DNA of 64,000 nt, taken from Octopus vulgaris. Its lineage: Eukaryota. Shown piece by piece: positions 1 to 64,000 of the stretch (within the stretch, counting starts at the first letter, position 1; each line of letters begins with the position of its first letter). Location of the stretch: the NCBI GenBank assembly GCA_951406725.2, contig OX597815.1, forward strand, positions 91,202,001 to 91,266,000. Direction: 5' to 3'. The notes beneath the pieces are model-generated. The model worked only from the letters and a program-made list of their open reading frames with translations, was not told where the DNA came from and searched no databases. Position numbers and translations under genes: made by a program.

Positions 1-333
1 AATCGTTGCCAGTGTCGCCTTACTGTGGCACATGAAAAATAACATTCGAGCATGATCATTGCCAGTGCTGCCTGACTGGCTCCCATTCAGGTGGCACATA
101 AAAAACATCTTTTGGGTGTGGTCGTTGCCAGTACCGCCTGACTGGCCCTCATGCCGGTGGCACGTAAAAGCACCCACTACACTCTCAGAGTGATTGGTGT
201 TAAGAAGGGCATGCAGCTGTAGAAACTTTGCAGATCAGATTGGATCCTGGTGCAGCCTTCTGGCTTGCTAGACCTCAGTCAAACCGTCCAACCCATGCCA
301 GCATGGAAAGCGGACGTTAAACGACGATGATGA
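1..333 (+). mobile_element. 3' tail of an RTE-associated repeat (~60-bp units, conserved tail, (GAT)n end)
   Basis: About three decayed units with GGCAC..AAAA and a GCCAGT..ACTGGC hairpin, then the tail CACCCACTACACTC...AAGAAGGGCATGCAGCTGTAGAAA...AACCCATGCCAGCATGGAAA...GATGAT. The same tail follows RTE ORF ends at ~24320 and ~59030. Other copies: ~2085-2340(-), 12190-12430(+), 13790-13900(-), 33800-34005(+), 37710-37880(-), 59550-59765(+), 59935-60250(-). Confidence 0.75.
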
Positions 334-334
334 C

Positions 335-373
<39 letters not shown>

Positions 374-1306
374 TGTATTTATATAAGTATGCACATATGT
401 ATGTATTATGTATATTTATATATAAATATACATATGTATATATATATATATATATATATACATATATATATTGTGTGTGTGTGTGCATGTGTTATTTATG
501 TAATTTATTTAGTATGTTTAGTTATGTATTTCGTTAGTTGCAATTAATTATTAACATTTTCTTTTCTTCTTTTTCTTTGTCTATATACTAACCTTTGGTG
601 AAAGGTTAAAAAGATATCCACTCACAAAACTTCTAACTAAGAATGAAACTATTCATTTGAAATAAGCTGTCGGACAGTTTGGTATTTAATATTCCATAAG
701 AAAATTACTGAAACATGTAACATAAAACTGACTCATTGCATTTGCTAGATTTCGGTAGCTAAGCCAAAATATAACCCATTATCATGAAACCATCAGAAGC
801 TTATGCTTTTAAGATTTATTAGAGCAGATCCAAAAACACCAATTACTGATTTTCTTCTCTGCTACTCGTTATTAATGGAAATTATATGCTGCTACCAAAA
901 TGCGATTCCTAAATTCGTAAAGCCTAAACATGAAGTATTTGATGCAATTACTATATTTGTGTATGTGCGTCAGTGTCTGTCAGAGATACATGTGTGTGTA
1001 TGGGGGGGGGGTTGTATCTGTATTTGTGCAAGTGTGTATGCATGTAAATCACATATATATATACACATGCACATATAATATATATATGCATGTGTGTGTA
1101 TATATATATATACACACACACATATATATACACACACACACACATGTACATATATATATATGTGTATGTATATGTATATATATATATATTTTTATATATA
1201 TATACACATACAAATGTATATATAATCTAATGTATCATACATTATAGATGCATATTTATTCATATACAAGAGTTTGTGTGTGTGTATGTGTGACCACGTA
1301 TATCCA

Positions 1307-1341
<35 letters not shown>

Positions 1342-1804
1342 ACACTTAAATGCAAAAGCACACATATCACACACAGACACGCACATATACATATGTATAC
1401 ATGCAGAGACAAACACACACACACATATATATGTATATGTAAATATGCATGTATGCATTTATGTATGTATATATATATACACATACACACCCATAAGTAT
1501 ACACATAAGCATATAGACACATAGACACATGCCATGTGCAAGAAGAACACCAAGGAAGAATTGGAATGAAGTGGTGAAGAATGCTCTTAAAGTTTTGCAT
1601 CTCATGAAGGAAATGACAGAGGACAGTGATGATTGGCAATGCACATTGCTGGAGGAAACCTGGTCACTCATGCATGCATAACAAATCCTATGTGAAAATG
1701 TGGATAGTAATAATGGCTGTGATATATGATACAAAAAATTCTTTCACAAATATATATATGTAAAAAAGATAAGTGATAGAAAATGTATTGGACAACATTC
1801 TTTA

Positions 1805-1945
1805 TTTAAAATCGTACAATTGTTTTGACACCTTTTTTACATTCATAGTACATTGGTGTGATGTTGTGTTATCAATACCACCATGCAAGGTGTAAGATGT
1901 GCCTCCACGGGTGACTGTTTAGATAAGTTCTTCATAAGATTCTGC
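1805..1945 (-). ncRNA. decayed type I hammerhead ribozyme remnant (PLE pseudo-LTR-like)
   Basis: Minus strand reads gaat-CTTATGA-(~105 nt)-gtc-AAAAC-AATT-GTA-cgatt. Each core half is one substitution from CTGATGA / GAAAC, and stem III is the palindrome ACAATTGT. Confidence 0.4.
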
Positions 1946-3537
1946 TGTCATGACAGTAGGATACAGTAGCGAAAGCATTTCCACTGTATGAGGACATCAA
2001 GTAGCCAATAAACTGAGGATGAACTTTGCATAGCATACTACAAAGTTTCTATCCAAATCTTATTTAATTATATACATTATCATCATTATCATCAATTAAC
2101 ATCCGTTTTCCATGCTGGCATGGGTTGAATGGTTTGACTGAGGTCTGGAGAGCCAGTGGCTGCACCAAGCTCCAATCTGATTTGGCAAAGTTTCTATAGC
2201 TGCATGCCCTTCCTAACGCCAACCACTCCAAGAGTGTAGTGGGTGCTTTTTACGTACCACCAGCATAGGATTTGGAATTGACCACGTTCAGATGGTGCTT
2301 TTACATACCACCAGTCAGGGGGGACCAGCCCCAGCTACAATATTGGTTTTACTTGACTCAACAGGTCTTCTCAAGTATATCATATCGCTCAATGCATCAG
2401 GGGTATTCTTAACATCTCAGAACGTACAAACGAACTAAATGCTGCTAAGCACATCTCATGCAGGCTACCCACACTGCATACCTCACACTATGGCAATTTA
2501 TCTTGTAAATGAGTAACTTTGCTCTTTAGTCCTATACTTTCTTCTTTCTTCTAGCTTGCTCAGGTTTTATACTACTGTTAGTGAGATGATGACCCAATGA
2601 AAATAGATTGAGCAATTCAATCTATATTTCACACATTATTTCATAACAGGCTGTTGGCTGGTAATTTTTACCTTAGATAAGTTTTAGCTTTTATATTTTA
2701 TCATTGAATTGTTTCAGTCATTAGATTGAAGCCATGCTGGGGCACTTCATCAATGTCTTTTGCCAAACAGCTAACTTATGGGGACGTAAACACATCAACA
2801 CCACTTATCAAGAAGTGGTGGAGGACAAACACAACAAACACACACACACACACACACACATACAAACAACGAACTTCTTTCAGTCTTTGTCTACCAAATC
2901 CACTCATAAGCCCAAGGCTATAGTAGAAGACGTGCAGTGGGACTGAACCTGAAATGATGTGGTTGGGAAGCAAGCTTGTTACTACGCAGCCATACCTTGA
3001 CCTATAAGTTGAATAATTTTTATTATTTTATGTGAAAACTAACGAAAGTTGATTATTTGGGTTCATTTATTGTATGATTGACTCTCTTTCCATTCAGTGT
3101 TATGAACAGTCAATGATAAAAGGTGAGATTCTAGTGTTCAACGGTGAGATTCTTGTACTTACCCTGGGATAAGTCCTGAGTCTGAGGCTTTTCCCATTAA
3201 TTTCAGAGGACTGTTCTCCAGTGCTATGAAATTAATCTACTTTTCTAAGTCATGAATTCCAAATCGCTTTTGTTCCATGTTTGCAGTAACTGTGTTCTAA
3301 TTCATCTACTTATATGGTTTGCTCACTAAACTGACCATTTTTCAACATGCAGATGTCCAGTTGCTTTCTAATTTTTGTATATATGCTTATATGTATGTAA
3401 AAACTCTGTTTGCGTATGTGTGTCTGTGTGTATTTACAGATATATACATATAAGCATAAAAAAAACATACATGAATACAGTTACGTATATATGTTGCATC
3501 CATTTATTAATATAAACAGAAACTCACTAACACCTTT

Positions 3538-3576
<39 letters not shown>

Positions 3577-5049
3577 ACACACACACTCACACACACACAG
3601 ATATATACACTATCTCTCACATTCTCTCTCTCACTCTCAGACACACACACACTCACTCACACACACATATTGATAGGCAAGAAATGAATTCAGTTCTGTA
3701 GTATTATATTTGATTATCATACATAAGTCAGGAGCACACAGAATAGCCACGTTTACCATATTTCTTTTAAAGGATTTAATCTATTCCCTGTGTAAAGAAC
3801 TATCATTGTCCTGTCACTTTTGTCAACCTTCAAGTCTCCATAAATACTTTGTGACGATCCATTCTTCCAAAAGTTTGTGTTAATTGTAGCTATTATGTCT
3901 GCAGATAAAAATATATCTGAATTCACTCACATTGACTCATATTCATTTACCTGTCTGCCTTTATACTTAACAGTGAAGATAATACGCTAGCTTTACAGAA
4001 CACTGTTTGCATTTTCCTGAATATTTCTGCCCATAAGAAAAGCACCAAGGTCTTTAATAGCTATACCAAAGTGTAATGGAATAAGATAAAGATTTTGTTT
4101 AAGTTTATCCCCTCCACTTACATATATACTGTCTTAGTTTATGTTCCTATATTCTTGCAATAAAGAACTCATTTAATATTTGAACAACATTTGAGAGAAA
4201 GGGAAGATGAAGTCAGCTGGCTATCAGAAAATATCCATTCTTCGTCTCCAGTGAGATAACCATTTGCAGTGATTGCATATAAAAGTAAGGAGAAGCTAGT
4301 GTAAGTGTTATTTCTATAGCGTCTTATTTATTCCTGAAAGCCATTGGGAGAGATAGTTCTTAATGAACGTAGGCTTTCTGAAACAGTACAACATAGCTTT
4401 AGATAGATTTCACCACAATTGTTTTCTTTCGTAGCTGAAATCCCACTGATTAGTAAAAGCACATTTTGTCTCAACAAATAGCTATTAGATATGCATTGCT
4501 GTAATTATTATAAATACTTTAACATACGCCATTATCATCATCATCATCATCATCAGTATCCACAACATCAGCATCCATATCGTCATGGTCGTTATCATCG
4601 TCGTCATCATCATCATCATCACCACCACCACCAGAAAGAGCAGCAACAATCGCAGCAATACATCAAACATTATCCATATCAACAGTTACCATCATTGTTT
4701 TGAAAATCAAGAACAGCAATAATATCAAAATCATTGATGCTACTGGAAGAATAAAAAGTTATAAACAACTTTCTGAGACCTGTCTTGTTTAACAAATGTA
4801 TATATTTGTACATATGAATATAGACAGATATAGATAGGTGTGTATGTATGTATGTATGTATGTATGTATGTATGTATGCATATGTCATCATTAACAATAT
4901 ATAAATATACGTATGTGTATGTATGTATACTCATATATATAAATATATGTACTCTACAAAAGTGTGAGTAACCTATCAGTTTAATGTAAAATTGTTTTTA
5001 TTATAACTGAACATAAAAACAACCATGTATGTATGTGTGTGTGTGTGTA

Positions 5050-5080
<31 letters not shown>

Positions 5081-5845
5081 ATGTATGTATGTATGTATGT
5101 ATGTATGTATGTATGTATGTATGTATGTATGTATGTATGTACGTACGTGTGTGTGTATGTATGTATGTATGTATGTATGTATGTATGCAGGTAGGTAGGT
5201 AGGTATGTGTGTGTGTGTATGTATGTATGTATGTATGTGTGTATGGATGTATGTATGTATTTATTCATATATATATATATATATATATATCATTATCATC
5301 ATTGCTATCATCAACACATCCAATTCTCCATGTTTGCATGTATTGGACAGGTCCATTCCAAAATGGCATCAGTGTCTCACTGTTTGTTGCATTCCATTTT
5401 CATCATTTTTATCAAGTTCAACAGTCATGAAATAAAAACTGAATTTCTTTCTGACTCACCCTCACTTGCATGCACACACACACATACACACTCACACATA
5501 GAATGAGACAGGTAAGCAATATATACTTTTATCTTTTAATTAAATACATATACAAAACAACGAAGTAATCTAAAAGAAATCAATTTACCTGCTAGAAATA
5601 GCAGTCATATTTTCTTCAAGTAACTTTCAACTTGTCTTTAAAAAAGGGAGGACACATATATGATATGAGTTTGGATCTCCTGCAGATAGGAAAAAGATGG
5701 AATGCTTTTGATCATGGTCTACTCAATCAATACTGGCCTAGGGTTAAACATGAACAACATACATATGCACATACATACATGTATACACATATATAGATAT
5801 ATATATACATGCATGCATACATACATACATACATACATACATACA

Positions 5846-5877
<32 letters not shown>

Positions 5878-5878
<1 letters not shown>

Positions 5879-7163
5879 GAGGGAGTACCCAGAAGCAACT
5901 GGAAACATTCTCTGTAGGATAAGCCCATTATAGTTCAGGCTTCCTCTGAGGTCATTTAATACAACCCTCAGGTATCAGTCTGCCAACCAGTAGTTTGTTT
6001 TGGTTTTGTAGTGCTTCTTCCCTGTTCATCGATGTTTTGCGTTGGCTGAAACGAAGGAACAGCATGCTTCCGTGTGAAATTTTTTCTGTTGGGGAAAACA
6101 GTGGCTGAAACAGTTGTCATGCTTCAGACAGCTTACAAGTATGTTGCCATGAACAAAACACAAGTTTATGAGTGGTTTCCACATTTTAGGAATGGTCACT
6201 TATCACCTGAAGACCAATCTCTTTTAGGGCAACCATCGACCTCCCGAACGAATGAAACATCACAACAATTGATGATCTGATCTTGGAGGACTATCGCCGA
6301 ACAATTGACGTACTTGTCAATATGACTGGTGTGTCCTGGAACCTCTACCAACAAATTTTGAGTGAGGTGTTGAGAATGAAAAAAGTTGCAGCAAAACTCG
6401 TGTCTCGCTTGCTCACGAAAGATCAAAGGCAGTTATGACTGAATGTGTGTTGTGAACTGAAAGAACAGTTGGAAGTTGATCTGAACCTTTTTTTCGAAGG
6501 TTATCACTGGTGGCAAAAGCTGGTGCTACAGCTACGACCTGGAAACGAAGCAGCAATCAATGGAAGCATTCAAAGTCACCACGCTCAAAAACAAGTGCGT
6601 CAAAGTAAAGTACAATGTCAAGACGATGCTGATTTGTTTCATTGGTTCGAAAGGAATTGTCCTTACAGAATTTGCTCCTTCTGGTCAAACTGTTTACCAG
6701 ACATTTTACTTGGAAGTTTTGAAGCATTTATGAGATGCGGTGAGACAAAAAAGCCCCGACCCGTGGCAAAGTGGAGAGTCGTAGTTTCATCACAATGATC
6801 TGCCTGCACACATCGCCTTGAGCGTGCGACAGTTTTGACCCAAAATGGCATAACCCCGCTTACCTACAATCTAAATTTCCCTGATCTTGCTCCCTGCGAC
6901 TTTCTTGGTTCCCCCGAATAAGAAAAGTCTTTAAAGGAAAACATTTTGCAGATGTTGAAGAGGTGAAGAAAAAAAATGACGAAGGTGTTAAAAGGCATCA
7001 CATTGCAAGAGTTCAAGGACTGCTTCGAACAATGGAAATTGCATCTGGACCAACGCGTTGCTTCAAATGGAGAATACTTTGAAGGAGATAAAAGACTAAA
7101 CCTGTAAATCTTAGTGAATGAAATAATATTGCAAATTTCTGGTTTTATTTGGGTACCCCCACA
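5878..7163 (+). mobile_element. full-length decayed mariner transposon (DD34D, irritans-like)
   Basis: ~1.29 kb flanked by TA, with imperfect TIRs (tgagggagtacccagaagc / tttgggtacccccaca). Frameshifted transposase motifs: KTQVYEWF (HTH), VITGGKSW (~ITGDESW), HHNDLPAH (~HDNAPAH) and PDLAPCDF. Confidence 0.9.
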
Positions 7164-7169
7164 TATATA

Positions 7170-7370
7170 CAGTTATAGCCAAAAGTTTGGAACATAGGCC
7201 TGAAAATTAGAATTTTTATATTAAATATTCGAAGTTATATCTAATATATAAATGGGCATTGGATGAGTTATTAGGTCAGTATATCTCTATGTTGTATATT
7301 TGAATCGAATCGTACTTGGTATAACAATTTTAATATTTAAAAAAATTTTCTAAACTTTTGGCCACAACTG
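7170..7370. mobile_element. Tc1/mariner-type MITE
   Basis: TIRs CAGTTATAGCCAAAAGTTT / AAACTTTTGGCCACAACTG, TA on both sides, 201 bp, no ORF. Confidence 0.8.
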
Positions 7371-7896
7371 TATATATATATATATGTATATTTCTTTATT
7401 GCCCACAAGAGGCTAAACATAGAGAGAGAAACAAGGATAGACAAAGGGATTAAGTCGATTACATCGACCCCAGTGTTGTAACGGACGACAATAAAAACAT
7501 ACGGACAGATAGACGATACAAAGACGAACAGGAAAAACCAGGACGGATCATTCGTGGCCTTCTGTTCATCAGTCAAGTTTCCAATTATTATAACAGTTTT
7601 GACCTGTTACATTTGGGACTGTTCAAAGTTGGTTGGCCCCAGAAATCTAAGCTAAGAGCATTAAATTTTTGGAAGACAGCAAGTGAATGTGTATGACAAC
7701 ATAGACAAAAAAAAACGAGAAAAGGGAGAAAATATTACACGATTACAAATACAAGCAACAAATACAAGACAACAGGTGTCTTTCAACTAATAAGGACGTG
7801 TTAATTTGAGCTGGCATGTGGAGTGAAAGCCTTGAGGCACAAACAGAGGAAAGTCAGGAGAATAAGGTGTATGGGCGGCGGTCATGTATATATATA

Positions 7897-8712
7897 TTAG
7901 GTCATCCCATAAGTTTTGTCCGATTTTAACTTTTTTTAAATTGAATGAAATTTAATAGTATTTCAGAATGTCTGATGGAATTAAAAACTATTCTTATGCA
8001 TTTGTGTATATTTAAACCAATTAAATATTATTTTGCAGAATAATAGAACTGAAATTTCTTTGATTAAAACCCTTTCTAGCATGGAAGTATCCAAAGAGCA
8101 TAGAGGCAAATAATGCTTTATGAATACAAAAATGGATACTCTGCAGCTGAAGCGACTCGAAACATACACTCAGTTTATGGGAAAGAACGGTTGAATGAAA
8201 GAACTTGCAGAAGATGGTTTGCAAAATTCAGAAGTGGAGATTTCAGCCTTGAAGATGAAGATCGAACAGGACGTCCAGTTGAGTTTGATAAGCTCCTTGA
8301 GGCATTACTTGAAGAAAATTCTGCATTATCAGTTGAAGAATTGGCAATAAAGCTTAGTTCAAACCATACAACTGTTCATCGTCGTCTTCAACAACTTGGA
8401 AAGGTTCTTAAACTTGGAAAATGGGTGCCTCAGGAATTGTCCGAAAGCAACCGCAAATCCGGAGTTGACATCTGCTCTTCTCTCCATTCTCACGAACTCA
8501 TTTCACCCGTTTAGATAGACTTGTGACTGGTGACAAAAAATGGATCTTCTATCGAAATGTTAAATGTCGTAAACAATAAAAGGGAAAAGGTTCAACCACA
8601 ACCGAGAAGGGAACTTCATGGGAAAAAGGTTCTTCTCTCTATCTATTAATTGTTACCACTTAATGCAACAATCAATGCTCAAGTCTACTGTCAGCAATTA
8701 GAGCGTTTGGGT
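7897..8712 (+). mobile_element. 5' part of a mariner transposon (truncated transposase pseudogene)
   Basis: TA-flanked left end ttaggtcatcccataagt. ORF 8113-8514 has the HTH (ERTCRRWFAKFRSGDFSLEDEDRTGRP) and WVPQEL (WVPHEL motif), followed by VTGDKKWI after a frameshift. No right TIR seen. Confidence 0.9.
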
Positions 8713-8847
8713 TGAAGTGTTTCCAATACATTGATAGAGAGGGAAGATTTGGTATTTATTTTTTTTGTCTACGGGGCATTGGTCTAGGTGCTGGCTAACA
8801 GGAATTTTCCTAGTTGAGGAGTCCCGGATTTGTTATAAATATGTATG

Positions 8848-8894
<47 letters not shown>

Positions 8895-9053
8895 TTCCGT
8901 CTACCAAATCATCTACTCACAAGGCTTTGGTCGGTCCAAGGCTATAGTAGAAGACACTCGCCCACGGTGCCATACAGCGAGACTGAACCCGGAACTATGT
9001 GGTTGGTAGGCAAGTTACTTACCACATAGCCACTCCTGCATCTATATATTTAC

Positions 9054-9093
<40 letters not shown>

Positions 9094-9114
9094 CACATAT
9101 ATATATACATATAT

Positions 9115-9167
<53 letters not shown>

Positions 9168-9542
9168 CTGACAGACAGACAAACATATAGCTGTGCTTTT
9201 ATGGATGTGTAGGCGTAATAGTATGTAGAACTTTTCACAAGGTGATAGACATATATATCCACATTTGGATGACATCACAACTCACATAAATCAGCATTTC
9301 TCCAACATTTCTACTTTTGGTTATAACTGAAGATCACAGGTATCCATTCAGACACATGCAATAAAACATTTGATTATATGGTTGCTTACCTACACATATA
9401 GCATGACTATAATTAAGCGTTGTGCTTGTTAATGTTGATACATGTGAGTCAGCTCATGCATGCATGTGTTTCTGAAAGCATAATAAAGCACAATGTTTAA
9501 ATGATATGATATTAAGGATGACTGTATATGATGTGTGTGTGT

Positions 9543-9575
<33 letters not shown>

Positions 9576-9957
9576 GATGTATGTATGTATATGTTTGTGT
9601 GTATGTGAATATATATGGGTGTATAAATACACATCCTTGTTAGGGTGTGTGACAGACGAGATGTGCAGTGTGTTTGTGTACTTCGTGGGGCTGAGTATTG
9701 GACTGTGTGTGTGCATGTGTATGTATGTATGAATGTATGTATGTATGTATGTATGTATGTATGTATGTATGTATGTACATAGGTGCTGGCATGGCTATGT
9801 GGTAAGAAGCTTGCTTCCCAACCACATGTACGTGCAAAAGTGAAATTAATCACAAAACATAAAATCCGGGCGGCAGGTATTATTACCCTGCCTAAAAGAT
9901 TGAATGTTGATCATCTTAGGTGTAATAGTGTGAAGAGAACTTTATATGAGTAAATGA

Positions 9958-10510
9958 ATGTTGCAGATATTGGAGAGAATTGGCCGACCCTTAAAAAGTC
10001 AGGAAAGTTCTGGGACTGATACAAAGAAGCATCAAGATTGGTTTAAAGAAAATGAGGAACATACAGATGATTTATTGGCTGATAAAAGACATACTTTGTC
10101 ACACTATTTGTCAGCAAAGCCACAGGAGAGGGAAGTGATGCATAGGGAACTCAAGGATGTGAAAGCATGTGTGAGGTGGAGGCTCTCTCAGATGTGATAC
10201 ATGGTGGAGTAAGAAGGCTGAAGAGATACAGGCAGTGTTGGATTCCGATAACACAAAGCTGTTGTATGATCTCTTGCGAGAAGTTTATGGACCAAATTCT
10301 CTGATGATACCACTTCGAAGCAGAGATGGTAAAGAACTTCTTTGTGATTCACAAGGAATTCTGCAAAGGTGGCAAGAACACTTTGGTGAACTTTTGAATA
10401 AGCAGTCTGTAGTTAGTGAGGATGTTCTTAATCTTGTCCCTGAGTTACCTGTGAAGGCAGCTCTTGTGGAACCACCAAAGCTGGAAGAAGTTCTGGTGGC
10501 TCTCTCTCTC
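9958..10510 (+). pseudogene. RTE/BovB-like LINE ORF fragment (endonuclease-RT linker)
   Basis: KHQDWFKENEE, LYDLLREVYGP and ILQRWQEHFGELLN match RTE-clade linker motifs; stop-interrupted. Confidence 0.75.
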
Positions 10511-11178
10511 AAGGTCGCTCTCTCTCTCTCTCAAGGTGGCTCTCTATGCACATATATCATTTAATGTCCACTTTTCCATGCCTCCATGGATCAGACGAGA
10601 TTTCTTGCAGCAGATTTTCTCCTGGCAGACGGCTTTCCTGTCGCCAACCCTCACCTGTTTCCAAACAAGGTAGCATTTCTCCATGGCCAGACATTTTTTT
10701 TTCATGGAGTACTGGAAACAACCAGCCTCACTTGTAAGACGATGATGCTCATTTGCAACCACCATGTGATGTGTAGACATGGGTACATGCTAATAAAAAC
10801 ACAGACACACATACATACATATACATAATATACATACATTACATACAAACATGTATATATATATAGTCCACAGATAAGATCCAGAGATTCTCAGTATAGC
10901 AAACACTTAGTAGTGCTCAAAAGATTCAAACTTAGACTCCATTGTCTTTACAAGGGATCGATTCTGAAAGGTGAAGAGGGATCAAGTTAAGTGGCAAAAG
11001 AAACCTATAGATTAAGTACCAGACTTTAAAAAATAAGTACTGTGCTTGATACATTCAACTGAAAATTCTTTAAGGTGGTTCTCCAGCATGGCTGCAATCT
11101 AATGACTGAAACAAGTAAAAGATAATGATAAAAGATATGTATATATATATGAATATATGTCCATTTGATTAGTGTAGT

Positions 11179-11285
11179 TTATATCTTTCCTGATGAGATT
11201 GATGCACAGCTGACCATAATTCTTCCTGTCATATGTATGTTCAATGCATCTATCGAAACATATGTAGAAGATAGGAAGATATAAA
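11179..11285 (+). ncRNA. type I hammerhead ribozyme, intact core
   Basis: CTGATGA at 11190-11196. Stem II GATtGATGCA/TGCATCtATC begins with G10.1-C11.1. GAAA at 11255-11258, palindromic stem III ACATATGT, cleavage triplet GUA at 11264-11266, stem I TATCtTTC/GAAGATA. Confidence 0.85.
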
Positions 11286-11471
11286 TGTTTTAATAACATC
11301 CTGAGCGTTTGTCTCCTTTTTCAATTTTTCCAGTTTTCTCCTAAATACGAATCAAACCACACAGAAGTGTGTTCATTGTTTCCTAGGACACTTAAGCAAC
11401 ATTTAGCTATCTTGTAATTATTCCCTTGGATATTTCCTATAAATTGCACACTCATACATACATACATACAT

Positions 11472-11555
<84 letters not shown>

Positions 11556-11702
11556 CATCATCATCATCATTTAGCTTATATTGCTGGTATATTGCAATCC
11601 AAATAACCAGGAGTAAAACTCAATATACATATGCTTCACAACAAAATGTTAGTCAAGTACAAAACAGTAATAATAAAATGAGATAACAAAAGAATAAACA
11701 AT

Positions 11703-11760
11703 TATCTTATGTTTCTGCTATAACACCTGAGTAACACCTGATAGCTTCATCAGAGCTTCA
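11703..11760 (-). ncRNA. decayed hammerhead ribozyme
   Basis: Minus strand: gaagct-CTGATGA-a-GCTAT-(loop)-ATAGC-a-GAAAC-at-aagat. Core and stem II are present; the GU of the cleavage triplet is missing. Confidence 0.55.
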
Positions 11761-12497
11761 AATATGAAATACAATTTATTTGAGTAAAGAATTACATTTA
11801 TGCATACTCACAGGAAAAAGCATTAGCAATGAGAAAGCAAACGTGTATGTGGGGTATTTCAGCTGAGTTATATTAGTAATTCAAAGGCCAACTTTGTTAC
11901 ATTCTGTGTCTTACTGAATTTCTCTCAGAATTCATTAAGTGTATACATGTTCATGGAGTGCTCAGCTATTTGCATACTAATTTCATGAGCAAGCTGTTCT
12001 ATTGATCAGATCAGCTGAAGCACCCATTTTAACCAACAGGGTGTCAGTTTATTTACATATATAAGGATGACCTCAGGACACTGAACCTTATGGAGGAGAT
12101 GACAAAGGACCAAGAAATTTGGTGCCTTGCTGTACTCAAGAATTGTTAAGGCTGCTCCCTCTGATTAATAGGATTGACCTGCAAGAGTTCTATGCTGGTG
12201 CCACATAAAAGCACCTGTGCCAACGTCATGTAAGAATACTCATGCCAGTGCAACATTAAAAGCACCCACTGTAAAGTGGTTGATGTTAGAAAGGGTATCC
12301 AGTTGTAGAAATCAAGCTAAATCAGAATGAAACCTAGTGCAGTGCTCCAGCTTGCCAACTCTGGTCAAACCATCCAACCCCTACCAGTATGGAAAAAGAG
12401 ATGCTAAAGGATGATGATGATGATGATGATATATATATATATAGAATCGAATGTAGAAATACATAAATCCAGAGGTGAAGCACACTCTAAGATGTAA

Positions 12498-12610
12498 TAT
12501 TATAGTGGGGTAGGCCAGTTTACGGGGTCTGAGGATATGCTGTAAGGCTAAACCCCTTATGAGCAAGAAACCCAGGGTAACCCTATAAACCAGCCTACCC
12601 CACTATAACA
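12498..12610 (+). ncRNA. type I hammerhead ribozyme with ~30-bp stem I
   Basis: CTGAGGA at 12529-12535. Stem II TGCT..TAAGG/CCTTA..AGCA, GAAA at 12567-12570, stem III ACCC-A-GGGT, GUA at 12577-12579. Stem I TTATAGTGGGGTAGGCcaGTTTAcGGGGT pairs with ACCCTaTAAACcaGCCTACCCCACTATAA. Confidence 0.8.
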
Positions 12611-14344
12611 TATATATATATATATATACAACCTTTATTTATGTTGTGGCACAGAAGCATAAAAGTATTCAGTACAGTTTATTTCAAGCATGTGAAAAAC
12701 ACTATATATGTTTATCTGTGTGAGATAAATATGGATTACATGTCTAAACCACAACTTTATTTGGTCAGTTAATGATACATGAGCAAAGTCATGGTTCAGG
12801 GATATAACTCTTGTTTATTTTACACAAATTAACATATACATATGTGTGTACATGTATGTTTGTTATTATTTTGGATGCTATTCAATCTAATCACAAAACG
12901 GTTTTGTATATAAGCGTGTTATATATATGACATTTATAAATGCTTTATCATATTCGATCTTGTTCTAGAATAATATTCTGGCAATACTCTCATATACTCA
13001 ACTGATTCTTATTCATGCTACATAGCTTTTAGTGTTAAAATTTGTCAGAGCTATGTCTACAACTGGACAATATCGTCTGTTTACTTGCAGCAACTTTGTT
13101 AAATTTGGTCGGTCGTATGGTGAACTACTCGTGAGCATGATGAAGTAACTAATAAATCCTAAACTGGTTAATCTGCTGCCAACCATGCAACATGATGAAT
13201 ACATCTAGTGTCGTAACCCCAATATTGCTAGTCCAAAGCAAAACTAAATATATTTTTAAGCCTGTACATGTTAATCAAGAATGCATATTCTTTTACATAC
13301 TGAACTGTTTTGTATGTATATTTGCATGGAGAATGTATGTCTTTATATCAGTGCAGACTTGGTTGTGTAGTTACAAAGTCAATTTGCAACTATGTGGTTT
13401 CAGGTTCAGCCCCACTGCACAGTGCCTAGTGAGTGAATTAGGCTGATAGAAACTGATAAAACTAATGTATATCATTTTCATCATCATCCAAATCATCATT
13501 GTATTATTGTCTGCTTTTCTAAGCTTGCATGAATTGGACAGAATTTGCTGAGGTAGATTTTCTATAGCTGAATCCCCTTCTTGTCATCAGTAGGAGAAGA
13601 TTCCCAAGGGTCAATGTTCTGGGAAAAAACAACTGTGAATATTGGTTAGGGTGGAGCTGAGTAGGTCGGGTGCAAAAAGAGTGGCATGAGACAGAAAGAC
13701 AAGTTGGTCAGGATGTCTGCATTAAATGGAAACAAGGCTAGCTTGTTCCAAATAACAGAGGCTTTTATATCATCATCATCATCATCACCATCATAATCAT
13801 CTTTTAACATCCATCTTCCATGCTGGCATTGGCCAGATGGCTTGACAGGAGCCAATGGTTTAGAAGACTGTGTCATGCTCTGATGTGGCACCAGCACTAG
13901 TGCAATCACTCTGTAGCTTGCAAAACTAAGATGATCCTCTGTGGTTGAGTGGGGCTACATTAAAAAGGGAGATAGCTTTATGTTAGGTGATGAAAATAAG
14001 AGTATGGAGAAAGGGGCTAAAACAGATTTCTTGCTGTAGAGGATATATATATGGTTGCTTACATCACACAAGAATGGGAGGGAATAATCAGCATGAAGCT
14101 GAAAACGTTTGGAGTAATCAATGTGGAGCTAATGAAAAGATGCATGTTATCAATTCTGAGATTCTCACAATTGCTAGTCTACCACAAAATGGTTAAAATA
14201 GGAACAGCTCAACCCACCAAACAGTGACAAGGCCAAGTTTAGTTCCCCTCCTGTTGGGAACAAGCTCCCTAGAAAAACTAGAAATAAGCATTTGGTAAAT
14301 ATGGTTCATTGTAATTCAAAAGAGGTAAAACAAAATTGAAGGAT

Positions 14345-14800
14345 TGGCTGTGTAGTTAGAAGCTTGCTTCCCAACCACATGGTTCCAGGTTCAGTCCCAT
14401 TGCGTGGCATCTTGGACAAATGTCTTCTACTATAACCTCAGGTTGACCAAAGCGTTCTGAGTGGATTTGGTAGACAGAAGCTGAAAGAAGCCTGTCGTGC
14501 ATATGTGTGTGTGTGTGTGTGTGTGTGCGTGTGTGTGTGTGTGCGTGTGCATGCGCATGTGTGTGTATGCATGTGTATGTATTTGTGTGTCCATTGGTCC
14601 CCCCACCATCGCTTGACAACCGATATTAGTGTGTTTACTAGTGTGTTCACATCCCTGTAACTTAGCAGTTTGGCAATACAGACGATAGAATAAGTACTTG
14701 GCTTACAAAGAATAAGTCCTGGGATTGATTTGTTCAACTAAAGGTGGTGCTCCAGCATGGCTGCAGTTGAATGACTGAAACAAGTAAAAGAATAAAAGAA
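14345..14800 (+). mobile_element. tRNA-derived SINE family A (internal microsatellite)
   Basis: Box A/B-like head TGGCTGTGTAGTTAG...GGTTCAGTCCC, CORE-like GGCATCTTGGACAAATGTCTT, central (TG)n, tail GACTGAAACAAGTAAAAGA. Further partial copies: ~2710-3005(-), 8895-9040(-), 11010-11130(+), 13350-13460(+), 28290-28425(+), 29390-29610(-), 31720-31865(-), 32910-33060(+), 35900-36105(+), 39495-39795(-), 42765-42920(-), 56500-56710(-), 58410-58545(-). Confidence 0.85.
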
Positions 14801-17800
14801 TACTTGTGTATGACATGATGGGTCAGTCATTAAATTTGACAAGAACCTAGGCAGATGTTACACTAGTAGAAAGCTTTCTTTTATGGAGAAAAACTACAGA
14901 TTTGCTTTCATTCTTACAAAATATGTCCAGTAGTAAGAAAAGTCAAGACAATTGAGCTTATATGAGAATGCAAGATATTCTCATACAAGCACCAGACTTC
15001 ATAGCAACTTGGTGAGTGTCCAGACCATAAAATATCATTCTAAATATTTGCCCTACATCTGTGCTTCTAAATAAGCTTGATAGTATGTTGACACAAGCAC
15101 CAGTTTCCTCAGTTGGCCTGCAGCTGCCAATCTCAAAACTATGGAGATGAAAATTGCTTCTTCCATTCTTCATTTGAATAAAATATAAACATGTCACTAA
15201 CACATATGCTTTACATGCATATGTACACGTTCTTGGACAGTTATTGACAATCCCAAACTAATCTGTTCTTTGACAGTTCTTGTTCTTCTTCCTGCTGGGT
15301 GTCCAAAATCACCTTCCTAACCGAGTAAAGTGTGTGTGTGAGAGAGAGAGAGAGAGGGGGGGGAGATAGTGTGCATATCTGTGCATGTGTGTGTGTACAT
15401 GAGTGTGCATGTGCACGTGTAAATATATGTATGTGTGTGTATGTATGTGTGTGCGTTTGTATGTATGTATGTATTGTATGTATGTATGTATGTATGCATG
15501 CATGTATGTATGTATGCATGCATGCATGTATGTATGCATAATGCAAAGTCAAAAGATGGTGAAAACAGTTAAAAAAAACTCAAAAAGAACACAATATAAT
15601 GAGACAGGTATTTGTTTAAGACTTGCATGGAAAGAGAAAATAATTTTTTGCCATTTTGAAAGTGAGACTTTCATCTTAGAGAAAAAGAGGCAAAAAGGAA
15701 ATACTGGGAAACAGGAAGAGAGAGAGAGAGAGAGAGAGAGTGTATGTGTGTACATGCATGTGTGTGCATGTGTACATGTGCATATGTGTGTGCATGTGTG
15801 TGTGTGCATGTGTGCATGTGTGTGTGTGCGTGTGTGCATGTGTGTGTGTGTATGTGTGTGTGCATGTGTGAAAGATTAATATTGAATTGGAGGGAAAGAT
15901 GTGGGACAAGATAAAAAGTCAGGAATGCTGTCCTATGAGAAGTCAAAGAGAGGTGTGCACACTTGCAAGTGGGCATATGATGGAATGGGTGTGAGTGTGT
16001 GTATAGGTGTGTGTGAGTGTGTGTATAGGTGTGTGTGAGTGTGTGTATATAGGTGTGTATGGGAGAAAGAGAGAGAGAGAGCATTTACAAAACAATGTTA
16101 AATATCATACAGGGATAAATAACAACCTAAAAACTAAACATAATTAGAAATTCATTGGTTAGAACCGAACCATGTATCTCTCACTTACTAGCCAAACATA
16201 CAGCATTATGTTTTATAGAAATATCTATACAGGTTGTATTTCTTGGTTTATGATGCAGTTCGTAGCCTATTTTGCTAAAGAAGCTTTTTGTGAACACTAC
16301 TGGAAAAGATAAACTCATATATTGCACATCAGATATATTTCAATACACACACACACACACATACAAATACACGCACACATATATATATACATATATATAT
16401 ACATATATATATACATATATATAGACATACATGTGTGTGTGGGGGGGTGTAAGATATATATGATATATATGATATATATGATATTTATTCATTATCTAAG
16501 AAATATGTTTTAAACAAATTCAAATTTCAAAACACACACACACATGTAATACACACCATGTGTATATGCATATTTACATGTGTGTGTGTATGCATGTGTG
16601 TGTATGCATGTGTGTGTGTGTGTGTTAATGAGAAAGAGAGAGACAACAAGAAACAGTGAGAGAGAGAAAGAGAGTAATAAGTATTTTATCTCCAGCTTGT
16701 CAGATTCTTTCACTCCTCATCTTACAGCTTTATTCTTAAGTTTATTATTACTGAGAAACTTCTAGCTAATTCTTACATGAAAACTTATCGATTTTCTGCT
16801 TCCTAGTGTTTTGACTATTGAACGAGGATTGACATAAGGGTTTACAGCAATGTTGACCTCAGGAACAGGAAAGCATTATCCCCACTCTGTATCTATGTCT
16901 TTTTAGACTTGCTGAAATTCCAATTTAACATGTGCAAAGAGAAACTTGAAATGCAATCTCAATTGCAAGTAAGATGCAGGAATCAACATTTCCTTGCACA
17001 ACTGCATTGTAATTACTTCATGAAATTCCTGCTAAGGAAATAAGAGAGAAAGAAGAGAAGAAAGAAGACAAAAAGAAAGAGTAATAGAAAGTGAAAATTG
17101 GAATGCATTTGGTTTTTTTTTTTCCTTTTTTTTGCAACAGACCTATTTGTTGTCTACTAGAAGTAATGGATTAGTTCTGTTGTTTAGAAGACTAACATAA
17201 TACACACATTCATTCATCAAATATTATTATTAGCAAGAATTTCACTTGCAAGATGAGGCCCTGAGAGACGTTGGCATCTGCAATGTAATGGCTTCAATTC
17301 AGGTTTCTTGGAAAAAAAAGATTGGCTTATATTTTCATTCATCAAGCATAAATGTTGATGACATTGGCTGTCTCCAATTAACTTTGATCAGAATGTTAGA
17401 CACGAGAAATTAACTCTGTGAGTTGTTTCATCTGATGTATTACCATTTTTGCCAGTGCCTTTGACTTTTAACTTATTATGGTAGTGAGAAGCCAAAGAAG
17501 AATCCTCAGTGTGACCATTAACAACTCTGAGAATTAACAATCACCTCTACCTAAAAATCACACCTCAGCCATCTTAAATAATTAATGGGCGCATTAAATA
17601 ACAAAGTTCTCCACGATCTTAAGAGGCAGCATAATCACAGCTGGGATGAACAGAATGGATTATATGAAGCTTATGAGGTTCTACATATCTGAAACAGTTG
17701 ATGTCCCCTTGCATGCAAACACAGATCAGATTCCACTTGAGTATGTAAATTAAGATAATGAAATTGATTCATAATTTCCTGAAATTTTTTTGCCTTTGCT

Positions 17801-19246
17801 TTGTGAGTTGGCAGCCAATTTTTGTGTTTCTCTAACTAAAAGAAAAGTTTAAGTTAATTTATAAATTTTCACAGTGGATTCAGTACATCAACCACCTACT
17901 TATTTATCAGAAATATATAGGTCTTTCTCTTAACATACTTGGCTAATAATTTAAGACTCTACGGTGAAAGATGCAGCAACAGTTACACATTAAATATCTT
18001 CAATGAAATGACAACAAAAATATCCAATATGAATTGAAAAGTCACCATAAAAATTTTGATTACAACTAGTGAAATAAAACTTGATTTCAGTTCTGATGCT
18101 AAAATTATCCATCATAGATTTGTAAAGTTTCTCTTTGCTGGTCTCATAAATTTATTGCTAAATATCACCTAGCTAACAAAATTGATTGCCTTGTAAAATA
18201 TTTGTTGAAAATGGTCATAAGCATCAAACCTTATAAGCAGTTATCTTGAAGTCTAGAACAAAAACAACAATATCACAACAACAAATTCTAGCAATGATAA
18301 CATCAATTATCATAGCTGTAATATTATTCTTGTTATGAATGCTGGCCATCTTCACAGAAATAACATAAATTTCTCAAAACTACTGATTATAAAACTAGCT
18401 TTTCAAATAAAGAATTTATTTATGTAAGATTCTGACTTCTGAGGAATACTTTATGAGATGAGAGTTTCAGAAAGAATTAGATCTAGATGGTCAGTATATG
18501 ATTGACTAGTTAATGTTAAAGGTCAGTGTGCAGTGAATTGATGTTAAAAGTCAATATGTAATTGATTAAATAGTGTTAAAGGTCAGATTCAGGGGGACAA
18601 GACACCAAAGGTCAATGGTCAACATTTGATGGACAAATGATGTGGAAGGTCAGAGTACTAGTTGCAGTCAATTGCCACCTGATAATGGACTAACCAATGT
18701 TAATAATCAAAAGTTAATAGGCAAAATGGTGTTAAAAGTCAATATAAGATTGACATTTCAGTACTATAAGTCAGTATTTGTTGATGGATTGCTATCAATA
18801 GTTGACCTGATCGATTACAGGGGTTTGTATGTGAACAATACTCATCATGAGATAGCAACAAATTGTTAAGAAGGGTCAGTATGGTCTCAAACAGTGTGTG
18901 AATTCATTAAATTCAATATCGCAGTGAATTAAACAATTATTAATTAAACAGTGCTTTCATTGCATATATCCTGCTGTATCTGATACAGCTATGTAAACAG
19001 AACCAGTGAGAGTATAGTGTCTTGCTTAATGGATACTGTACAGTTCTAATGAGTAATTGAAAACTATACAACTTTTCATCTCGCCAATACATTATCAACT
19101 TAGACATCTGTATTTATTTATCATTTGCTCAGCTGGAGGATATAAAAATGTTCAAGATGTCAGCAGAGATTAAACTTTTTTGTTCAGATGTCTTTAATAG
19201 AAAAAAATGCATTTAACAGAAAAATTATATTCTAAGAAATACAACA

Positions 19247-19648
19247 GGCATAGCTGTGTTGTAAGAAGCTTGCATCCCAACCACATGGTTCTGGTTCAGT
19301 CCCACTGTGAGGCACCTCTGGTAAGTGTCTTCTACTATAGTCTTGGGCTGACCAAAGCCTTGTGAGTTGATTTGGTAGACAGAAACTGAAAGAAGCCCAC
19401 CATGTATGTGTGTGTGTGTGTGTGGGTGTATCTTTGTGTCTGTGTTTGTTCCCCACCACCACTTGACAACCAATGTTGGTGTATTTACATCCTCATAACT
19501 TAGCAGTTTGGCAAAAGCAGTTGAATAAGTACCAGGTTTAAAAAAAAGTACTGGGGTCAAGTAATTCAGCTAAAAATTCTTCAAGGTGGTGCCCCAGCAT
19601 GGCCACAGTCTAATGACTGAAACAAGTATAAGAGAAGAGATAAAAGAT
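19247..19648 (+). mobile_element. SINE family A, full-length
   Basis: Same head, CORE-like segment, (TG)n and tail as 14345-14800. Confidence 0.85.
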
Positions 19649-20982
19649 ATTGTTCAAGGATATGTTTAATATAATTTGGCTGCTATTTTGTTTATTGAGA
19701 AAAATGCAACTGCTCCCTGTTGCTAAACATTATGTGGTCCTTATATTATTTGTTGAGAGATATTTGGCCACTGCATTGAATAAGGTGAGTGATAATTTAG
19801 AGGTAACTGCATTACTTGTTATAATCATGATAGCAATTAGGTATTCTGAAGACATTATCAGTGTGTCATATTTAAATATAGTCCATGTGCAACTGACAGA
19901 AAAATAATATTTTAATTAAATAATACAAGTATAACAAATATGATTATAAAGTTCTGACACACTGATTCAAAGCATAGCAGGATTCACAATGGCTTCTGTA
20001 ACTTGGTAACATTACCCAGTAATTAACCTGATTTTTGTTACCTTTAAACCTTTAATATACTGAGAGCATAGTGAAATTGCTCCAAAAATGACTGAATACT
20101 GAGGGAACAAAATTTTACCCACATGTAAAATTTACATATAAATGCTACAAGTATTAATGAGTATATAAAATTTCATAGATCAGGGAATATTTCATTTACG
20201 TTTAATAGAGTAACAGAACACAACAGCAATTGAAAGGATAGCAGAATGAAATTTGAGTTCTGGAATGAAGCATTTCAGAGAAGAAATGGAGAAAATGTTT
20301 AGTACATAATTTGGAGAAGTGAAATTACTTCCATGTTAGCTGTGTTCAGCTTTGGTAAGATAACACTGCACAATAAAACTATAGATTTCAGTTGACACTG
20401 TGTAAAAATTAATTAAACTTAATTAAATACATTGGACAGTCATAAACACCTGACTTTTCATACAGTTTCACCATGAACAGAGAAAGAAAGATCAACTGGA
20501 TCGATTTCAAATTTTATTGAGATTTCATCAGTAACTGATTATGTTACCCTAAGTACCTGCAGTAATATTGTACACATAACCACTATAATTAAAGGTTTTA
20601 TTAAATTGGATACATCAAATTGGCAACTTTGATAAATATATTACTGACACATTAGCAGTGTTCATCTCTGATTAGATTAAAAGAAAATAGATGGACTAAA
20701 TCATTAAGTTAAGTACTTCTGTGAATACAGTGGCAGCTTTGTGATTTGATATGAACTGTGAATCCTTCTTATTATAGATCAATAGCTTACTAAAGGAACA
20801 AAAGTCGATCTATTTTTATGTGCATTGGGGTAGACTGTGTCCATTAAACAGTTTAAGTATTTAAAAATCAATTTGATTCCTAGAATCAAGATTAGTATGT
20901 GAAAGCATGTGTGTGTGTAGAGCCTGTATGTTCATATGCATGTGTGTGTGTAGAGCCTGTATGTTCATATGCATGTGTGTGC

Positions 20983-21025
<43 letters not shown>

Positions 21026-21029
21026 ATGC

Positions 21030-24000
21030 AGATGACAGTATTGTAATTAGTCCCCATAGAAGATGCATACCCACAAAGGCTTTATGAAACTGAAGGAAAT
21101 TGAAATTGTAATTCATGCTGTTACCTGCACCCACTGCATCCAGCCAAGCAACCACAAAGATATTCTTCTTTCCAGATGTTGAAAACATCTCCCAACATCC
21201 CTACCAGCTTTCCCAGGTCCACAGGATATGAGCTTCCACAATCAACGTTGGCACAGTGAAAGGTAGGTCTAGTGAGATTGTTGAAATGCTTGAGCAGAAA
21301 AGTGTAGATGTGTACTGTGTGCAAGAGGTATGAGGAAGGGGAACCTCAACCAGATTGCTTACAGACAAGAGTCATAGACACAAGCTTTTCTGAGTGCGCA
21401 ACAATGATTGTCTAGGTGGTGTTGGTATTCTTCTGGCAGAGAAATGGGTGGATAAGGTAACTGAGGTAGTCAGAGAATGTAATAAGATTAGTAAGTCTTG
21501 TTTAATGTAAGAGTATCATTTATCTCTGCATGTGCTCTACTCATCAGACTCACGGATATTCAGTAGGAATGTTTCTATGAATCCTTTCTGTGGTTTACCT
21601 CAACAACAAAAGACAATGACGTTCTCATTGTGAAAGGGGACTTCAATGATCATGTTGGGAAATACTTCGATGTATTTCAGGGTGTGTATAGAGGCTACAA
21701 TTTTGGCTCTAGAAATGCGAGGGAACACGGCTGCTACAGTTTTGTGATGTACTGGACTTACTAGTCTACAACAGCAACTTCAGGAAACCTGCCAGCCATC
21801 TGATCACTTATCACTCTGGTAGGCACACTAGCCAGATTTACTACATTCTCACCAGAAACAGGGACATGCATATGCTAGTGAATGCAAAATCCTTTCTAGG
21901 TGAAAAATGTACAACTCAACAAAGGCTAGTGGTTAGTGACTTCAGACTTAAGGCTAGAATAATCCAGAGCCACAAACTGATATGAAAAAGGAGGTTATGG
22001 AAACTCAAGGAACCTTCAAAAGGGCAGAGATTTAGAGATATTCTTAACGAAGCCTTTCATGAGAAGGAGGAAGAGATGGAGACATATGACATAGAGGACA
22101 ACTGGAAGTTCAAGCAGGACAATCTCCTGAAGGTGACAGAACAAATCTGTGGTTGGAGCAAAGCCTCTGCCAGACCAAGAGTGACATAGTGGTAGAAGAG
22201 TGAGGCTGACAGGGCCATAAAAAAAGAAGAGACAGGTGTGGAAAGAGTGGAAAAGAGAAGGATAGCAAAGAACCATATCAGATAGCTTTTTTTGTGATCC
22301 CCTTCGGTCATGAATGACCATGGGATTGCACCTAGAAAGTTACCCTCTGAGGCACAAGTCGCCCATGCATACTGGCCATCAGATAGCTAAAAGAGAAGCT
22401 AAGCATCAGATTTGTCTAGCTAGGGCAGAAACAGAAAGGAAGAGATTTGCCAATGTCTTGCAGCATGAAGATCAGAAACTTGAAGTGTTGCAGATTGCTA
22501 GGCAGTATCAGAGAGAATCGAGATATTGTGAGCGAGAAGTGTGTATGGATGGATAATGATATGTTTGCACTAAATGATTTTGAAAAGAAAGTGGCATGGA
22601 AGAGTTACTATGTAAAGTTATTAAATGTGGAGAATGAAGGGGAGCAAGGGAATTTCCCTCATGTGAACCTAACAGAAAAACCAGTTATCTTAGTTGACAA
22701 CAGTATAATAGATAGAGCAATTAAAGGTATGAAGGCAGGACAAGCTCTTGGTCAATCTGGAGTCACTGCTGAGATATTTAAAATATCAGCCTTGTCACCT
22801 GCATAGTTAATCAGGTTATTTAGTAAAGTGCAGCCTCTAGTGACTGGTGTAGTAGCATTATAGTCAGTTGTTACAAGAGAGATGCCACAGACCAATGTAA
22901 TTATAGAGGCGTTAAATTGCTGGACCAGGTGATGAAAGTTACAGAGAGTTATAGCCCAATTAATTAGAAACAGAATTATGCTAGATAATAGGCAGTTTGG
23001 CTTTGTGCTGGGGAGAAGTACTACTGATGCAAGAAGAGTATTTATCAAAGAATAAGCCATTATGCTTGACATTTGTTGATCTAGAGAAAGCCTGGGTGAT
23101 ATGGTGGGCTCTGTGGGTGCTTGGAGTAGATGGGTGGCTTGTGAAAGCTGTACAGGCCATGTACAGGGGCTCTGTCAGCAAGGTGAGAGTTGACCATGAG
23201 TACAGTGATGGATTTGGTGTACAAGTAGTCACTCATCAGGACTCAGTTCTCAGTCTCCACCTTTTCATAATAGTCCTTTGGGCCATAACAGAGGAATTCA
23301 AGACCGGACTGACCCTGGGAAGTGTTATATGTTGATGACCTTGCTCTCTTAGCAGATTCTGTGACAGAACTAGAAAAGAAATTCCATGTGTGGAAGCAAA
23401 ACCTGGAATCAAAGGGACCTAAGATTAACTTATCGAAGACTAAGATTTTAGCAAGTAACAAAACAGCAGGGACCCTACCCACTTTAAGTGAATGGTCCTT
23501 AATATGTGGAAAAGGTATAGGCAGGAACTCCATATGGTGTACTTAGTGCACAAGAGGTGCAGTGAAATAATATAAGGGTATTGGGCTATCAGAGAAAGCA
23601 GTGTTTGTGGAAGATGTAGATACACCAGAACTATAAAGGATACACATACTCAGGAAATTAATTCTCTCAAATACCCAAGAAGCTCTTTAGAGGTACTGGA
23701 TAATTTCTGCTACCAAGGGAGTCAAATTAGTAGTGGGAGTGGATGTACAAAAAGTATAAACACTAAAATAAGAATAGGATGGAGAAAATTCAGAGCTTTT
23801 GCCACTGTTGGCAACCAAAGGTCTCTCTCTCTCTCCAAGTGAAAGGAAGATTGTATGGTGCATATATACAAACAGTGATACTACATGGTAGTGAAATATG
23901 GGCCCTGAATGCAAAGGACATGTAAAGGCTAGAGAGAAATAAAGTTAGTATGCTCTGCTGGAGGTGCAGTGTAAGTGTACATGTGTAACAGAGTGCTAGC

Positions 24001-24512
24001 ATATTGAAAGAAAAGTTAGGCATAAGAAGAATTAGATGCAGTATGCAAGAAAGAATGTAGCGCTTGTTTGATCAGGTGATGCGGATGGATGTAGAGACTA
24101 CATAAAGAAATGCTGATCACTTAAAGTGGATGGAACTATTGGAAGAGAGAGATCCAGGAGGACATATGACAAAGTACTAAAGGTTGATCTCAAGACACTG
24201 AGCCTTATAGAGGACATGACAAAGGACTGAGATATTTGGCACCTCACTGTATTCAAGAAGACCTGCCCACAACAGTAAAATTATTAATGCTCTCCTCCAA
24301 GCTGAAAAGGGTTTTGCCTTGCAAGAGCCCTCATGCCAGTTCATGTAAATAGCACCCAGCACACTCTTGTAAAGTGGTTGGTGCTAGGAAGGACTTGCAA
24401 CCATAGAAACCAAACCAAATCAGACTGGAACCTGGTAAAGCTCACCAGCTAGCCAGCTCTGGTCAAACCAATCAGCCTATGCCAGCATGGAAACCAGATG
24501 TTAAATGATGAT
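21030..24512 (+). mobile_element. near full-length decayed RTE-clade LINE (APE endonuclease + RT) with 3' tail
   Basis: APE motifs VDVYCVQEV (~21305) and GDFN (~21638). RT motifs LTFVDLEKA, HQDSVLS and LYVDDL (~23325-23342), then a Cys-rich segment and C-terminal GRxRxT. The tail ends in (GAT)n. Many stops and frameshifts. Confidence 0.92.
22288..22377 (-). mobile_element. short retroposed insertion inside the RTE LINE
   Basis: Flanked by the direct repeat ATCAGATAGCT (22277 and 22378), oligo-T at the left end, and a stem-loop GGTCAT/ATGACC near its 3' end. Confidence 0.75.
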
Positions 24513-25144
24513 ATATGCACTTTCATACACACACACACACACACACACATGAAACAGATAAAGAGTATGTCAATACCTGATAATTTTTATACATACATGC
24601 ATGTATGCAAACACACACACATACACACACATACACAAACACATGCACACACGTAGGATAGTTCTTATAATTTATAAAAACGTGTCCACAATGGTTTCCT
24701 TATTTCCAGATAAAGACCTGTCCTTTTTTATAATGGTATTGTCAACTTTGGAGAATTCTTGCTTCTTTGAGCTTATCTCTCCTTCTCATTTGGAGCTCAT
24801 CTTAATTACCATTTGGTAATTATGATACATCCCCTAATGGCAGAAATAATTATAACAAACCAGGAATTTCTGCTGTATGGCATTTGATATATCTGCATTT
24901 GTATGTGTGTATATATGTGTGTTTGTATGTATGTATGTATGCATACATATATATAAATATATATGCATGTATATATGTATGTATGTATGTATGCATGCAT
25001 GTATGTACATATATACATACCTATATATATATCCATGTATGTATGTATACTTACATATAAATATATATGCATACTTGTAAATATAAATATGCATATGTGC
25101 ATGTATGCATGTCTATATGTATGTATGCATACATGTATATGTGC

Positions 25145-25175
<31 letters not shown>

Positions 25176-26788
25176 CATGTGTGTGTGTGTACGTATGTGT
25201 GTGTATCCAGTATTGATATACTCGTTATCTGTTTCATGTATATTGTATAAATTTATTGCCTGGACATAATCAACAGAATCCATCAAAAGCTCAAAAATTC
25301 TGTTATTTGCCAGGTATTGCAAAAATGTATAATAAAAAAAAAAGAGAGAAAGTGAAGTGCATTTTTGTTTTTAAAGTGATGATGGTATTAGGGACTCAGA
25401 TAAAGAGTTATAATAAGAAGAGATGCTAAATGTATTGTAAAGTGAGCAGAATTCTGAGAAACAGACATCAGACTAAAAAGAGGTTTCAAACTGATTGACA
25501 GAACACCAGAAGCAATATAGTATTACTTTTGCCAAAAAGTTTGTTTTTCAAGTTAACTTCAACTTTGACCATTACAGTTAAGAAGAGAAAACTGAAAGAA
25601 ATTGGCAGCATAAAAATTCAAGGCAGTTTTGATGCAGTTAAACCTGGCAATGGAAATATGATTTACTTTCATCTAACTTCTCACTAACCAAGTGTTTCGG
25701 TCACGGTATATCATTTTTAAAATAACGATAAAACAAAAACACAATGTGAAAGATTTTAATACATTATTTTATGATCCATAACTTACTTTGTAATCACTTT
25801 TTAATTTTGATCATAAAACTCTTCAGTTAATCTCAGATGCTTTTGTTTTGTTTTGTGTTTTCATTTTTTCTTTGTTTTTGTCTTGTTTTGTTTTTGGTAA
25901 AGCAATAAATGATATCACTAATTAGATTAGAAAAGCTATTCTTCTATCAATAGATTGGTTAATTATTTTCTGTAAAACTCATTAAATTGATTGATCTTTT
26001 TATAAAATTGATTAAATTGGAACTAAGTTAATTATCCTGATAGTGAATGTATATATGTATGTATATCATAGAGTATGGTATGTACAAGGTGTATACACAT
26101 GTTTGTGGGAGAGATATGGTAGTGGGTGATGGGATGATGGTGACAGTGATGGTAGTCGTGGTAAGATGGGGATAATATATGTATTGTAACTGTGTATTTA
26201 AATATATTAGAAATGTTGTTTCACATTTCAGTTACTTTATAGAAAGTCATTTCAGGATTTAAAAGCCTATGTGCAAACACAGACACACACACGCACTGTG
26301 TGTGTGTGTGTGTGTGTGTGTGCATGTGTGATTATCATTTTTATGTCTATTTCTCCCAAGTAGCATGGGTTGGATAGGTAGCCTTGTGTACAGCACAACA
26401 GTCAACCTTAGTGTTGTATGTGGCTTATACCATGGACTGAAGGAACTCTATTGATTGGTACTAGAGAGGTTATGTCATGCAAAGAACTAGAAGGGATCCT
26501 TCTACTTTGTATCAGTTCTCTTTTAGAATTACTGCCTCTAAGACAAATTACTTTTTGAATCTGATGATCAGATCTGATCTGGGTCTAGTTCTTCAGGATT
26601 TTACACATTTGGTTATTGCAGAGGAAATTAGAGAACTATAACTACAAAATTGAATGGGGTTATATGGCAGTGATCTGATACAGTTTGTAACCAGGGATTT
26701 GCAATGGTTTCTTGGTAACTGTCTTCATAATGTTATGTAAAGAAATATATTGAGAAGTTCTAGAAGAAATATACTGAGAAGTTCTATA

Positions 26789-26959
26789 GGAGTAGGAGTG
26801 GCTGTGTGGTAAGTAGCTTGCTTACCAACCACATGATTCCAGGTTCAGTCCCACTGCGTGGCACCTTGGGCATGTGTCTTCTACTATAGACTCAGGCCGA
26901 CCAAAGCCTTGTGAGTGGATTTGGTAGATGGAAACGGAAAAAAACCCATCGTATATATG

Positions 26960-27019
<60 letters not shown>

Positions 27020-27230
27020 TGTGTGTCTGTTTTTGTCCCCCCACAACATCACTTGACAACCGATGGTGGTGTGTTTACATCCCCGTAACTTAGCAGTTCG
27101 GCAAAAGATACCGATAGAAAAAGTACTAGGCTTACAACGAATAAGTCCTGGGGTCGATTTGCTCGACTAAAGGTGGTGCTCCAGCATGGCCACAGTCAAA
27201 TGACTGAAACAAGTAAAAGAGTAAAGAGTA
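26789..27230 (+). mobile_element. SINE family A, full-length, relatively young
   Basis: Complete head to tail with internal (TA)n; several CpGs retained. Confidence 0.9.
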
Positions 27231-27891
27231 AAAACAAAGATTAAGTAGAAATTCTTACGCTGGTAGATGTAGGTAGGGAAGGGTTGCAGCTCAGTATATA
27301 AAGAGAAGAAGTTACCAGTGGTAAACTGAGGTTGACCATGATGAGGTGAGCTTACTCAGACTGAGAGCAGCCTAACATCTGAGGGATGCCTTTATCATGG
27401 TTGTAAGGCCATAAGTCTATGACAGTGAGGTGGGGATGAAGCCTAAACCCATTCATACATACACTCATACACACATACGTATGTACAGGCATACATACAC
27501 AGAAAGACAGACAGACAAGTAGCTAAATTGATAGATAGTCTAACAGACAGATAGAGTAAGAAAGAGACACAGACAGAGAGACAGACAGAAAGACCAATAG
27601 TCAGATGTATTATTTATAAACATAAACATTTCCATACACATACACATATACAGAATATCTTGTATGAGAGTAGAACATTTATTCTTTTAAAAACATTTGA
27701 TTAAAAGAATTAATTTTTGTCTCATAATATTTTTTTCTTAGATAATTTTTGTAAATTCTTATAAATTTCTTTGCTGTCGTTAGACAGTTTCTATAAAAAG
27801 TTGCCCACGTATCCATTTTATTGATGTTTCAAAGTCTGGTAACTCTATGTTTAGGATGTCCAGTTTTTAGAAAAACACATGTTTTGAGTGT

Positions 27892-27944
<53 letters not shown>

Positions 27945-28504
27945 CGTGCACGCATGTGTATCTATGTGTATATAAGTGTGAAGTGTTTGTGCGAGTATGT
28001 GTGTGAAGAGTTTGTGTGTGATGTAATTTATATTGTTTCTAATCTTGGTTGGTTGTTAGAAGGACATTAATGGAAATATGTTAACACATTCAATTTATTG
28101 TGTGCATATATGTACGCTACTGTTGTAGCTTAGCTCCAGGTTAAACTTGATTGATTTGGTCATTTTTCTCTCTTGGACTACACTATCCAATGTGTCCCTC
28201 CTTGCTGGGTTTTTATTTGAGGGAGATTTTACTGATATTTCTCACAAACTGAATGATCAAATATGTGCATACTTATACATCTGAATGGTAGGTGCACCAT
28301 GACCAAATGGTTAAGAAGTCTGCATCCCAACCACATAGTTTCAGGTTCAGTGCCTTCTATTATAGCCCCAGGCTGACCAAAGCCTTGTGAGTGGATTTAG
28401 TAGACAGAAACTGAAAGAAGCCCACTGCCATGTCTACAGGAGATATGGGTTCAAGTCCCATGAGTAGCCTACAACATTTTTCTATCTAATATTCACATGC
28501 TGCA

Positions 28505-28720
28505 AGGCAGTGAGTTGGCAGAATCTTTTGCACAACAGACAAAAAAATACTTAGAGGTGTTTGTCAATCTTTACATTCTGAGATCAAATTCCACCAAGGT
28601 CCACTTTGCCTTTCAACCTTTTGGGGTCAATAAAATAAAGACCAATTGAACACTGGAGTCAATGTAATCCACTTACCCCTCCCCCAAAATTGCTGGCTTT
28701 GTGCCAAAATTTGAAACTAA
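28505..28720 (+). mobile_element. tRNA-derived SINE family B (Nin-domain-like)
   Basis: GGCAGTGAGTTGGCAGAATC...TGAGATCAAATTCC...CTTTGCCTTTCAACCTTTTGGGGTCAATAAAAT. Other copies: 43830-44027(-), 46793-47020(+), 7390-7475(-). The Nin label is from recall of the domain. Confidence 0.75.
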
Positions 28721-29984
28721 TAGTCTTATGCTATTATTTTTCAAGAACCAATTCCAAAAAGAGAATTATTCAACGTTCTCTCAAAAGTTTATAGATTCTT
28801 GACATCAACAACATACAGTTCTTCCTGGTAAGTATAAGGTCTCTAAAATGTATAGAGAAAATTCAAGGATTGCTTTGGTACAGTAAGAGTATGCCTATCA
28901 AGTTTACAAGAGATGTGAGTTCAAGTCCCACAAGCAGCCTTCAACTTTTTATATCCAAAAGGGTTTTTCAACCCAATATTTACAAGCTATTATTAATAGC
29001 TTTTTGTGAACCAATTCCAAACAAGAATTATTCCTGTTCTCTCGACGATTTATGAATTCTTATGACTTCAATAATACATATATACATATTATGTGTGTGT
29101 GTATGTGTATATATATATATATATATATATAAAATGATGGTGGTGGTGGTGGTGGTGGTGGTGGTAACGATGATGATGATCACAGTTCATACCATAAATA
29201 ATGGAAGGGTAGTAGAAATTATATGCAGACCCTCCAAAATCAGTGAGATTTGTGGAGCTGATGTTTAGTTTGAATGTTTACAGGAGTAATATTGGTAAAG
29301 ATTGGAACCATGAAGATTCAATAACATAAGTACCATACAACACTACAAGGCATGGATTCTGCTACTTTTTAGAAATACATACTATTATCTTTTACCTTTT
29401 ATATTATACTTGTTTCAGTCACTGGACTGTGGTCATGCTGAGGCACAGCCTTGAAGGGTTTAGTCAAACAAATCAACCCCCACTATATATATTTTTTTCA
29501 TTTAAAGCCTAGTGTTATTCTATCTGTCTTTTTTGCAGAATTGCTAACTTACAGGGATGTAAACAAACCAAAAACCAGTTTTCAAACAGTGGTAGGGAAC
29601 AAACACCTCATTATGAAATCTCCCTTCACTACATGTTTCTTTTGTTAGGTGTACATATTATACATTATAGATGCAGACATGGTTGAAGAATTAAGAAGAG
29701 TTCTTTATAATCATCAAATCCTGGGTTCAATTCCAATGTGTAGCATCTTGAACAAGTGTCTTTTATCATAGCCCCAATCAGACCAAACATTGAGAAATTA
29801 TTTGGAAGCTCATCAGATGGACTTTAGCATGTAATACAAGGGACCAGGTTTGTCAAACAAATTCATACTCATTCTCTCTGAGAATGAAGTCAAGGGTACA
29901 CATGTCTGTGTATCCTTGACTAACTCAGCCATTTTTGTTTTCTTTATAAGAAGTCCCAGACAAGTTAAGAAGCCACTTAGTGTA

Positions 29985-30310
29985 AGAGATTATGAAGGAG
30001 AAATGAAGATGAAAGTAATGAATTTACTTCATAAGAAGGAGGAAAACAATAGGATGGAAGAGAGTTCCAAAGTTTGGCAGTTCAATGAAAGACTGTAGAA
30101 AGACTTCCTTATTCATGGAAGCACAACAGAATTTGGATGAAGACACCATAACTTTCAAGTAGGAGGCATAGCACAAAGTGATCAGGAACTAAAAGAGAAA
30201 GTTCATCAGAGCACTTCCTGTGGCAATAACAATATTAAAAAACTAAGACCAGCAAAATCAGGTCGATGTGACAAGGGTCGCAAAGTTGAAGCAAGGAAGG
30301 GACCAATCAA
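29985..30310 (-). pseudogene. Jockey/CR1-group LINE ORF2 3' end
   Basis: Minus strand translates to LRPLSHR..AGLSF..KCSDELSLLVP and RTAKLWNSLPS, typical C-terminal motifs. Confidence 0.7.
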
Positions 30311-30469
30311 GTTATATATTAATTCAAAGGATAGAGCATGTTATTGATTAAATGAGGGAAATGCTTATCAAAACTGAAAGAAATCCTTTAACATTCATAA
30401 TACCTGAATAGACTTTGTTTTTAAGTCTTTCAGAGTTGATAAAAATTAGTACCAGTAATGTATAGTCCA

Positions 30470-30700
30470 GGGAGGTGCATGGCTTAGGAGTTAGGGTATT
30501 GGATTCATGATCATAAGATTGTAGGTATGATTCCTGGACCAAGCAATGCATTGTGTTCTTGAGCAAAACACTTCATTTCACAATGCTCCAGTTCACTCAA
30601 ATTACAAAAATGAGTATTCCTCCTACAGACCTGTGTCCCGTACAAGTGGAGAATATTTACACCACTGAAACCAAGGAACCAGCCCTATGAGTTTATATGA
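30470..30700 (+). mobile_element. tRNA-derived CORE-like SINE family C
   Basis: GGTGCATGGCTTAGGAGTTAGGG...TTGTGTTCTTGAGCAAAACACTTCATTTCAC. Related copies at 51130-51428(-) and 49540-49630(-). Confidence 0.7.
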
Positions 30701-31279
30701 CTCAGAAAGGATTTTTGTTGTTAGCCACAGGTCTCTATCTGTTCACATAAATTTACTATCAGATGCAAAATCAATCCATGATTGTCCCATCTTTTTAATG
30801 AGTATGTAAGACTACATTATCTAATAATCTGCATCATCATATAAGGTGTGATTTGAAGGAAACTTGGCTGCTGTTTCTGACAATCAAGTACAGGCTCTTT
30901 TGCTGATTCAATCTGCTGGCTGAGTGTAGATTTTCTTGGTCTGTTACAGCTAAATTTTCAATGCCTGTCGAATTTAATTGCACCTAGCGAATTCCTTGAC
31001 TTGCTAAACTAAAATCAGAAACCAATTGGTCCAGGAAACTAGACAGTAAAATGTTTTTCATTTTTCAATTCGTTCCTGTCGAATTTTATCCCTAATTTTT
31101 GTGGGTATAGAACCTAGCTGTTCGTTCTAACGTGTTGAATTCCTATAAGTGGATTCCTTATGCGTAAATATACACTATATCATATGACTAATATGTAGTC
31201 TTTTTGACTAAATTTTTTATACATTAGACCTCTGGAAATGTAAATTTTAATTAATTTCCATTTCCCTTTGATATGATTA

Positions 31280-31351
<72 letters not shown>

Positions 31352-31662
31352 AAACTGATGAGTGGAGAACATGGTAATAAATGGTGACCACAAAATCATT
31401 AATGGTATACAACTAAACAGCTTTTTATTGAAGGAATCTATCCTAGTTTCATTTCCCCAAAGTCGGTGCATGTGTATACTTATTGCAGTAGTTTGATTTT
31501 AGAGTCCCATTAAAGTATGTGGCTTTTACAGATAATAATATCCCTTGTTATCATGATGTATTTTATATATAAAGGAGAAAAACTATATACCTTCTATTAA
31601 TTTTTTTCCTTAATTGGTTTTACACATTGGCTACTCGATAAAATCTTATATAGATTTTATCC

Positions 31663-31721
<59 letters not shown>

Positions 31722-33064
31722 ATGGGATTCTGCACAGTTTCCAGCAACCAATTTCCCTAATATGGCATTGATCAGCCTGAGGATATAAAAGAAAATACTT
31801 CCCCAAGATGCTATACATGGGACTGAACCAAAGACCATGAGATTGCAACACAGCCATACCTAAACCTATAATAAATATATTTGTGTGTGTCTGTGTCTGT
31901 GTCTGTATATGTGTGTATGTCTGTGTGTATGTATGGTGCACGTGCATGAGTGTGTGCGTATGTGTTTGTTTTCTATGTTCATGATGTATGTCTAAGTATG
32001 TATGAGCCAATAAATAGATAGTTTCACATGCACAGATACATGTGTGTGAATACACATATTCACACACTTATAAACCAAATACAAACACACACACACACAC
32101 ATACACGTATATATATATGTACATACACACACTCGCTGATGTGTGTATATTAGTATTGCAGTTGCCAAGTAATTGAGTAAGTTTAATAAAGCAACTAATT
32201 ATTCAGCTCAGGTAATAAACTACAACCAAATTCCGGAGCTGTTGCTTTTATTTAATTAGAACTCTGTCTAACCAAACATGTCACACATATATACACATAT
32301 TTGCTCATAGCTTGGTGCTATGTTTTCATGAATCACAAAGTGCTAAGTGGATAATGTCTGCCAGGTTGCCAAGAATCAATCTTTAAGAACCAACAGATAA
32401 CAGAAGAGAAAGAGCAGGCTAGATAAGGAGCAGGGTAAGGAGAGAGCAGAAGACAGGGAGAGCCAGATGGGTAGTAGGGTGAAAGGAGAACAAAAGGCAG
32501 AAAGAGCCAGATAAGGAGCAGGGTAAGAGCAGAATAAAAGACACAAAGGGCCAGATGGAGAGCAAGATAAGGGGGAGAAAATGAAAAAGAAGAGAACTTT
32601 CCATATTGCAATAATTCCCTGGAAACTTTGCCCTCATTCAATTTTCTTATTTCATTTGGAATTTTTCTTTTTTTTTGTTTTGTAGGTGTGTGTATATGAA
32701 TGTAGGTGCAAAAATGTTTGTTTATATGTGTATACTTGTAAAAACACATATCTGGATATATGTAAATATTTGTATATGCATGTCTGCATTTAAGTATATT
32801 TGTCAATATGTGTGTGTACATATATATGTATATACATATGTTTATGTATCAACATATACATGTATATACATATGTGTGTGGAAGTGATTTCATACATGCA
32901 TAAATGTATACAGGTGCAAGCATGGCTGTATAGTTAAGAAATTTTCCTTCTCAATGGCATCATTTTGTGTTCAGCTCCACTGCACAGCACCTTGGATAAA
33001 TGTCTTCTACTATTACTGACCAAAGTGGATCTGATAGATGGAAGCTGAGAGATGTCCACTGTAA

Positions 33065-33107
<43 letters not shown>

Positions 33108-34019
33108 GTAAAAACATTGGAGAATGGCGTTCACAAATTGCATTTGTTGCTTAGTTTACAAATGTTTCATTGATTTCTATTAAAACCAATCTTGCATCAT
33201 GTCATTACCATGTTGACAATTACACATTTAGTTCCATGCACTGAGCAATTTTTTCCTTCATAGTACATGGCAGAATCAACTTCTTAGAACACTACAAAAA
33301 GAAATATGCTGGTTGCTTTTGCAATTTTTCTGGTAAGTATCCTCATAGGAATTTTAAGTAAACACTTACTACTAACCACATTTATCCAAGAAAAATAAAG
33401 GAAGAAAGGAGATAAATTAGATGAATTGGGATCAGTGAAATTTGACAAGATACGTAGCCCTAATCAGGGTGTGAAGGAACTTGCTGAAAGGATTTCTCTA
33501 GATTAATGAATACCAAGTACAGTGGTTTACTTTGGGATAAATTCTTCCGCAATTGCTTCACTAGAAAGAGAGCATCAGCAGTATTTCTACCAAGTACAAA
33601 ACCAAACTGCATCTCATCTAGGCTTGATCATTGGGCCTCACAGAGGTGAGTTCCTTTCAGGCGTTGGGCCTCACAGAGGCAAAGTAGTTGAATTCCTTTC
33701 GAGGTTTCAGCCTCACGGAGGCAATGACTGAGATCTTTGGCATTATGTCATGCTTGAGAAGACACATCAAGCTGAGCAAAATAGCAGTTGTAGCAGATAC
33801 CAGTGTCATGCAAATGGCACCCATGCTGATGATATTTAAAAGCAGCCATTACACTCTCAGAGTGGTTGGTGTTAAGAAGGACATCCAGCTGTAGAAACCA
33901 TGCCAAATCAGACTGTAGTCTGGTGCAGCCTTCCAACTTGCCAGCCTTGGTCAAACCATCCAACCCATGGACAACGGACGTTAAATGATGATGATGATGA
34001 TGGTATATATATATACCTC

Positions 34020-35400
34020 CCCTCCCCTACCACATCCATGACACTAACCATACTCTCCATCATTTTAACCCTTTCTCCTCTTCTGGCCCTTTAAATTTCT
34101 GTTCACTCTTGATATCAAAAGTTTATATACGGTTACCCCACACAACGAAGGGCTTTTTGCACTCAAACACTTTATAGACCTTCGGCCTGACCCTCAACCT
34201 GACACCTCCACACTTCTTCATCTGGCCGAACTTGTTCTCTTCTTCAACTGTTTCTCATTCATGAGGGATTTTTACCAACACTCTTGAGAGTGGCCATGGG
34301 AACAAGAATGGGCCCCAACTATGCAAACCTGTTTGTTAGATATGTTGAGGCTTGAATATTCTCACAATTCCCTGGTCCCACTCTCAAACTATATGGTCAT
34401 TATATCAATGACTGTATCAGTGTTATTTCACTCTCCTGTGAACAACTAGACCCCTTCTTCTCTTTTGTGCAATCCTATCCTGCCCTCGAATTCTCCTGCA
34501 CTATCTCTGACTCTTCCATCAAATTTCTCCACAGTTCTGTCAGCATACACCATTCCACTCTCACTACTTCCATCCACTACAAACACACTGAATCACACCC
34601 CTAACTTAACTTCTCCTCCTCCTACTCTACCCACATCTAGCTCTCCATCCCCTACTCCCAATTCCTCCGTCTGAGACTTAGTCTCATCTCATGGCTTGCC
34701 ACTTCATCCTACATGGATATTCCTTCACTACTATCCACACTGTCCTTGCCAGGGTACGATCTGTGGACTGTGCCTCTGCTCTTTCTCCTTACACCTGCCC
34801 AGCTATTGCCTTTCTCCCGTTTCTCCCTCACCTACCACCCCTCCACCCTGCCCCTCCAACTCACCATTCTCCGAGCCTTCCAGTGACTCCAGTGCAACCC
34901 CTTCTCCTAGCACATCTTCCTTAACCTACCCCTTCCCTCCTTCAAATGAGCCCATAACCTGCTTGACCTCCTGAACCACAGATTTTTCCCTAACCCCACT
35001 TCCTAGCCTGGCTCACTCCCCTGCTCCTACCCATGCTGTCACACCTGCTCCTACCTCTCCAACACCACCATCCACACAGGCACCCATCATCATCCCTATC
35101 ACATCACCAACTATTTTACCTGCACTTCTCCTGCTCTCTCTGTTGTTCCTTGTATGTCAGTCAAATGGGACACCACTTGGCTGACTGGTTTGTGGAGCAC
35201 CTCCAAGACATCTGACTTGGCAATAACAGTCTAGTCTCACACCATTTCCGCTCTACCAGTCATTCATTACAATATCTGTCTGTGTTTGGATTATCATTGC
35301 ACAGGAACCATCTAGACTCCTGACTTCACTGTGAACAGGAATTAATCTTCTCTCTTTACTCCTTTGCACCATATGGGCTCAACTCACCTCCTCTCTTCAC
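34020..35400 (+). pseudogene. Penelope-like element (Neptune-type) RT + GIY-YIG remnant
   Basis: DIKSLYTVTPHNEGL (34111), LLHLAELVL, VAMGTRMGPNYANLF and HYIND (~RYIDD). A Cys-rich linker PCSYPCCHTC follows, then CSLCCSLYVSQMGHHLADWFVEHL (~CxxC..YIGETGR.L..RF.EH) and terminal PYGLN. Confidence 0.88.
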
Positions 35401-35758
35401 CTGACACTGACCTCACCTCCTTTCCTCATTTGACACCAACCCCACATCACTCCACACACACTAGCACTGGCCACTTCTCAGCACCCACACCACACAGTTT
35501 AACTCAGTACACACACCACACATCATCATGCACGCTCCCACACCCACACAAGCACATAATACTTGAACACAGATAATATATACATACACATGCAACTCAC
35601 ATTAACACACACAAATAGACAAAGATAACTTTCACCCACATACATACACCATACTCATGTTTGGTCACTGACACACACACACACACACATGTGCACACAT
35701 CACATGAAAAAGAGCATCAACTGCTACACACAAAAGCACACACACACATTACACATGT

Positions 35759-35789
<31 letters not shown>

Positions 35790-37294
35790 TGCCAGAGTCA
35801 CTCACCCTTATTCACACACACACACACACTTACACACTCATGCACACCATTCTCCACATACACACACGAACATCGAATGTATATATTTGTGTGTATGTGT
35901 CTATGATTGTTCCTCCATCATCACTTCAACAACCGATGTTGGTGTGTTTACATCTTCATAACTTAGCAGTTTCGCAAAAGAGACTGATAGATTAAGTAAC
36001 AGGCTTATAAAGAATAAGTCCATGGGGTGATTTCTTCAACTAAAAAGGCAGTGTTCCAGCATGGCCACAGTCAAAATGACTGAAACAAGTTAAAGAATAA
36101 AAGAATTAATTACGCTAAACGATGATGATGATGATGATGATGGTCATTTCCATTGATTTCATCATGTGAGTGTTTGAAAGAAAGGATTTTAAAAATTATT
36201 CTTAAATAAATGAAGCTGCATCTATTTGCAATGGATACATGGATGCAATTTGAGTCCGAGTATGGATTTTGCTATGAAGTCACAATGAGGACACTGAATA
36301 TTTTGATTTTGGCTAAGACTGGACCAATGTGTCCATTGATTGCCAAATTTATTGTTCTGTTTCTTCAACATAAATTGTTTTGATGCATCATGACACATTT
36401 TTTTACACCATACAGATTGATCTAGGCAGTGTGTGCATGTGTGTGTGTGTGTGATCATCAACATTTTCCTATGGTGTGATCATCATCCATTTCCTATGCT
36501 GGCATGTATATATTTTTTCTGTATCAGGATCTGAAATGTAAGATCTTTTTCTACCCTGATGATGGAGGCTCAATTTGGTTATTTGCTTCTTTTACTGTCT
36601 CCATATTTTGGTGAACTACACCTATCAACATTATGATTGATCTCCAAGCCCCCAGAAACAGTTGTTCAACTTATAGCACCTTACTTTTTCCCATTTGATT
36701 TTCCCTGTCATTTGTACTCAATATAAGTTCGATCTATTAATATAAATATCTATATATTTATACTTAAATATTCATCATCTAAAAATGTGCAGTCTTTGCT
36801 TTCTTTCTGTTTGCATGTATTCATATATATATATATATTGTATATCAAACCCAAGCTGTTATATTTAAATTGTTTATCTGCATAATTGCCTCTATATATA
36901 TGTGTGTATGTATACACCTATAAAAAGAAATACTGTGTAAAACAACAAAATAAATACATCCATGGTAATTAAAAGTTCAAATGAATAATAGGTCATTAAA
37001 CTCCAACATGTTATAACATTGCAGTGAATCTAGTGGAAGAAGATTGCGTGTGTATACATAATCAGCTAAAACAACTCATAAGAGCAACGTATATTCAGAA
37101 TAAACAGCAAAAAGCATCAATTTCATTGATCATTATTTAATTACTTTCAATAGCTGGTTCATTACTTAAAAAACATCATTAACTTTGTAATTACATAATT
37201 AAGATAATTAATATATATTAATTTAAAGTAATATTTATCCAAAAGCATCAAGAATACTGTTGGTAATTCTGGCCATAAACCATATGTAAAATTT

Positions 37295-37615
37295 CTAGTG
37301 TATAACAGCTTAAAAGAGATTGAGATAAAAAAAAAACCCTTAGATAGGAAAAGGTGGGAAATTACCTGCAGGATACATACCACATCTATAATCCAGACAG
37401 ACATATTAACCACCTTCTGACTGTCAGCTATCCAAATTAGAGATGAACATGTATAATTTGGATGGCTGAAGGTCAGAAGGTTGTTTTAATGTGATTCATA
37501 GTACGTCTGTTTGGGTTACAAAAAAATATGTGGTATAAGTCCTGCAATCAGTTTTCCACTTTTTACCTCAACTAAGGGATTTTTAATCCAAAGTTTTAGA
37601 AGTTGTTATTTAAAC
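37295..37615. repeat. long imperfect foldback palindrome (MITE-like)
   Basis: Core arms ACCTTCTGACtgTCAGCTATCCAAATTA (37412-37439) and TAATTTGGATGGCTGAagGTCAGAAGGT (37454-37481). Pairing continues outward with interruptions for over 100 nt per side. Confidence 0.8.
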
Positions 37616-38269
37616 TGAATTTGTTTTGAGACTCATTATTTACATATTACTCATTGCTTCTATTACTCAATGTTTCTATATTTACACTTTAAATATAAAC
37701 ATATCATCATCATCACTGTCATATCTATGACATGTTTACCTTCCATACTAGCATGGGTTCAGTGGTCTACGTCAGAGGACCTTCTTTTACCACTTTGTCT
37801 CAATTTTTGCATGGTTTCTACAACCGGATGTTCCTTTTTACACTGACCACTTTATAGACTGTATAGGGGTTTCTTTGTGGTATCTGCATCCATGAGGTTA
37901 CTATGTTAAATTGCTCCTTCAACTGAGAGAGAGTCAAATAGCGAGAGATAGCTTTATGTGAGGTGATGAGAGATCACAGTATGATAGAAGAGATAAGGAA
38001 AGATTCGTGGTTGTAGAAGTAATACGTGGCTACCCAGTAATATATAAGAGTGGGTGGTAATAAATGGATGAAGCCGGAAAGAGAGATAAAGATAGGGGTT
38101 CAAAAGTGCCAGAGCAGAGTGGAAGTAGCTGATGGTAAATATGAGAGCAGGAACTGACAAAATCTTGAATTAACATCAACAGAAATGACACAAAACAAAA
38201 GGAAGTGATGACAGGCAGGTCAAAAAGGATGACGTGCAGCAGTATATATATATATGTGTGTGTGTATTC

Positions 38270-38487
38270 TTTTACTTGTTTCAGTAATCTGACTGTGGCC
38301 ATGCTGGAGCACCACCTTTAGTCAAACAAATCAACCCAGGACTTATTCTTTGTAAGCCTAGTGCTTATTCTATCAGTTTCTGTTGCTGAACATCTAAGTT
38401 ACGGAGTTGTAAACACACCAGCATTGGTTGTCAAGTGATGGTGGAGGGATAAACACAGACACAGAAATATATATATACATACATACA

Positions 38488-38526
<39 letters not shown>

Positions 38527-38670
38527 ATTGGCTTCTTTCAGTTTCTGTCTACCATATCCACTCACAAGGCTTTGGTCGGCCTGAGGCTATAGTAGAAGAC
38601 ATTTGCCAAAGTTGTCACACAGAGGGACTGAACTTGGAACCATGTGGTTGGGAAGCAAGCTTCTTACTAC
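38270..38670 (-). mobile_element. SINE family A, near full-length
   Basis: Reverse complement of the family A body and tail. Confidence 0.85.
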
Positions 38671-38798
38671 ACACACACACACAAACATATACCAACATCG
38701 ACCTCACAGACCTTCCCACAAGTCTTATCAGGTCCCCAGCCAGAACACTTAATCTTCTCACAATCACCATCACTTGGGAAAACATCAAAACATCAGTG

Positions 38799-38846
<48 letters not shown>

Positions 38847-38849
38847 CAG

Positions 38850-39430
38850 TAGACTACACATGACCTGTTGGATCACTGGGAAACTCTGAGTTTTCCAGCA
38901 ACAGAGTTTTGTTTCATGGATTTCTTTTCTTTTCCACGTTATTTCACATGCTTTTAATGAATGTGACATCGAAATCATGTGTAAACAGCTCCTTTCCCCA
39001 GATTTGTCTGTTATTTCTTGCACACTCTGCTACCACGTAACAGGTATTTCAGGTCCTTTATCACAAAGAGCTGTTACATGGTAGCAGGGTGAGCTAGAAA
39101 TAGCAGCCAAATCTTTGGAGGTGAGACATTGAATGCACTCGTAAAAATCCTATGGAAAAAAACTCGTATTTTTTCATTCTGATGTCACTGTGTCAAATAG
39201 AAAGATAAAAGTTTCTTTCCTTTCAGGATGAAGATTATTTTCAGAATATTTCCCCATTACATACCGTTTTGTGTATTTATACCCGAAAACCTCTAATATC
39301 TTTAAAACTACTTGTCCGATTTACACGAAACTTGTTTTATTCCATTCCTATTAACATTTCAGGGTAAACTTACTTCATATTATTTTTCCATTATGTGCCA
39401 GTTTGGTCGGGTAACATTGCAAGCAAGTAA
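38850..39430. mobile_element. probable Helentron-associated non-autonomous element
   Basis: Between (TA)n tracts; contains the DINE/HINE-like motif AACTACTTGTCCGATTTACACGAAACTT and an internal inverted repeat at 39025-39090. Confidence 0.4.
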
Positions 39431-42400
39431 ACAAGATTCAAACTGACTTTTAATGTATTACATATATATATATATATATATATTTCTTTTATTTTTTTAC
39501 TTGTTTCAGTCATTTGACTATGGCTAAGCTGGCGTGCTGCCTTTAGTTGAACAAATCAACCCCAGGACTGATTCTTGCCTAGCACTTATTCTATCAGTCT
39601 CTTGCTGAACCACTAACATTGGTTGTCAAACAATTGTGAGGGAACAAACACAGACACAAATATAAACACATTCTTTCAGTTTCCATCTACCACATCCACT
39701 TACAAGGCTTTGGGCAGCCTGAAGCTATAGTAGAAGACACTTGCCCAAGGTGCCACACAGTGGAACTGAACCTGGAACCATGTGGCTGGGAAGCAACCCA
39801 TGCCATCATGAAAATAATGGATGTTAAATAATGACAGACAGATAGATAGATATAGATATATATTTATCAATGCTGTGACTGGTTGCAATAACTTCCATTT
39901 GACAGAGAAAGGCTAAGGAAGAGGCAAGAAGAATTGGGAAAAGAATCAAGAGATAAAATGGTCTCCCATAAATGCACATATAAAGAATATTCTAATTAGA
40001 TTAGGAACTGATTCTATGGTAGCAATATGGGTAACTGGATCTGGAGATATGACATTATGAAGAAGTTAAAGAATGGATTATCTTGAACTTGGTCTTATTG
40101 AGCTTAGAAGTCTGAACCAAAATAATAATGCAGAATTATCATAGTTGCTGCTGTTGTCACCTTCACTGCTGCCACCACAACTTCTATCAACGCCATTGTC
40201 ATTGTTGTTGTTATTGTAATATCTACTTTTCAATGGTGGCTTGGCCTAGCATAGTTGGACTTCACAAAGCACATCTCCAATTATTTCATTCCTGCATTCT
40301 CTATTAGGTTTAGCATTCTCAAAGCTTACCTCTTCGTTTCTTCTCATGTCTTATTTAATATTTTGGTTTCATAATGCAATATGTGAGCAATGACATGGAT
40401 GGTTACAGGTTTGCAATGCATCAATCACCAATTCATTTCTTTTCTGGCTGTGAGAGTTACGAGGGAATGGTTGTAACTCAAAGAAGACTATGGGAACACA
40501 AAGAATTTCATTCATAGAGCACCACTTATTGCTAATGTTTGCATTTTTTTGTCAATATACATCAGCAAAAGAAACATACAGGCATACACACACATATACA
40601 TACCCATATACACATATGGTGATTGCTTCATCTTCTCAAGTGAATGTTGTCTTTTTGTGCTTCTTCATTGTTAATGGCATTTCTGACTTTCCATCCATGA
40701 CAGCTCAGATGACTATTCTGTCCTGCTGCAGATCTGTATAAGCATACACTTCCAGTTGGGTAGATCTGCACATGGCACCATCCTTTCTTTGCCACAGGAC
40801 TTTCAGTAGATGGAATGACACATGAAAGTGCCATAAAGAGACATTTGGTAACATATAACCCAGTACAACCAGTTGCATGTTTGAGTCATCAGTGTTTAAA
40901 TTGGTGACATCACCAAGTATACTTGGCCAGTTGACCAGTAGGACATTCTGTAGGATGATAGTTCAAAAATTTGTAAAACTTTCCAGAGGTTTACCATTTA
41001 AGTATATAGGCGTATGTTTAGACATGTAAATATGTGCATGAGAATACATAAAACAAAACATACAAATTTGCATGTGCACTGACTTTGAATGCCACACATA
41101 TACACATACATGCAAACATACTCTGTTGATGATGTTGAAATTCCAATGATGGTACCTTGAATCTAAGTTAGAAACCAGATCTTTCTCTATTGGCAAGAAA
41201 TCTTGAAATAAAACTGAATAATGAAATACATACATGTATGCATGCATGCATGGTGGTTGTCTACTCCTTATGCAAAGTTTGACCACCTCCTGTACCTACA
41301 TCTTAGAACCATCATGGCATCTGATGGTTCTAAGGTGATGGTTCTGATGATTCATACATACATACATATATATATATACATACATACATACATACATGAA
41401 ACCGCATATTGCTTTATGACACAGAATGCAAAAAACCCTGCGCTGTTGTAAAGATCAATTGCCTGACACGTGAATGACTTGCCTAAAACAGCAATTCATG
41501 AGAAACTTTACAGCTCCAATATCAAGGCTATAGATTCTACTTTGTACCTATTGTCATAGGTGCGCTGGACTCTAATAACAACAAGCTGGTTATCAAGAAA
41601 GAACAAAGCAAAACGATTCACATTCTTCAAATACTATCAATTAATAGTACTGTGGAAATTTGTAAAATACCTCAGGAAATTTCTTAAGTTTTCTGAATTG
41701 AACATATGCATAGAATCATACCTGTGTATGGAATACACATAAATACATACACACTATATACACTACACACATGCACATAAACAGTAATGAATTACACACC
41801 CATAGCAAAAGTGCAAATTTATCTAATACTTGCACCTATGTATATATACACTCTAACTTATCCCCTTACACACCGACTCCAGGAATTGTTTCAACTTAAA
41901 CGAAAGAGCCATGCCACTTTGTAAGTGACTGGCTTGAATTCTTCAAAGGAATAAAAATAAATCTCAAAGAATGCACATGTATATTCATACAGTTATACAC
42001 ACACATACATACATATACACAAACTGATGCAATCACACACATAGAAACATCCATGGAGACATGCATATATACATACCAACATAAACACATGCAAATAGAA
42101 ATACCTATATATTCATGCATGCATACATACACACATGTACATGCCCACAAAATAACACAATCGCACACATATAAACATACAGATACATCCAGGCAGACAG
42201 GCATACCTACATAAACACATGCAAACATAAACACATATATATTTATATTCACACAGGCATACATACATGCATGCTTATACAAACCATACATACACACAAA
42301 ATGATACAACCATACTTGTATATACAAACATAAACACATCCATGCATATATGCATACCTTCATACACAAATACAAACACAAGTACACATTTATATTCATA

Positions 42401-43515
42401 CATGCATACACACATACATATACACAAAATGACACAATCACACATGTATATACACACAAAGCCACATCTACACATACATGCATACCTATGTACAGATATA
42501 CAAACACAAACACACATATATATATTTACACATGCATACACATGCACATACTTACACACACCATACATACACACATGCATACCTATGTACAGATATACAA
42601 ACACACATATATATTTACATATGCATATACATGCACATACTTATACACACCATACATACACACAAAATGATACAATCACATGCCCATATATGCACACATA
42701 GATAGATACATGAATACATGCATACATACATTATATAACATAACATACATTCACATAGCAGGCTCAGTTTCTGTCAGACCAAAATTTCCGTCAGAAGATA
42801 TATTGATCAATCAAGGCTGTAACAGATAAAAAACAAAAACATTTGCCTACTGGGTACCACAGCTAGATCTAACCTGGAACTACATGGCTGCAAAGTGAAC
42901 TTCTTAAGCACACAACCATGCCATCTCCTTTGATTAGCCCAACCACAGATACCTTTTTCTGCTGAAATCATGTCACCAAGTATACTATAACTTTTTAAAT
43001 TCTGTATCCTTACTGGTGTAATTGCATTTCTTACACACATAGATTTAATGCTGCTTCCTCAACCGTCTTGCACTCAAAAGTTCTTGCACATTAAAATTAC
43101 ATATCCAATAGACCATAATCAGAAAAGCTTCTCGCTGGTTGCAGTGTGGCTTCTGTACTTATTGTTCATATATCACAACCATGCTACATCGCACTTCTTA
43201 CACACATTTCTTACATTCTGCCAGAAAATTTGTTTGTGCTGAGAATGAACTGGAGTTTTCCTTGGCAGAATGTGTGCTGCTGCTGACAGAACTGTATAAG
43301 ATTAAAGAAAGATTGTCCGAAAAAGTGGTGGGAAGATATTTGGCAAAAGACAAGCATGCATTCAGGGAAGGAGCTATGTTTTGTTTTATTTTCATTTTCG
43401 ATTTTGTATTTTTTTTTGTTTTAGTTTTTGTCTTTGTGTCTTTTTCGGTGTACACTGAAAGTGAACTTTCTTTGCATTCTTAACCATAGCTATTAATGAT
43501 AATAAAGATGAAGAT

Positions 43516-43591
<76 letters not shown>

Positions 43592-46500
43592 TAATAATAA
43601 TAATAATGATGATGATGATGAAGGATCTGAGAGCAGCAGCAACAGCGACAATGATGAGACTACAGAAAAGTGGGGTGGGAGTGATAAAAAAGGGGTGAAA
43701 GTAGGAGAGGCGAGAGGAAGCAGGGTGAGAGGAAGAGGATGAGATGATGAGGGTGAGATGATGAGGGTGAGATGAGGAGGGGGAGGAGGAGGAGGAGGAG
43801 GCAATAATATATTCTTTTCTACTCTAAGTACAAGGCTCAAAATTTTGGAAGAAGGGGTCTGTCAATTAGATCAACCCCAGTACACAACTGGTACTTAATT
43901 TATCAACCCCACAAGGATGAAAGGCAAAGTTAACCTCAGCAGAATTTGAACTCAGAACATAAAGACAGACAAAATACCACTAAGCATTTTGCCCAACATG
44001 CTAACATTTCTGCCAGCTTGCTGCCTTACAACAATAATATATTAAACCCACAAAAGTAAAGTGACTTAAAGAGAGTAAAGGGAACTGGACTACAAAATCC
44101 AAAGTCTTTTCTTCATAGTTACAACATGTATTTATATGTCTTGTCATTGAAATTCTATGTAATATACTTAATGATACAAACTATGGTCTACCTAACTGGA
44201 TTGGGTACCAGTTTTCCCTAGGAATTCTTCATGAAATAGACTGGCCGGCTTATAAACAGATAGGATCATTGGGTCTTATCTAATTGAAACATAGAGTTGC
44301 TGGAATATATTTAACTCAAACATATATACTTGCTATTTGTTGGGAGCTGCCAACTTATGAAAGATTCTGTCTCATGCAACACTGATGGACAGTTGAGCAT
44401 ATTGTTCATAAAGGTCAAATATTCTATTGATTCAAGTGAGAAAAACGTTTGAAGTGCAGGATTATGGTTGAAAAGCAAGTCATATTCAGTAAAATCTTCA
44501 AATGACCAATGGTTAAAATTACTAAAATCTTCAATAGGATTACATGTACTGAAATCTAGATATACTGCATTAAAGAAGAACAATCCTGGTTCAGGGAAAC
44601 ATGTGATCCAATACTTAAAATTGAAGAAGCTTTCATTCAGAAATTTAGATAGGCTATCAATTGGCTTATGATTTAAATCAAGGTTAAGATCAAATCTCCA
44701 GATTGTTTTATAGTTCAAATCAAAAAATCATGAGAATCAAAACTTAAAACTGATGAATCCTTCATTTTAATCTAGAAGTAAATGTCACAAGAATTAGTAA
44801 AAAAAAAAAAAATTAAATTAGAAAGTTTCTATGTTTCTGATTTGCAACTTTCAAACAATTGACAAGTTTCTAAAGTCTAATGATTTTTTCTTTCTTTTTT
44901 TATTTTATTTAAGACAAACAAATGTTAGAAATATCAATTTCTCCTGAAATAGGCATCTAGTAATTGGATTTTTCTCTTGGTAACAACTTCTTAAATTTTT
45001 CTTTCTTTGCTTTTTCTTTCTCTTTGAGTTAAAAATAAAAACAGCAGTGAAAAAGAAAATAGTCTCAGGCAAAAATTAAACTGAAAGAAAAAGAAAACAA
45101 AATCTGAAAGTAAAGTCAGGAAGAAGTTTCTGCTGGTTGTTGATGATGAAATGGTAATTGTTAGCACAGTAATTAATTGATTAACTGATTCAGACAGAAC
45201 ACTGTGGTTTTCAGTTCTTGTCCAAATATATTATTACATTGGACCTAATCTTCTCTTCTTGAATCAAACGAAAACAGATAGAGATAAAACAACAACTATA
45301 ACAATAGTAAAATAACAAAGTAAAATAAATAGAATAGAAATCTATAGGAAACTTTAAAGGTCACATTTTATCTTGATTCAGTCATGATTTGAATTAATCA
45401 GTGTAAGATTTAAAAGAATTATTCCACATCAACACGTCTGTTGGCCAATGACAAATATTTCATCATCACAATCACAGTTGTTGACAGAGTAATGGGTAAC
45501 TCTATCAGACACTAAAAAAAAAAGAGAAACCAGAAAAATTACCATAGTAAACTAGAGATTCCCTTAATCAAGATGTGCAGTAATTATCGCCATTAAATCC
45601 CTTGAATTTAAATAAGATATCCACCTGGTGATAAATGATTGTGCATGATGAGTTTTATGTTGAATAGACTGTTGCACAATAACCATTACTGACATGCTTG
45701 TAATTAAAGTTATGGCGGACATCCATGACAAGCCGGATTGAAATTACATGCTGGAGCAGCTTCCCATTGCTTCCTGCAGACTCATAACAGAACTCCACTG
45801 CAAACTAACAAAATAGCTACAGTAGCAAGAGAACTCTATAATTAACAAATAGTGCAGCACCAGTAATGAGATATGAGCTGGCACATTTATTTTTTTTTTT
45901 TCCTCAGTCTTGTAAATGTTCTCTCAAAGTAAAATTCTGAGAGATAATTTAGTGCAGTACATGAAATAAATTCACTTTAAGATCTGATATGAGTAAATTA
46001 ATTCTTGGTTCAACATATTTTATAAAATAAACTAAAATAATCTAAACTATTTTATCAAGCAATCTAAATTGGTTAATTAGAAAAGATCTGTAACAGAATC
46101 TGACCAGATTGAAGACCTTCAATTTATGGATAATTCATGGTTCTTACAGGTTTACTACAGCTTTAACGTTGGATACAGACACAAAAGAGGTTTTAAACAG
46201 CTTCTTTAGTTAGAAAAATGAACAAACTATCCACTGTGATCCTATATTTGTCTCTCTTTCTTGTAGCAGACATCCATAGTCTACTGAGTTTATCTTTAGA
46301 TTTTGTGCTGTTAAAACACTTCGGATAATTAGCTTTTTCTGATCTATACACAACTATAAAGCCACAGTAAGTACCAAAGTACTGTGAACTATACATAAAT
46401 TGAATGTTTACTAGTCAGTTGGCCAGAGCTGCTACCATGAAATTTTCAAATGTAAGAAACCTCTAAAATAAACAAATATTTTGTTAGCTTACATAAGAGT

Positions 46501-47089
46501 GTTCCAGTTCTCTTATGAGTCTATTGAAATAAATAAGAGGAGCATTATTTTGTCACTGCAACAAAAAACTGGAAGTTATTTCTTACAGTTTCACAAACTT
46601 ATTCATTCATACCATTGTTGTTGTTATTGTTATTGCTGTTGCTGACATTGCTGTTATCATTATTGTTGCTGTTGTTCAGCTCTAGCTCGACCTTGATTGA
46701 ACAGACCCATGATTAAAGCATTCCAGCCCAGATTATTCTGTCTTTTATTTGGACACTGTCAACGACATGACATTGCAATATTGTTAAAAAGAGAGCAGTG
46801 AGCTGGCAGAACTGTTAGCATGCCAGGTGAAATGCTTAGCGTTATTTCATCTGCCATTACATTCTGAGGGCAAATTCCGCCGAGGTTGACTTTGCTTTCG
46901 TCCTTTTGGGGTCGATTAAATAAGTACCAGTTATGCACTGGGGGGTCGATGTAATCGAATTAACCCCTTTGTCTGTCCTTGTTTGTCCCCTCTATGTTTA
47001 GCCCCACTGTGGGCAATAAAGACATAAATATTGTTAAAAAGTTCACCTCGCAGCCATGCAGTTTCTGAGCTGTTACCACAGTTGGGTAG

Positions 47090-47961
47090 GGAGGGGGTAT
47101 CAAAAAGTTCCAGGACTTGATTTGTAGGGCACCAATAGATAGCAGAACACGGTTGCATGCACAGTGACAACTAGCAGTGACCTTCATGAGGTAGTGTGCT
47201 GAGTGACATCGCTGTGTTTACTTTAACAAGTTATGAAATTTGTGTTTCTGTGATGTCAATACCACCATGACCGATATCCAAACTACAGTGAAGAAGGCTA
47301 GCCATTGGATTTGGTTAAAAAGAGATGATGAGCAATGGCTAGAGAAATAGTGAGCTTCATTTAATAACCAGTAGATCTAGCAAGCAGGGCCTCATATCAG
47401 TTAGGGGGAGTGGTGGTGCGCATTGATGCCGTCGAGAGGTAGGCCCCGAAATGGCATGCATTCTCTCCTGATGACCCCATTCACTTGCTGGCTTCCGGTA
47501 TGTGGAGTTCTTGACTGGTAGCACTTGCATGTGCAAGTTGTTTGCAAGACATCGACGCATATGCTGTAGTCATAGACAAACATGAAATTTTGTGTTAAAT
47601 TTGGGAAGTTTGCTATAGAGACATTGAGCATGGTTTGGCATGCTTATGGCGATGAGGCAGTGGGTCATATCCAATGTTTCAAGTGGCATGGGCACTTCAA
47701 AAGCAGAAGAACATCTCTGGAAGACAATGTACAATCTGGAAGACCTGCCATGAGCATCACCCCCGGAAATGTGGAGAAAATTCATCACTAGGCACAGGAG
47801 TGGCTGTGTGGTAAGTAGTTTGCTTACCTACCACATGGTTCCAGGTTCATTCCCACTGCATGGCACCTTGGGCAAGTGTCTTCTACTATAACCTCGGGCC
47901 GACCAAAGCCTTGTGAGTGGATTTCGTAGATGGAAACTGAAAGAAGTCCATCGTATATATG

Positions 47962-47999
<38 letters not shown>

Positions 48000-48969
48000 T
48001 GTGTATGTTTATGTGTTTGTGTTTGTCCCCCCAGCATCGCTTGACAACCGATGGTGGTGTGTTTTCGTCTCCGTAACTTAGCGGTTCAATAAAAGAGACT
48101 GATAGAATAAGTACTTGGCTTACAAAGAATAAGTCCTGGCATCGATTTGCTCGACTAAAGGCAGTGCTCCAGTATGACCACAGTCAAATGACTGAAACAA
48201 GTAAAAGAGTACAGAGAGCTTGTGCATGAGGATTGTCTGAGTACAGTCAATGACATTTTGAAGCGTTCGAGGGAGGGCATTTAGCAGAAGTAGTTGGATC
48301 TGCAGAGTGCAAAGAATTGGATTCATCACAATGACAATGCACCTTGACTCTGAGCTCTCCTCACTCGTGAATGTTTTGCCAAAAACAACATGGTTTCACT
48401 TCCACACCCACCCTATTCACCAGATTTAGCACCTGCAGACTTCCATCTCTTCCCCATTGATCGCTGTTTAAATACCATTGTCAAGATCAAGAATGAATCA
48501 CAGAAGATCCTCTTCTCACTTATGGAAAATGACTTCCAGGTCGGATTTCAAAAGTAGCAGGAATGCTGGGACTGATGTATTGATGCACTAGGTGACTATT
48601 TCAAAGGTGAAGGGCAAGTGTCTTCTACTATAGCCTAGGGCTGACCAAAGCCTTGTGTATGGGTAGATGAAAACTGAAACAAGCCTGTCATATATATGTG
48701 TGTTTGTGTGTGTGTGTGTATGTGTGTGTACGCCTACCATCACTTGACAACTGATGCTGGTTCGCTTACATCCCTGTGACTTAGCAGTTCAGCAAATGAT
48801 ACCAATAGAATAAATACTAGGCTTACAAAGAATAAGTCCTAGGGTCAAGTTGTTTGACTAAAAAGCAGTGCTCCAGCATGGTCGCAGTTAAATGACTGAA
48901 GCAAATAAAAGAATATAAGTTATTTTTTATTAAACATAACTAGTCCAGGAACTTTTTGATACCACCTTG
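47090..48969 (+). mobile_element. decayed mariner with nested insertions
   Basis: TIRs GAGGGGGTATCAAAAAGTTCCAGGACT / AGTCCAGGAACTTTTTGATACCACCTTG. Transposase MKFCVKFGK..CFKWHGHFKSRRTSLED..SGRP, HHNDNAP and HPPYSPDLAPADF. The phrase EKIH|ELVHED is split by a SINE. Confidence 0.9.
47791..48211 (+). mobile_element. SINE family A nested in mariner
   Basis: Full head to tail, interrupting the transposase. A second, 5'-truncated copy lies at 48612-48913. Confidence 0.9.
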
Positions 48970-50433
48970 TAACTGAATTTTGGTAGACAGATGTTGGTAA
49001 CCCATCAGAAGGGCCATTCCGAATTTTGGTTGGATGATGGCTTAAATTTGTCGTATGGTTTAACAGCACTACCTGGCCCTTAGATTTGATAACTTTCATC
49101 TTTCCTACCCACAAGTCACAGACATCCTGAAAATAGTAATGGATGCTACTTTTTCTTCTCTGACCAACCCAATTAAAAGAGAATGTTTAAGACAGTAAGG
49201 TGTGGTTGGATGCAAATGTGTGTGCCTGTATGTGTGTACATGTATGCGTGTGCATTTATTTGTGTGTATCTGTTTGTCTTTGTATAGGTTGAGCAACTAT
49301 GCATAGATTCCTTGGTAAACTTAAACCTGTCATTCAGTCGGTTACAACAACAAAGATTCCAGCTGATCTGATCAATGGAACGACCAGCTCATGAAATTAA
49401 CGTGCAAGTGGCTGAGCACTCCACAGACACACATACCATTAATGTAGTTCTCAGGGAGATTCAGCGTAACACAAAATATGACAAGTCTGGCCCTTTGAAA
49501 TACGGTTACTATTCATTTTTGCCAGCTGTGAAAAAAAAAATTGTCTTGCTCAAGGACCCAATGTACCACCAGGAACTAAACTCATGACCTTATAATTGTG
49601 AGCCAAAGACTTCTAACCACTGGGCCACATACCTTCCATGGTATGGTGGTAATAGAATCTATTTTTATAAAATATATGCAGCTTCAACTAGTCTTGCCAC
49701 TTCCATCATATGTCAATGTCAGCATGATTTACCATTCTCTCCATTCCCACATCCTACAACCATATCATGATAAACCTACCTATACCCTACTTACCACCAT
49801 TACCATGTTACACGCATTCTACAACACCCAATCTCCAATCCAGCTATGATCAGCTACCATCAATTGCCTATAAAACATGGAGATTAAAGATCTCTTATTA
49901 AAATTACTTACAAAACAAAGGCCACTCCAAAGAGATAATTTGTTTTGTTCTAAATTCAAATATGTTTACAAAGAAACTACCGGATCAAGCAGCATTTGCT
50001 TTTGTTTTGTTCATCTAATTTTAGTTCTATAATTATTTACTTTTTTTTTTAAGTAGTTCAATAACTTTTATGACAGAGAAATCCTCATGCTATTAGAAAA
50101 ATAAAATTTAAGGAGTGATATTTCTGATATTTCAAATTGAATTACATCAATATCTGTTTTTATTGGTTAATTATGGGTTGGATTATTAATTATTACATCA
50201 ATGCAATCAAATATTGATATTCTCGTAAACAAGCGCATTTTCTCACCCTCCCTACTTCTCTCTTCCTGTCTCTTGTCTTTCTCTTTCTCTATTTTATATG
50301 TTCCCTTTCTCTGTTTTATATCTTACACTTTGTAAGTGCATGTGCTTACTATATATATATATATACACATATGTATAAACGTATGTCAGGTCAAAAATAG
50401 TCTGCAGGTCAGGTCAAACAAATACTGCTATTG

Positions 50434-50488
50434 GTACCATGTAACCCAGGACTCCTGTTTGTGGTTGAGTGGTTGGCAACTAATCTGG
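50434..50488 (+). ncRNA. decayed HDV-like ribozyme candidate
   Basis: Order P1 (ACCATG) - P2 (CCAG) - P3 (GAC) - L3 TCCT - P3' GTT - P1' TGTGGT - GA - short P4 - CTAAT - P2' CTGG. L3 is short and P1.1 imperfect. Confidence 0.35.
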
Positions 50489-50955
50489 CTTTCCCATTTG
50501 CCTTTCTTGGTGTGGAGGGCACTGTGGATGCTCTGCTGAACTACAAACAAGACCAGTCAAAGGATGGATAAGCTAAACATAATCCAATGGCCTTTCAAAG
50601 GGGTGCCTAAGGTCTTAGACTGACCATCTTGTCTAAGACAATAGCTATGGAAACTCTAATGGAAGATATACTGTAGTCTCTCACAAACGATGTGGCATAG
50701 AGCAAAAAGAAGATACATATGTATGTATGCATATAAAGACCACACACATGTGAATGAGTATTCATGAGTATATATAGATACATATATATCAATGTGTATC
50801 TATATATCAATGTACATATAAGCATTTTTACATATGTATATATACATACATATCATCAGTGTATCATTTACCTGGAAAAGAAACACACTCTAAAGGATAG
50901 AGCAGTAATGTATTTTCATACAGTTAAATATATGTCTGGTTTCACAATATATACT

Positions 50956-51022
50956 GTTTCACATCCATAAAGTGTATCCATGAAGTGTATCCATGAAGCT
51001 TAACACTTTATGGATGTGAAAC
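50956..51022. repeat. perfect 20-bp inverted repeat
   Basis: GTTTCACATCCATAAAGTGT (50956-50975) / ACACTTTATGGATGTGAAAC (51003-51022); the spacer carries ATCCATGAAG twice. Confidence 0.9.
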
Positions 51023-51058
51023 CATTGGTCATTCTATGACTGGATATATATTTTACTG

Positions 51059-51123
<65 letters not shown>

Positions 51124-51456
51124 TGTATAATGGACTCTCCCATTGTTAAACGATGTATGAGGATTTGGCAGTTTCTTGCTGAACAACCACACAGGCGATT
51201 TGTTTATAGTAATCAAATGTTTGTGTTCACATAAGCTCGCTCTCTCCATCAAATCGACATTACCTGTACAGGTGCACCATGTGCCACATGTCAGATGACA
51301 AAATGATTGCAGAGCACTGTGAAATGAAGTGCTTTGCTCAAGAACACAATACAATGCCTGATCTGGGAATTGAAACCACAAACTCACAATCATGAGTGCA
51401 ACACCCTACCCACTAAGCCATGTGCCTTCACACATACACATACATGCACAGACACA

Positions 51457-51512
<56 letters not shown>

Positions 51513-51702
51513 TATATAGACAGACAGAGACACAGAGAGAGGAGTAAATGTAAGAACAAGCAAGTTAGGCAAGTCAATATACAAAAAATATTAATTACAT
51601 ATAAAACAAAAAATGTACATATGTATACACATAGAAAAAAGTCTGACATACACAGAATAGAAATGATATCAGAAATTAAAGGGGTTGAGTAGGAGTTTTA
51701 CG

Positions 51703-52065
51703 AGTTCAACAGCTGTTTCTAGGGGCTTAGTGTTCCAAAATAATGATTGTAACTTGTGGCTGTGTGGTAAGTAGCTTGTTTACCAACCACATGGTTCCGG
51801 GTTCAGTCCCACTGCGTGGCACCTTGAGCAAGTGTCTTCTACTATAGCCTCAGGCCGACCAAAGCCTTGTGACCGTTACTTAGCGGTTCGGCAAAAGAGA
51901 TCGATAGAATAAGTATTGGGCTTACAAAAGAATAAGTCCCAGGGTCGAGTTGCTCGATTAAAGGCGGTGCTCCAGCATAGCTGCAGTCAAATGAGTGAAA
52001 CAAGTAAAAGAGTAAAAGAGAGAGAGTATCATCGGATAATACCAGCCCCTGTCTTCAGGGAAGAA
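51703..52065 (-). ncRNA. hammerhead ribozyme interrupted by a SINE in loop II
   Basis: Minus strand: ttcc-CTGAAGA-c-AGGGGCT-[loop + SINE]-AGCCCCT-a-GAAAC-AGCT-GTT-gaa. Perfect 7-bp stem II and palindromic stem III ACAGCTGT; stem I is weak. Confidence 0.7.
51756..52026 (+). mobile_element. SINE family A, internally deleted
   Basis: Head joined directly to the 3' half (CCTTGTGA|CCGTTACTTAGCGG); the central microsatellite is missing. Confidence 0.85.
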
Positions 52066-52680
52066 TTTTACATTTGAGGTGTTGACAGAATGGAGAACTA
52101 AGGAGAACTAAGGAGAACTAAGAAAGAGTAGTTGGTGGAGTGTTTAGATAGAGGTTAGTGGGAGGAGAAAACAGATTTTGGGGTTAGGGTTAATAAAGAG
52201 GCTAGTGATAGTAATAGAGGAGGGATGGTTTAGGTAGTATGGGATTGATGACCTTTGTGTTAGTTTGTATAAACACTATAAAGTTCAAGGTTTAGATAGT
52301 GAAAAGGGGATGGCTATTATTTGAAGGAAATGAGTTGACTGGTTCAGTAGCTGAGTGGGGTGAGAACGTGGTCAAAAGTAATTGTTAGTGGGACAAAGAA
52401 AATGAGTTGGTATTGGAGGGATGGGTGAGGTGTTATGGTAAAGAGTGGAGTATGAAATTGAATAGAGGGGTGTGAGTCGAGGTAGATAGAGGGGATAGAA
52501 GGAGTAGAGGTAGTTAGAGAGGTAGAAGTAAATTTAGTTTTCAAAGGAGTGGGGTATTAAGTGCTTTTTGAGACTGGGGAGGGTGGGGAGGCTAAAAGTG
52601 ATGTGTAAAGTAGTTGATTTGAGGAATTTGGAAGAAACTGAAGATGTGTGTATGAGAAAGAGTAAGAGGGGTAGGTTTAG

Positions 52681-53230
52681 CATTTTTTAAGTAGAAGGCT
52701 GCAAAGCTGACTTTGTCTTAGTTTAAGGTTTTGGGGGATGGAAATTTATTATGGAATTATGTAGATTTGGCAAAGTGTGAAAGATGAGTAGTACCTATGT
52801 TTATAAGAATAAATAACATCAGAGAATCTATTAAATAATGAGGAGTTTTGAAGGCAAAGAATGGTTAATGATACTTTTAGACATAACATACACTTGCAGA
52901 TGTTTGCATTTTATAGGGGAGCTTTGCTTACTATGGACCAGGATAGGGTGTATGGAATATTTTGAGATTTGAGGTTGTGTATATACATTGCTAAGAAGGT
53001 TGATAATTTAGAAGTGTAGGTTATGTCTAAAAGAATCATTAATTATTCTTCACCATCATAACTCCTCATTACTTAATTGATTCTCTGATGTTATTTATTC
53101 TTGTAAACACAGGTACTATTCATCTTTCATGCACTTCACCAAATCTTTATAATCTCATAATAAGTTTCCATACCCCAAAAGCCTTAAACTAAGATAAAGT
53201 CGGTCTTGCAACCTACTACTTAAAAACACA
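52681..53230. mobile_element. inverted duplication of a PLE GIY-YIG C-terminus
   Basis: 52681-52895 is the diverged reverse complement of 53012-53230. The plus copy reads KCRLCLKESLIILHHHNSSLLN*FSDVIYSCKHR, matching the CxLCLxE...LLN...CxH end of PLE endonucleases. Confidence 0.75.
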
Positions 53231-53289
53231 GTCAAAAAGATAGTTAAGACAGCTTGCCTCTGATGGAATTCAGGAGTTATGGATAGTAA

Positions 53290-55185
53290 TATTTCACCAT
53301 TTTTGTGGCTTATCAACATCATGTACTGGAATCAAATCACCAGTCTATGACTATATATAAATAGTGGAAAAACTATTTGCTGGTGTACCACGGTGATGCA
53401 CACATAAGATTAAATTCAATAACAAATTAAAAACAGTGCTAGTGTTATAAGCATTATCAACTGCACATATTCAATGTATGTGTTTTGTTTGCCAGTTTGC
53501 TGCAAAATAGCTTTTGGAAAGATGATTCCATTAAAACACCTGAAAGTCATAGACAAGCAAGACAACTCACCTCCATTCAAATTCAAAAGTGATAGATTGA
53601 TTATAAAAAGGCTTATGACAATGCTCCACACAGCTGGCTCTTGGAGTGTCTGAGGTTACTTGGAGTCATTAAGAAGATAAACAACATTTTGGAGAAATCA
53701 ATGAGAGCATGAGAAGTAGAACTGACATTTGTGAAGGAGTCACTAAGCAATGCATGGGCATTTTTCAACAAGACTTGCTCTCTCTATTACTCTTCATCAT
53801 TGTGCTAATTGCCCTGATAAGTAAATCTAGGCCTGCCTATGAGTTTACCAAATCCAAGATGAGAATAAATCACCTACTTCATACAGATGACCTCAATCTG
53901 CATACAAAGATTGAGACAGACCTAGACTCTTTAGTACAAGGAGTAAGTGTAATGAATAAAGATATTACAAAGTAGTTTGGGGTAAATAAATGTGCAATTC
54001 TAATTATGAGGGTAAACTATGATTGCATAATATTACCACAAGACAACATCATTATATCACTGGAATAATGAGGGATACAAATATCTATAAGTGCTGCTAG
54101 ATAAGAAAATGGAAAGAGAAATGAGAGAGTAAGTCATTAAAGAGTACAATTAGGAAGGTACTTGAAACTAAATTAAATGGTAGACACATGATTAAAGCCA
54201 TAAGCCATAAATGCATGGGCATTGCCCATATTGAGATACTCTGATCCCTTTTTGAAATGGGCAAAGATCAAGCTGCAGAACTTGGAGAGAAGAACTAGAA
54301 AGTTATTCACAATGCACAACACATTTCACTCTCAAATCAATACTGATCAACTGTACCTACTAAGAAAGAAAGGTGGCAGGGGATTATTAAATGCAGAAGA
54401 CACTGTTAATACTACAATACTGGGTCTGAAATATTATATTGTACAGAGTAAAGAAAGAACACTATAGGCAGACAGAGATTCCTAAAAAGTAACTGAAACA
54501 GTAGGAAAAGCCACCGAGAAAAGGAAGAATAACAGCAAACAGATGGAAAGAAATAGAACTACATGGCCAATTCATGCAACAAACTGAGAATGCCAGAAGT
54601 AAAGAGCAATGGTTCTGGTTGTTAGATGGGAACTTAGAATGAGAGACAGAACTGCTAATTATAATTGCTCAAGAACAAGTCCTTAGAATAAACCTGATAA
54701 ATGCAAAGATCAACAAAACTCACACAGCAAATGTAGAATCTACAGGAAAGAAGAAAAAACTATCACTCACTTTTCAAGTAAGCACAGTTTACCAGCACAA
54801 ATGCTATCATAAAAGCAGACATGATTGTGTTGGCAAAAGAGTGCATTGGAATGTTAACCAAGTGTGTAGCTTCAAAACAACAGAACAGTGGTATGAGCAC
54901 AAACTAATGGCTGTGATAGAAAAATAAGAACTACAAGATCTTGTGGGATTTCCCCACAAAGACTGACCATATTATTGAAGCAAGAAGGCCAGATATGATG
55001 ACGAAGGACAAAATAAACAAAAAGTGTAAGATCATAGATTTTGAAATTTTCAATATTAAAAATTGAAAAAATTGAGAAATATCAGGATCTAGACATGATG
55101 CTAAGGAAACTCTGGAAGACAAAAACAATAGTTATTCCTGTTGTAATTGGTGCACTTGGCACAACACCCAGAATGCTATATAAAA
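53290..55185 (+). pseudogene. RLE-type LINE (R4/Dong-like) RT + zinc knuckle + endonuclease remnant
   Basis: DYKKAYD, GIFQQDLLSLLLF, INHLLHTDDL, DQLYLLRKKGGRGL, IIAQEQVL, RHDCVGKRVHW, KILWDF..TDHIIEARRPDM and VIPVVIGALG; many stops. Confidence 0.88.
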
Positions 55186-55211
55186 GTTGTATATGTATAT
55201 ATATATATATA

Positions 55212-55588
55212 TACTAGCAGTATCGCCCGGCGTTGCTCAGGTTTGTAATGGAAATAACTATAAAGCATTTTTAGAGAGTTATAGCCAAAAAATAGCAAAA
55301 AAATGGGAAGAAAATGATGGTAAATTTTTTTGAGAGTTAAAAAAGGTCGAGTTGCGTTCCCTAGACAGTCTGTGGTTTGTGTTTCTGATTCTCGACCCCA
55401 TGTCGAATTTATCGATTTTTTTCAGAACTGGGGGAACTTTTCAAAATTTTCGCTGCGTTAGTTTTGAATTATGACATTGGGCTATGTGTGTGTCAAGTTT
55501 CATCAGAATCAGTTGAAAGCCGTGGTCAGGGTGAGGGTACAACCAAACAGACACACAGAAACACACACAGACAAACTGCCGTTTATAT

Positions 55589-55592
<4 letters not shown>
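55212..55592 (+). mobile_element. Helentron-associated non-autonomous element (HINE/DINE-like)
   Basis: 5' TACTAGCAGTATCGCCCGGCGTTGCTC, internal CAAGTTTCATCAGAATC, ACAG/ACAC microsatellite, 3' AAACTGCCGTTTATATAG; inserted in (TA)n. Confidence 0.7.
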
Positions 55593-55619
<27 letters not shown>

Positions 55620-55623
<4 letters not shown>

Positions 55624-55905
55624 TATTGAGCAAAAACACCTAAAGCTCCACGAGGCTCCGGCAGGGGATGGTGGTGATCCCTGCTGTACTCTCTCACCAC
55701 AACTTTCTCTCACTCTTACTTCCTGTTTCTGTATTTCAAAGGGCCTTGTCACTCTCTGTGTCACGCTGAATATCCTCGAGAACTACGTTAAGGGTACACG
55801 TGTCTGTGGAGTGCTCAGCCACTTGCACGTTAATTTCACGAGCAGGCTGTTCCATTGATTCGGATCAACCGGAACCCTCGTCGTCGTAACCGACGGAGTA
55901 CTTCC
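55620..55905 (+). mobile_element. SINE-like repeat family D
   Basis: The segment AAGGGTACACGTGTCTGTGGAGTGCTCAGCCACTTGCACGTTAATTTCACGAGC recurs at ~11930-12040(+), 29840-29930(+) and 49330-49520(-). Confidence 0.7.
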
Positions 55906-56174
55906 ATTCCATCATATATATATATATATAAATTAGAAAAAAACACCTTTTATCAATTCAAAATGAACAATAAATTACACCATCTAGAAAATTACATATA
56001 ATAGAAATATTAAAATTAAAATAACAATAATATACCGAAGATTAAGTAAATTGCAAAAAAACGTATATATTCTATCAAATATATACGTTTTTCTGCAATA
56101 TATATGCATACACACACACACACACACACTACACACCTACACACACAAACTCACACACACACACACACACAGAT

Positions 56175-56400
56175 GGTTGAAAAAGTTTATTTCCTGTGCT
56201 CTCCTAGTGTTTATTGCTCCTGCACATGTGCTACGACAGTTTGCTTTGTCTGTTACTCTCCCTGTGGTTCTACTGCACTTCTTGTATACCCAAAGTTTTC
56301 ACTGGATACTCTATATGGAATTTCTAACTCCTCTTCTCTGACATACTGAACAATGCCATTTCTCTGGTGGAAGCAGAATCCTGTCTGTTTTCCTACTAAC
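56175..56400 (-). pseudogene. RTE LINE fragment (Cys-rich segment)
   Basis: Minus strand KWHCSVCQRRGVRNSI*SIQ*KLWVYKKCS...CAGAI, homologous to 23480-23625 of the long RTE. Confidence 0.75.
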
Positions 56401-56892
56401 TAAAACTTTGGTCATATGTAAAAATTTTGAAATTTTGATTCTTTTAACGTTTTCATTTTATATTGCTTCATTGTTTTTTTTTTAAGATATTCTTTTATTC
56501 TTTTACACATTTCAGTCATTTGACTAGAGCCATACTGGAGCACCACCTTAAAGGATTTTTAGTTGAAGAAATCAACCCCAGGACTTATTCTTTGTAAGCC
56601 TAGTACTTATTCTATTGGTTTCTTTTGCTGGACCGCTAAGTTACTGGGACATAAACACACCAACGTCGGTTGTCAAGCAATGGTGGGGTAACAAACAATG
56701 ACACACACACATAAGTATATATATATATCATATGGTTAATTGTGCCTATTTATGTATTCATGTACATATATAGGTGTATATATTTGCTTATGTATATATA
56801 TGTGTATCTATGTATGGATATATACTTATATATATATTAAATTGTATGTGTATCCTGTTTCATGTATATATTTATATTTTGAAAGTACTTTA

Positions 56893-57000
56893 TAATCTCT
56901 GAGGAGGCCCCATTTTTAACTGCCTACAACTTCAATATAATTGACAAGTATAGGCACAAAAAAAACTTTTTTCCATATACTGAAACATCTTTAAGTGATT
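56893..57000 (+). ncRNA. decayed hammerhead ribozyme
   Basis: aatct-CTGAGGA (56899-56905)...GAAAC (56982-56986)-atct-tta-agtgatt, with an internal TGCCTA/TAGGCA hairpin. The base of stem II and stem III are eroded. Confidence 0.5.
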
Positions 57001-57190
57001 TTAATGATTCTAACAATTTAAATTAATGTTTTTCTAATAACTACTTGTATTCTTATCTTAAATGTATTGAATTTTATGCTGTATATATGTATGCTATTAT
57101 GGTTGTAGTTTTGATAATTAAATAAGGCAACATTCTAATATCCTAAACCTGATACACCAACTAATGTGTTTCTCCATTTTCATATTTGTA

Positions 57191-57229
<39 letters not shown>

Positions 57230-57312
57230 CACATACATAGATATGTATATACATATTTATATATACATACATATGTATATACATATTTATATATACATAC
57301 ATACAAGTGTAT

Positions 57313-57371
<59 letters not shown>

Positions 57372-57465
57372 TATATATATTTATATATATATTTGTGTGT
57401 GTGTGTATATATGTATGTATATATATATACATACATACATATATATATACATATATATATATATA

Positions 57466-58165
57466 CCCGTGTCGGTGGCACGTAAAAGCACCATCCGTTC
57501 GTGGCCGTTTGCCAGCTCTGTCTGGCCCCGTGTCGGTGGCACGTAAAAGCACCATCCGTCCGTGTCCGTTGCCAGCCTCGGCTGGCCCCGTGCCGGTGAC
57601 ACGTAAAAGCACCGTCCGCTCGTGGCCGTTTGCCAGCTCTGTCTGGCAACCGTGTCGGTGGCACGTAAAAGCACCATCTGTTTGCATCCGTTGCCAGCCT
57701 CGGCTGGCCCCCGTGCCGGTGACACGTAAAAGCACCATCCGTTCGTGGCCGTTTGCCAGCTCTGTCTGGCCCTGTGTCGGTGGCACGTAAAAGCACCATC
57801 CGTCCGTGTCCGTTGCCAGCCTCGGCTGGCCCCCGTGCCGGTGACACGTAAAAGCACCGTCCGCTCGTGGCCGTTTGCCAGCTCTGTCTGGCAACCGTGT
57901 CGGTGGCACGTAAAAGCACCATCCGTTCACGTCCGTTGCCAGCCTCGGCTGGCCCCCGTGCCAGTGACACGTAAAAGCACCGTCCGTTCGTGGCCGGTTG
58001 CCAGCTCTGTCTGGCCCCGTGTCGGTGGGACATAAAAGCACCATCCGTTCGTGTCCGTTGCCAGCATCGCCTGGCCCCGTGCCGGTGACACGTAAAAGCA
58101 CCATCCGTTCGTGGCCGTTCGCCAGCTCTGTCTGGCACCTGTGCAGGTGGCACGTAAAAACACCC
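57466..58165 (+). repeat. GC-rich tandem array, 11 units of ~61 bp plus a partial unit, alternating A/B
   Basis: Unit CCCGTGYCGGTGRCACGTAAAAGCACCRTCCG..CCGTT(T)GCCAG[CTCTGT or CCTCGG]CTGGC. It runs directly into the RTE-type tail, which ends in (GAT)n at ~58332. Confidence 0.95.
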
Positions 58166-58332
58166 ACTACACTCGCGGAGTGGTTGGCGTTAGGAAGGGC
58201 ATCCAGCCGTAGAAACACTGCCAGATCTGACTGGGCCTGACGAAGCCTTCCAGCTTCACAGACCCCAGTTGACCCGTCCAACCCATGCTAGCATGGAAAA
58301 CGGACGCTAAACGATGATGATGATGATGATGA

Positions 58333-58365
<33 letters not shown>

Positions 58366-58377
58366 TATCATACACAG

Positions 58378-58408
<31 letters not shown>

Positions 58409-58555
58409 AAGCTTCTTTCAGTTTACGTCTACTAAATCCACTCACAAGGCTTTGGTCAGTCCAAGGCTATAGAAGAAGACAGTTGCCCAAGGTACCATGC
58501 AGTGAAACTGAACACAGAACCATGTGGTTGGCACTTCACAGCTATGCCAGCGTCT

Positions 58556-59457
58556 ATGGATGTGTGCATACTCAACAGAGTGTAAGTGCCTTGAGAGAAA
58601 AGTTGGACTTAAGAAGCATCAGATGTGGTGTGCAAGAGAGACAATTGCGCTGGTATGGTCATGTGGTGAGAATGGATGAGGATAGCTATGTGAAAAATGT
58701 CACACCCTAGCAGTTGAGGGAACCTGTGGAAAAGGTAGACTCAGGAACACCTGGGGTGAGGTAGTGAAGCATGACCTTTGAACATTAGGCCTCACTGAGG
58801 CAATGACTAGTGACCAAGACCTTTGGAGATATGCTGTGCTTGAGAAGACCCAGCAAGCCAAATGAGACCATAACCCATAGCCGATGTCAGTGGTGTAACC
58901 AGCCCACTTATGCATACTTTTCCTTCATTGGACACTAAACTCCACTTGCGAAGACATGTTGAGGCAAGTGAAATCGAAATCAAATTCAATGACAGCAATG
59001 CATGACTGGCATCCATGCTAGTGGAGCGCTAAGAACACCATCCGAGCATGATCATTGCCAGGGCTGCTGACTGGCTCTAATGCTGGTGGCATGTAAAAAG
59101 CACCATTCGAGCATGATCATTACCAGCGTCACCTTACTGGCACTTGTAAAAATCAACATTTGAGCAAGGTTGTTGCCAGTGCTGCTGGACTAGTTCCTGT
59201 GCAGTTGGCACATAGAAAACACCATTTGACCATGTCCATTGCCATTACCACCTGACTGGCCCTCATATCAGTTGTACATAAAAGTACCCACTACACTCTC
59301 AGAGTGGTTGGTGTTAGGAAGGGCATTCAGCTGTAGAAACTCAGCCAGATTAGATTGGAGCGTGATGCAGCCATCTGGCTCGCCAGTCCTCAGTCAAACC
59401 GTCCAACCCATGCCAGCATGGAAAGCATATGTTAAACAAAGATGATGATGATGATGA
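58556..59457 (+). mobile_element. RTE LINE 3' end with unit-bearing 3' UTR
   Basis: LREKLDLRSIRCGVQERQLRWYGHVVRMDED..GRLRNTW, then 3-4 decayed ~60-bp units and the tail. An inverted relative lies at 59935-60560. Further ORF-end fragments at ~1545-1680 and ~12060-12150. Confidence 0.85.
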
Positions 59458-59769
59458 TAATTATATCAATTGTGTTGTTATTGTGTAAAAGTAATGTATT
59501 GTTATTTGATAAATGGCTTAAAATATTTGTTTTATTACATAAAATGCACTATTGCCGGTACCACAGAGAATGCACGCATGCTGGTGCTACATAAAATGCA
59601 CTCAAGCAGGTAGAATATAAATAGCACCCAGTACACACAGTAAAGTGTTTGGCATTAGGAAGAGCATCCAGCCATAGAAGCCAGGCCAAAACAGACAAAG
59701 CTCCTGTCAAACCATCTAACCCATGCCAGCATGGGAAACAGACATTAAATAATGAGGATGATGATGATG

Positions 59770-59916
59770 GCGGTGGTGGTGGTGGTTATGATGGTGGTGG
59801 TGGTGGTGGTGGTGGTGGTGGCGGCGGCGGTGGTGGTGGTGGTGGTGGTGGTGGTGGTGGTGGTGGAGGTGGTGGTGGTGGTGGTGGTGGTGGTGGTGGT
59901 GGTGGTGGTGGTGGTG
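59770..59916 (+). repeat. (GGT)n microsatellite
   Basis: Long GGT run with a few GGC/GGA interruptions. Other simple repeats ((TA)n, (CA)n, (TACA)n, (GAT)n, (TAA)n, (GA)n) occur throughout the window. Confidence 0.95.
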
Positions 59917-62419
59917 ATGAGGATTTTAGTTATCATCATCATCATCATCATCATCCGTTTTCCATGCTGGCCTGAGTTGGACGGTTTGACTGGGGTCTGG
60001 GAAGCCAGGAGGCTGCACCAGGCTCCAGTCTGATCTGGCAGTGTTTCTACAGCTGGATGCCCCTCCTAAGGCCAACCACTCCGAGAGTGTAGTGGGTGCT
60101 TTTTATGTACCACCAGCACAGGGGCCAGAGGAGGCTGGCAATGACCACGATCGGTTGGTGCTTTTTACGTGCCACCAGCACAGAAGCCAGTCAATGTGGC
60201 GCTGGCATCGGCCACATTCAGATGGTGCTTTTTACGTGCCACTGGCACGGGGATCATAACTACTGTTTCCATTTGATTTTGATTTTGATGTACTTGACTC
60301 AATAGGTCTCCTCAAGCACAGCATGTCACCCTACAATCCAAGGTACTTTTGAGTGGGCTGGTTATGCAACACTGGTGTAGATTACAGTTGTGAACTCACT
60401 TTATTTTCCAGGTCTTCTCAGTCACAGCATATCTCCGGAAGTCTCGGTCTTTCGTCATTGTCTCTGTGAGGTCCAACATTCGAAGGTCATGTTTCACCAC
60501 CTGATCCCATATCTTCCTGAGTTTCCCTCTACCCCGAGAGAATGTAAATGGAATGGGACATTTCTTTACTGCACATTTTCTTCTTTTTTTTTGCTTCATT
60601 AAAATTGTGACTTCTTATGTAACCTATTTCTCTTAACCATTTAAAGATTGAACTCATACAGTATTTATTTTCAACTCCAAATGGTTCTAAGTTATCATAA
60701 GTGAAGGCTGAAACCCCACTTCATCTCTCAGAATTTGATAAAGCAAGTTTATTGATCAAGTGACTCTTGTTCCTCTTCTATGAAAATCTGACAAATCTGT
60801 TGTTGAAAGAAATCCATATTTTTTCCATGTTTGAATTATTGCTACTATTGTTTCCATTCTTAGAAATATATCATTATAAAAGATCTCCTCTGGTTCAAAA
60901 TAAATCTGACAATTTTGTAAGTTTTATTTCTTTTCCCTTATCTCACTTTATACTGTTTTATTGTAGAATTATTTCGACAAGAGAAATTAAGGAAAAAATT
61001 TTTTAAAAAGTTCCAAAAAATTGTCACCTTAAAAAATGAAAATAAAAATGGTTGCAGCTAATTTAATAATATTTCCTAGAAATATATAACTCCTTCCCCG
61101 ACTGTCTTCTGATAATTTTAAATTGCTCCAAAGATTAGATTCAAAATCCAATAATATCTTTAAAGAATGAAAGAGAAAACATTATAAAGTCAGCAATAAC
61201 AACAATGATAATATCATTAATAATAATGATGATAATAATAATAATGATGATGATGATGATGACAGAAAATAATTATTATAGTAAAACCCAAATTCCTCCA
61301 ACCCTCATCTACTCTCAAAGATGCACACAAAATAACCTTTTGAAATGATTACTTTCAGAGTTTTGGGTGAATTAGAGGTCTTTGAGTGATATTCTTGATT
61401 TGGATGATGGAAAACTGTAGAAAAAAAAAATGCAGATTAATTTACTGTAAGAAAAAATCATTATGTGGTATTATAAGTGATCAAAACTGATTTGGATAGG
61501 AAAAAATATAATAAAATAAATATATCGAAAGAATACACCAAAGCTAAACAATGCAACAATACTACCACCATCACCACCAACAACGACATTGTCTACAACA
61601 GCAGCATCAGTATTAGTAGCAACAAGAAACTAGCCTTGTGGTATCAAAAACGATGTGGAAAAACTTTCGGAAAGTACTAATCTTTATTTATTTCAGTCTA
61701 TAATCTTCTTAAGGGTAAAGCTTTCCACTGTTTTCAGTGAAATAAAGAGAAGTACAAACATGCTTCAGCTTAGAAGCAAACAACAACAGCAACAACAAAT
61801 AACGAAAGAAAAATTGATCTGGTTTCACCTCACAGAAAATTGTATTATATGATTGCCATTAAGATTTGCTTAGAAAATACAATAGATATAGAAATAAATA
61901 TAGAAAAAAAACAAAAGCCATATATTTTTTCTCTACCTGTCTATGTCTATCTGTTAGACTGACTGACCATCTAAGTCAGTAACAGTATTCATTCTTTCTC
62001 TATTTTATTATCTCTCTCTTTCTCCTCCTCCTATCTCTCTCTCCCTCCTTCTCTCCCTCTCTCTCTCCTTCTCTCTTTCCTTCAATAAATTTGTTTTTTC
62101 ATATGCACACACACACACACATGCATACACACACACACATGCACACACACTCACACACAAACACATACACACACATATTCATGCAAAGCTCCAACTCAAT
62201 AATAACCCCTAATTGTATGTGCAGGGCAAACACACAATATGCTAGAGTTGTGCACTTTAGTGGAGTGGCTAGGTGGTAACAACTGTGAGAGACCTTCACC
62301 TGTCATCAAACAATCATGCTTTCCCTTTGAGGTGCAGTAAAAAGGCAAAAAACATCAACCCTCCTATCATAAGAGATTCTCCTCCTGTCAGGTAAAACAT
62401 CTCAGAAATACAGCAGGTA

Positions 62420-63500
62420 CAAGGAAAAGTAGGTATGGTGTGATTATAGACAAGCTAGATGTATGACTGAGAGAAGCTTCAGTCAAACTCCTCTCCAGCA
62501 AAAATATCAGTGCAATACCAGCAAAGAATACCAGTTCTTCTGGGTAGGTAACAGTACTGGTTTAAGTGGAGTAGACATTCTGCTTGCTGGAATGTAGGCA
62601 GATAATGTGATGAAGGTAGTAAGAGTGGTATGTGACAGGATTAATTGGGGAAAAGTAATAGATATTATCATCACAATTGTAGGCAAAGTAATAGCAAATG
62701 TTATCACTGCCTATGTCCCACTATTGTGACTAACTAATGAGCAAAAGAGCTACTTATCATATGTGAGGCTCTCTCATGAACCTCCTCAATAACAGATGAC
62801 AGAAACACCCTTATCCTTGGCTGGCGACTTTGGAGGATGTTGGGCAGCACTGTGATGGCTACTCTGGAATACATAGTAGTTATTTTTATTCTTCTAGAAA
62901 TAATGAGGAATCAAGGCTTTTGGTGTTCTATGAAGCAAATGAGTTAACCATTTGCAATATTAACTTCAAGGAACCAAATGCCACTTCTTTACCTTTCAAC
63001 CAGGTAAACTACAAACCAAAAAGTTTTCTTTCAAACAGGAAAACAGTCTTTTTCTGGTGAAAAATGTATCACCCAACATGAACAGAGAACCAAAAAAAAA
63101 AATTGAAAAATAGAAAAAGAAAATCTGGAGAAGCAAGGTGTGGAAACTAAGACATCTCTCTGCTAAATATATGTGCAGAGTGATTCTAGGTGATTGCCAT
63201 AATGGTAAAAAGGAGATACAGGGACCTATAATTTAGTGGACAACAAGAAGTTTCGAACTTGCTAAAAGCTATAGACAAGGTATATAGCTGGAACAAGGTA
63301 TTAATTAGATGGGAAGTAACAGGGTGGTGGTGTACTACCATGGATATGACCATAAAAGCTGAAAGACAGGCCTGGAAAGAATGGAAGAAAGAGGACAGCA
63401 AAATGCAATACCACATCACAAGAAAAGAACCTAGAATTATAAAGATATATAGTGCAGAGGGAAGCCAAAAGAATAAGGTTTGACATCCAGCACTGAGAGG
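62420..63500 (+). pseudogene. decayed RTE LINE 5' part (APE endonuclease and linker)
   Basis: GVDILLAG, VRVVCDRI, ITAYVP, AGDF and WWCTTMDMTIKAERQAWKEWK; collinear with 21300-22450. Confidence 0.75.
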
Positions 63501-64000
63501 TTCAGAGGCACAAACCTCTCTCTTTCTTACTCTCTGTTCATCTTACCATCTTTTATTAACTCTCTACTACTTCCTCTTTGTATTTCAGTTTCTCCTTTTA
63601 TATCTCTAGCTTACCCTTGAACATTCCTTGTCTGACTTTGTCACTTAAACCCCAATCTTTCTCTCTACCTTGGTCTCTCTCACTATCACCTTTTTACATT
63701 TAACTCTCTTTTCCCCTTCTCTATAAATGTACCTTTATTTCTGCTTCTCTTCTTACTCTCTCCTCACCCTGCCCCTTACTCTCTCTGTTTCTAACTATTC
63801 GTGATTCTGTCTATGGTTCATTATCCTTTTCCTGTCTTGCACATTCTCTACTCCATCTTTGCCTATCTTTTTCTTTCTTCCACTGCTCTCTTTCTCACTC
63901 TAACTCTTCATTTCTCTCTCTCTTCTTACTCTTTTTCACTCTTTATGTTTCTCTCCCTCTCACTCTCTCTCTCTCTCTCTCTGTGTTGCTTTCTCTCTGT

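Follow-up and report, generated by a model that had tools for sequence, protein, structure and literature searches.

Five of the six hammerhead ribozyme units noted in the window (the whole 64-kb stretch of DNA that was analysed) are most probably the 3' ends of different families of Hydra-clade Penelope-like elements (PLEs), and the sixth is likely one too; each was likely left by reverse transcription that stopped early. We put the probability of this reading at roughly 0.88. The units are mostly ordinary decayed copies of a known group, the Hydra-type PLEs, and the finding is ordinary as it stands: hammerhead-bearing truncated PLE ends were reported in 2014, and a hammerhead-carrying Hydra family of octopus followed in 2021.

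Hammerhead motifs in the window

A preliminary description of this DNA had listed six type I hammerheads, intact-core or decayed, on both strands, and hammerhead remains are indeed present at all six sites on the strands it assigned (Table 1). It had counted two intact cores, and both were recovered, in unit 11179 (family B, 11190+, CUGAUGA...GAAACAUAUGUA) and in unit 12498 (family A, 12529+, CUGAGGA...GAAACCCAGGGUA). Furthermore, both core boxes are intact in unit 51703 (family C, 52058 to 51708, minus strand), where a SINE-like repeat of ~274 nt (51754-52027) splits the hammerhead and thus accounts for its very long apparent loop II. The predicted helix II is nevertheless unusually long in these families, with 31-97 nt between the core boxes. 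The other three units are damaged relative to their families: deletions removed helix III and part of helix II from unit 11703 (family D, 11753, minus strand), the core boxes of unit 1805 (family E, 1911 to 1815, minus strand) are mutated, and in unit 56893 (family F, 56899+) helix II carries a deletion and helix III is mutated. Single copies appear to decay in this way, by SINE insertion as well as by ordinary mutation and deletion. The preliminary description had overlooked a seventh hammerhead (36556-36666). In unit 12498 the apparent long helix I arises from a 5' inversion and does not belong to the ribozyme; we also rejected MITE-like terminal inverted repeats at this site, as the inverted arm is the 5' inversion and other copies have no arm or have one at other lengths.

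Table 1. Hammerhead units and associated PLE features in the window.
Feature	Family	Position	Strand	Details	Family ORF link
Hydra-type PLE 3' end, decayed hammerhead	E	1763..1932	-	mutated core box 1911-1905; 3' box + ACAATTGT at 1827-1815; end at TA tract near 1755	L231/L276
3'-tail fragment of the element, inverted (5' inversion)	E	1961..2069	+
5'-truncated 3' end, intact-core hammerhead, long tail	B	11156..11445	+	core 11190-11196; GAAA 11255; ACATATGT; predicted cut after A11266	L041/L281, L044, L049
3' end, hammerhead damaged by two deletions	D	11602..11857 (ends approximate)	-	core 11753-11747; helix III lost at 11715-11706
Inverted copy of 3' end plus tail	A	12444..12528	-	joins forward copy at GGGGT overlap
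Intact-core hammerhead ending in (TA)n	A	12518..12608	+	core 12529-12535; GAAA 12567; ACCCAGGGT; predicted cut after A12579	16/25 loci L061-L085
Separate decayed PLE ORF, not Hydra-type		34020..35400 (ends approximate)	+	CX4CxxC linker seen
Seventh hammerhead	H (relative of C)	36531..36800 (ends approximate)	+	core 36556-36562; 3' box 36655-36666; GUU site
1.5-kb copy: endonuclease ORF end (52773-53009), 3' UTR, hammerhead	C	51538..53013	-	core 52058-52052; GAAA 51719; ACAGCTGT; GUU site at 51708
SINE-like abundant repeat inside loop II of family C hammerhead		51754..52027	+
Inverted duplicate of 52684-52895 (5' inversion)	C	53012..53226	+
3' end, decayed hammerhead, then (TA)n	F	56733..57190	+	core 56899-56905; 3' box 56982-56993	inverted endonuclease piece adjoining UTR, L219/L271

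A strict hammerhead descriptor matched once in the window (11190) and never in each of 10 shuffles. A looser descriptor, written after the data had been seen, found the full motif only at the same 11190 site, a count of one that 0/100 shuffles reached. It also returned 14 half-motifs, a total that counts one site double and takes in trivial A/T palindromes, compared to a shuffle mean of 5.7, with none of the 100 shuffles reaching 14. Rfam gave no hammerhead family among the 150 of 271 window matches listed, nor in any of the 10 rows for 11100-12700. The length of helix II explains why these motifs escape Rfam and descriptors with a short spacer, and cephalopod ribozyme counts are therefore probably too low.

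The recovery of a single full motif by the descriptors and the absence of hammerheads from the Rfam matches listed could also point to chance resemblance in DNA that is AT-rich and full of repeats. Statistics from the window by itself are thin and the firm evidence comes from the families; three observations refute this explanation. In all six families the majority sequence shows a paired helix II, a palindromic helix III and both core boxes, as the preliminary description had suggested for the palindrome; one half-motif has 24,567 exact copies genome-wide versus 328 for a reversed-pattern control; and 15 of 40 sampled sites passed a full test, compared to 0/40 controls. The reversed pattern was adopted because an alternative control palindrome was itself enriched (1,705 versus 765), and is probably another hammerhead helix III.

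Six repeat families with fixed 3' ends

The six units fall into six different repeat families, each with 42-61 scored matches genome-wide (246-926 first-look candidates). The family majorities have the type I core (CUGANGA, GAAA, UH) with helices I-III; in C, D and F helix I spans only 2-4 bp. The families are mutually unrelated, with hammerhead-region matches between them no longer than 9-23 nt and endonuclease pieces 18-38% identical (a misframed family Y row being left out). The idea of several independent PLE-type families sitting in microsatellites thus proved sound, as six unrelated families with (TA)n flanks.

Copies generally share a fixed 3' end, lying in (TA)n, and have ragged 5' ends. 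In family A, 27/30 end 21-37 nt beyond the cut site, at (TA)n. A TA tract lies within ~400 nt downstream in 30/30 copies of A, 19/20 of F, 22/29 of B, 15/19 of C, 16/20 of D and 13/19 of E; these counts lack a control and TA tracts are common here, so that it is the tight spacing in A and F that is informative. The 5' ends cluster near -36 in B, -51 in E and -43 in C, and because they were measured against single diverged references these clusters may be artefacts or real preferred stops. Inversions at the 5' end were seen in 53/137 copies and a second same-strand match within 1.5 kb in one of the 137. There were no short tandem arrays, with no same-strand pair closer than 1.4 kb among 272 locus hits of the six families (not deduplicated).

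Two window copies retain both an intact core and their helices, and the core is slightly better conserved than the flanks in A (0.97 versus 0.92), E (0.93 versus 0.88) and F (0.98 versus 0.94), as might be expected if intact copies were ribozymes recruited by the host to cut its transcripts at the locus. We consider such recruitment very improbable. The comparison was made on copies chosen by similarity, and no such excess is seen in B (0.91 versus 0.94), C (0.91 versus 0.90) or D (0.88 versus 0.88). Age alone makes intact cores common (34/51 copies of A and 11/30 of B), and, to judge from published tests on PLE hammerheads (PMC4209133), a helix III this short does not allow monomers to cleave efficiently.

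Connection to Hydra-clade endonuclease ORFs

Longer copies of A, B, C and E run upstream into a C-terminal GIY-YIG endonuclease in the same sense. The link was found in 16/25 loci of the upstream query for family A; as three sense and three inverted upstream pieces among 29 loci for B; as three sense pieces (one of them the window copy) and two inverted ones among 19 loci for C; and in 1/20 upstream-query loci for E, with shared UTR between. For family F, an inverted endonuclease piece abuts the UTR at one of 20 loci. The preliminary description had taken the units to lack ORFs and to form non-autonomous families; for five of the six, neither description survives. The genome-wide search and ORF linking it had called for found all six units to be multicopy and connected A, B, C, E and F to ORFs, with none found for D. 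Together, the fixed 3' and ragged 5' ends, the 5' inversions and the ORF continuity indicate that the units are probably autonomous elements truncated at the 5' end on insertion. Against this, for none of the six families was a full-length element recovered, and in three B loci and one E locus same-strand ORF pieces were seen downstream of the hammerhead. Two further loci (L192 and L233) had looked like ORF links for family E but appear instead to be other Hydra elements in nested positions.

An intact relative (L196), in an element of ~2.6 kb, encodes a 717-aa protein with N-terminal RWK and DKT and with CxCx5C, CxxC and CxH; the sequences recovered for the six window families do not extend to the N-terminus. 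Among the window families CxCx5C is found in B and F, CxxC together with CxH in A and B, and CxH in C and F, the motifs being partly decayed elsewhere. The CxCx5C linker, CxxC and CxH are each present in 116-119 of 120 homologues; a conserved E and N are flanked by CxxC and CxH, and CCHH is absent. A first assignment to Neptune was dropped, as the motifs fit the description of Hydra (PMC8557442); the Hydra assignment is based on motifs and profile matches. In Pfam, neither three fragments nor the intact 717-aa protein matched any family at E<=1; a search with the intact protein gave 848 matches, none of the 120 listed bearing a name. No longer homologues of a 139-aa fragment were found. The UTRs range from 0.75 to >2.4 kb, and their lengths in B, C, E and F imply longer elements than that of L196. 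The link for family F would need a 3' UTR of >2.4 kb, which is long for Hydra elements.

The preliminary description had pointed to remnants at 34020 and 52681 of PLEs that may mobilise the units. Both are PLE sequence, but the one at 52681 is the ORF end of the 51703 copy itself, while the 34020 ORF is of another clade, with no match to the Hydra profile and no link to the six units; it is probably of the Neptune or Nematis type.

From known PLE biology, we hypothesize that the element's endonuclease nicks a (TA)n tract and that its reverse transcriptase takes the element's own RNA as template, beginning in the 3' region just downstream of the hammerhead and halting early. With the hammerhead lying 30-200 nt from the 3' end, even the shortest insertions would keep it. 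Within full or tandem transcripts, hammerheads are predicted to pair two by two via the palindromic helix III and to cut weakly, perhaps with help from protein, and single genomic copies would be largely inert.

Family D, retrozymes and the wider Hydra group

For family D (unit 11703), no abutting ORF was found in 70 loci from three queries plus four extended loci, and a search further upstream gave two matches with no ORF. Its upstream sequence fades into TG/TA-rich sequence ~250 nt from the core. This lack of a link could mean that D, most plausibly among the units, consists of single monomers from old tandem hammerhead repeats of the non-autonomous kind (non-LTR retrozymes), which Hydra PLE proteins mobilised in trans. 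The genome does contain young tandem hammerhead repeats without ORFs, 493-561 nt long, and retrozyme families can consist mostly of monomers (bioRxiv 2026.07.22.740005). We nevertheless find a retrozyme origin for one or more of the units unlikely. No tandem D pair occurs in 64 locus hits, the other five families connect to endonuclease sequence, and the missing link is weak evidence because the UTRs of B, E and F also hold microsatellite-like stretches that stall upstream walks. D, too, is likely a Hydra-type PLE 3' end.

Animal non-LTR retrozymes are ORF-less hammerhead repeats for which an origin from PLEs has been proposed (Cervera and de la Pena 2020, PMC7229834; Li, Clavereau and Pollet 2026 preprint). 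The tandem families elsewhere in this genome fit that description, whereas the window units are not arranged in tandem and five of them are linked to an ORF. Movement of non-autonomous hammerhead repeats by PLEs, the idea raised for the window units, does fit these other families.

Published Hydra elements are <3 kb in total and combine heavy 5' truncation, an inverted 5' copy, a tail, (TA)n targets and hammerheads (PMC8557442). The families described here resemble them in the C-terminal endonuclease with CxCx5C linker, CxxC and CxH (plus RWK and DKT in the intact relative), in (TA)n targets, and in a type I hammerhead that lies close to the 3' end and has an AC...GU palindromic helix III, with GUU sites among its forms. 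They differ in UTRs of 0.75 to >2.4 kb and in the core: in 26 published Hydra hammerheads the core-box span reaches ~25, U4C occurs in none, and 10/26 end in U (PMC8557442), whereas the span here is 31-97 nt and U4C cores occur in D, G and Y, the family D core having probably been U4C originally. Hydra-1_Obim of Octopus bimaculoides is a listed Hydra-clade C-terminal EN+ PLE (Craig et al. 2021, PMC8557442); its hammerhead region was matched by eye in L192, but none of the six families equals it by hammerhead sequence. The available part of PMC4209133 (Cervera and de la Pena 2014) describes minimal hammerheads in metazoan PLE pseudo-LTRs and does not name cephalopods. Those are similar in that each genome has thousands of motifs, unlike one another and mostly single, with opposite-strand pairs, an unpaired base starting helix II and a palindromic helix III, and differ in that the present families have a much longer helix II and, as helix III, a palindromic insert of 6-7 nt; opposite-strand and single hammerheads were interpreted there as truncated PLEs.

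The core-box span, the recurrent U4C core and the scale are apparently undescribed. U4C also occurs in a young family with intact ORFs. A core change of this type is reported to lower hammerhead activity, and Lunse et al. 2017 reportedly treated dimer-cleaving PLE hammerhead variants and may already list U4C or long-helix variants. A broader reading, which we hold at about even odds, is that the genome contains a very large undescribed Hydra-clade radiation, its dozens of families together holding tens of thousands of hammerheads and those still mobile carrying a weakened U4C core, and that the young ORF-less tandem repeats, with (TA)n targets and 5' inversions like those of Hydra insertions, are direct footprint evidence of Hydra proteins moving retrozymes. 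Standard descriptors would miss such a radiation because helix II is long. If true, it would offer, together with the tandem repeats, a natural test of whether PLE hammerheads must cut at all. An anole PLE inserted in vitro without need for cleavage (PMC11167929). Young intact elements and young ORF-less tandem repeats co-occur in this genome, some with U4C, so that the role of the hammerhead could be tested with natural variants.

The tandem repeats themselves have (TA)n flanks and inversions. Head-to-tail hammerhead units were seen in L363-L369, in families other than the six of the window, and contigs from presumed-RNA runs, compared with L196 and L363, include a join going back 493 nt, which tandem DNA or a circle would fit equally.

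Hammerhead families in the window and the genome

Type I hammerhead parts are present at all six window sites singled out in the preliminary description, and we named the corresponding families A to F (units at 12498, 11179, 51703, 11703, 1805 and 56893, respectively). Two sites have intact cores, a third is interrupted, and the remaining three are damaged compared with their own families; a seventh hammerhead, of family H, had been overlooked (see table). Statistical tests confined to the window are weak: a strict descriptor found one motif, and a looser one, composed after data inspection, recovered only this motif, with 0 of 100 shuffles reaching one. Rfam gave no hammerhead among the 150 of 271 rows listed for the whole window, or in any of the 10 rows for 11100–12700.

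Searches of the genome assembly G000 (227 contigs, 2.8 Gb), to which the window belongs, returned at least 42–61 scored matches and at least 246–926 first-look candidates per unit. The hammerhead regions of the six families have nothing in common beyond 9–23-nt matches. In family alignments of 51 (A), 30 (B), 19 (C), 43 (D), 29 (E) and 29 (F) copies, the majority state always has both core boxes, its helix III is palindromic and its helix II is paired; the boxes are 31, 58, 66, 54, 77 and 97 nt apart, respectively. The majority base occupies all 11 core positions in 34, 11, 9, 10, 10 and 24 of these copies. Conservation of the core slightly exceeds that of its flanks in A, E and F but does not do so in B, C and D; selection acting after insertion is therefore not clearly indicated.

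The window hammerheads are real and belong to a known type of element, and the families are new as far as published descriptions go. Our literature searches turned up no account of these families, of U4C (C replacing U at core position 4, CCGA for CUGA) in hammerheads of Penelope-like elements (PLEs), or of cephalopod retrozymes. Dimer-cleaving PLE hammerhead variants were reportedly described by Lunse et al. 2017 and may already include U4C or long-helix forms. A 2026 octopus repeat annotation reports 31 recently active Penelope-like families, and in its main text the words hammerhead, ribozyme and Hydra are absent (PMC13282606); its repeat library may already contain these families.

Features in the window and in loci (L) extracted from the assembly
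Feature	Location	Strand	Remarks
Intact hammerhead core	11190	plus
Intact hammerhead core	12529	plus
Interrupted hammerhead	52058 to 51708	minus	both core boxes kept; SINE-like repeat at 51754–52027
Seventh hammerhead	36556–36666
Family H	36531–36800		related to C; helix II ends common with C, loop unrelated; at least 1,126 first-look candidates in genome
Likely further PLE end	50830–51040		CTGATGA core (minus) at 50859; stretch like inverted tail of family A; GAA-ACCATTGGT-C half-motif at 51018
Half-motif GAA-ACTCTGAGT-T	38850–38900		directly after (TA)n tract; may be an insertion that ended within the hammerhead
Decayed non-LTR retrotransposon ORF	53560–55150	plus	RT and restriction-like endonuclease motifs read in translation
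Mariner-like transposase fragment	8104–8514		by motif
GC-rich tandem array	57466–58164		11 copies of 61 nt, within common interspersed repeat
Family Y	L196:1800-4400	minus	intact 717-aa ORF; near-identical copies on many contigs
Family G hammerhead	L196:151-300		very abundant, short-helix, often CCGAUGA; also 16/40 sites in L323–L362
Low-complexity triplet insert, family A endonuclease	L066:590-1300, L072:1900-2450		long; between linker and YIG region
Hydra-1_Obim relative	L192:1931-2480		5'-inverted insertion inside hammerhead of family E copy
Tandem hammerhead array	L363:3369-6141		G000:C1:60458868-60461640

Links to Penelope ORFs and the Hydra clade

The units had been read as possible non-autonomous families mobilised by PLEs, and for five of the six this reading is contradicted by links to ORFs. 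Walking upstream from family A, we met a GIY-YIG endonuclease at 16 of 25 loci, its end lying ~200 nt away from the core. Upstream of family B, ORF pieces were found in sense orientation at 3 of 29 loci and inverted at 3 of 29, and at one locus (L281) RT, linker and endonuclease follow in order. Family C has sense pieces at 3 and inverted pieces at 2 of 19 loci, and the end of the endonuclease is also encoded in its window copy (52773–53009); the remnant reported at 52681 is thus a piece of the 51703 unit. A link was seen at 1 of 20 loci from the upstream query for family E, where the intervening UTR is common to other copies, and at 1 of 20 for family F, where an inverted endonuclease piece adjoins a UTR of more than 2.4 kb. 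For family D, no adjoining ORF was found in 70 loci (three queries) or in 4 extended loci. At three loci of family B and one of family E, ORF pieces also lie on the same strand downstream of the hammerhead. Pairwise identity among the endonuclease pieces of families A, B, C, E and F is 18–38%, leaving out a misframed family Y row. The other proposed partner, a PLE remnant at 34020, showed no link to the six units; it has a CX4CxxC linker, does not match the Hydra profile, and is probably of Neptune or Nematis type.

A protein search of the assembly identified family Y, which is young, with many near-identical copies and stop-free ORFs; copies in L197 and L199–L204 form tandem and inverted arrays. 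The L196 protein carries RWK, DKT, CxCx5C, CxxC and CxH, each present in 90–119 of 120 homologues and given as marks of the Hydra clade in PMC8557442. Identity to this protein is ~31–61% for A pieces, 34–42% for B and 25% for C. Judged from motifs and profile matches, the ORF-linked families would belong to the Hydra clade. By eye, L192 matches the hammerhead region of the published Hydra-1_Obim, from Octopus bimaculoides, which suggests that the genome is that of an octopus. Family Y would lend itself to in vitro study.

In the 26 published Hydra hammerhead rows, the core is always CUGA and the boxes are at most ~25 nt apart; 10 rows end in U (PMC8557442), so the GUU site seen in C, H and Y has precedents. 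In contrast, the spans here are longer (31–97 nt) and U4C recurs. The family Y hammerhead in L196 has a CCGAAGA core and a GUU site; CCGAAGA occurs in 4 of 4 distinct sequences, and contigs from four sequencing runs show no other letter at this core. Core positions 4–5 of family D (n = 43) read TG in 23, CA in 9 and CG in 8 copies, suggesting a decaying CpG pattern; CA occurs there in at most one copy in the other five families. U4C is also found in the large family G. Counted across the genome, one pattern is present 4,591 times in its CCGA form (controls, 1,567) and 13,903 times in its CTGA form (controls, 1,549), and one half-motif 24,567 times (controls, 328). At half-motif sites, 15 of 40 pass the full hammerhead test versus 0 of 40 controls, in a non-random sample from the first 43 listed on one contig. 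In a viroid, U4C lowered in vitro activity while infection was still possible (PMC3088659).

Copy anatomy and insertion

The anatomy of 137 copies from the first queries was scored against single diverged references; their 5' ends are scattered over a range that begins within the core and reaches 1.5 kb upstream. Clusters among these ends may be artefacts of the references. An inverted element piece adjoins the 5' end in 53 of 137 copies. A second same-strand match occurs in one, taken to be the window copy divided by its own SINE, and the 272 locus hits, not deduplicated, include just two same-strand pairs, with spacings of 1.4 and 1.5 kb. The window copies of A, C and E each have a 5' inversion, which produces the apparent long helix I of the A unit. 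Of 30 family A copies, 27 end in (TA)n 21–37 nt beyond the cut site; of 20 family F copies, 13 end 186–206 nt beyond it and 5 others 369–374 nt. In the 5' inversions of L032, L046, L055, L093 and L271, the inverted segment comes from within the ORF instead of from the 3' end, which resembles twin priming in L1. The 3' UTRs of B, E and F (L041, L147, L161, L271, L276) hold long degenerate TA/TG/AAT tracts common to copies, as if the element had captured target microsatellite.

A PLE protein nicks AT-rich DNA, and reverse transcription begins at internal positions, which thereby delimit the optional tail; hammerhead cleavage was dispensable for insertion in vitro (PMC11167929). By analogy, octopus insertions would start with a nick in AT-rich DNA and an internal start site. 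A hammerhead 30–200 nt from the 3' end, close to where copying starts, would be retained by most short insertions, which would explain the dispersed ORF-less units. Two hammerheads in one transcript are predicted to pair via the palindrome. Monomers of published PLE hammerheads cleave poorly, and cleavage by their dimers is weak (PMC4209133). Single decayed copies are likely inert.

Tandem hammerhead repeats elsewhere in the genome

The idea of non-autonomous hammerhead families moved by PLEs finds support elsewhere in the genome. Seven loci (L363–L369), chosen from the CCGA/CTGA pattern lists, all contain repeats at close spacing. L363 has six hammerheads spaced 493 nt and 99.5% identical, with TA tracts on both sides and an inverted 5' piece. 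L364–L367 and L369 have periods of 493–561 nt; units in these six arrays are 97–99.5% identical with TA-tract flanks, and most arrays contain inversions. L368 has no clear array. The Hydra profile has no match in 6 of the 7 loci, and in L366 matches outside the repeat. By sequence, the repeats fit young, ORF-less, retrozyme-like elements and resemble the non-LTR retrozymes of PMC7229834, for which a PLE origin has been proposed (bioRxiv 2026.07.22.740005). A U4C core also characterises the 493-nt family, which has at least 2,243 first-look candidates.

What the first reader, a model, noticed from the sequence alone, without database searches (positions are those of the whole stretch)
11135..11450. 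Intact hammerhead with canonical core and palindromic stem III
All core nucleotides are present (CUGAUGA, GAAA, GUA). Stem II has 9 of 10 pairs starting with G-C and a large loop of ~38 nt. Stem III is the perfect palindrome ACAUAUGU, which suits dimeric cleavage. A short duplication after the cleavage site (GAAGATAG GAAGATATAAA) offers two stem I registers, and only the first is catalytically competent. If this strand is transcribed as an intron, the RNA could self-cleave after 11266.
Basis: partly seen in the sequence, partly recalled or inferred. Interest (0 to 1): 0.75.

Follow-up and report, generated by a model that had tools for sequence, protein, structure and literature searches.

The report
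Decayed Penelope-type hammerhead with long loop
This is a real hammerhead (self-cutting RNA) motif inside a roughly 290-base repeat found in many copies in four related animal species, likely the end piece of a Penelope-like jumping gene; this lone, mutated copy is predicted to misfold and probably does not cut, so it is an unusual-looking version of a known thing.

Summary
Core, 9-of-10 stem II, 38-nt loop, 8-nt palindrome and both stem I registers are where stated; 0 of 200 shuffled windows give such a motif. It is not a lone intronic ribozyme: 206-255 contigs per run from four coded organisms lie on 11136-11452, so it is one copy of a dispersed repeat. Copies thin towards the 5' end, run into microsatellites and form opposite-strand junctions (8 of 12 listed joints), as Penelope-like element ends do. 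No link to a Penelope ORF could be tested. The duplicated 3' arm is family-wide. This copy differs from the majority letter at 8 listed places in 11207-11274; four add pairs to a hairpin that buries the palindrome and cut site (pair probability about 1; catalytic fold 15.7 kcal/mol higher), and no partner copy lies in the window. It is likely dead. The family is a modest variant: loop II of 38 nt and stem II of 10 bp lie outside the published descriptor and Rfam misses it. Cleavage, transcription and a host intron are untested or unseen.

The parts
11155..11450 (+). One copy of a dispersed repeat family, 5'-truncated; likely the 3' terminal repeat (pLTR) of a Penelope-like element
   Evidence: 246, 255, 249 and 206 contigs laid in runs X1, X3, X8, X9; cover from about 11158 to 11452; loose ends before 11173 show other copies going on upstream with sequence this copy lacks; the 5' edge near 11155 is read by eye from those loose ends
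11178..11189 (+). Stem I, 5' strand
11190..11196 (+). Conserved core CUGAUGA (positions 3-9)
   Evidence: no majority difference listed
11197..11254 (+). Stem II (11197-11206 with 11245-11254, 9 of 10 pairs) closing a 38-nt loop II (11207-11244)
   Evidence: folds as a hairpin on its own at -9.8 kcal/mol; 12 of the 39 listed variable places lie in the loop, and the one in the 3' strand is the unpaired 11251
11255..11266 (+). GAAA core, 8-nt palindromic helix III (11258-11265) and GUA triplet; predicted cut between 11266 and 11267
   Evidence: self-duplex of the palindrome -7.0 to -9.0 kcal/mol; position 17 reads C in 5-27% of depth in other copies, a letter the NUH rule allows (established knowledge)
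11267..11285 (+). Duplicated stem I 3' arm: register 1 (11267-11273) and register 2 (11274-11285)
   Evidence: duplex energies -4.4 and -10.3 kcal/mol; both repeats are present in the family, the only majority difference listed here being at 11274
11221..11279 (+). Competing hairpin of this copy (11221-11242 pairs with 11255-11279), predicted to block the ribozyme
   Evidence: pair probability 0.997-1.0 in four contexts that hold the second repeat, 0.79-0.95 in two shorter ones; four of its pairs come from letters peculiar to this copy
10992..11135 (+). 3' part of a SINE-like repeat, unrelated to the hammerhead element
   Evidence: 72-87% identical stretches elsewhere in the window; its tail motif occurs 13 times (8 on +, 5 on -)
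11135..11158 (.). TA-rich short tandem tract at the 5' edge of the element
11447..11570 (.). Compound microsatellite (CATA, CA, AT, ATC units) at the 3' edge of the element
   Evidence: other copies also run into microsatellites behind 11331, 11446 and 11450 (table 7)

Best explanation
The motif is a type I hammerhead sequence with a palindromic helix III inside one copy of a dispersed repeat family, likely the 5'-truncated terminal repeat of a Penelope-like retroelement, and this solitary copy is predicted to misfold and likely does not cut. Shown: the motif, the repeat family in four coded organisms, the places where this copy departs from the majority, and the lack of a second copy in 64 kb. 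Inferred: in the source element two tandem terminal repeats on one transcript would pair through their palindromes into a double hammerhead and cut after position 17 to process the element RNA; a short cDNA of the 3' end was inserted into a TA-rich tract behind a SINE and then decayed, and four substitutions strengthened a hairpin between loop II and the cut-site region.
For: Motif beyond chance: 0 of 200 shuffles. Repeat family: 206-255 contigs per run, most 80-95% alike; 40-47 contigs per run carry the majority letter at 11274. Retroelement-like polarity: summed depth falls from about 6900 at 11268-11289 to 1580 at 11180-11190 in X1, with the same trend in the other three runs. Eight of 12 listed joints are opposite-strand; for the 4 that I could match by depth to a record of table 8, the two pieces meet at their low-coordinate (5') ends, the inverted 5'-truncated arrangement described for Penelope-like elements (passages). 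Ends run into microsatellites, a bias noted for some PLE clades. None of the 39 listed variable places falls on the 20 core, helix III or paired stem II positions of 11245-11265 (hypergeometric P 0.011). Palindromic helix III with a 4-nt loop occurs among published PLE-type hammerheads (Fig. S3). This copy: catalytic fold ensemble -15.7 against -31.4 kcal/mol free; register 1 never above 0.005 as the 3' end grows; with random letters at the 8 copy-specific places stem II returns in 421 of 500 folds.
Against: No RT or GIY-YIG frame is attached here and none could be linked in other copies, so PLE membership rests on structure alone. Only 40 of 120 variant rows and part of the joints, loose ends and pieces were shown, so the sparing of the core is a weak, after-the-fact test. 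The fall in depth towards 5' may partly reflect this copy's divergence at 11207-11251 and the edge of the stretch. Loop II (38 nt) is far longer than the 3-9 nt of 56 published representatives, and the usual extra nucleotide after A9 is absent. Folding energies ignore tertiary contacts, Mg2+ and proteins, and natural ribozymes often tolerate imperfections. The family-majority sequence itself was not folded.
Confidence: 0.7

Rival explanations
1. The repeat is a non-autonomous, hammerhead-bearing retrozyme or SINE-like unit of about 300 bp that spreads through circular RNA, and this is a solo monomer.
For: Length of about 290 bp and low GC fit non-LTR retrozymes (150-450 bp, passages); solo monomers are common and retrozymes derive from PLE terminal repeats; no ORF is attached.
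Against: None of the 12 listed joints goes back head-to-tail; the listed loose ends behind 11331, 11446 and 11450 are microsatellites with low agreement (0.49-0.76), not a fixed next unit; copies continue upstream of 11173 with shared sequence; inverted 5'-to-5' junctions dominate. No tandem unit in the window.
Confidence: 0.15
2. This copy is an active ribozyme that cuts a host transcript (for example an intron) after 11266, as monomer or as a dimer in trans.
For: All core letters are kept although 14 of the listed places in 11207-11410 differ from the majority letter in all four runs; stem II is predicted to form first during transcription (probability 0.5-0.74 at 3' ends 11256-11262); residual depth suggests the same locus may exist in runs X1, X3 and perhaps X8 (not shown directly).
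Against: At that divergence an intact core is unsurprising (about 0.1 by a simple per-site estimate over 36 positions; my arithmetic, no call). Register 1 is never populated; register 2 wins even when stem II is forced (0.999); no partner copy nearby; no host exon found; published PLE hammerheads cut weakly even as dimers.
Confidence: 0.08
3. The hammerhead-like pattern is an accident in some other repeat (for example a DNA transposon derivative) and never worked as a ribozyme.
For: No Rfam hammerhead match at any threshold tried; atypical long loop II; a minor family variant at 11269 (6-38% of depth) breaks the third pair of register 1 with no compensating change listed.
Against: 0 of 200 shuffles; the two core motifs alone matched 16 loci in metagenome and viral collections, none homologous over the element and none folding as this hammerhead, so the stems here are the unusual part; variation spares the constrained positions and position 17 varies within NUH.
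Confidence: 0.05

Closest known systems
Hammerheads in the pseudo-LTRs of metazoan Penelope-like elements, variants with a small palindromic helix III (Cervera and De la Pena 2014, PMC4209133; Fig. S3 rows for Drosophila willistoni, Aedes aegypti, Saccoglossus kowalevskii 2)
   Same: Type I topology, CUGANGA and GAAA cores, G10.1-C11.1 pair, longer than canonical stem II, palindromic helix III with 4-nt loop, short core-proximal stem I, many dispersed single copies and opposite-strand pairs 100-700 bp apart.
   Different: Loop II 38 nt against 3-9 nt in 56 listed motifs, stem II 10 bp; no extra nucleotide after A9 (absent in only 2 of 56); family-wide duplicated 3' arm of stem I. The published descriptor caps loop 2 at 10 nt and stem II at 7 bp, so part of the contrast is ascertainment. 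No ORF link shown here.
Non-LTR retrozymes of animals (Cervera and De la Pena 2020, PMC7229834; Li et al. 2026, bioRxiv 10.64898/2026.07.22.740005)
   Same: Type I hammerhead in a low-GC, non-coding repeat of about 300 bp; weak helix III needing dimers, as in the axolotl family.
   Different: No tandem arrangement seen in the window or among the listed joints; no canonical 6 bp/4 bp stems; circular RNA not tested.
Conserved intronic hammerheads of amniotes (RECK, C10orf118; passages of PMC3088659)
   Same: Type I hammerhead in non-coding DNA of an animal.
   Different: Those are conserved single loci with shown cleavage; this is a repeat copy with a palindromic, dimer-type helix III, a predicted blocking hairpin and no identified host gene.

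Membership tests
Hammerhead ribozyme, type I | Conserved core C3 U4 G5 A6 N7 G8 A9, G12 A13 A14, A15.1-U16.1 and H17 | tested here: met
Hammerhead ribozyme, type I | Stems I, II and III can form around the core, with stem I open-ended | tested here: met
   stem II 9 of 10, stem I 3+4 pairs in register 1, stem III 2 pairs as monomer or 8 as dimer
Hammerhead ribozyme, type I | The catalytic fold is thermodynamically accessible in this copy | tested here: not met
   (secondary-structure prediction only)
Hammerhead ribozyme, type I | Match to an Rfam hammerhead model | tested here: not met
   no hammerhead family at gathering score in 64 kb, none among 10 matches up to E 10 in 10900-11600
Hammerhead ribozyme, type I | Site-specific self-cleavage after H17 | not testable with these tools
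   Needs an RNA assay or raw reads with ends; the runs laid were contigs
Penelope-like element pLTR hammerhead | Palindromic, very short helix III | tested here: met
   compare Fig. S3
Penelope-like element pLTR hammerhead | Dispersed multi-copy family with 5'-truncated and inverted copies | tested here: met
   206-255 contigs per run, 8 of 12 listed joints opposite-strand, 4 read as 5'-to-5'
Penelope-like element pLTR hammerhead | Terminal repeat adjoins an ORF with telomerase-like RT and GIY-YIG endonuclease | tested here: inconclusive
   No such frame next to this copy; only 30 letters of upstream loose ends were visible for other copies; no genome held
Penelope-like element pLTR hammerhead | Extra nucleotide between A9 and G10.1 and short loop II (consensus traits) | tested here: not met
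   2 of 56 published motifs also lack the extra nucleotide
Non-LTR retrozyme | Head-to-tail tandem units of 150-450 bp, each with a hammerhead | tested here: not met
   Window: single copy; listed joints show no tandem junction, but unitigs and cut tables can hide one
Non-LTR retrozyme | Abundant linear and circular monomer RNA | not testable with these tools
   No RNA run was laid; the single read-laying run went to four DNA-type or unlabelled runs

The most novel reading that the evidence does not exclude
The family carries a built-in copy-counting switch: its duplicated 3' arm parks a lone ribozyme in the stronger, non-catalytic register 2 with the palindrome looped out, and only a second copy on the same transcript pulls stem I into the catalytic register, the displaced repeat perhaps being caught by the pyrimidine patch of the 38-nt loop II. 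It would be a long-loop class of Penelope-type hammerhead that published descriptors and Rfam cannot see.
Probability: 0.12. Interest if true: 0.6.

Novelty: new variant of a known kind. Interest (0 to 1): 0.28.

Why it matters
Hammerheads in Penelope-like element ends are known and common, and a decayed copy has no likely effect on its host. What is of some use: this family has a 38-nt loop II and 10-bp stem II that the published minimal descriptor (loop at most 10 nt, stem at most 7 bp) and Rfam both miss, so censuses of animal hammerheads are probably incomplete; and its family-wide two-register stem I is a cheap test case for how dimer-type hammerheads are kept off as monomers, a function that is still unclear (in vitro insertion by the anole element did not need cleavage; passages).

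Tried and rejected
Rfam: no hammerhead match. No whole genome is held, so copies could not be read as sequences, aligned or tested for covariation. Pattern scans: 12 metagenome and 4 viral loci matched the two core motifs; none is homologous over the element (best 35 nt at 86%, the rest 13-16 nt motif matches) and none folds as this hammerhead; longer patterns found 0 in genome contigs and 0 in viral contigs. Family-level antisense switch (loop II pairing over the cut site): strong with window letters (-22.9 kcal/mol, 0 of 5000 shuffles) but marginal with the copy-specific places masked (-8.6 and -8.7; 146 and 228 of 5000 shuffles; 1193 of 5000 random window 31-mers as low), so rejected as a family trait. 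Directed origin of the blocking hairpin (template switch or selection): a drop as large arises in 191 of 3000 random sets of 8 substitutions, so chance decay suffices. A second loose hit on the - strand near 20531 has no junction pairing and fails the stricter descriptor. An ORF starting inside the hammerhead, as in the anole element: by eye the + frames from nearby ATGs stop within a few codons (sequence). Host gene: 7 of 359 frames had Pfam hits, 3 mariner, 1 RT remnant, 3 weak sub-cutoff hits. Earlier notes of this scan on this genome or on look-alike stretches: none. Lunse et al. 2017 is not held.

Full report
1. The observation. At the observed stringency the descriptor hits once in the window and in 0 of 200 dinucleotide shuffles; looser settings give 6 and 30 of 200. 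A minimal-hammerhead descriptor finds no other motif on either strand. Rfam does not see it.

2. Surroundings. The window is AT-rich and full of microsatellites and dispersed repeats. The SINE-like repeat whose 3' part lies at 10992-11135 has a tail motif that occurs 13 times; I recall it as octopus-like, which comes from no call. Of 359 stop-free frames of about 50 codons or more, 7 had Pfam hits: mariner remnants at 6050-6277, 6485-6730 and 8104-8511, an RT remnant at 23313-23543, and three weak sub-cutoff hits. No host exon and no GIY-YIG domain was found; short exons would be missed. The motif sits between a TA-rich tract (11135-11158) and a compound microsatellite (11447-11570). No second copy lies in the window.

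3. It is a repeat copy. No genome is held, so I laid contigs of four public runs from four coded organisms on 11136-11452 at 80% likeness (4 of 24 listed runs). 246, 255, 249 and 206 contigs were laid, most under 95% alike, and 40-47 contigs per run carry the majority letter at 11274. Summed depth is no copy number, but against single-contig depths of about 36-60 for most listed pieces in X1 it points to tens of copies or more. Depth falls from the middle of the element towards its 5' end in all four runs. Loose ends show that some copies go on upstream of 11173 with shared sequence and that copies run into microsatellites behind 11331, 11446 and 11450. Eight of 12 listed joints change strand; four could be matched by depth to pieces of table 8, and in my reading each joins two copies at their 5' ends. 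Several junctions recur in X1, X3 and X9, which suggests old shared insertions. These are the traits described for Penelope-like elements: 5' truncation, inverted 5'-truncated copies, microsatellite bias (passages) and opposite-strand hammerhead pairs 100-700 bp apart. The tables were cut: 40 of 120 variant rows, 24 of 333 loose ends and 32 of 989 pieces were shown.

4. The family keeps the ribozyme pattern. None of the 39 listed variable places falls on the 20 core, helix III or paired stem II positions in 11245-11265 (P 0.011 on 11207-11410, 0.007 on 11207-11333; chosen after the fact); 12 fall in loop II, one on the unpaired 11251, and position 17 varies between A and C. Against this, a variant at 11269 (6-38% of depth) breaks the third pair of register 1 with no partner change listed, and nothing is listed 5' of 11207, where support is lower. 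The only majority difference listed in 11267-11285 is at 11274, so the duplicated arm belongs to the family. By pairing rules the majority letter there lengthens register 1 by about two pairs and shortens register 2 by one, yet register 2 likely stays stronger (window duplexes -4.4 for register 1, -8.4 for register 2 without 11274).

5. This copy is predicted to be off. It differs from the majority at 11207, 11231, 11232, 11234, 11239, 11242, 11251 and 11274 and lacks about 14-15 nt after 11348. Four of these letters add Watson-Crick pairs to a hairpin of 11221-11242 with 11255-11279 that covers the palindrome and the cut site. That hairpin has probability 0.997-1.0 in four contexts and 0.79-0.95 in two shorter ones, with stem II at 0.07 or less and register 1 at 0.07 or less. 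Forcing the catalytic fold costs 15.7 kcal/mol; forcing stem II alone gives register 2 (0.999) in 11170-11295. As the 3' end grows, stem II forms briefly (up to 0.74) but register 1 never exceeds 0.005. A forced double hammerhead scores -25.1 against -50.0 for two free monomers (forced pairs only, so somewhat understated). Holding five copy-specific places unpaired removes the inner arm but leaves the outer arm at 0.77-0.87 and stem II low; random letters at all eight restore stem II in 421 of 500 folds, register 1 in 149 and register 2 in 290. These proxies disagree in degree, and the family-majority sequence was not folded, so how well the family folds is open. A stabilisation as large as seen arises in 191 of 3000 random sets of eight substitutions, so decay by chance is enough. 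A family-wide antisense switch was tested and not supported.

6. Mechanism. Shown: motif, family, copy-specific changes, solitude. From established knowledge of PLE hammerheads: tandem terminal repeats on one transcript pair through their palindromes into a double hammerhead and cut weakly after position 17. Inferred: a 3' end fragment of such an element was inserted into a TA-rich tract and decayed. I put this at 0.7, a solo retrozyme monomer at 0.15, an active host-RNA cutter at 0.08 and an accidental pattern at 0.05.

7. Comparison. It works like the PLE hammerheads with a small palindromic helix III (Fig. S3 of PMC4209133). Membership of PLEs is likely but not shown, as no RT-EN ORF could be linked. 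It differs in its 38-nt loop II (3-9 nt in 56 listed motifs), its 10-bp stem II, the missing extra nucleotide after A9 (also missing in 2 of 56) and the duplicated arm. The published descriptor caps loop 2 at 10 nt and stem II at 7 bp, so such families would have been missed. That list has no cephalopod row; an Octopus vulgaris annotation gives Penelope-like elements 6.83% of the genome in 190 families and does not mention hammerheads in text or supplement. Eight searches found no paper on this family; subscription papers, Repbase and Dfam were not searchable, so it may already be catalogued as a repeat.

8. Papers seen. PMC4209133: parts 1-2 of 4 of the text and the whole supplementary PDF. 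bioRxiv 10.64898/2026.07.22.740005: parts 1-3 of 5, supplements not seen. Passages only: PMC7229834, bioRxiv 10.1101/2021.04.23.441226 and PMC8557442, PMC6765202, PMC13282606 (42, with supplement search 43, 68), PMC11167929, PMC3088659. Lunse et al. 2017: not seen, known only as cited in PMC6765202. Earlier notes of this scan on other genomes reach similar verdicts for other motifs; they are leads, not support.

9. Verdict. Real motif, known kind, modestly unusual variant, this copy likely dead. Interest 0.28.

Noticed in passing
window 6050-7100 and 8104-8514, + strand: Two broken Tc1/mariner transposase remnants (HTH_48 and Transposase_1 hits).
   Followed up: no
window 9958-10540, + strand: Open frames that look like a fragment of an RTE-type LINE (resemblance recalled; no Pfam hit), ending in a CT-rich 22-nt tandem repeat at 10500-10545.
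   Followed up: no
window 23313-23543, + strand: Reverse transcriptase remnant (RVT_1, E 2.8e-05, below the curated cut-off); reads like a LINE-type motif, class not determined.
   Followed up: partly
window 36225-36479, - strand: Weak zinc-finger hit (ZNF512_C2HC, below cut-off), possibly a LINE tail remnant.
   Followed up: no
window 57118-58287 and 41980-42728: Long imperfect tandem arrays that hold open frames (387 aa on the - strand at 57118-58281; units of about 61/244 nt and about 126-151 nt).
   Followed up: no
window 59280-59431 and 59952-60103: Inverted repeat of 152 nt, 85% complementary, around a long GGT microsatellite.
   Followed up: no
window 11209-11214 with 11228-11234: A possible inner helix in loop II: five of the six pairs 11209-11214 form with window letters, and the majority letters would complete it by pairing rules, presenting the pyrimidine patch 11220-11226 in an apical loop.
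   Followed up: partly
window 11223, 11269, 11277: Minor family variants at these places (T>A, A>T, A>T) would be compensatory if the loop II patch paired with either repeat of the 3' arm; they cannot be phased from the tables.
   Followed up: partly
window 11331-11333 and 11446-11450: Family copies end at two preferred points about 120 nt apart, both into microsatellites, recalling the two reverse-transcription start sites of the anole Poseidon element, which lie 30-40 nt apart.
   Followed up: no
window 20460-20540, - strand: Loose hammerhead-like hit (both core motifs, 7 of 10 stem II pairs, no junction helix); fails the stricter descriptor and is within chance.
   Followed up: yes

Follow-up and report, generated by a model that had tools for sequence, protein, structure and literature searches.

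The 64-kb stretch of octopus DNA analysed here (the window) contains an array of eleven tandem units of about 61 bp, and the question raised by this locus is whether such an array represents an RNA structure multiplied under selection or a repeat that is carried along by a retroelement. A first-pass annotation had proposed the former, namely a multimerised RNA module of variable copy number, defined by helices across the unit boundaries and possibly acting as a ribozyme. The variable unit number is supported, whereas the functional module across boundaries and the ribozyme are not. We propose, with a probability of roughly two thirds, that the array is a minisatellite in the 3' UTR of a LINE, expanded by duplication of DNA, and that function resides in the terminal stem-loop of the element and possibly in a single copy of a core predicted to fold as a pseudoknot. 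Coordinates are collected in Table 1.

Table 1. Features of the array element, its flank and the related family copies in the window.
Feature	Positions	Strand	Remarks
(AT)n/(ACAT)n microsatellite, 5' flank of element	57199-57465	.	similar repeat at 3' flank, 58332-58408
Array, 11 units of 60-62 bp, alternating A/B, 245-bp higher-order period	57466-58137	+	5' end of element is a unit start
Unit 1 core (one in each unit), predicted H-type pseudoknot	57468-57492	+	S1 CGUGY/RCACG, 1-nt L1, S2 GGUG/CACC, L3 UAAAAG
GCCAG/CTGGC hairpin region of unit 1	57508-57526	+	6-nt variable loop; in 11/11 units
Terminal half-unit, core only	58138-58167	+	resembles motif 2 of Nin/Deu SINE domain (by eye)
Small hairpin ACTC-NCG-GAGT	58171-58181	+	loop variable; stem without listed variants in three contig sets
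42-nt RTE 5'-UTR-type motif	58182-58223	+	95% identical to L122:3996-4037, just ahead of ORF
Long hairpin	58229-58270	+	predicted in young and old tails
3'-terminal stem-loop, common to L122 3' end	58275-58306	+	3/10 pairs with two-sided changes
(GAT)7 terminal repeat	58313-58333	+	
Older copy, cut by window edge: ~2.5 units and tail	1-333	+	
Older copy behind ORF end, core alone repeated	12190-12428	+	anchors 12206, 12231, 12256; period 25
Near full-length decayed LINE (endonuclease, RT, PHD-finger region), same tail, 0 full units	21265-24512	+	
Older copy: RT-ORF C-terminal remnant, spacer, 4 units, tail	58561-59456	+	
Older copy, core repeated at period 26	59536-59769	+	
Older copy: ORF end, spacer, 2 units, tail	59931-60540	-	

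Architecture and expansion of the array

TRF analysis of positions 57466-58164 gave periods of 61 (11.4 copies, 81% matches), 122 (90%) and 245 (94%), and 12 core anchors delimit the 11 full units and the terminal half-unit. Odd-numbered units differ from one another at 0-5 positions and even-numbered units at 1-8, compared with 7-14 differences between odd and even ones; units 3 and 7 show no difference at all, and the pairs 2/6, 1/5 and 4/8 differ at one, two and four positions, respectively. Periods and distances together confirm the A/B alternation and the four-unit periodicity described initially. Unit 1 is a recombinant that combines B-type arms with an A-type 3' half. The duplication steps can be read from the unit distances: multiplication of the 61-bp 3'-UTR unit likely took place in the DNA, through a dimer and then the duplication of a tetramer, and amplification of the dimer would account for the alternation. 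The GCCAG/CTGGC hairpin, reported with a fixed stem and a varying loop, is present throughout the array; its persistence in older family copies holds for the stem, which is retained there with longer loops and no two-sided changes.

With eleven units, a half-unit and a tail, the element has the composition by which retroelement-derived satellites (sSats) are recognised, that is at least four tandem internal units and an extended terminal unit. In the accessible part of their description, the SINE-derived satellites of squamates likewise repeat an internal 60-140-nt portion of the retroelement, possess an extended terminal unit, display alternating locus-specific subvariants and elongate by dimers (PMC10702118); the alternation concerns up to 25% of long loci, and dimer elongation was put forward as a proposal. 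The octopus array differs in its source, an invertebrate LINE 3' UTR, in its family, which is normally multi-unit, and in its short length of 11 units. Bov-A2 is also a dimer of its unit (PMC5786205, in part), and the VNTRs of SVA and LAVA are organised arrays of GC-rich units within a non-LTR retroelement that undergo remodelling at the DNA level (PMC4432496, in part). Here, the lineage and the partner LINE are others. The array itself is therefore ordinary, as alternating and dimer-amplified retroelement minisatellites have already been described.

The array copy as the probable 3' end of a LINE

A search with a tail profile found 11 family copies with E below 1e-8 in the window. Eight of the regions upstream of tails were examined: five match the C-terminal end of an RT ORF, which supports the early recognition of the tail as RTE-type, one holds spacer only and two match nothing. 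The number of full units per copy varies from 0 to 4, as against 11 in the array copy; the variability had been anticipated correctly, with a range (1-4) that left out copies without any unit. The LINE remnant at 21265-24330 aligns to residues 4-986 of an endonuclease-RT-PHD protein (P0011), and its RVT_1 match (E 2.8e-5) lies below the curated cut-off; Pfam missed four of five short decayed ORF pieces. A single ORF comprising APE endonuclease and RT precedes the tail in other copies and is absent from the truncated array copy. Because tails follow RT-ORF ends, a near full-length LINE bears the same tail and other copies carry 0-4 units, the array copy is most simply interpreted as a 5'-truncated insertion that retains the 3' end of an abundant RTE-type LINE and belongs to a young subfamily of it. 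We infer the RTE clade from the domain order, a C-terminal motif and the tail, as these features are generally known, and not from a tree. A target-site duplication is not discernible, both flanks of the element being AT/ACAT microsatellite.

In the spacer between the ORF end and the first unit, the last ORF codons are partially repeated at 60290-60330 (minus strand), 58940-58990 and 2350-2385 (minus strand), which means that this 3' UTR has undergone more than one internal duplication. The RTE LINEs described from octopus, RTE-2_OV among them, resemble the present family in clade, in their single endonuclease-RT ORF, in abundance and in the recent activity of some families, whereas RTE-2_OV itself is described, in the portions of the literature at hand, as having a C2H2 finger and a 3' UTR that consists mostly of microsatellite (PMC9115989, PMC13282606). 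Three tail motifs had no match in the eight supplement files searched of the octopus RTE literature. A name for the family may already exist in Repbase, in Dfam or in the supplements of SINEBase, which contain family and domain consensuses (PMC3531059, in part).

A composite tail

The tail is a composite of a Nin-like core, an RTE 5'-UTR-type motif, a hairpin, an RTE 3' stem-loop and a GAT repeat. Two of these parts connect it to a related RTE-type locus, L122: the 42-nt motif matches there with E 2.8e-15, ahead of an in-frame ATG at 4048, and the last 60 nt of the window tail are 75% identical to the 3' end of that locus. L122 is a tandem of two elements, of which the first retains an intact frame of 1143 codons. 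This first element has its weaker copy of the motif within the open frame, where it precedes the endonuclease domain, so that the 5'-UTR status is clear for the second element only; the motif is not evident upstream of the two endonuclease remnants in the window. L122-L125 are near full-length eukaryotic LINEs in contigs filed as bacterial MAGs, likely a contamination.

Across seven sequences the terminal stem-loop shows two-sided changes at three of its ten pairs. As judged from these comparisons it is the best-supported structure of the element, and is likely a recognition element of the reverse transcriptase. The enzyme would grip this stem-loop and prime on the GAT repeat, with the extra units as putative passengers. 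Many LINE and SINE 3' ends present the same order of parts as the stem-plus-A-tract of the unit core, that is a stem, then (G)UUAAA or UAAAA, then a simple repeat; examples are window positions 58272-58312, L027, L122:3435-3480 and the ends of bivalve V-SINEs.

The core of the 42-nt motif is widespread in animal repeats. In metagenome contigs the tail motif occurs at no fewer than 120 loci (about 3300 stretches estimated), mostly within another invertebrate short repeat; the pattern search fixes the motif letters exactly, so that no covariation can be read from these loci, and the unit profile has no match in them. This abundant short repeat, which makes up most of L003-L121, starts with the same RTE 5'-UTR-type motif, ends with a stem, GTTAAAC and a GT repeat, and is probably a bipartite non-autonomous RTE. 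The tail pattern gave no match in viral contigs, and the pattern of unit plus tail none in genome contigs or plasmids.

Relationship to SINE central domains

Among the checks suggested by the first-pass annotation was the Meta domain of SINEs. Behind the head, the printed BivaMeta and BivaMD sequences (2 of 15 families) are, by eye, unlike unit or tail. The Deu/Nin domain, in contrast, resembles the unit: window positions 160-177 agree with the printed Nla_Nin, on the 3' side, at 17 of 18 letters and the terminal half-unit at 16 of 18, both by eye. The Nin/Deu/Inv domain, in those parts of its description that were accessible, shares with the unit the arms CCCGTG...GCACG, an A-rich linker and a CCC run, and most printed consensuses display, by eye, complementarity between the loop and downstream sequence (PMC4758252, PMC4824008). 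The Nin/Deu domain as printed there reads as two tandem stem-plus-UAAA motifs, each with a possible loop-to-downstream pairing. In motif 1 of Nin the stem shows, by eye, two-sided changes at several places, and a UCGG/CCGA pairing is constant; motif 2 of Nla_Nin is without loop-to-downstream complementarity. The octopus unit differs in that it corresponds to motif 2 only, has a much shorter stem-loop, is repeated in tandem and lies in a LINE 3' UTR.

Could the array copy descend from a SINE of this type, rather than from the LINE itself? It would then represent a Nin/Deu SINE of tRNA origin that lacks its head and ends in a bipartite RTE tail. The order of Nin-like core, RTE 5'-UTR motif and RTE 3' end is indeed the anatomy of bipartite RTE SINEs (PMC5786205, in part), the array copy contains no ORF sequence, and its young tail differs from those of the ORF-linked copies. 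However, LINE ORF ends account for five of the eight upstream regions and none of the eight is tRNA-like, while Nin motif 1 (a TCGG stem-loop with AAACCG) has no match in the window at up to three mismatches. A head derived from a small RNA (tRNA or 5S) is absent ahead of the tails, where ORF ends or unrelated sequences are found. We regard this origin as improbable. The sole tRNA-like gene called by ARAGORN in the window starts at 28868, far from any family copy; this call (28868-28940, tRNA-Asp-like with an ATC anticodon) is probably a SINE head or a pseudogene. The pattern of Nin motif 1 has no match in viral contigs either.

Bipartite RTE SINEs and non-autonomous RTEs such as Bov-A2, the Ceph-SINEs and HaSE1 join a segment of an RTE 5' UTR to an RTE 3' end and a microsatellite tail (PMC5786205, in part), as does the present tail. 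Here, in contrast, the block stands behind RT-ORF ends and belongs to the LINE's own 3' UTR, and an RNA-derived head was not found; the motif GGAAGGGCATC has no match in the supplement of that study. The 3' UTR of the LINE thus seems to have captured a bipartite block made up of a SINE-domain-like core, an RTE 5'-UTR motif and an RTE 3' end, which is relevant to the proposed exchange of parts between the bodies of SINEs and the UTRs of LINEs.

The proposed helix across unit boundaries

Central to the initial interpretation was the complementarity of arms at nearly every junction. This fits eight of the eleven junctions, seven of them fully Watson-Crick and junction 5 with a terminal G-U. At junction 1 the variable pair is a G-U, and two mismatches each are found at junctions 10 and 11. 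Older copies read C on the left and G on the right at the variable pair; a single G>A in the right arm sets the A type apart, and a single C>T in the left arm the B type. Each type being a single arm change away from the older state, all junctions descend from one double change. The caveat that the covariation might reflect a single ancestral event that was later amplified is thus supported by the comparison of units.

Public contigs aligned over 58016-58312 (9,606 in set X14, 28,316 in X5 and 69,781 in X3) allow the two arms to be followed in the family at large. G at 58088 amounts to 43% in each set, leaving about 57% of the depth to the GACACG arm, and at the partner sites 58082 and 58144 no C>T is listed at 5% or above in any of the three. 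An A arm at this depth without a listed partner change points to an arm that is common in the family, and we infer that it usually faces C, a mismatch in the proposed helix. The B-loop G of the array (58070) occurs at 1.8, 4.4 and 6.1% in X14, X5 and X3. Contig depth is not copy number: it favours reference-like letters, clips mismatches near ends and leaves sites unlinked, and B-type arms may be undercounted as a consequence. In the raw-read run X23 only 17 of 12.9 million reads aligned, and runs X19 and X20 hold a share of 0.08 of the words of the stretch.

Structure prediction gives the cross-unit helix little prominence. RNAalifold on 12 units in the cross-unit register (six from the array, six older) predicts GGUG/CACC and CCAG/CUGG and does not recover the cross-unit helix, with none of its eight pairs two-sided. 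In the ensemble of the whole element, the helix to the next unit reaches a probability of at least 0.5 at 3 of 11 junctions, and the arms pair equally often with distant units. Single units (folding z from -2.0 to +0.8) and units in the cross-unit register (-1.4 to +1.5) are no more stable than shuffled sequences. The z scores of the whole array (-4.0 on the plus strand, -6.7 on the minus) were rejected as evidence of structure, since shuffling destroys the tandem arrangement and the strand that is not the transcript scores better. Moreover, two older copies repeat the core alone, at periods of 25 and 26, which places the boundary of the module inside the unit. A functional module whose defining helix crosses the unit boundaries is not supported, on these grounds: one double change, an A arm common without its partner, a helix absent from RNAalifold and reaching 0.5 at few junctions, and older copies with the core alone.

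One result speaks against our explanation. In a comparison chosen after the fact and limited to one lineage, undoing the two B-lineage changes makes the RNA fold 7.3 kcal/mol less stable. Of 400 random double changes, only 2 are equally stabilising; as DNA strands the corresponding numbers are 5 and 52 of 400, and the two changes rank 5 and 12 among 183 single changes in RNA stabilisation. A predicted stabilisation that is stronger as RNA than as DNA fits selection on the RNA. Both changes also perfect palindromes, and template switching can perfect palindromes in the absence of selection. The cross-unit A-U pair may accordingly be seen as having arisen once, in a minor lineage, through such palindrome-perfecting template switching or through weak selection.

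Selection on the multimer would go further: a minor sub-lineage would have gained cross-unit pairing for RNA stability or RT loading and been mobilised with many units, in the manner of the SVA and LAVA VNTRs. The helix kept at eight of eleven junctions and the stabilising effect of both lineage-specific changes agree with this; the B-loop variant, found in 4, 24 and 77 contigs of the three sets, may be multi-locus; runs bearing four organism labels contain a share of 0.76-0.89 of the words of the stretch; and the VNTR of LAVA affects mobilisation (PMC4432496, in part). Against this stand a single evolutionary event with an A arm that is common without partner change, arms that pair as readily with non-adjacent units in a helix that RNAalifold omits, and a near full-length LINE copy that does without a full unit. 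Selection on the multimer is in our view distinctly unlikely.

Search for a ribozyme

Self-cleavage of a monomer or dimer, releasing RNAs of 61 or 122 nt or circular RNAs, is the least probable of the readings, and we consider it very improbable. The match to Rfam that had been suggested as a check brought no ribozyme for the element at E up to 10; two matches in Rfam 15 (E 7.5 and 8.1) concern a lncRNA model at 6 bits against 90. Matches within 56500-61500 were driven by microsatellites only, and L122-L125 and L129 contain no ribozyme according to Rfam. The hammerhead core is present in none of the units, and the one CTGANGA in the tail is not followed by GAAA. Among other candidates, an HDV-like descriptor, applied without a shuffle control, gave one loose match that depends on the private changes of unit 9 and none on the minus strand, and readings as Pistol-like or type II hammerhead ribozymes, compared by eye with the general consensus, were rejected for their linker lengths and core letters.

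Judged by the geometry of the HDV ribozyme, the family-majority loop CCUCGC and the GG behind the cross-unit helix are loosely reminiscent of L3 and P1.1. HDV-like ribozymes are found at the 5' ends of RTE elements (PMC5786205, in part), and the tail holds an RTE 5'-UTR-type motif. Nevertheless, no ribozyme family of Rfam is matched, the HDV-like match is tied to one unit, a hammerhead core is missing, and the linker between the would-be P3 and P1 comprises 2-4 nt.

A predicted pseudoknot within the unit

The core that older copies repeat alone agrees in its geometry with an H-type pseudoknot: S1 of 5 bp, L1 of 1 nt, S2 of 4 bp, no L2 and an A-rich L3 of 6-7 nt. A descriptor designed on this motif yields seven matches in the window, all of them in family copies, and none in three shuffles. 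S2 is paired in 92% of cells across 18 distinct units and is also the GGUG/CACC helix of RNAalifold; nested folding, which cannot model the knot, gives the in-unit S1 little weight. The two variable sites of the cross-unit pair coincide with the same junction pair of the in-unit S1. Covariation of the pseudoknot among the decayed copies of the window remains at shuffle level (351/500 and 279/500). In the three contig sets, variable sites fall on 4 of 14 loop positions (plus an indel) and 1 of 36 stem positions (p 0.018), a count that omits 58146 G>A in S2 for its frequency of 2-3% in these sets (among raw reads, 3 of 5) and in which depth at stem positions comes mainly from young copies.

Among viral contigs, the motif-2 pattern has a single match, at L129:401-445, in non-coding DNA ahead of a GH25 lysozyme gene. 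It combines a 7-bp stem, a UUAAAG linker and a 7-bp loop-to-downstream pairing with a 3' motif common to the printed Nin consensuses; three extra pairs of S1 and the 7-bp S2 were not demanded by the pattern (null 1e-4), and Rfam gives no match for this locus. The unit pattern likewise has a sole match, in a coding stretch of another viral contig (L001:1495-1525, minus strand), which includes an S1 arm that was not part of the search and is probably due to chance.

We consider it about an even bet that the 26-nt core forms an H-type pseudoknot with the A-rich linker in the minor groove of S1, a compact element that would stabilise the template RNA or bind protein, and of which one copy would be enough. 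The principal alternative keeps the same identity and history, so that its confidence overlaps with that of our explanation, and differs on the core only: the minisatellite would be entirely neutral, neither the cross-unit helix nor the pseudoknot would form or matter, and the terminal stem-loop alone would be functional. Units no more stable than shuffles, covariation that does not exceed the controls and the lack of an Rfam match agree with such neutrality, as does the coding match in L001, whose unsearched S1 arm indicates that such pairings can arise without an evident link. Variation that sits in predicted loops, a core retained from one subfamily to another and similar to the Nin domain, printed Nin consensuses with two-sided stem changes (by eye) and the unsearched 7-bp S2 of L129 argue for the core instead, and we hold complete neutrality to be rather unlikely.

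The reason for the conservation of SINE central domains is stated to be unresolved (PMC5804259, in part), and the word pseudoknot occurs in none of the openly available papers listed for SINEs with the terms Deu, Nin or AmnSINE1, nor in the further SINE-domain papers listed. We speculate that the core could be an ancient H-type pseudoknot underlying both Nin/Deu motifs as well as the phage intergenic element L129, multiplied repeatedly in the LINE 3' UTR, alone or together with the hairpin. It would shield the template RNA or mark it for reverse transcription, which would explain why SINE central domains are conserved across phyla; in this extended form the idea is doubtful. Flaviviruses stack nuclease-resistant RNAs and offer an analogy for a multiplied core. 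A pseudoknot model of the Nin/Deu motif would make the conservation of the central domain testable with a 26-nt RNA.

Other repeats in the window

Further decayed fragments of LINE ORFs lie at 33475-33624, 53596-54032, 56239-56421 and 62520-63015, and a Mariner transposase fragment at 8104-8514 (HTH_48, E 1.2e-19). Close to the array, minus-strand fragments of another abundant SINE family, which we take to be of the octopus OR type, are found at 58408-58540 and 56520-56710.
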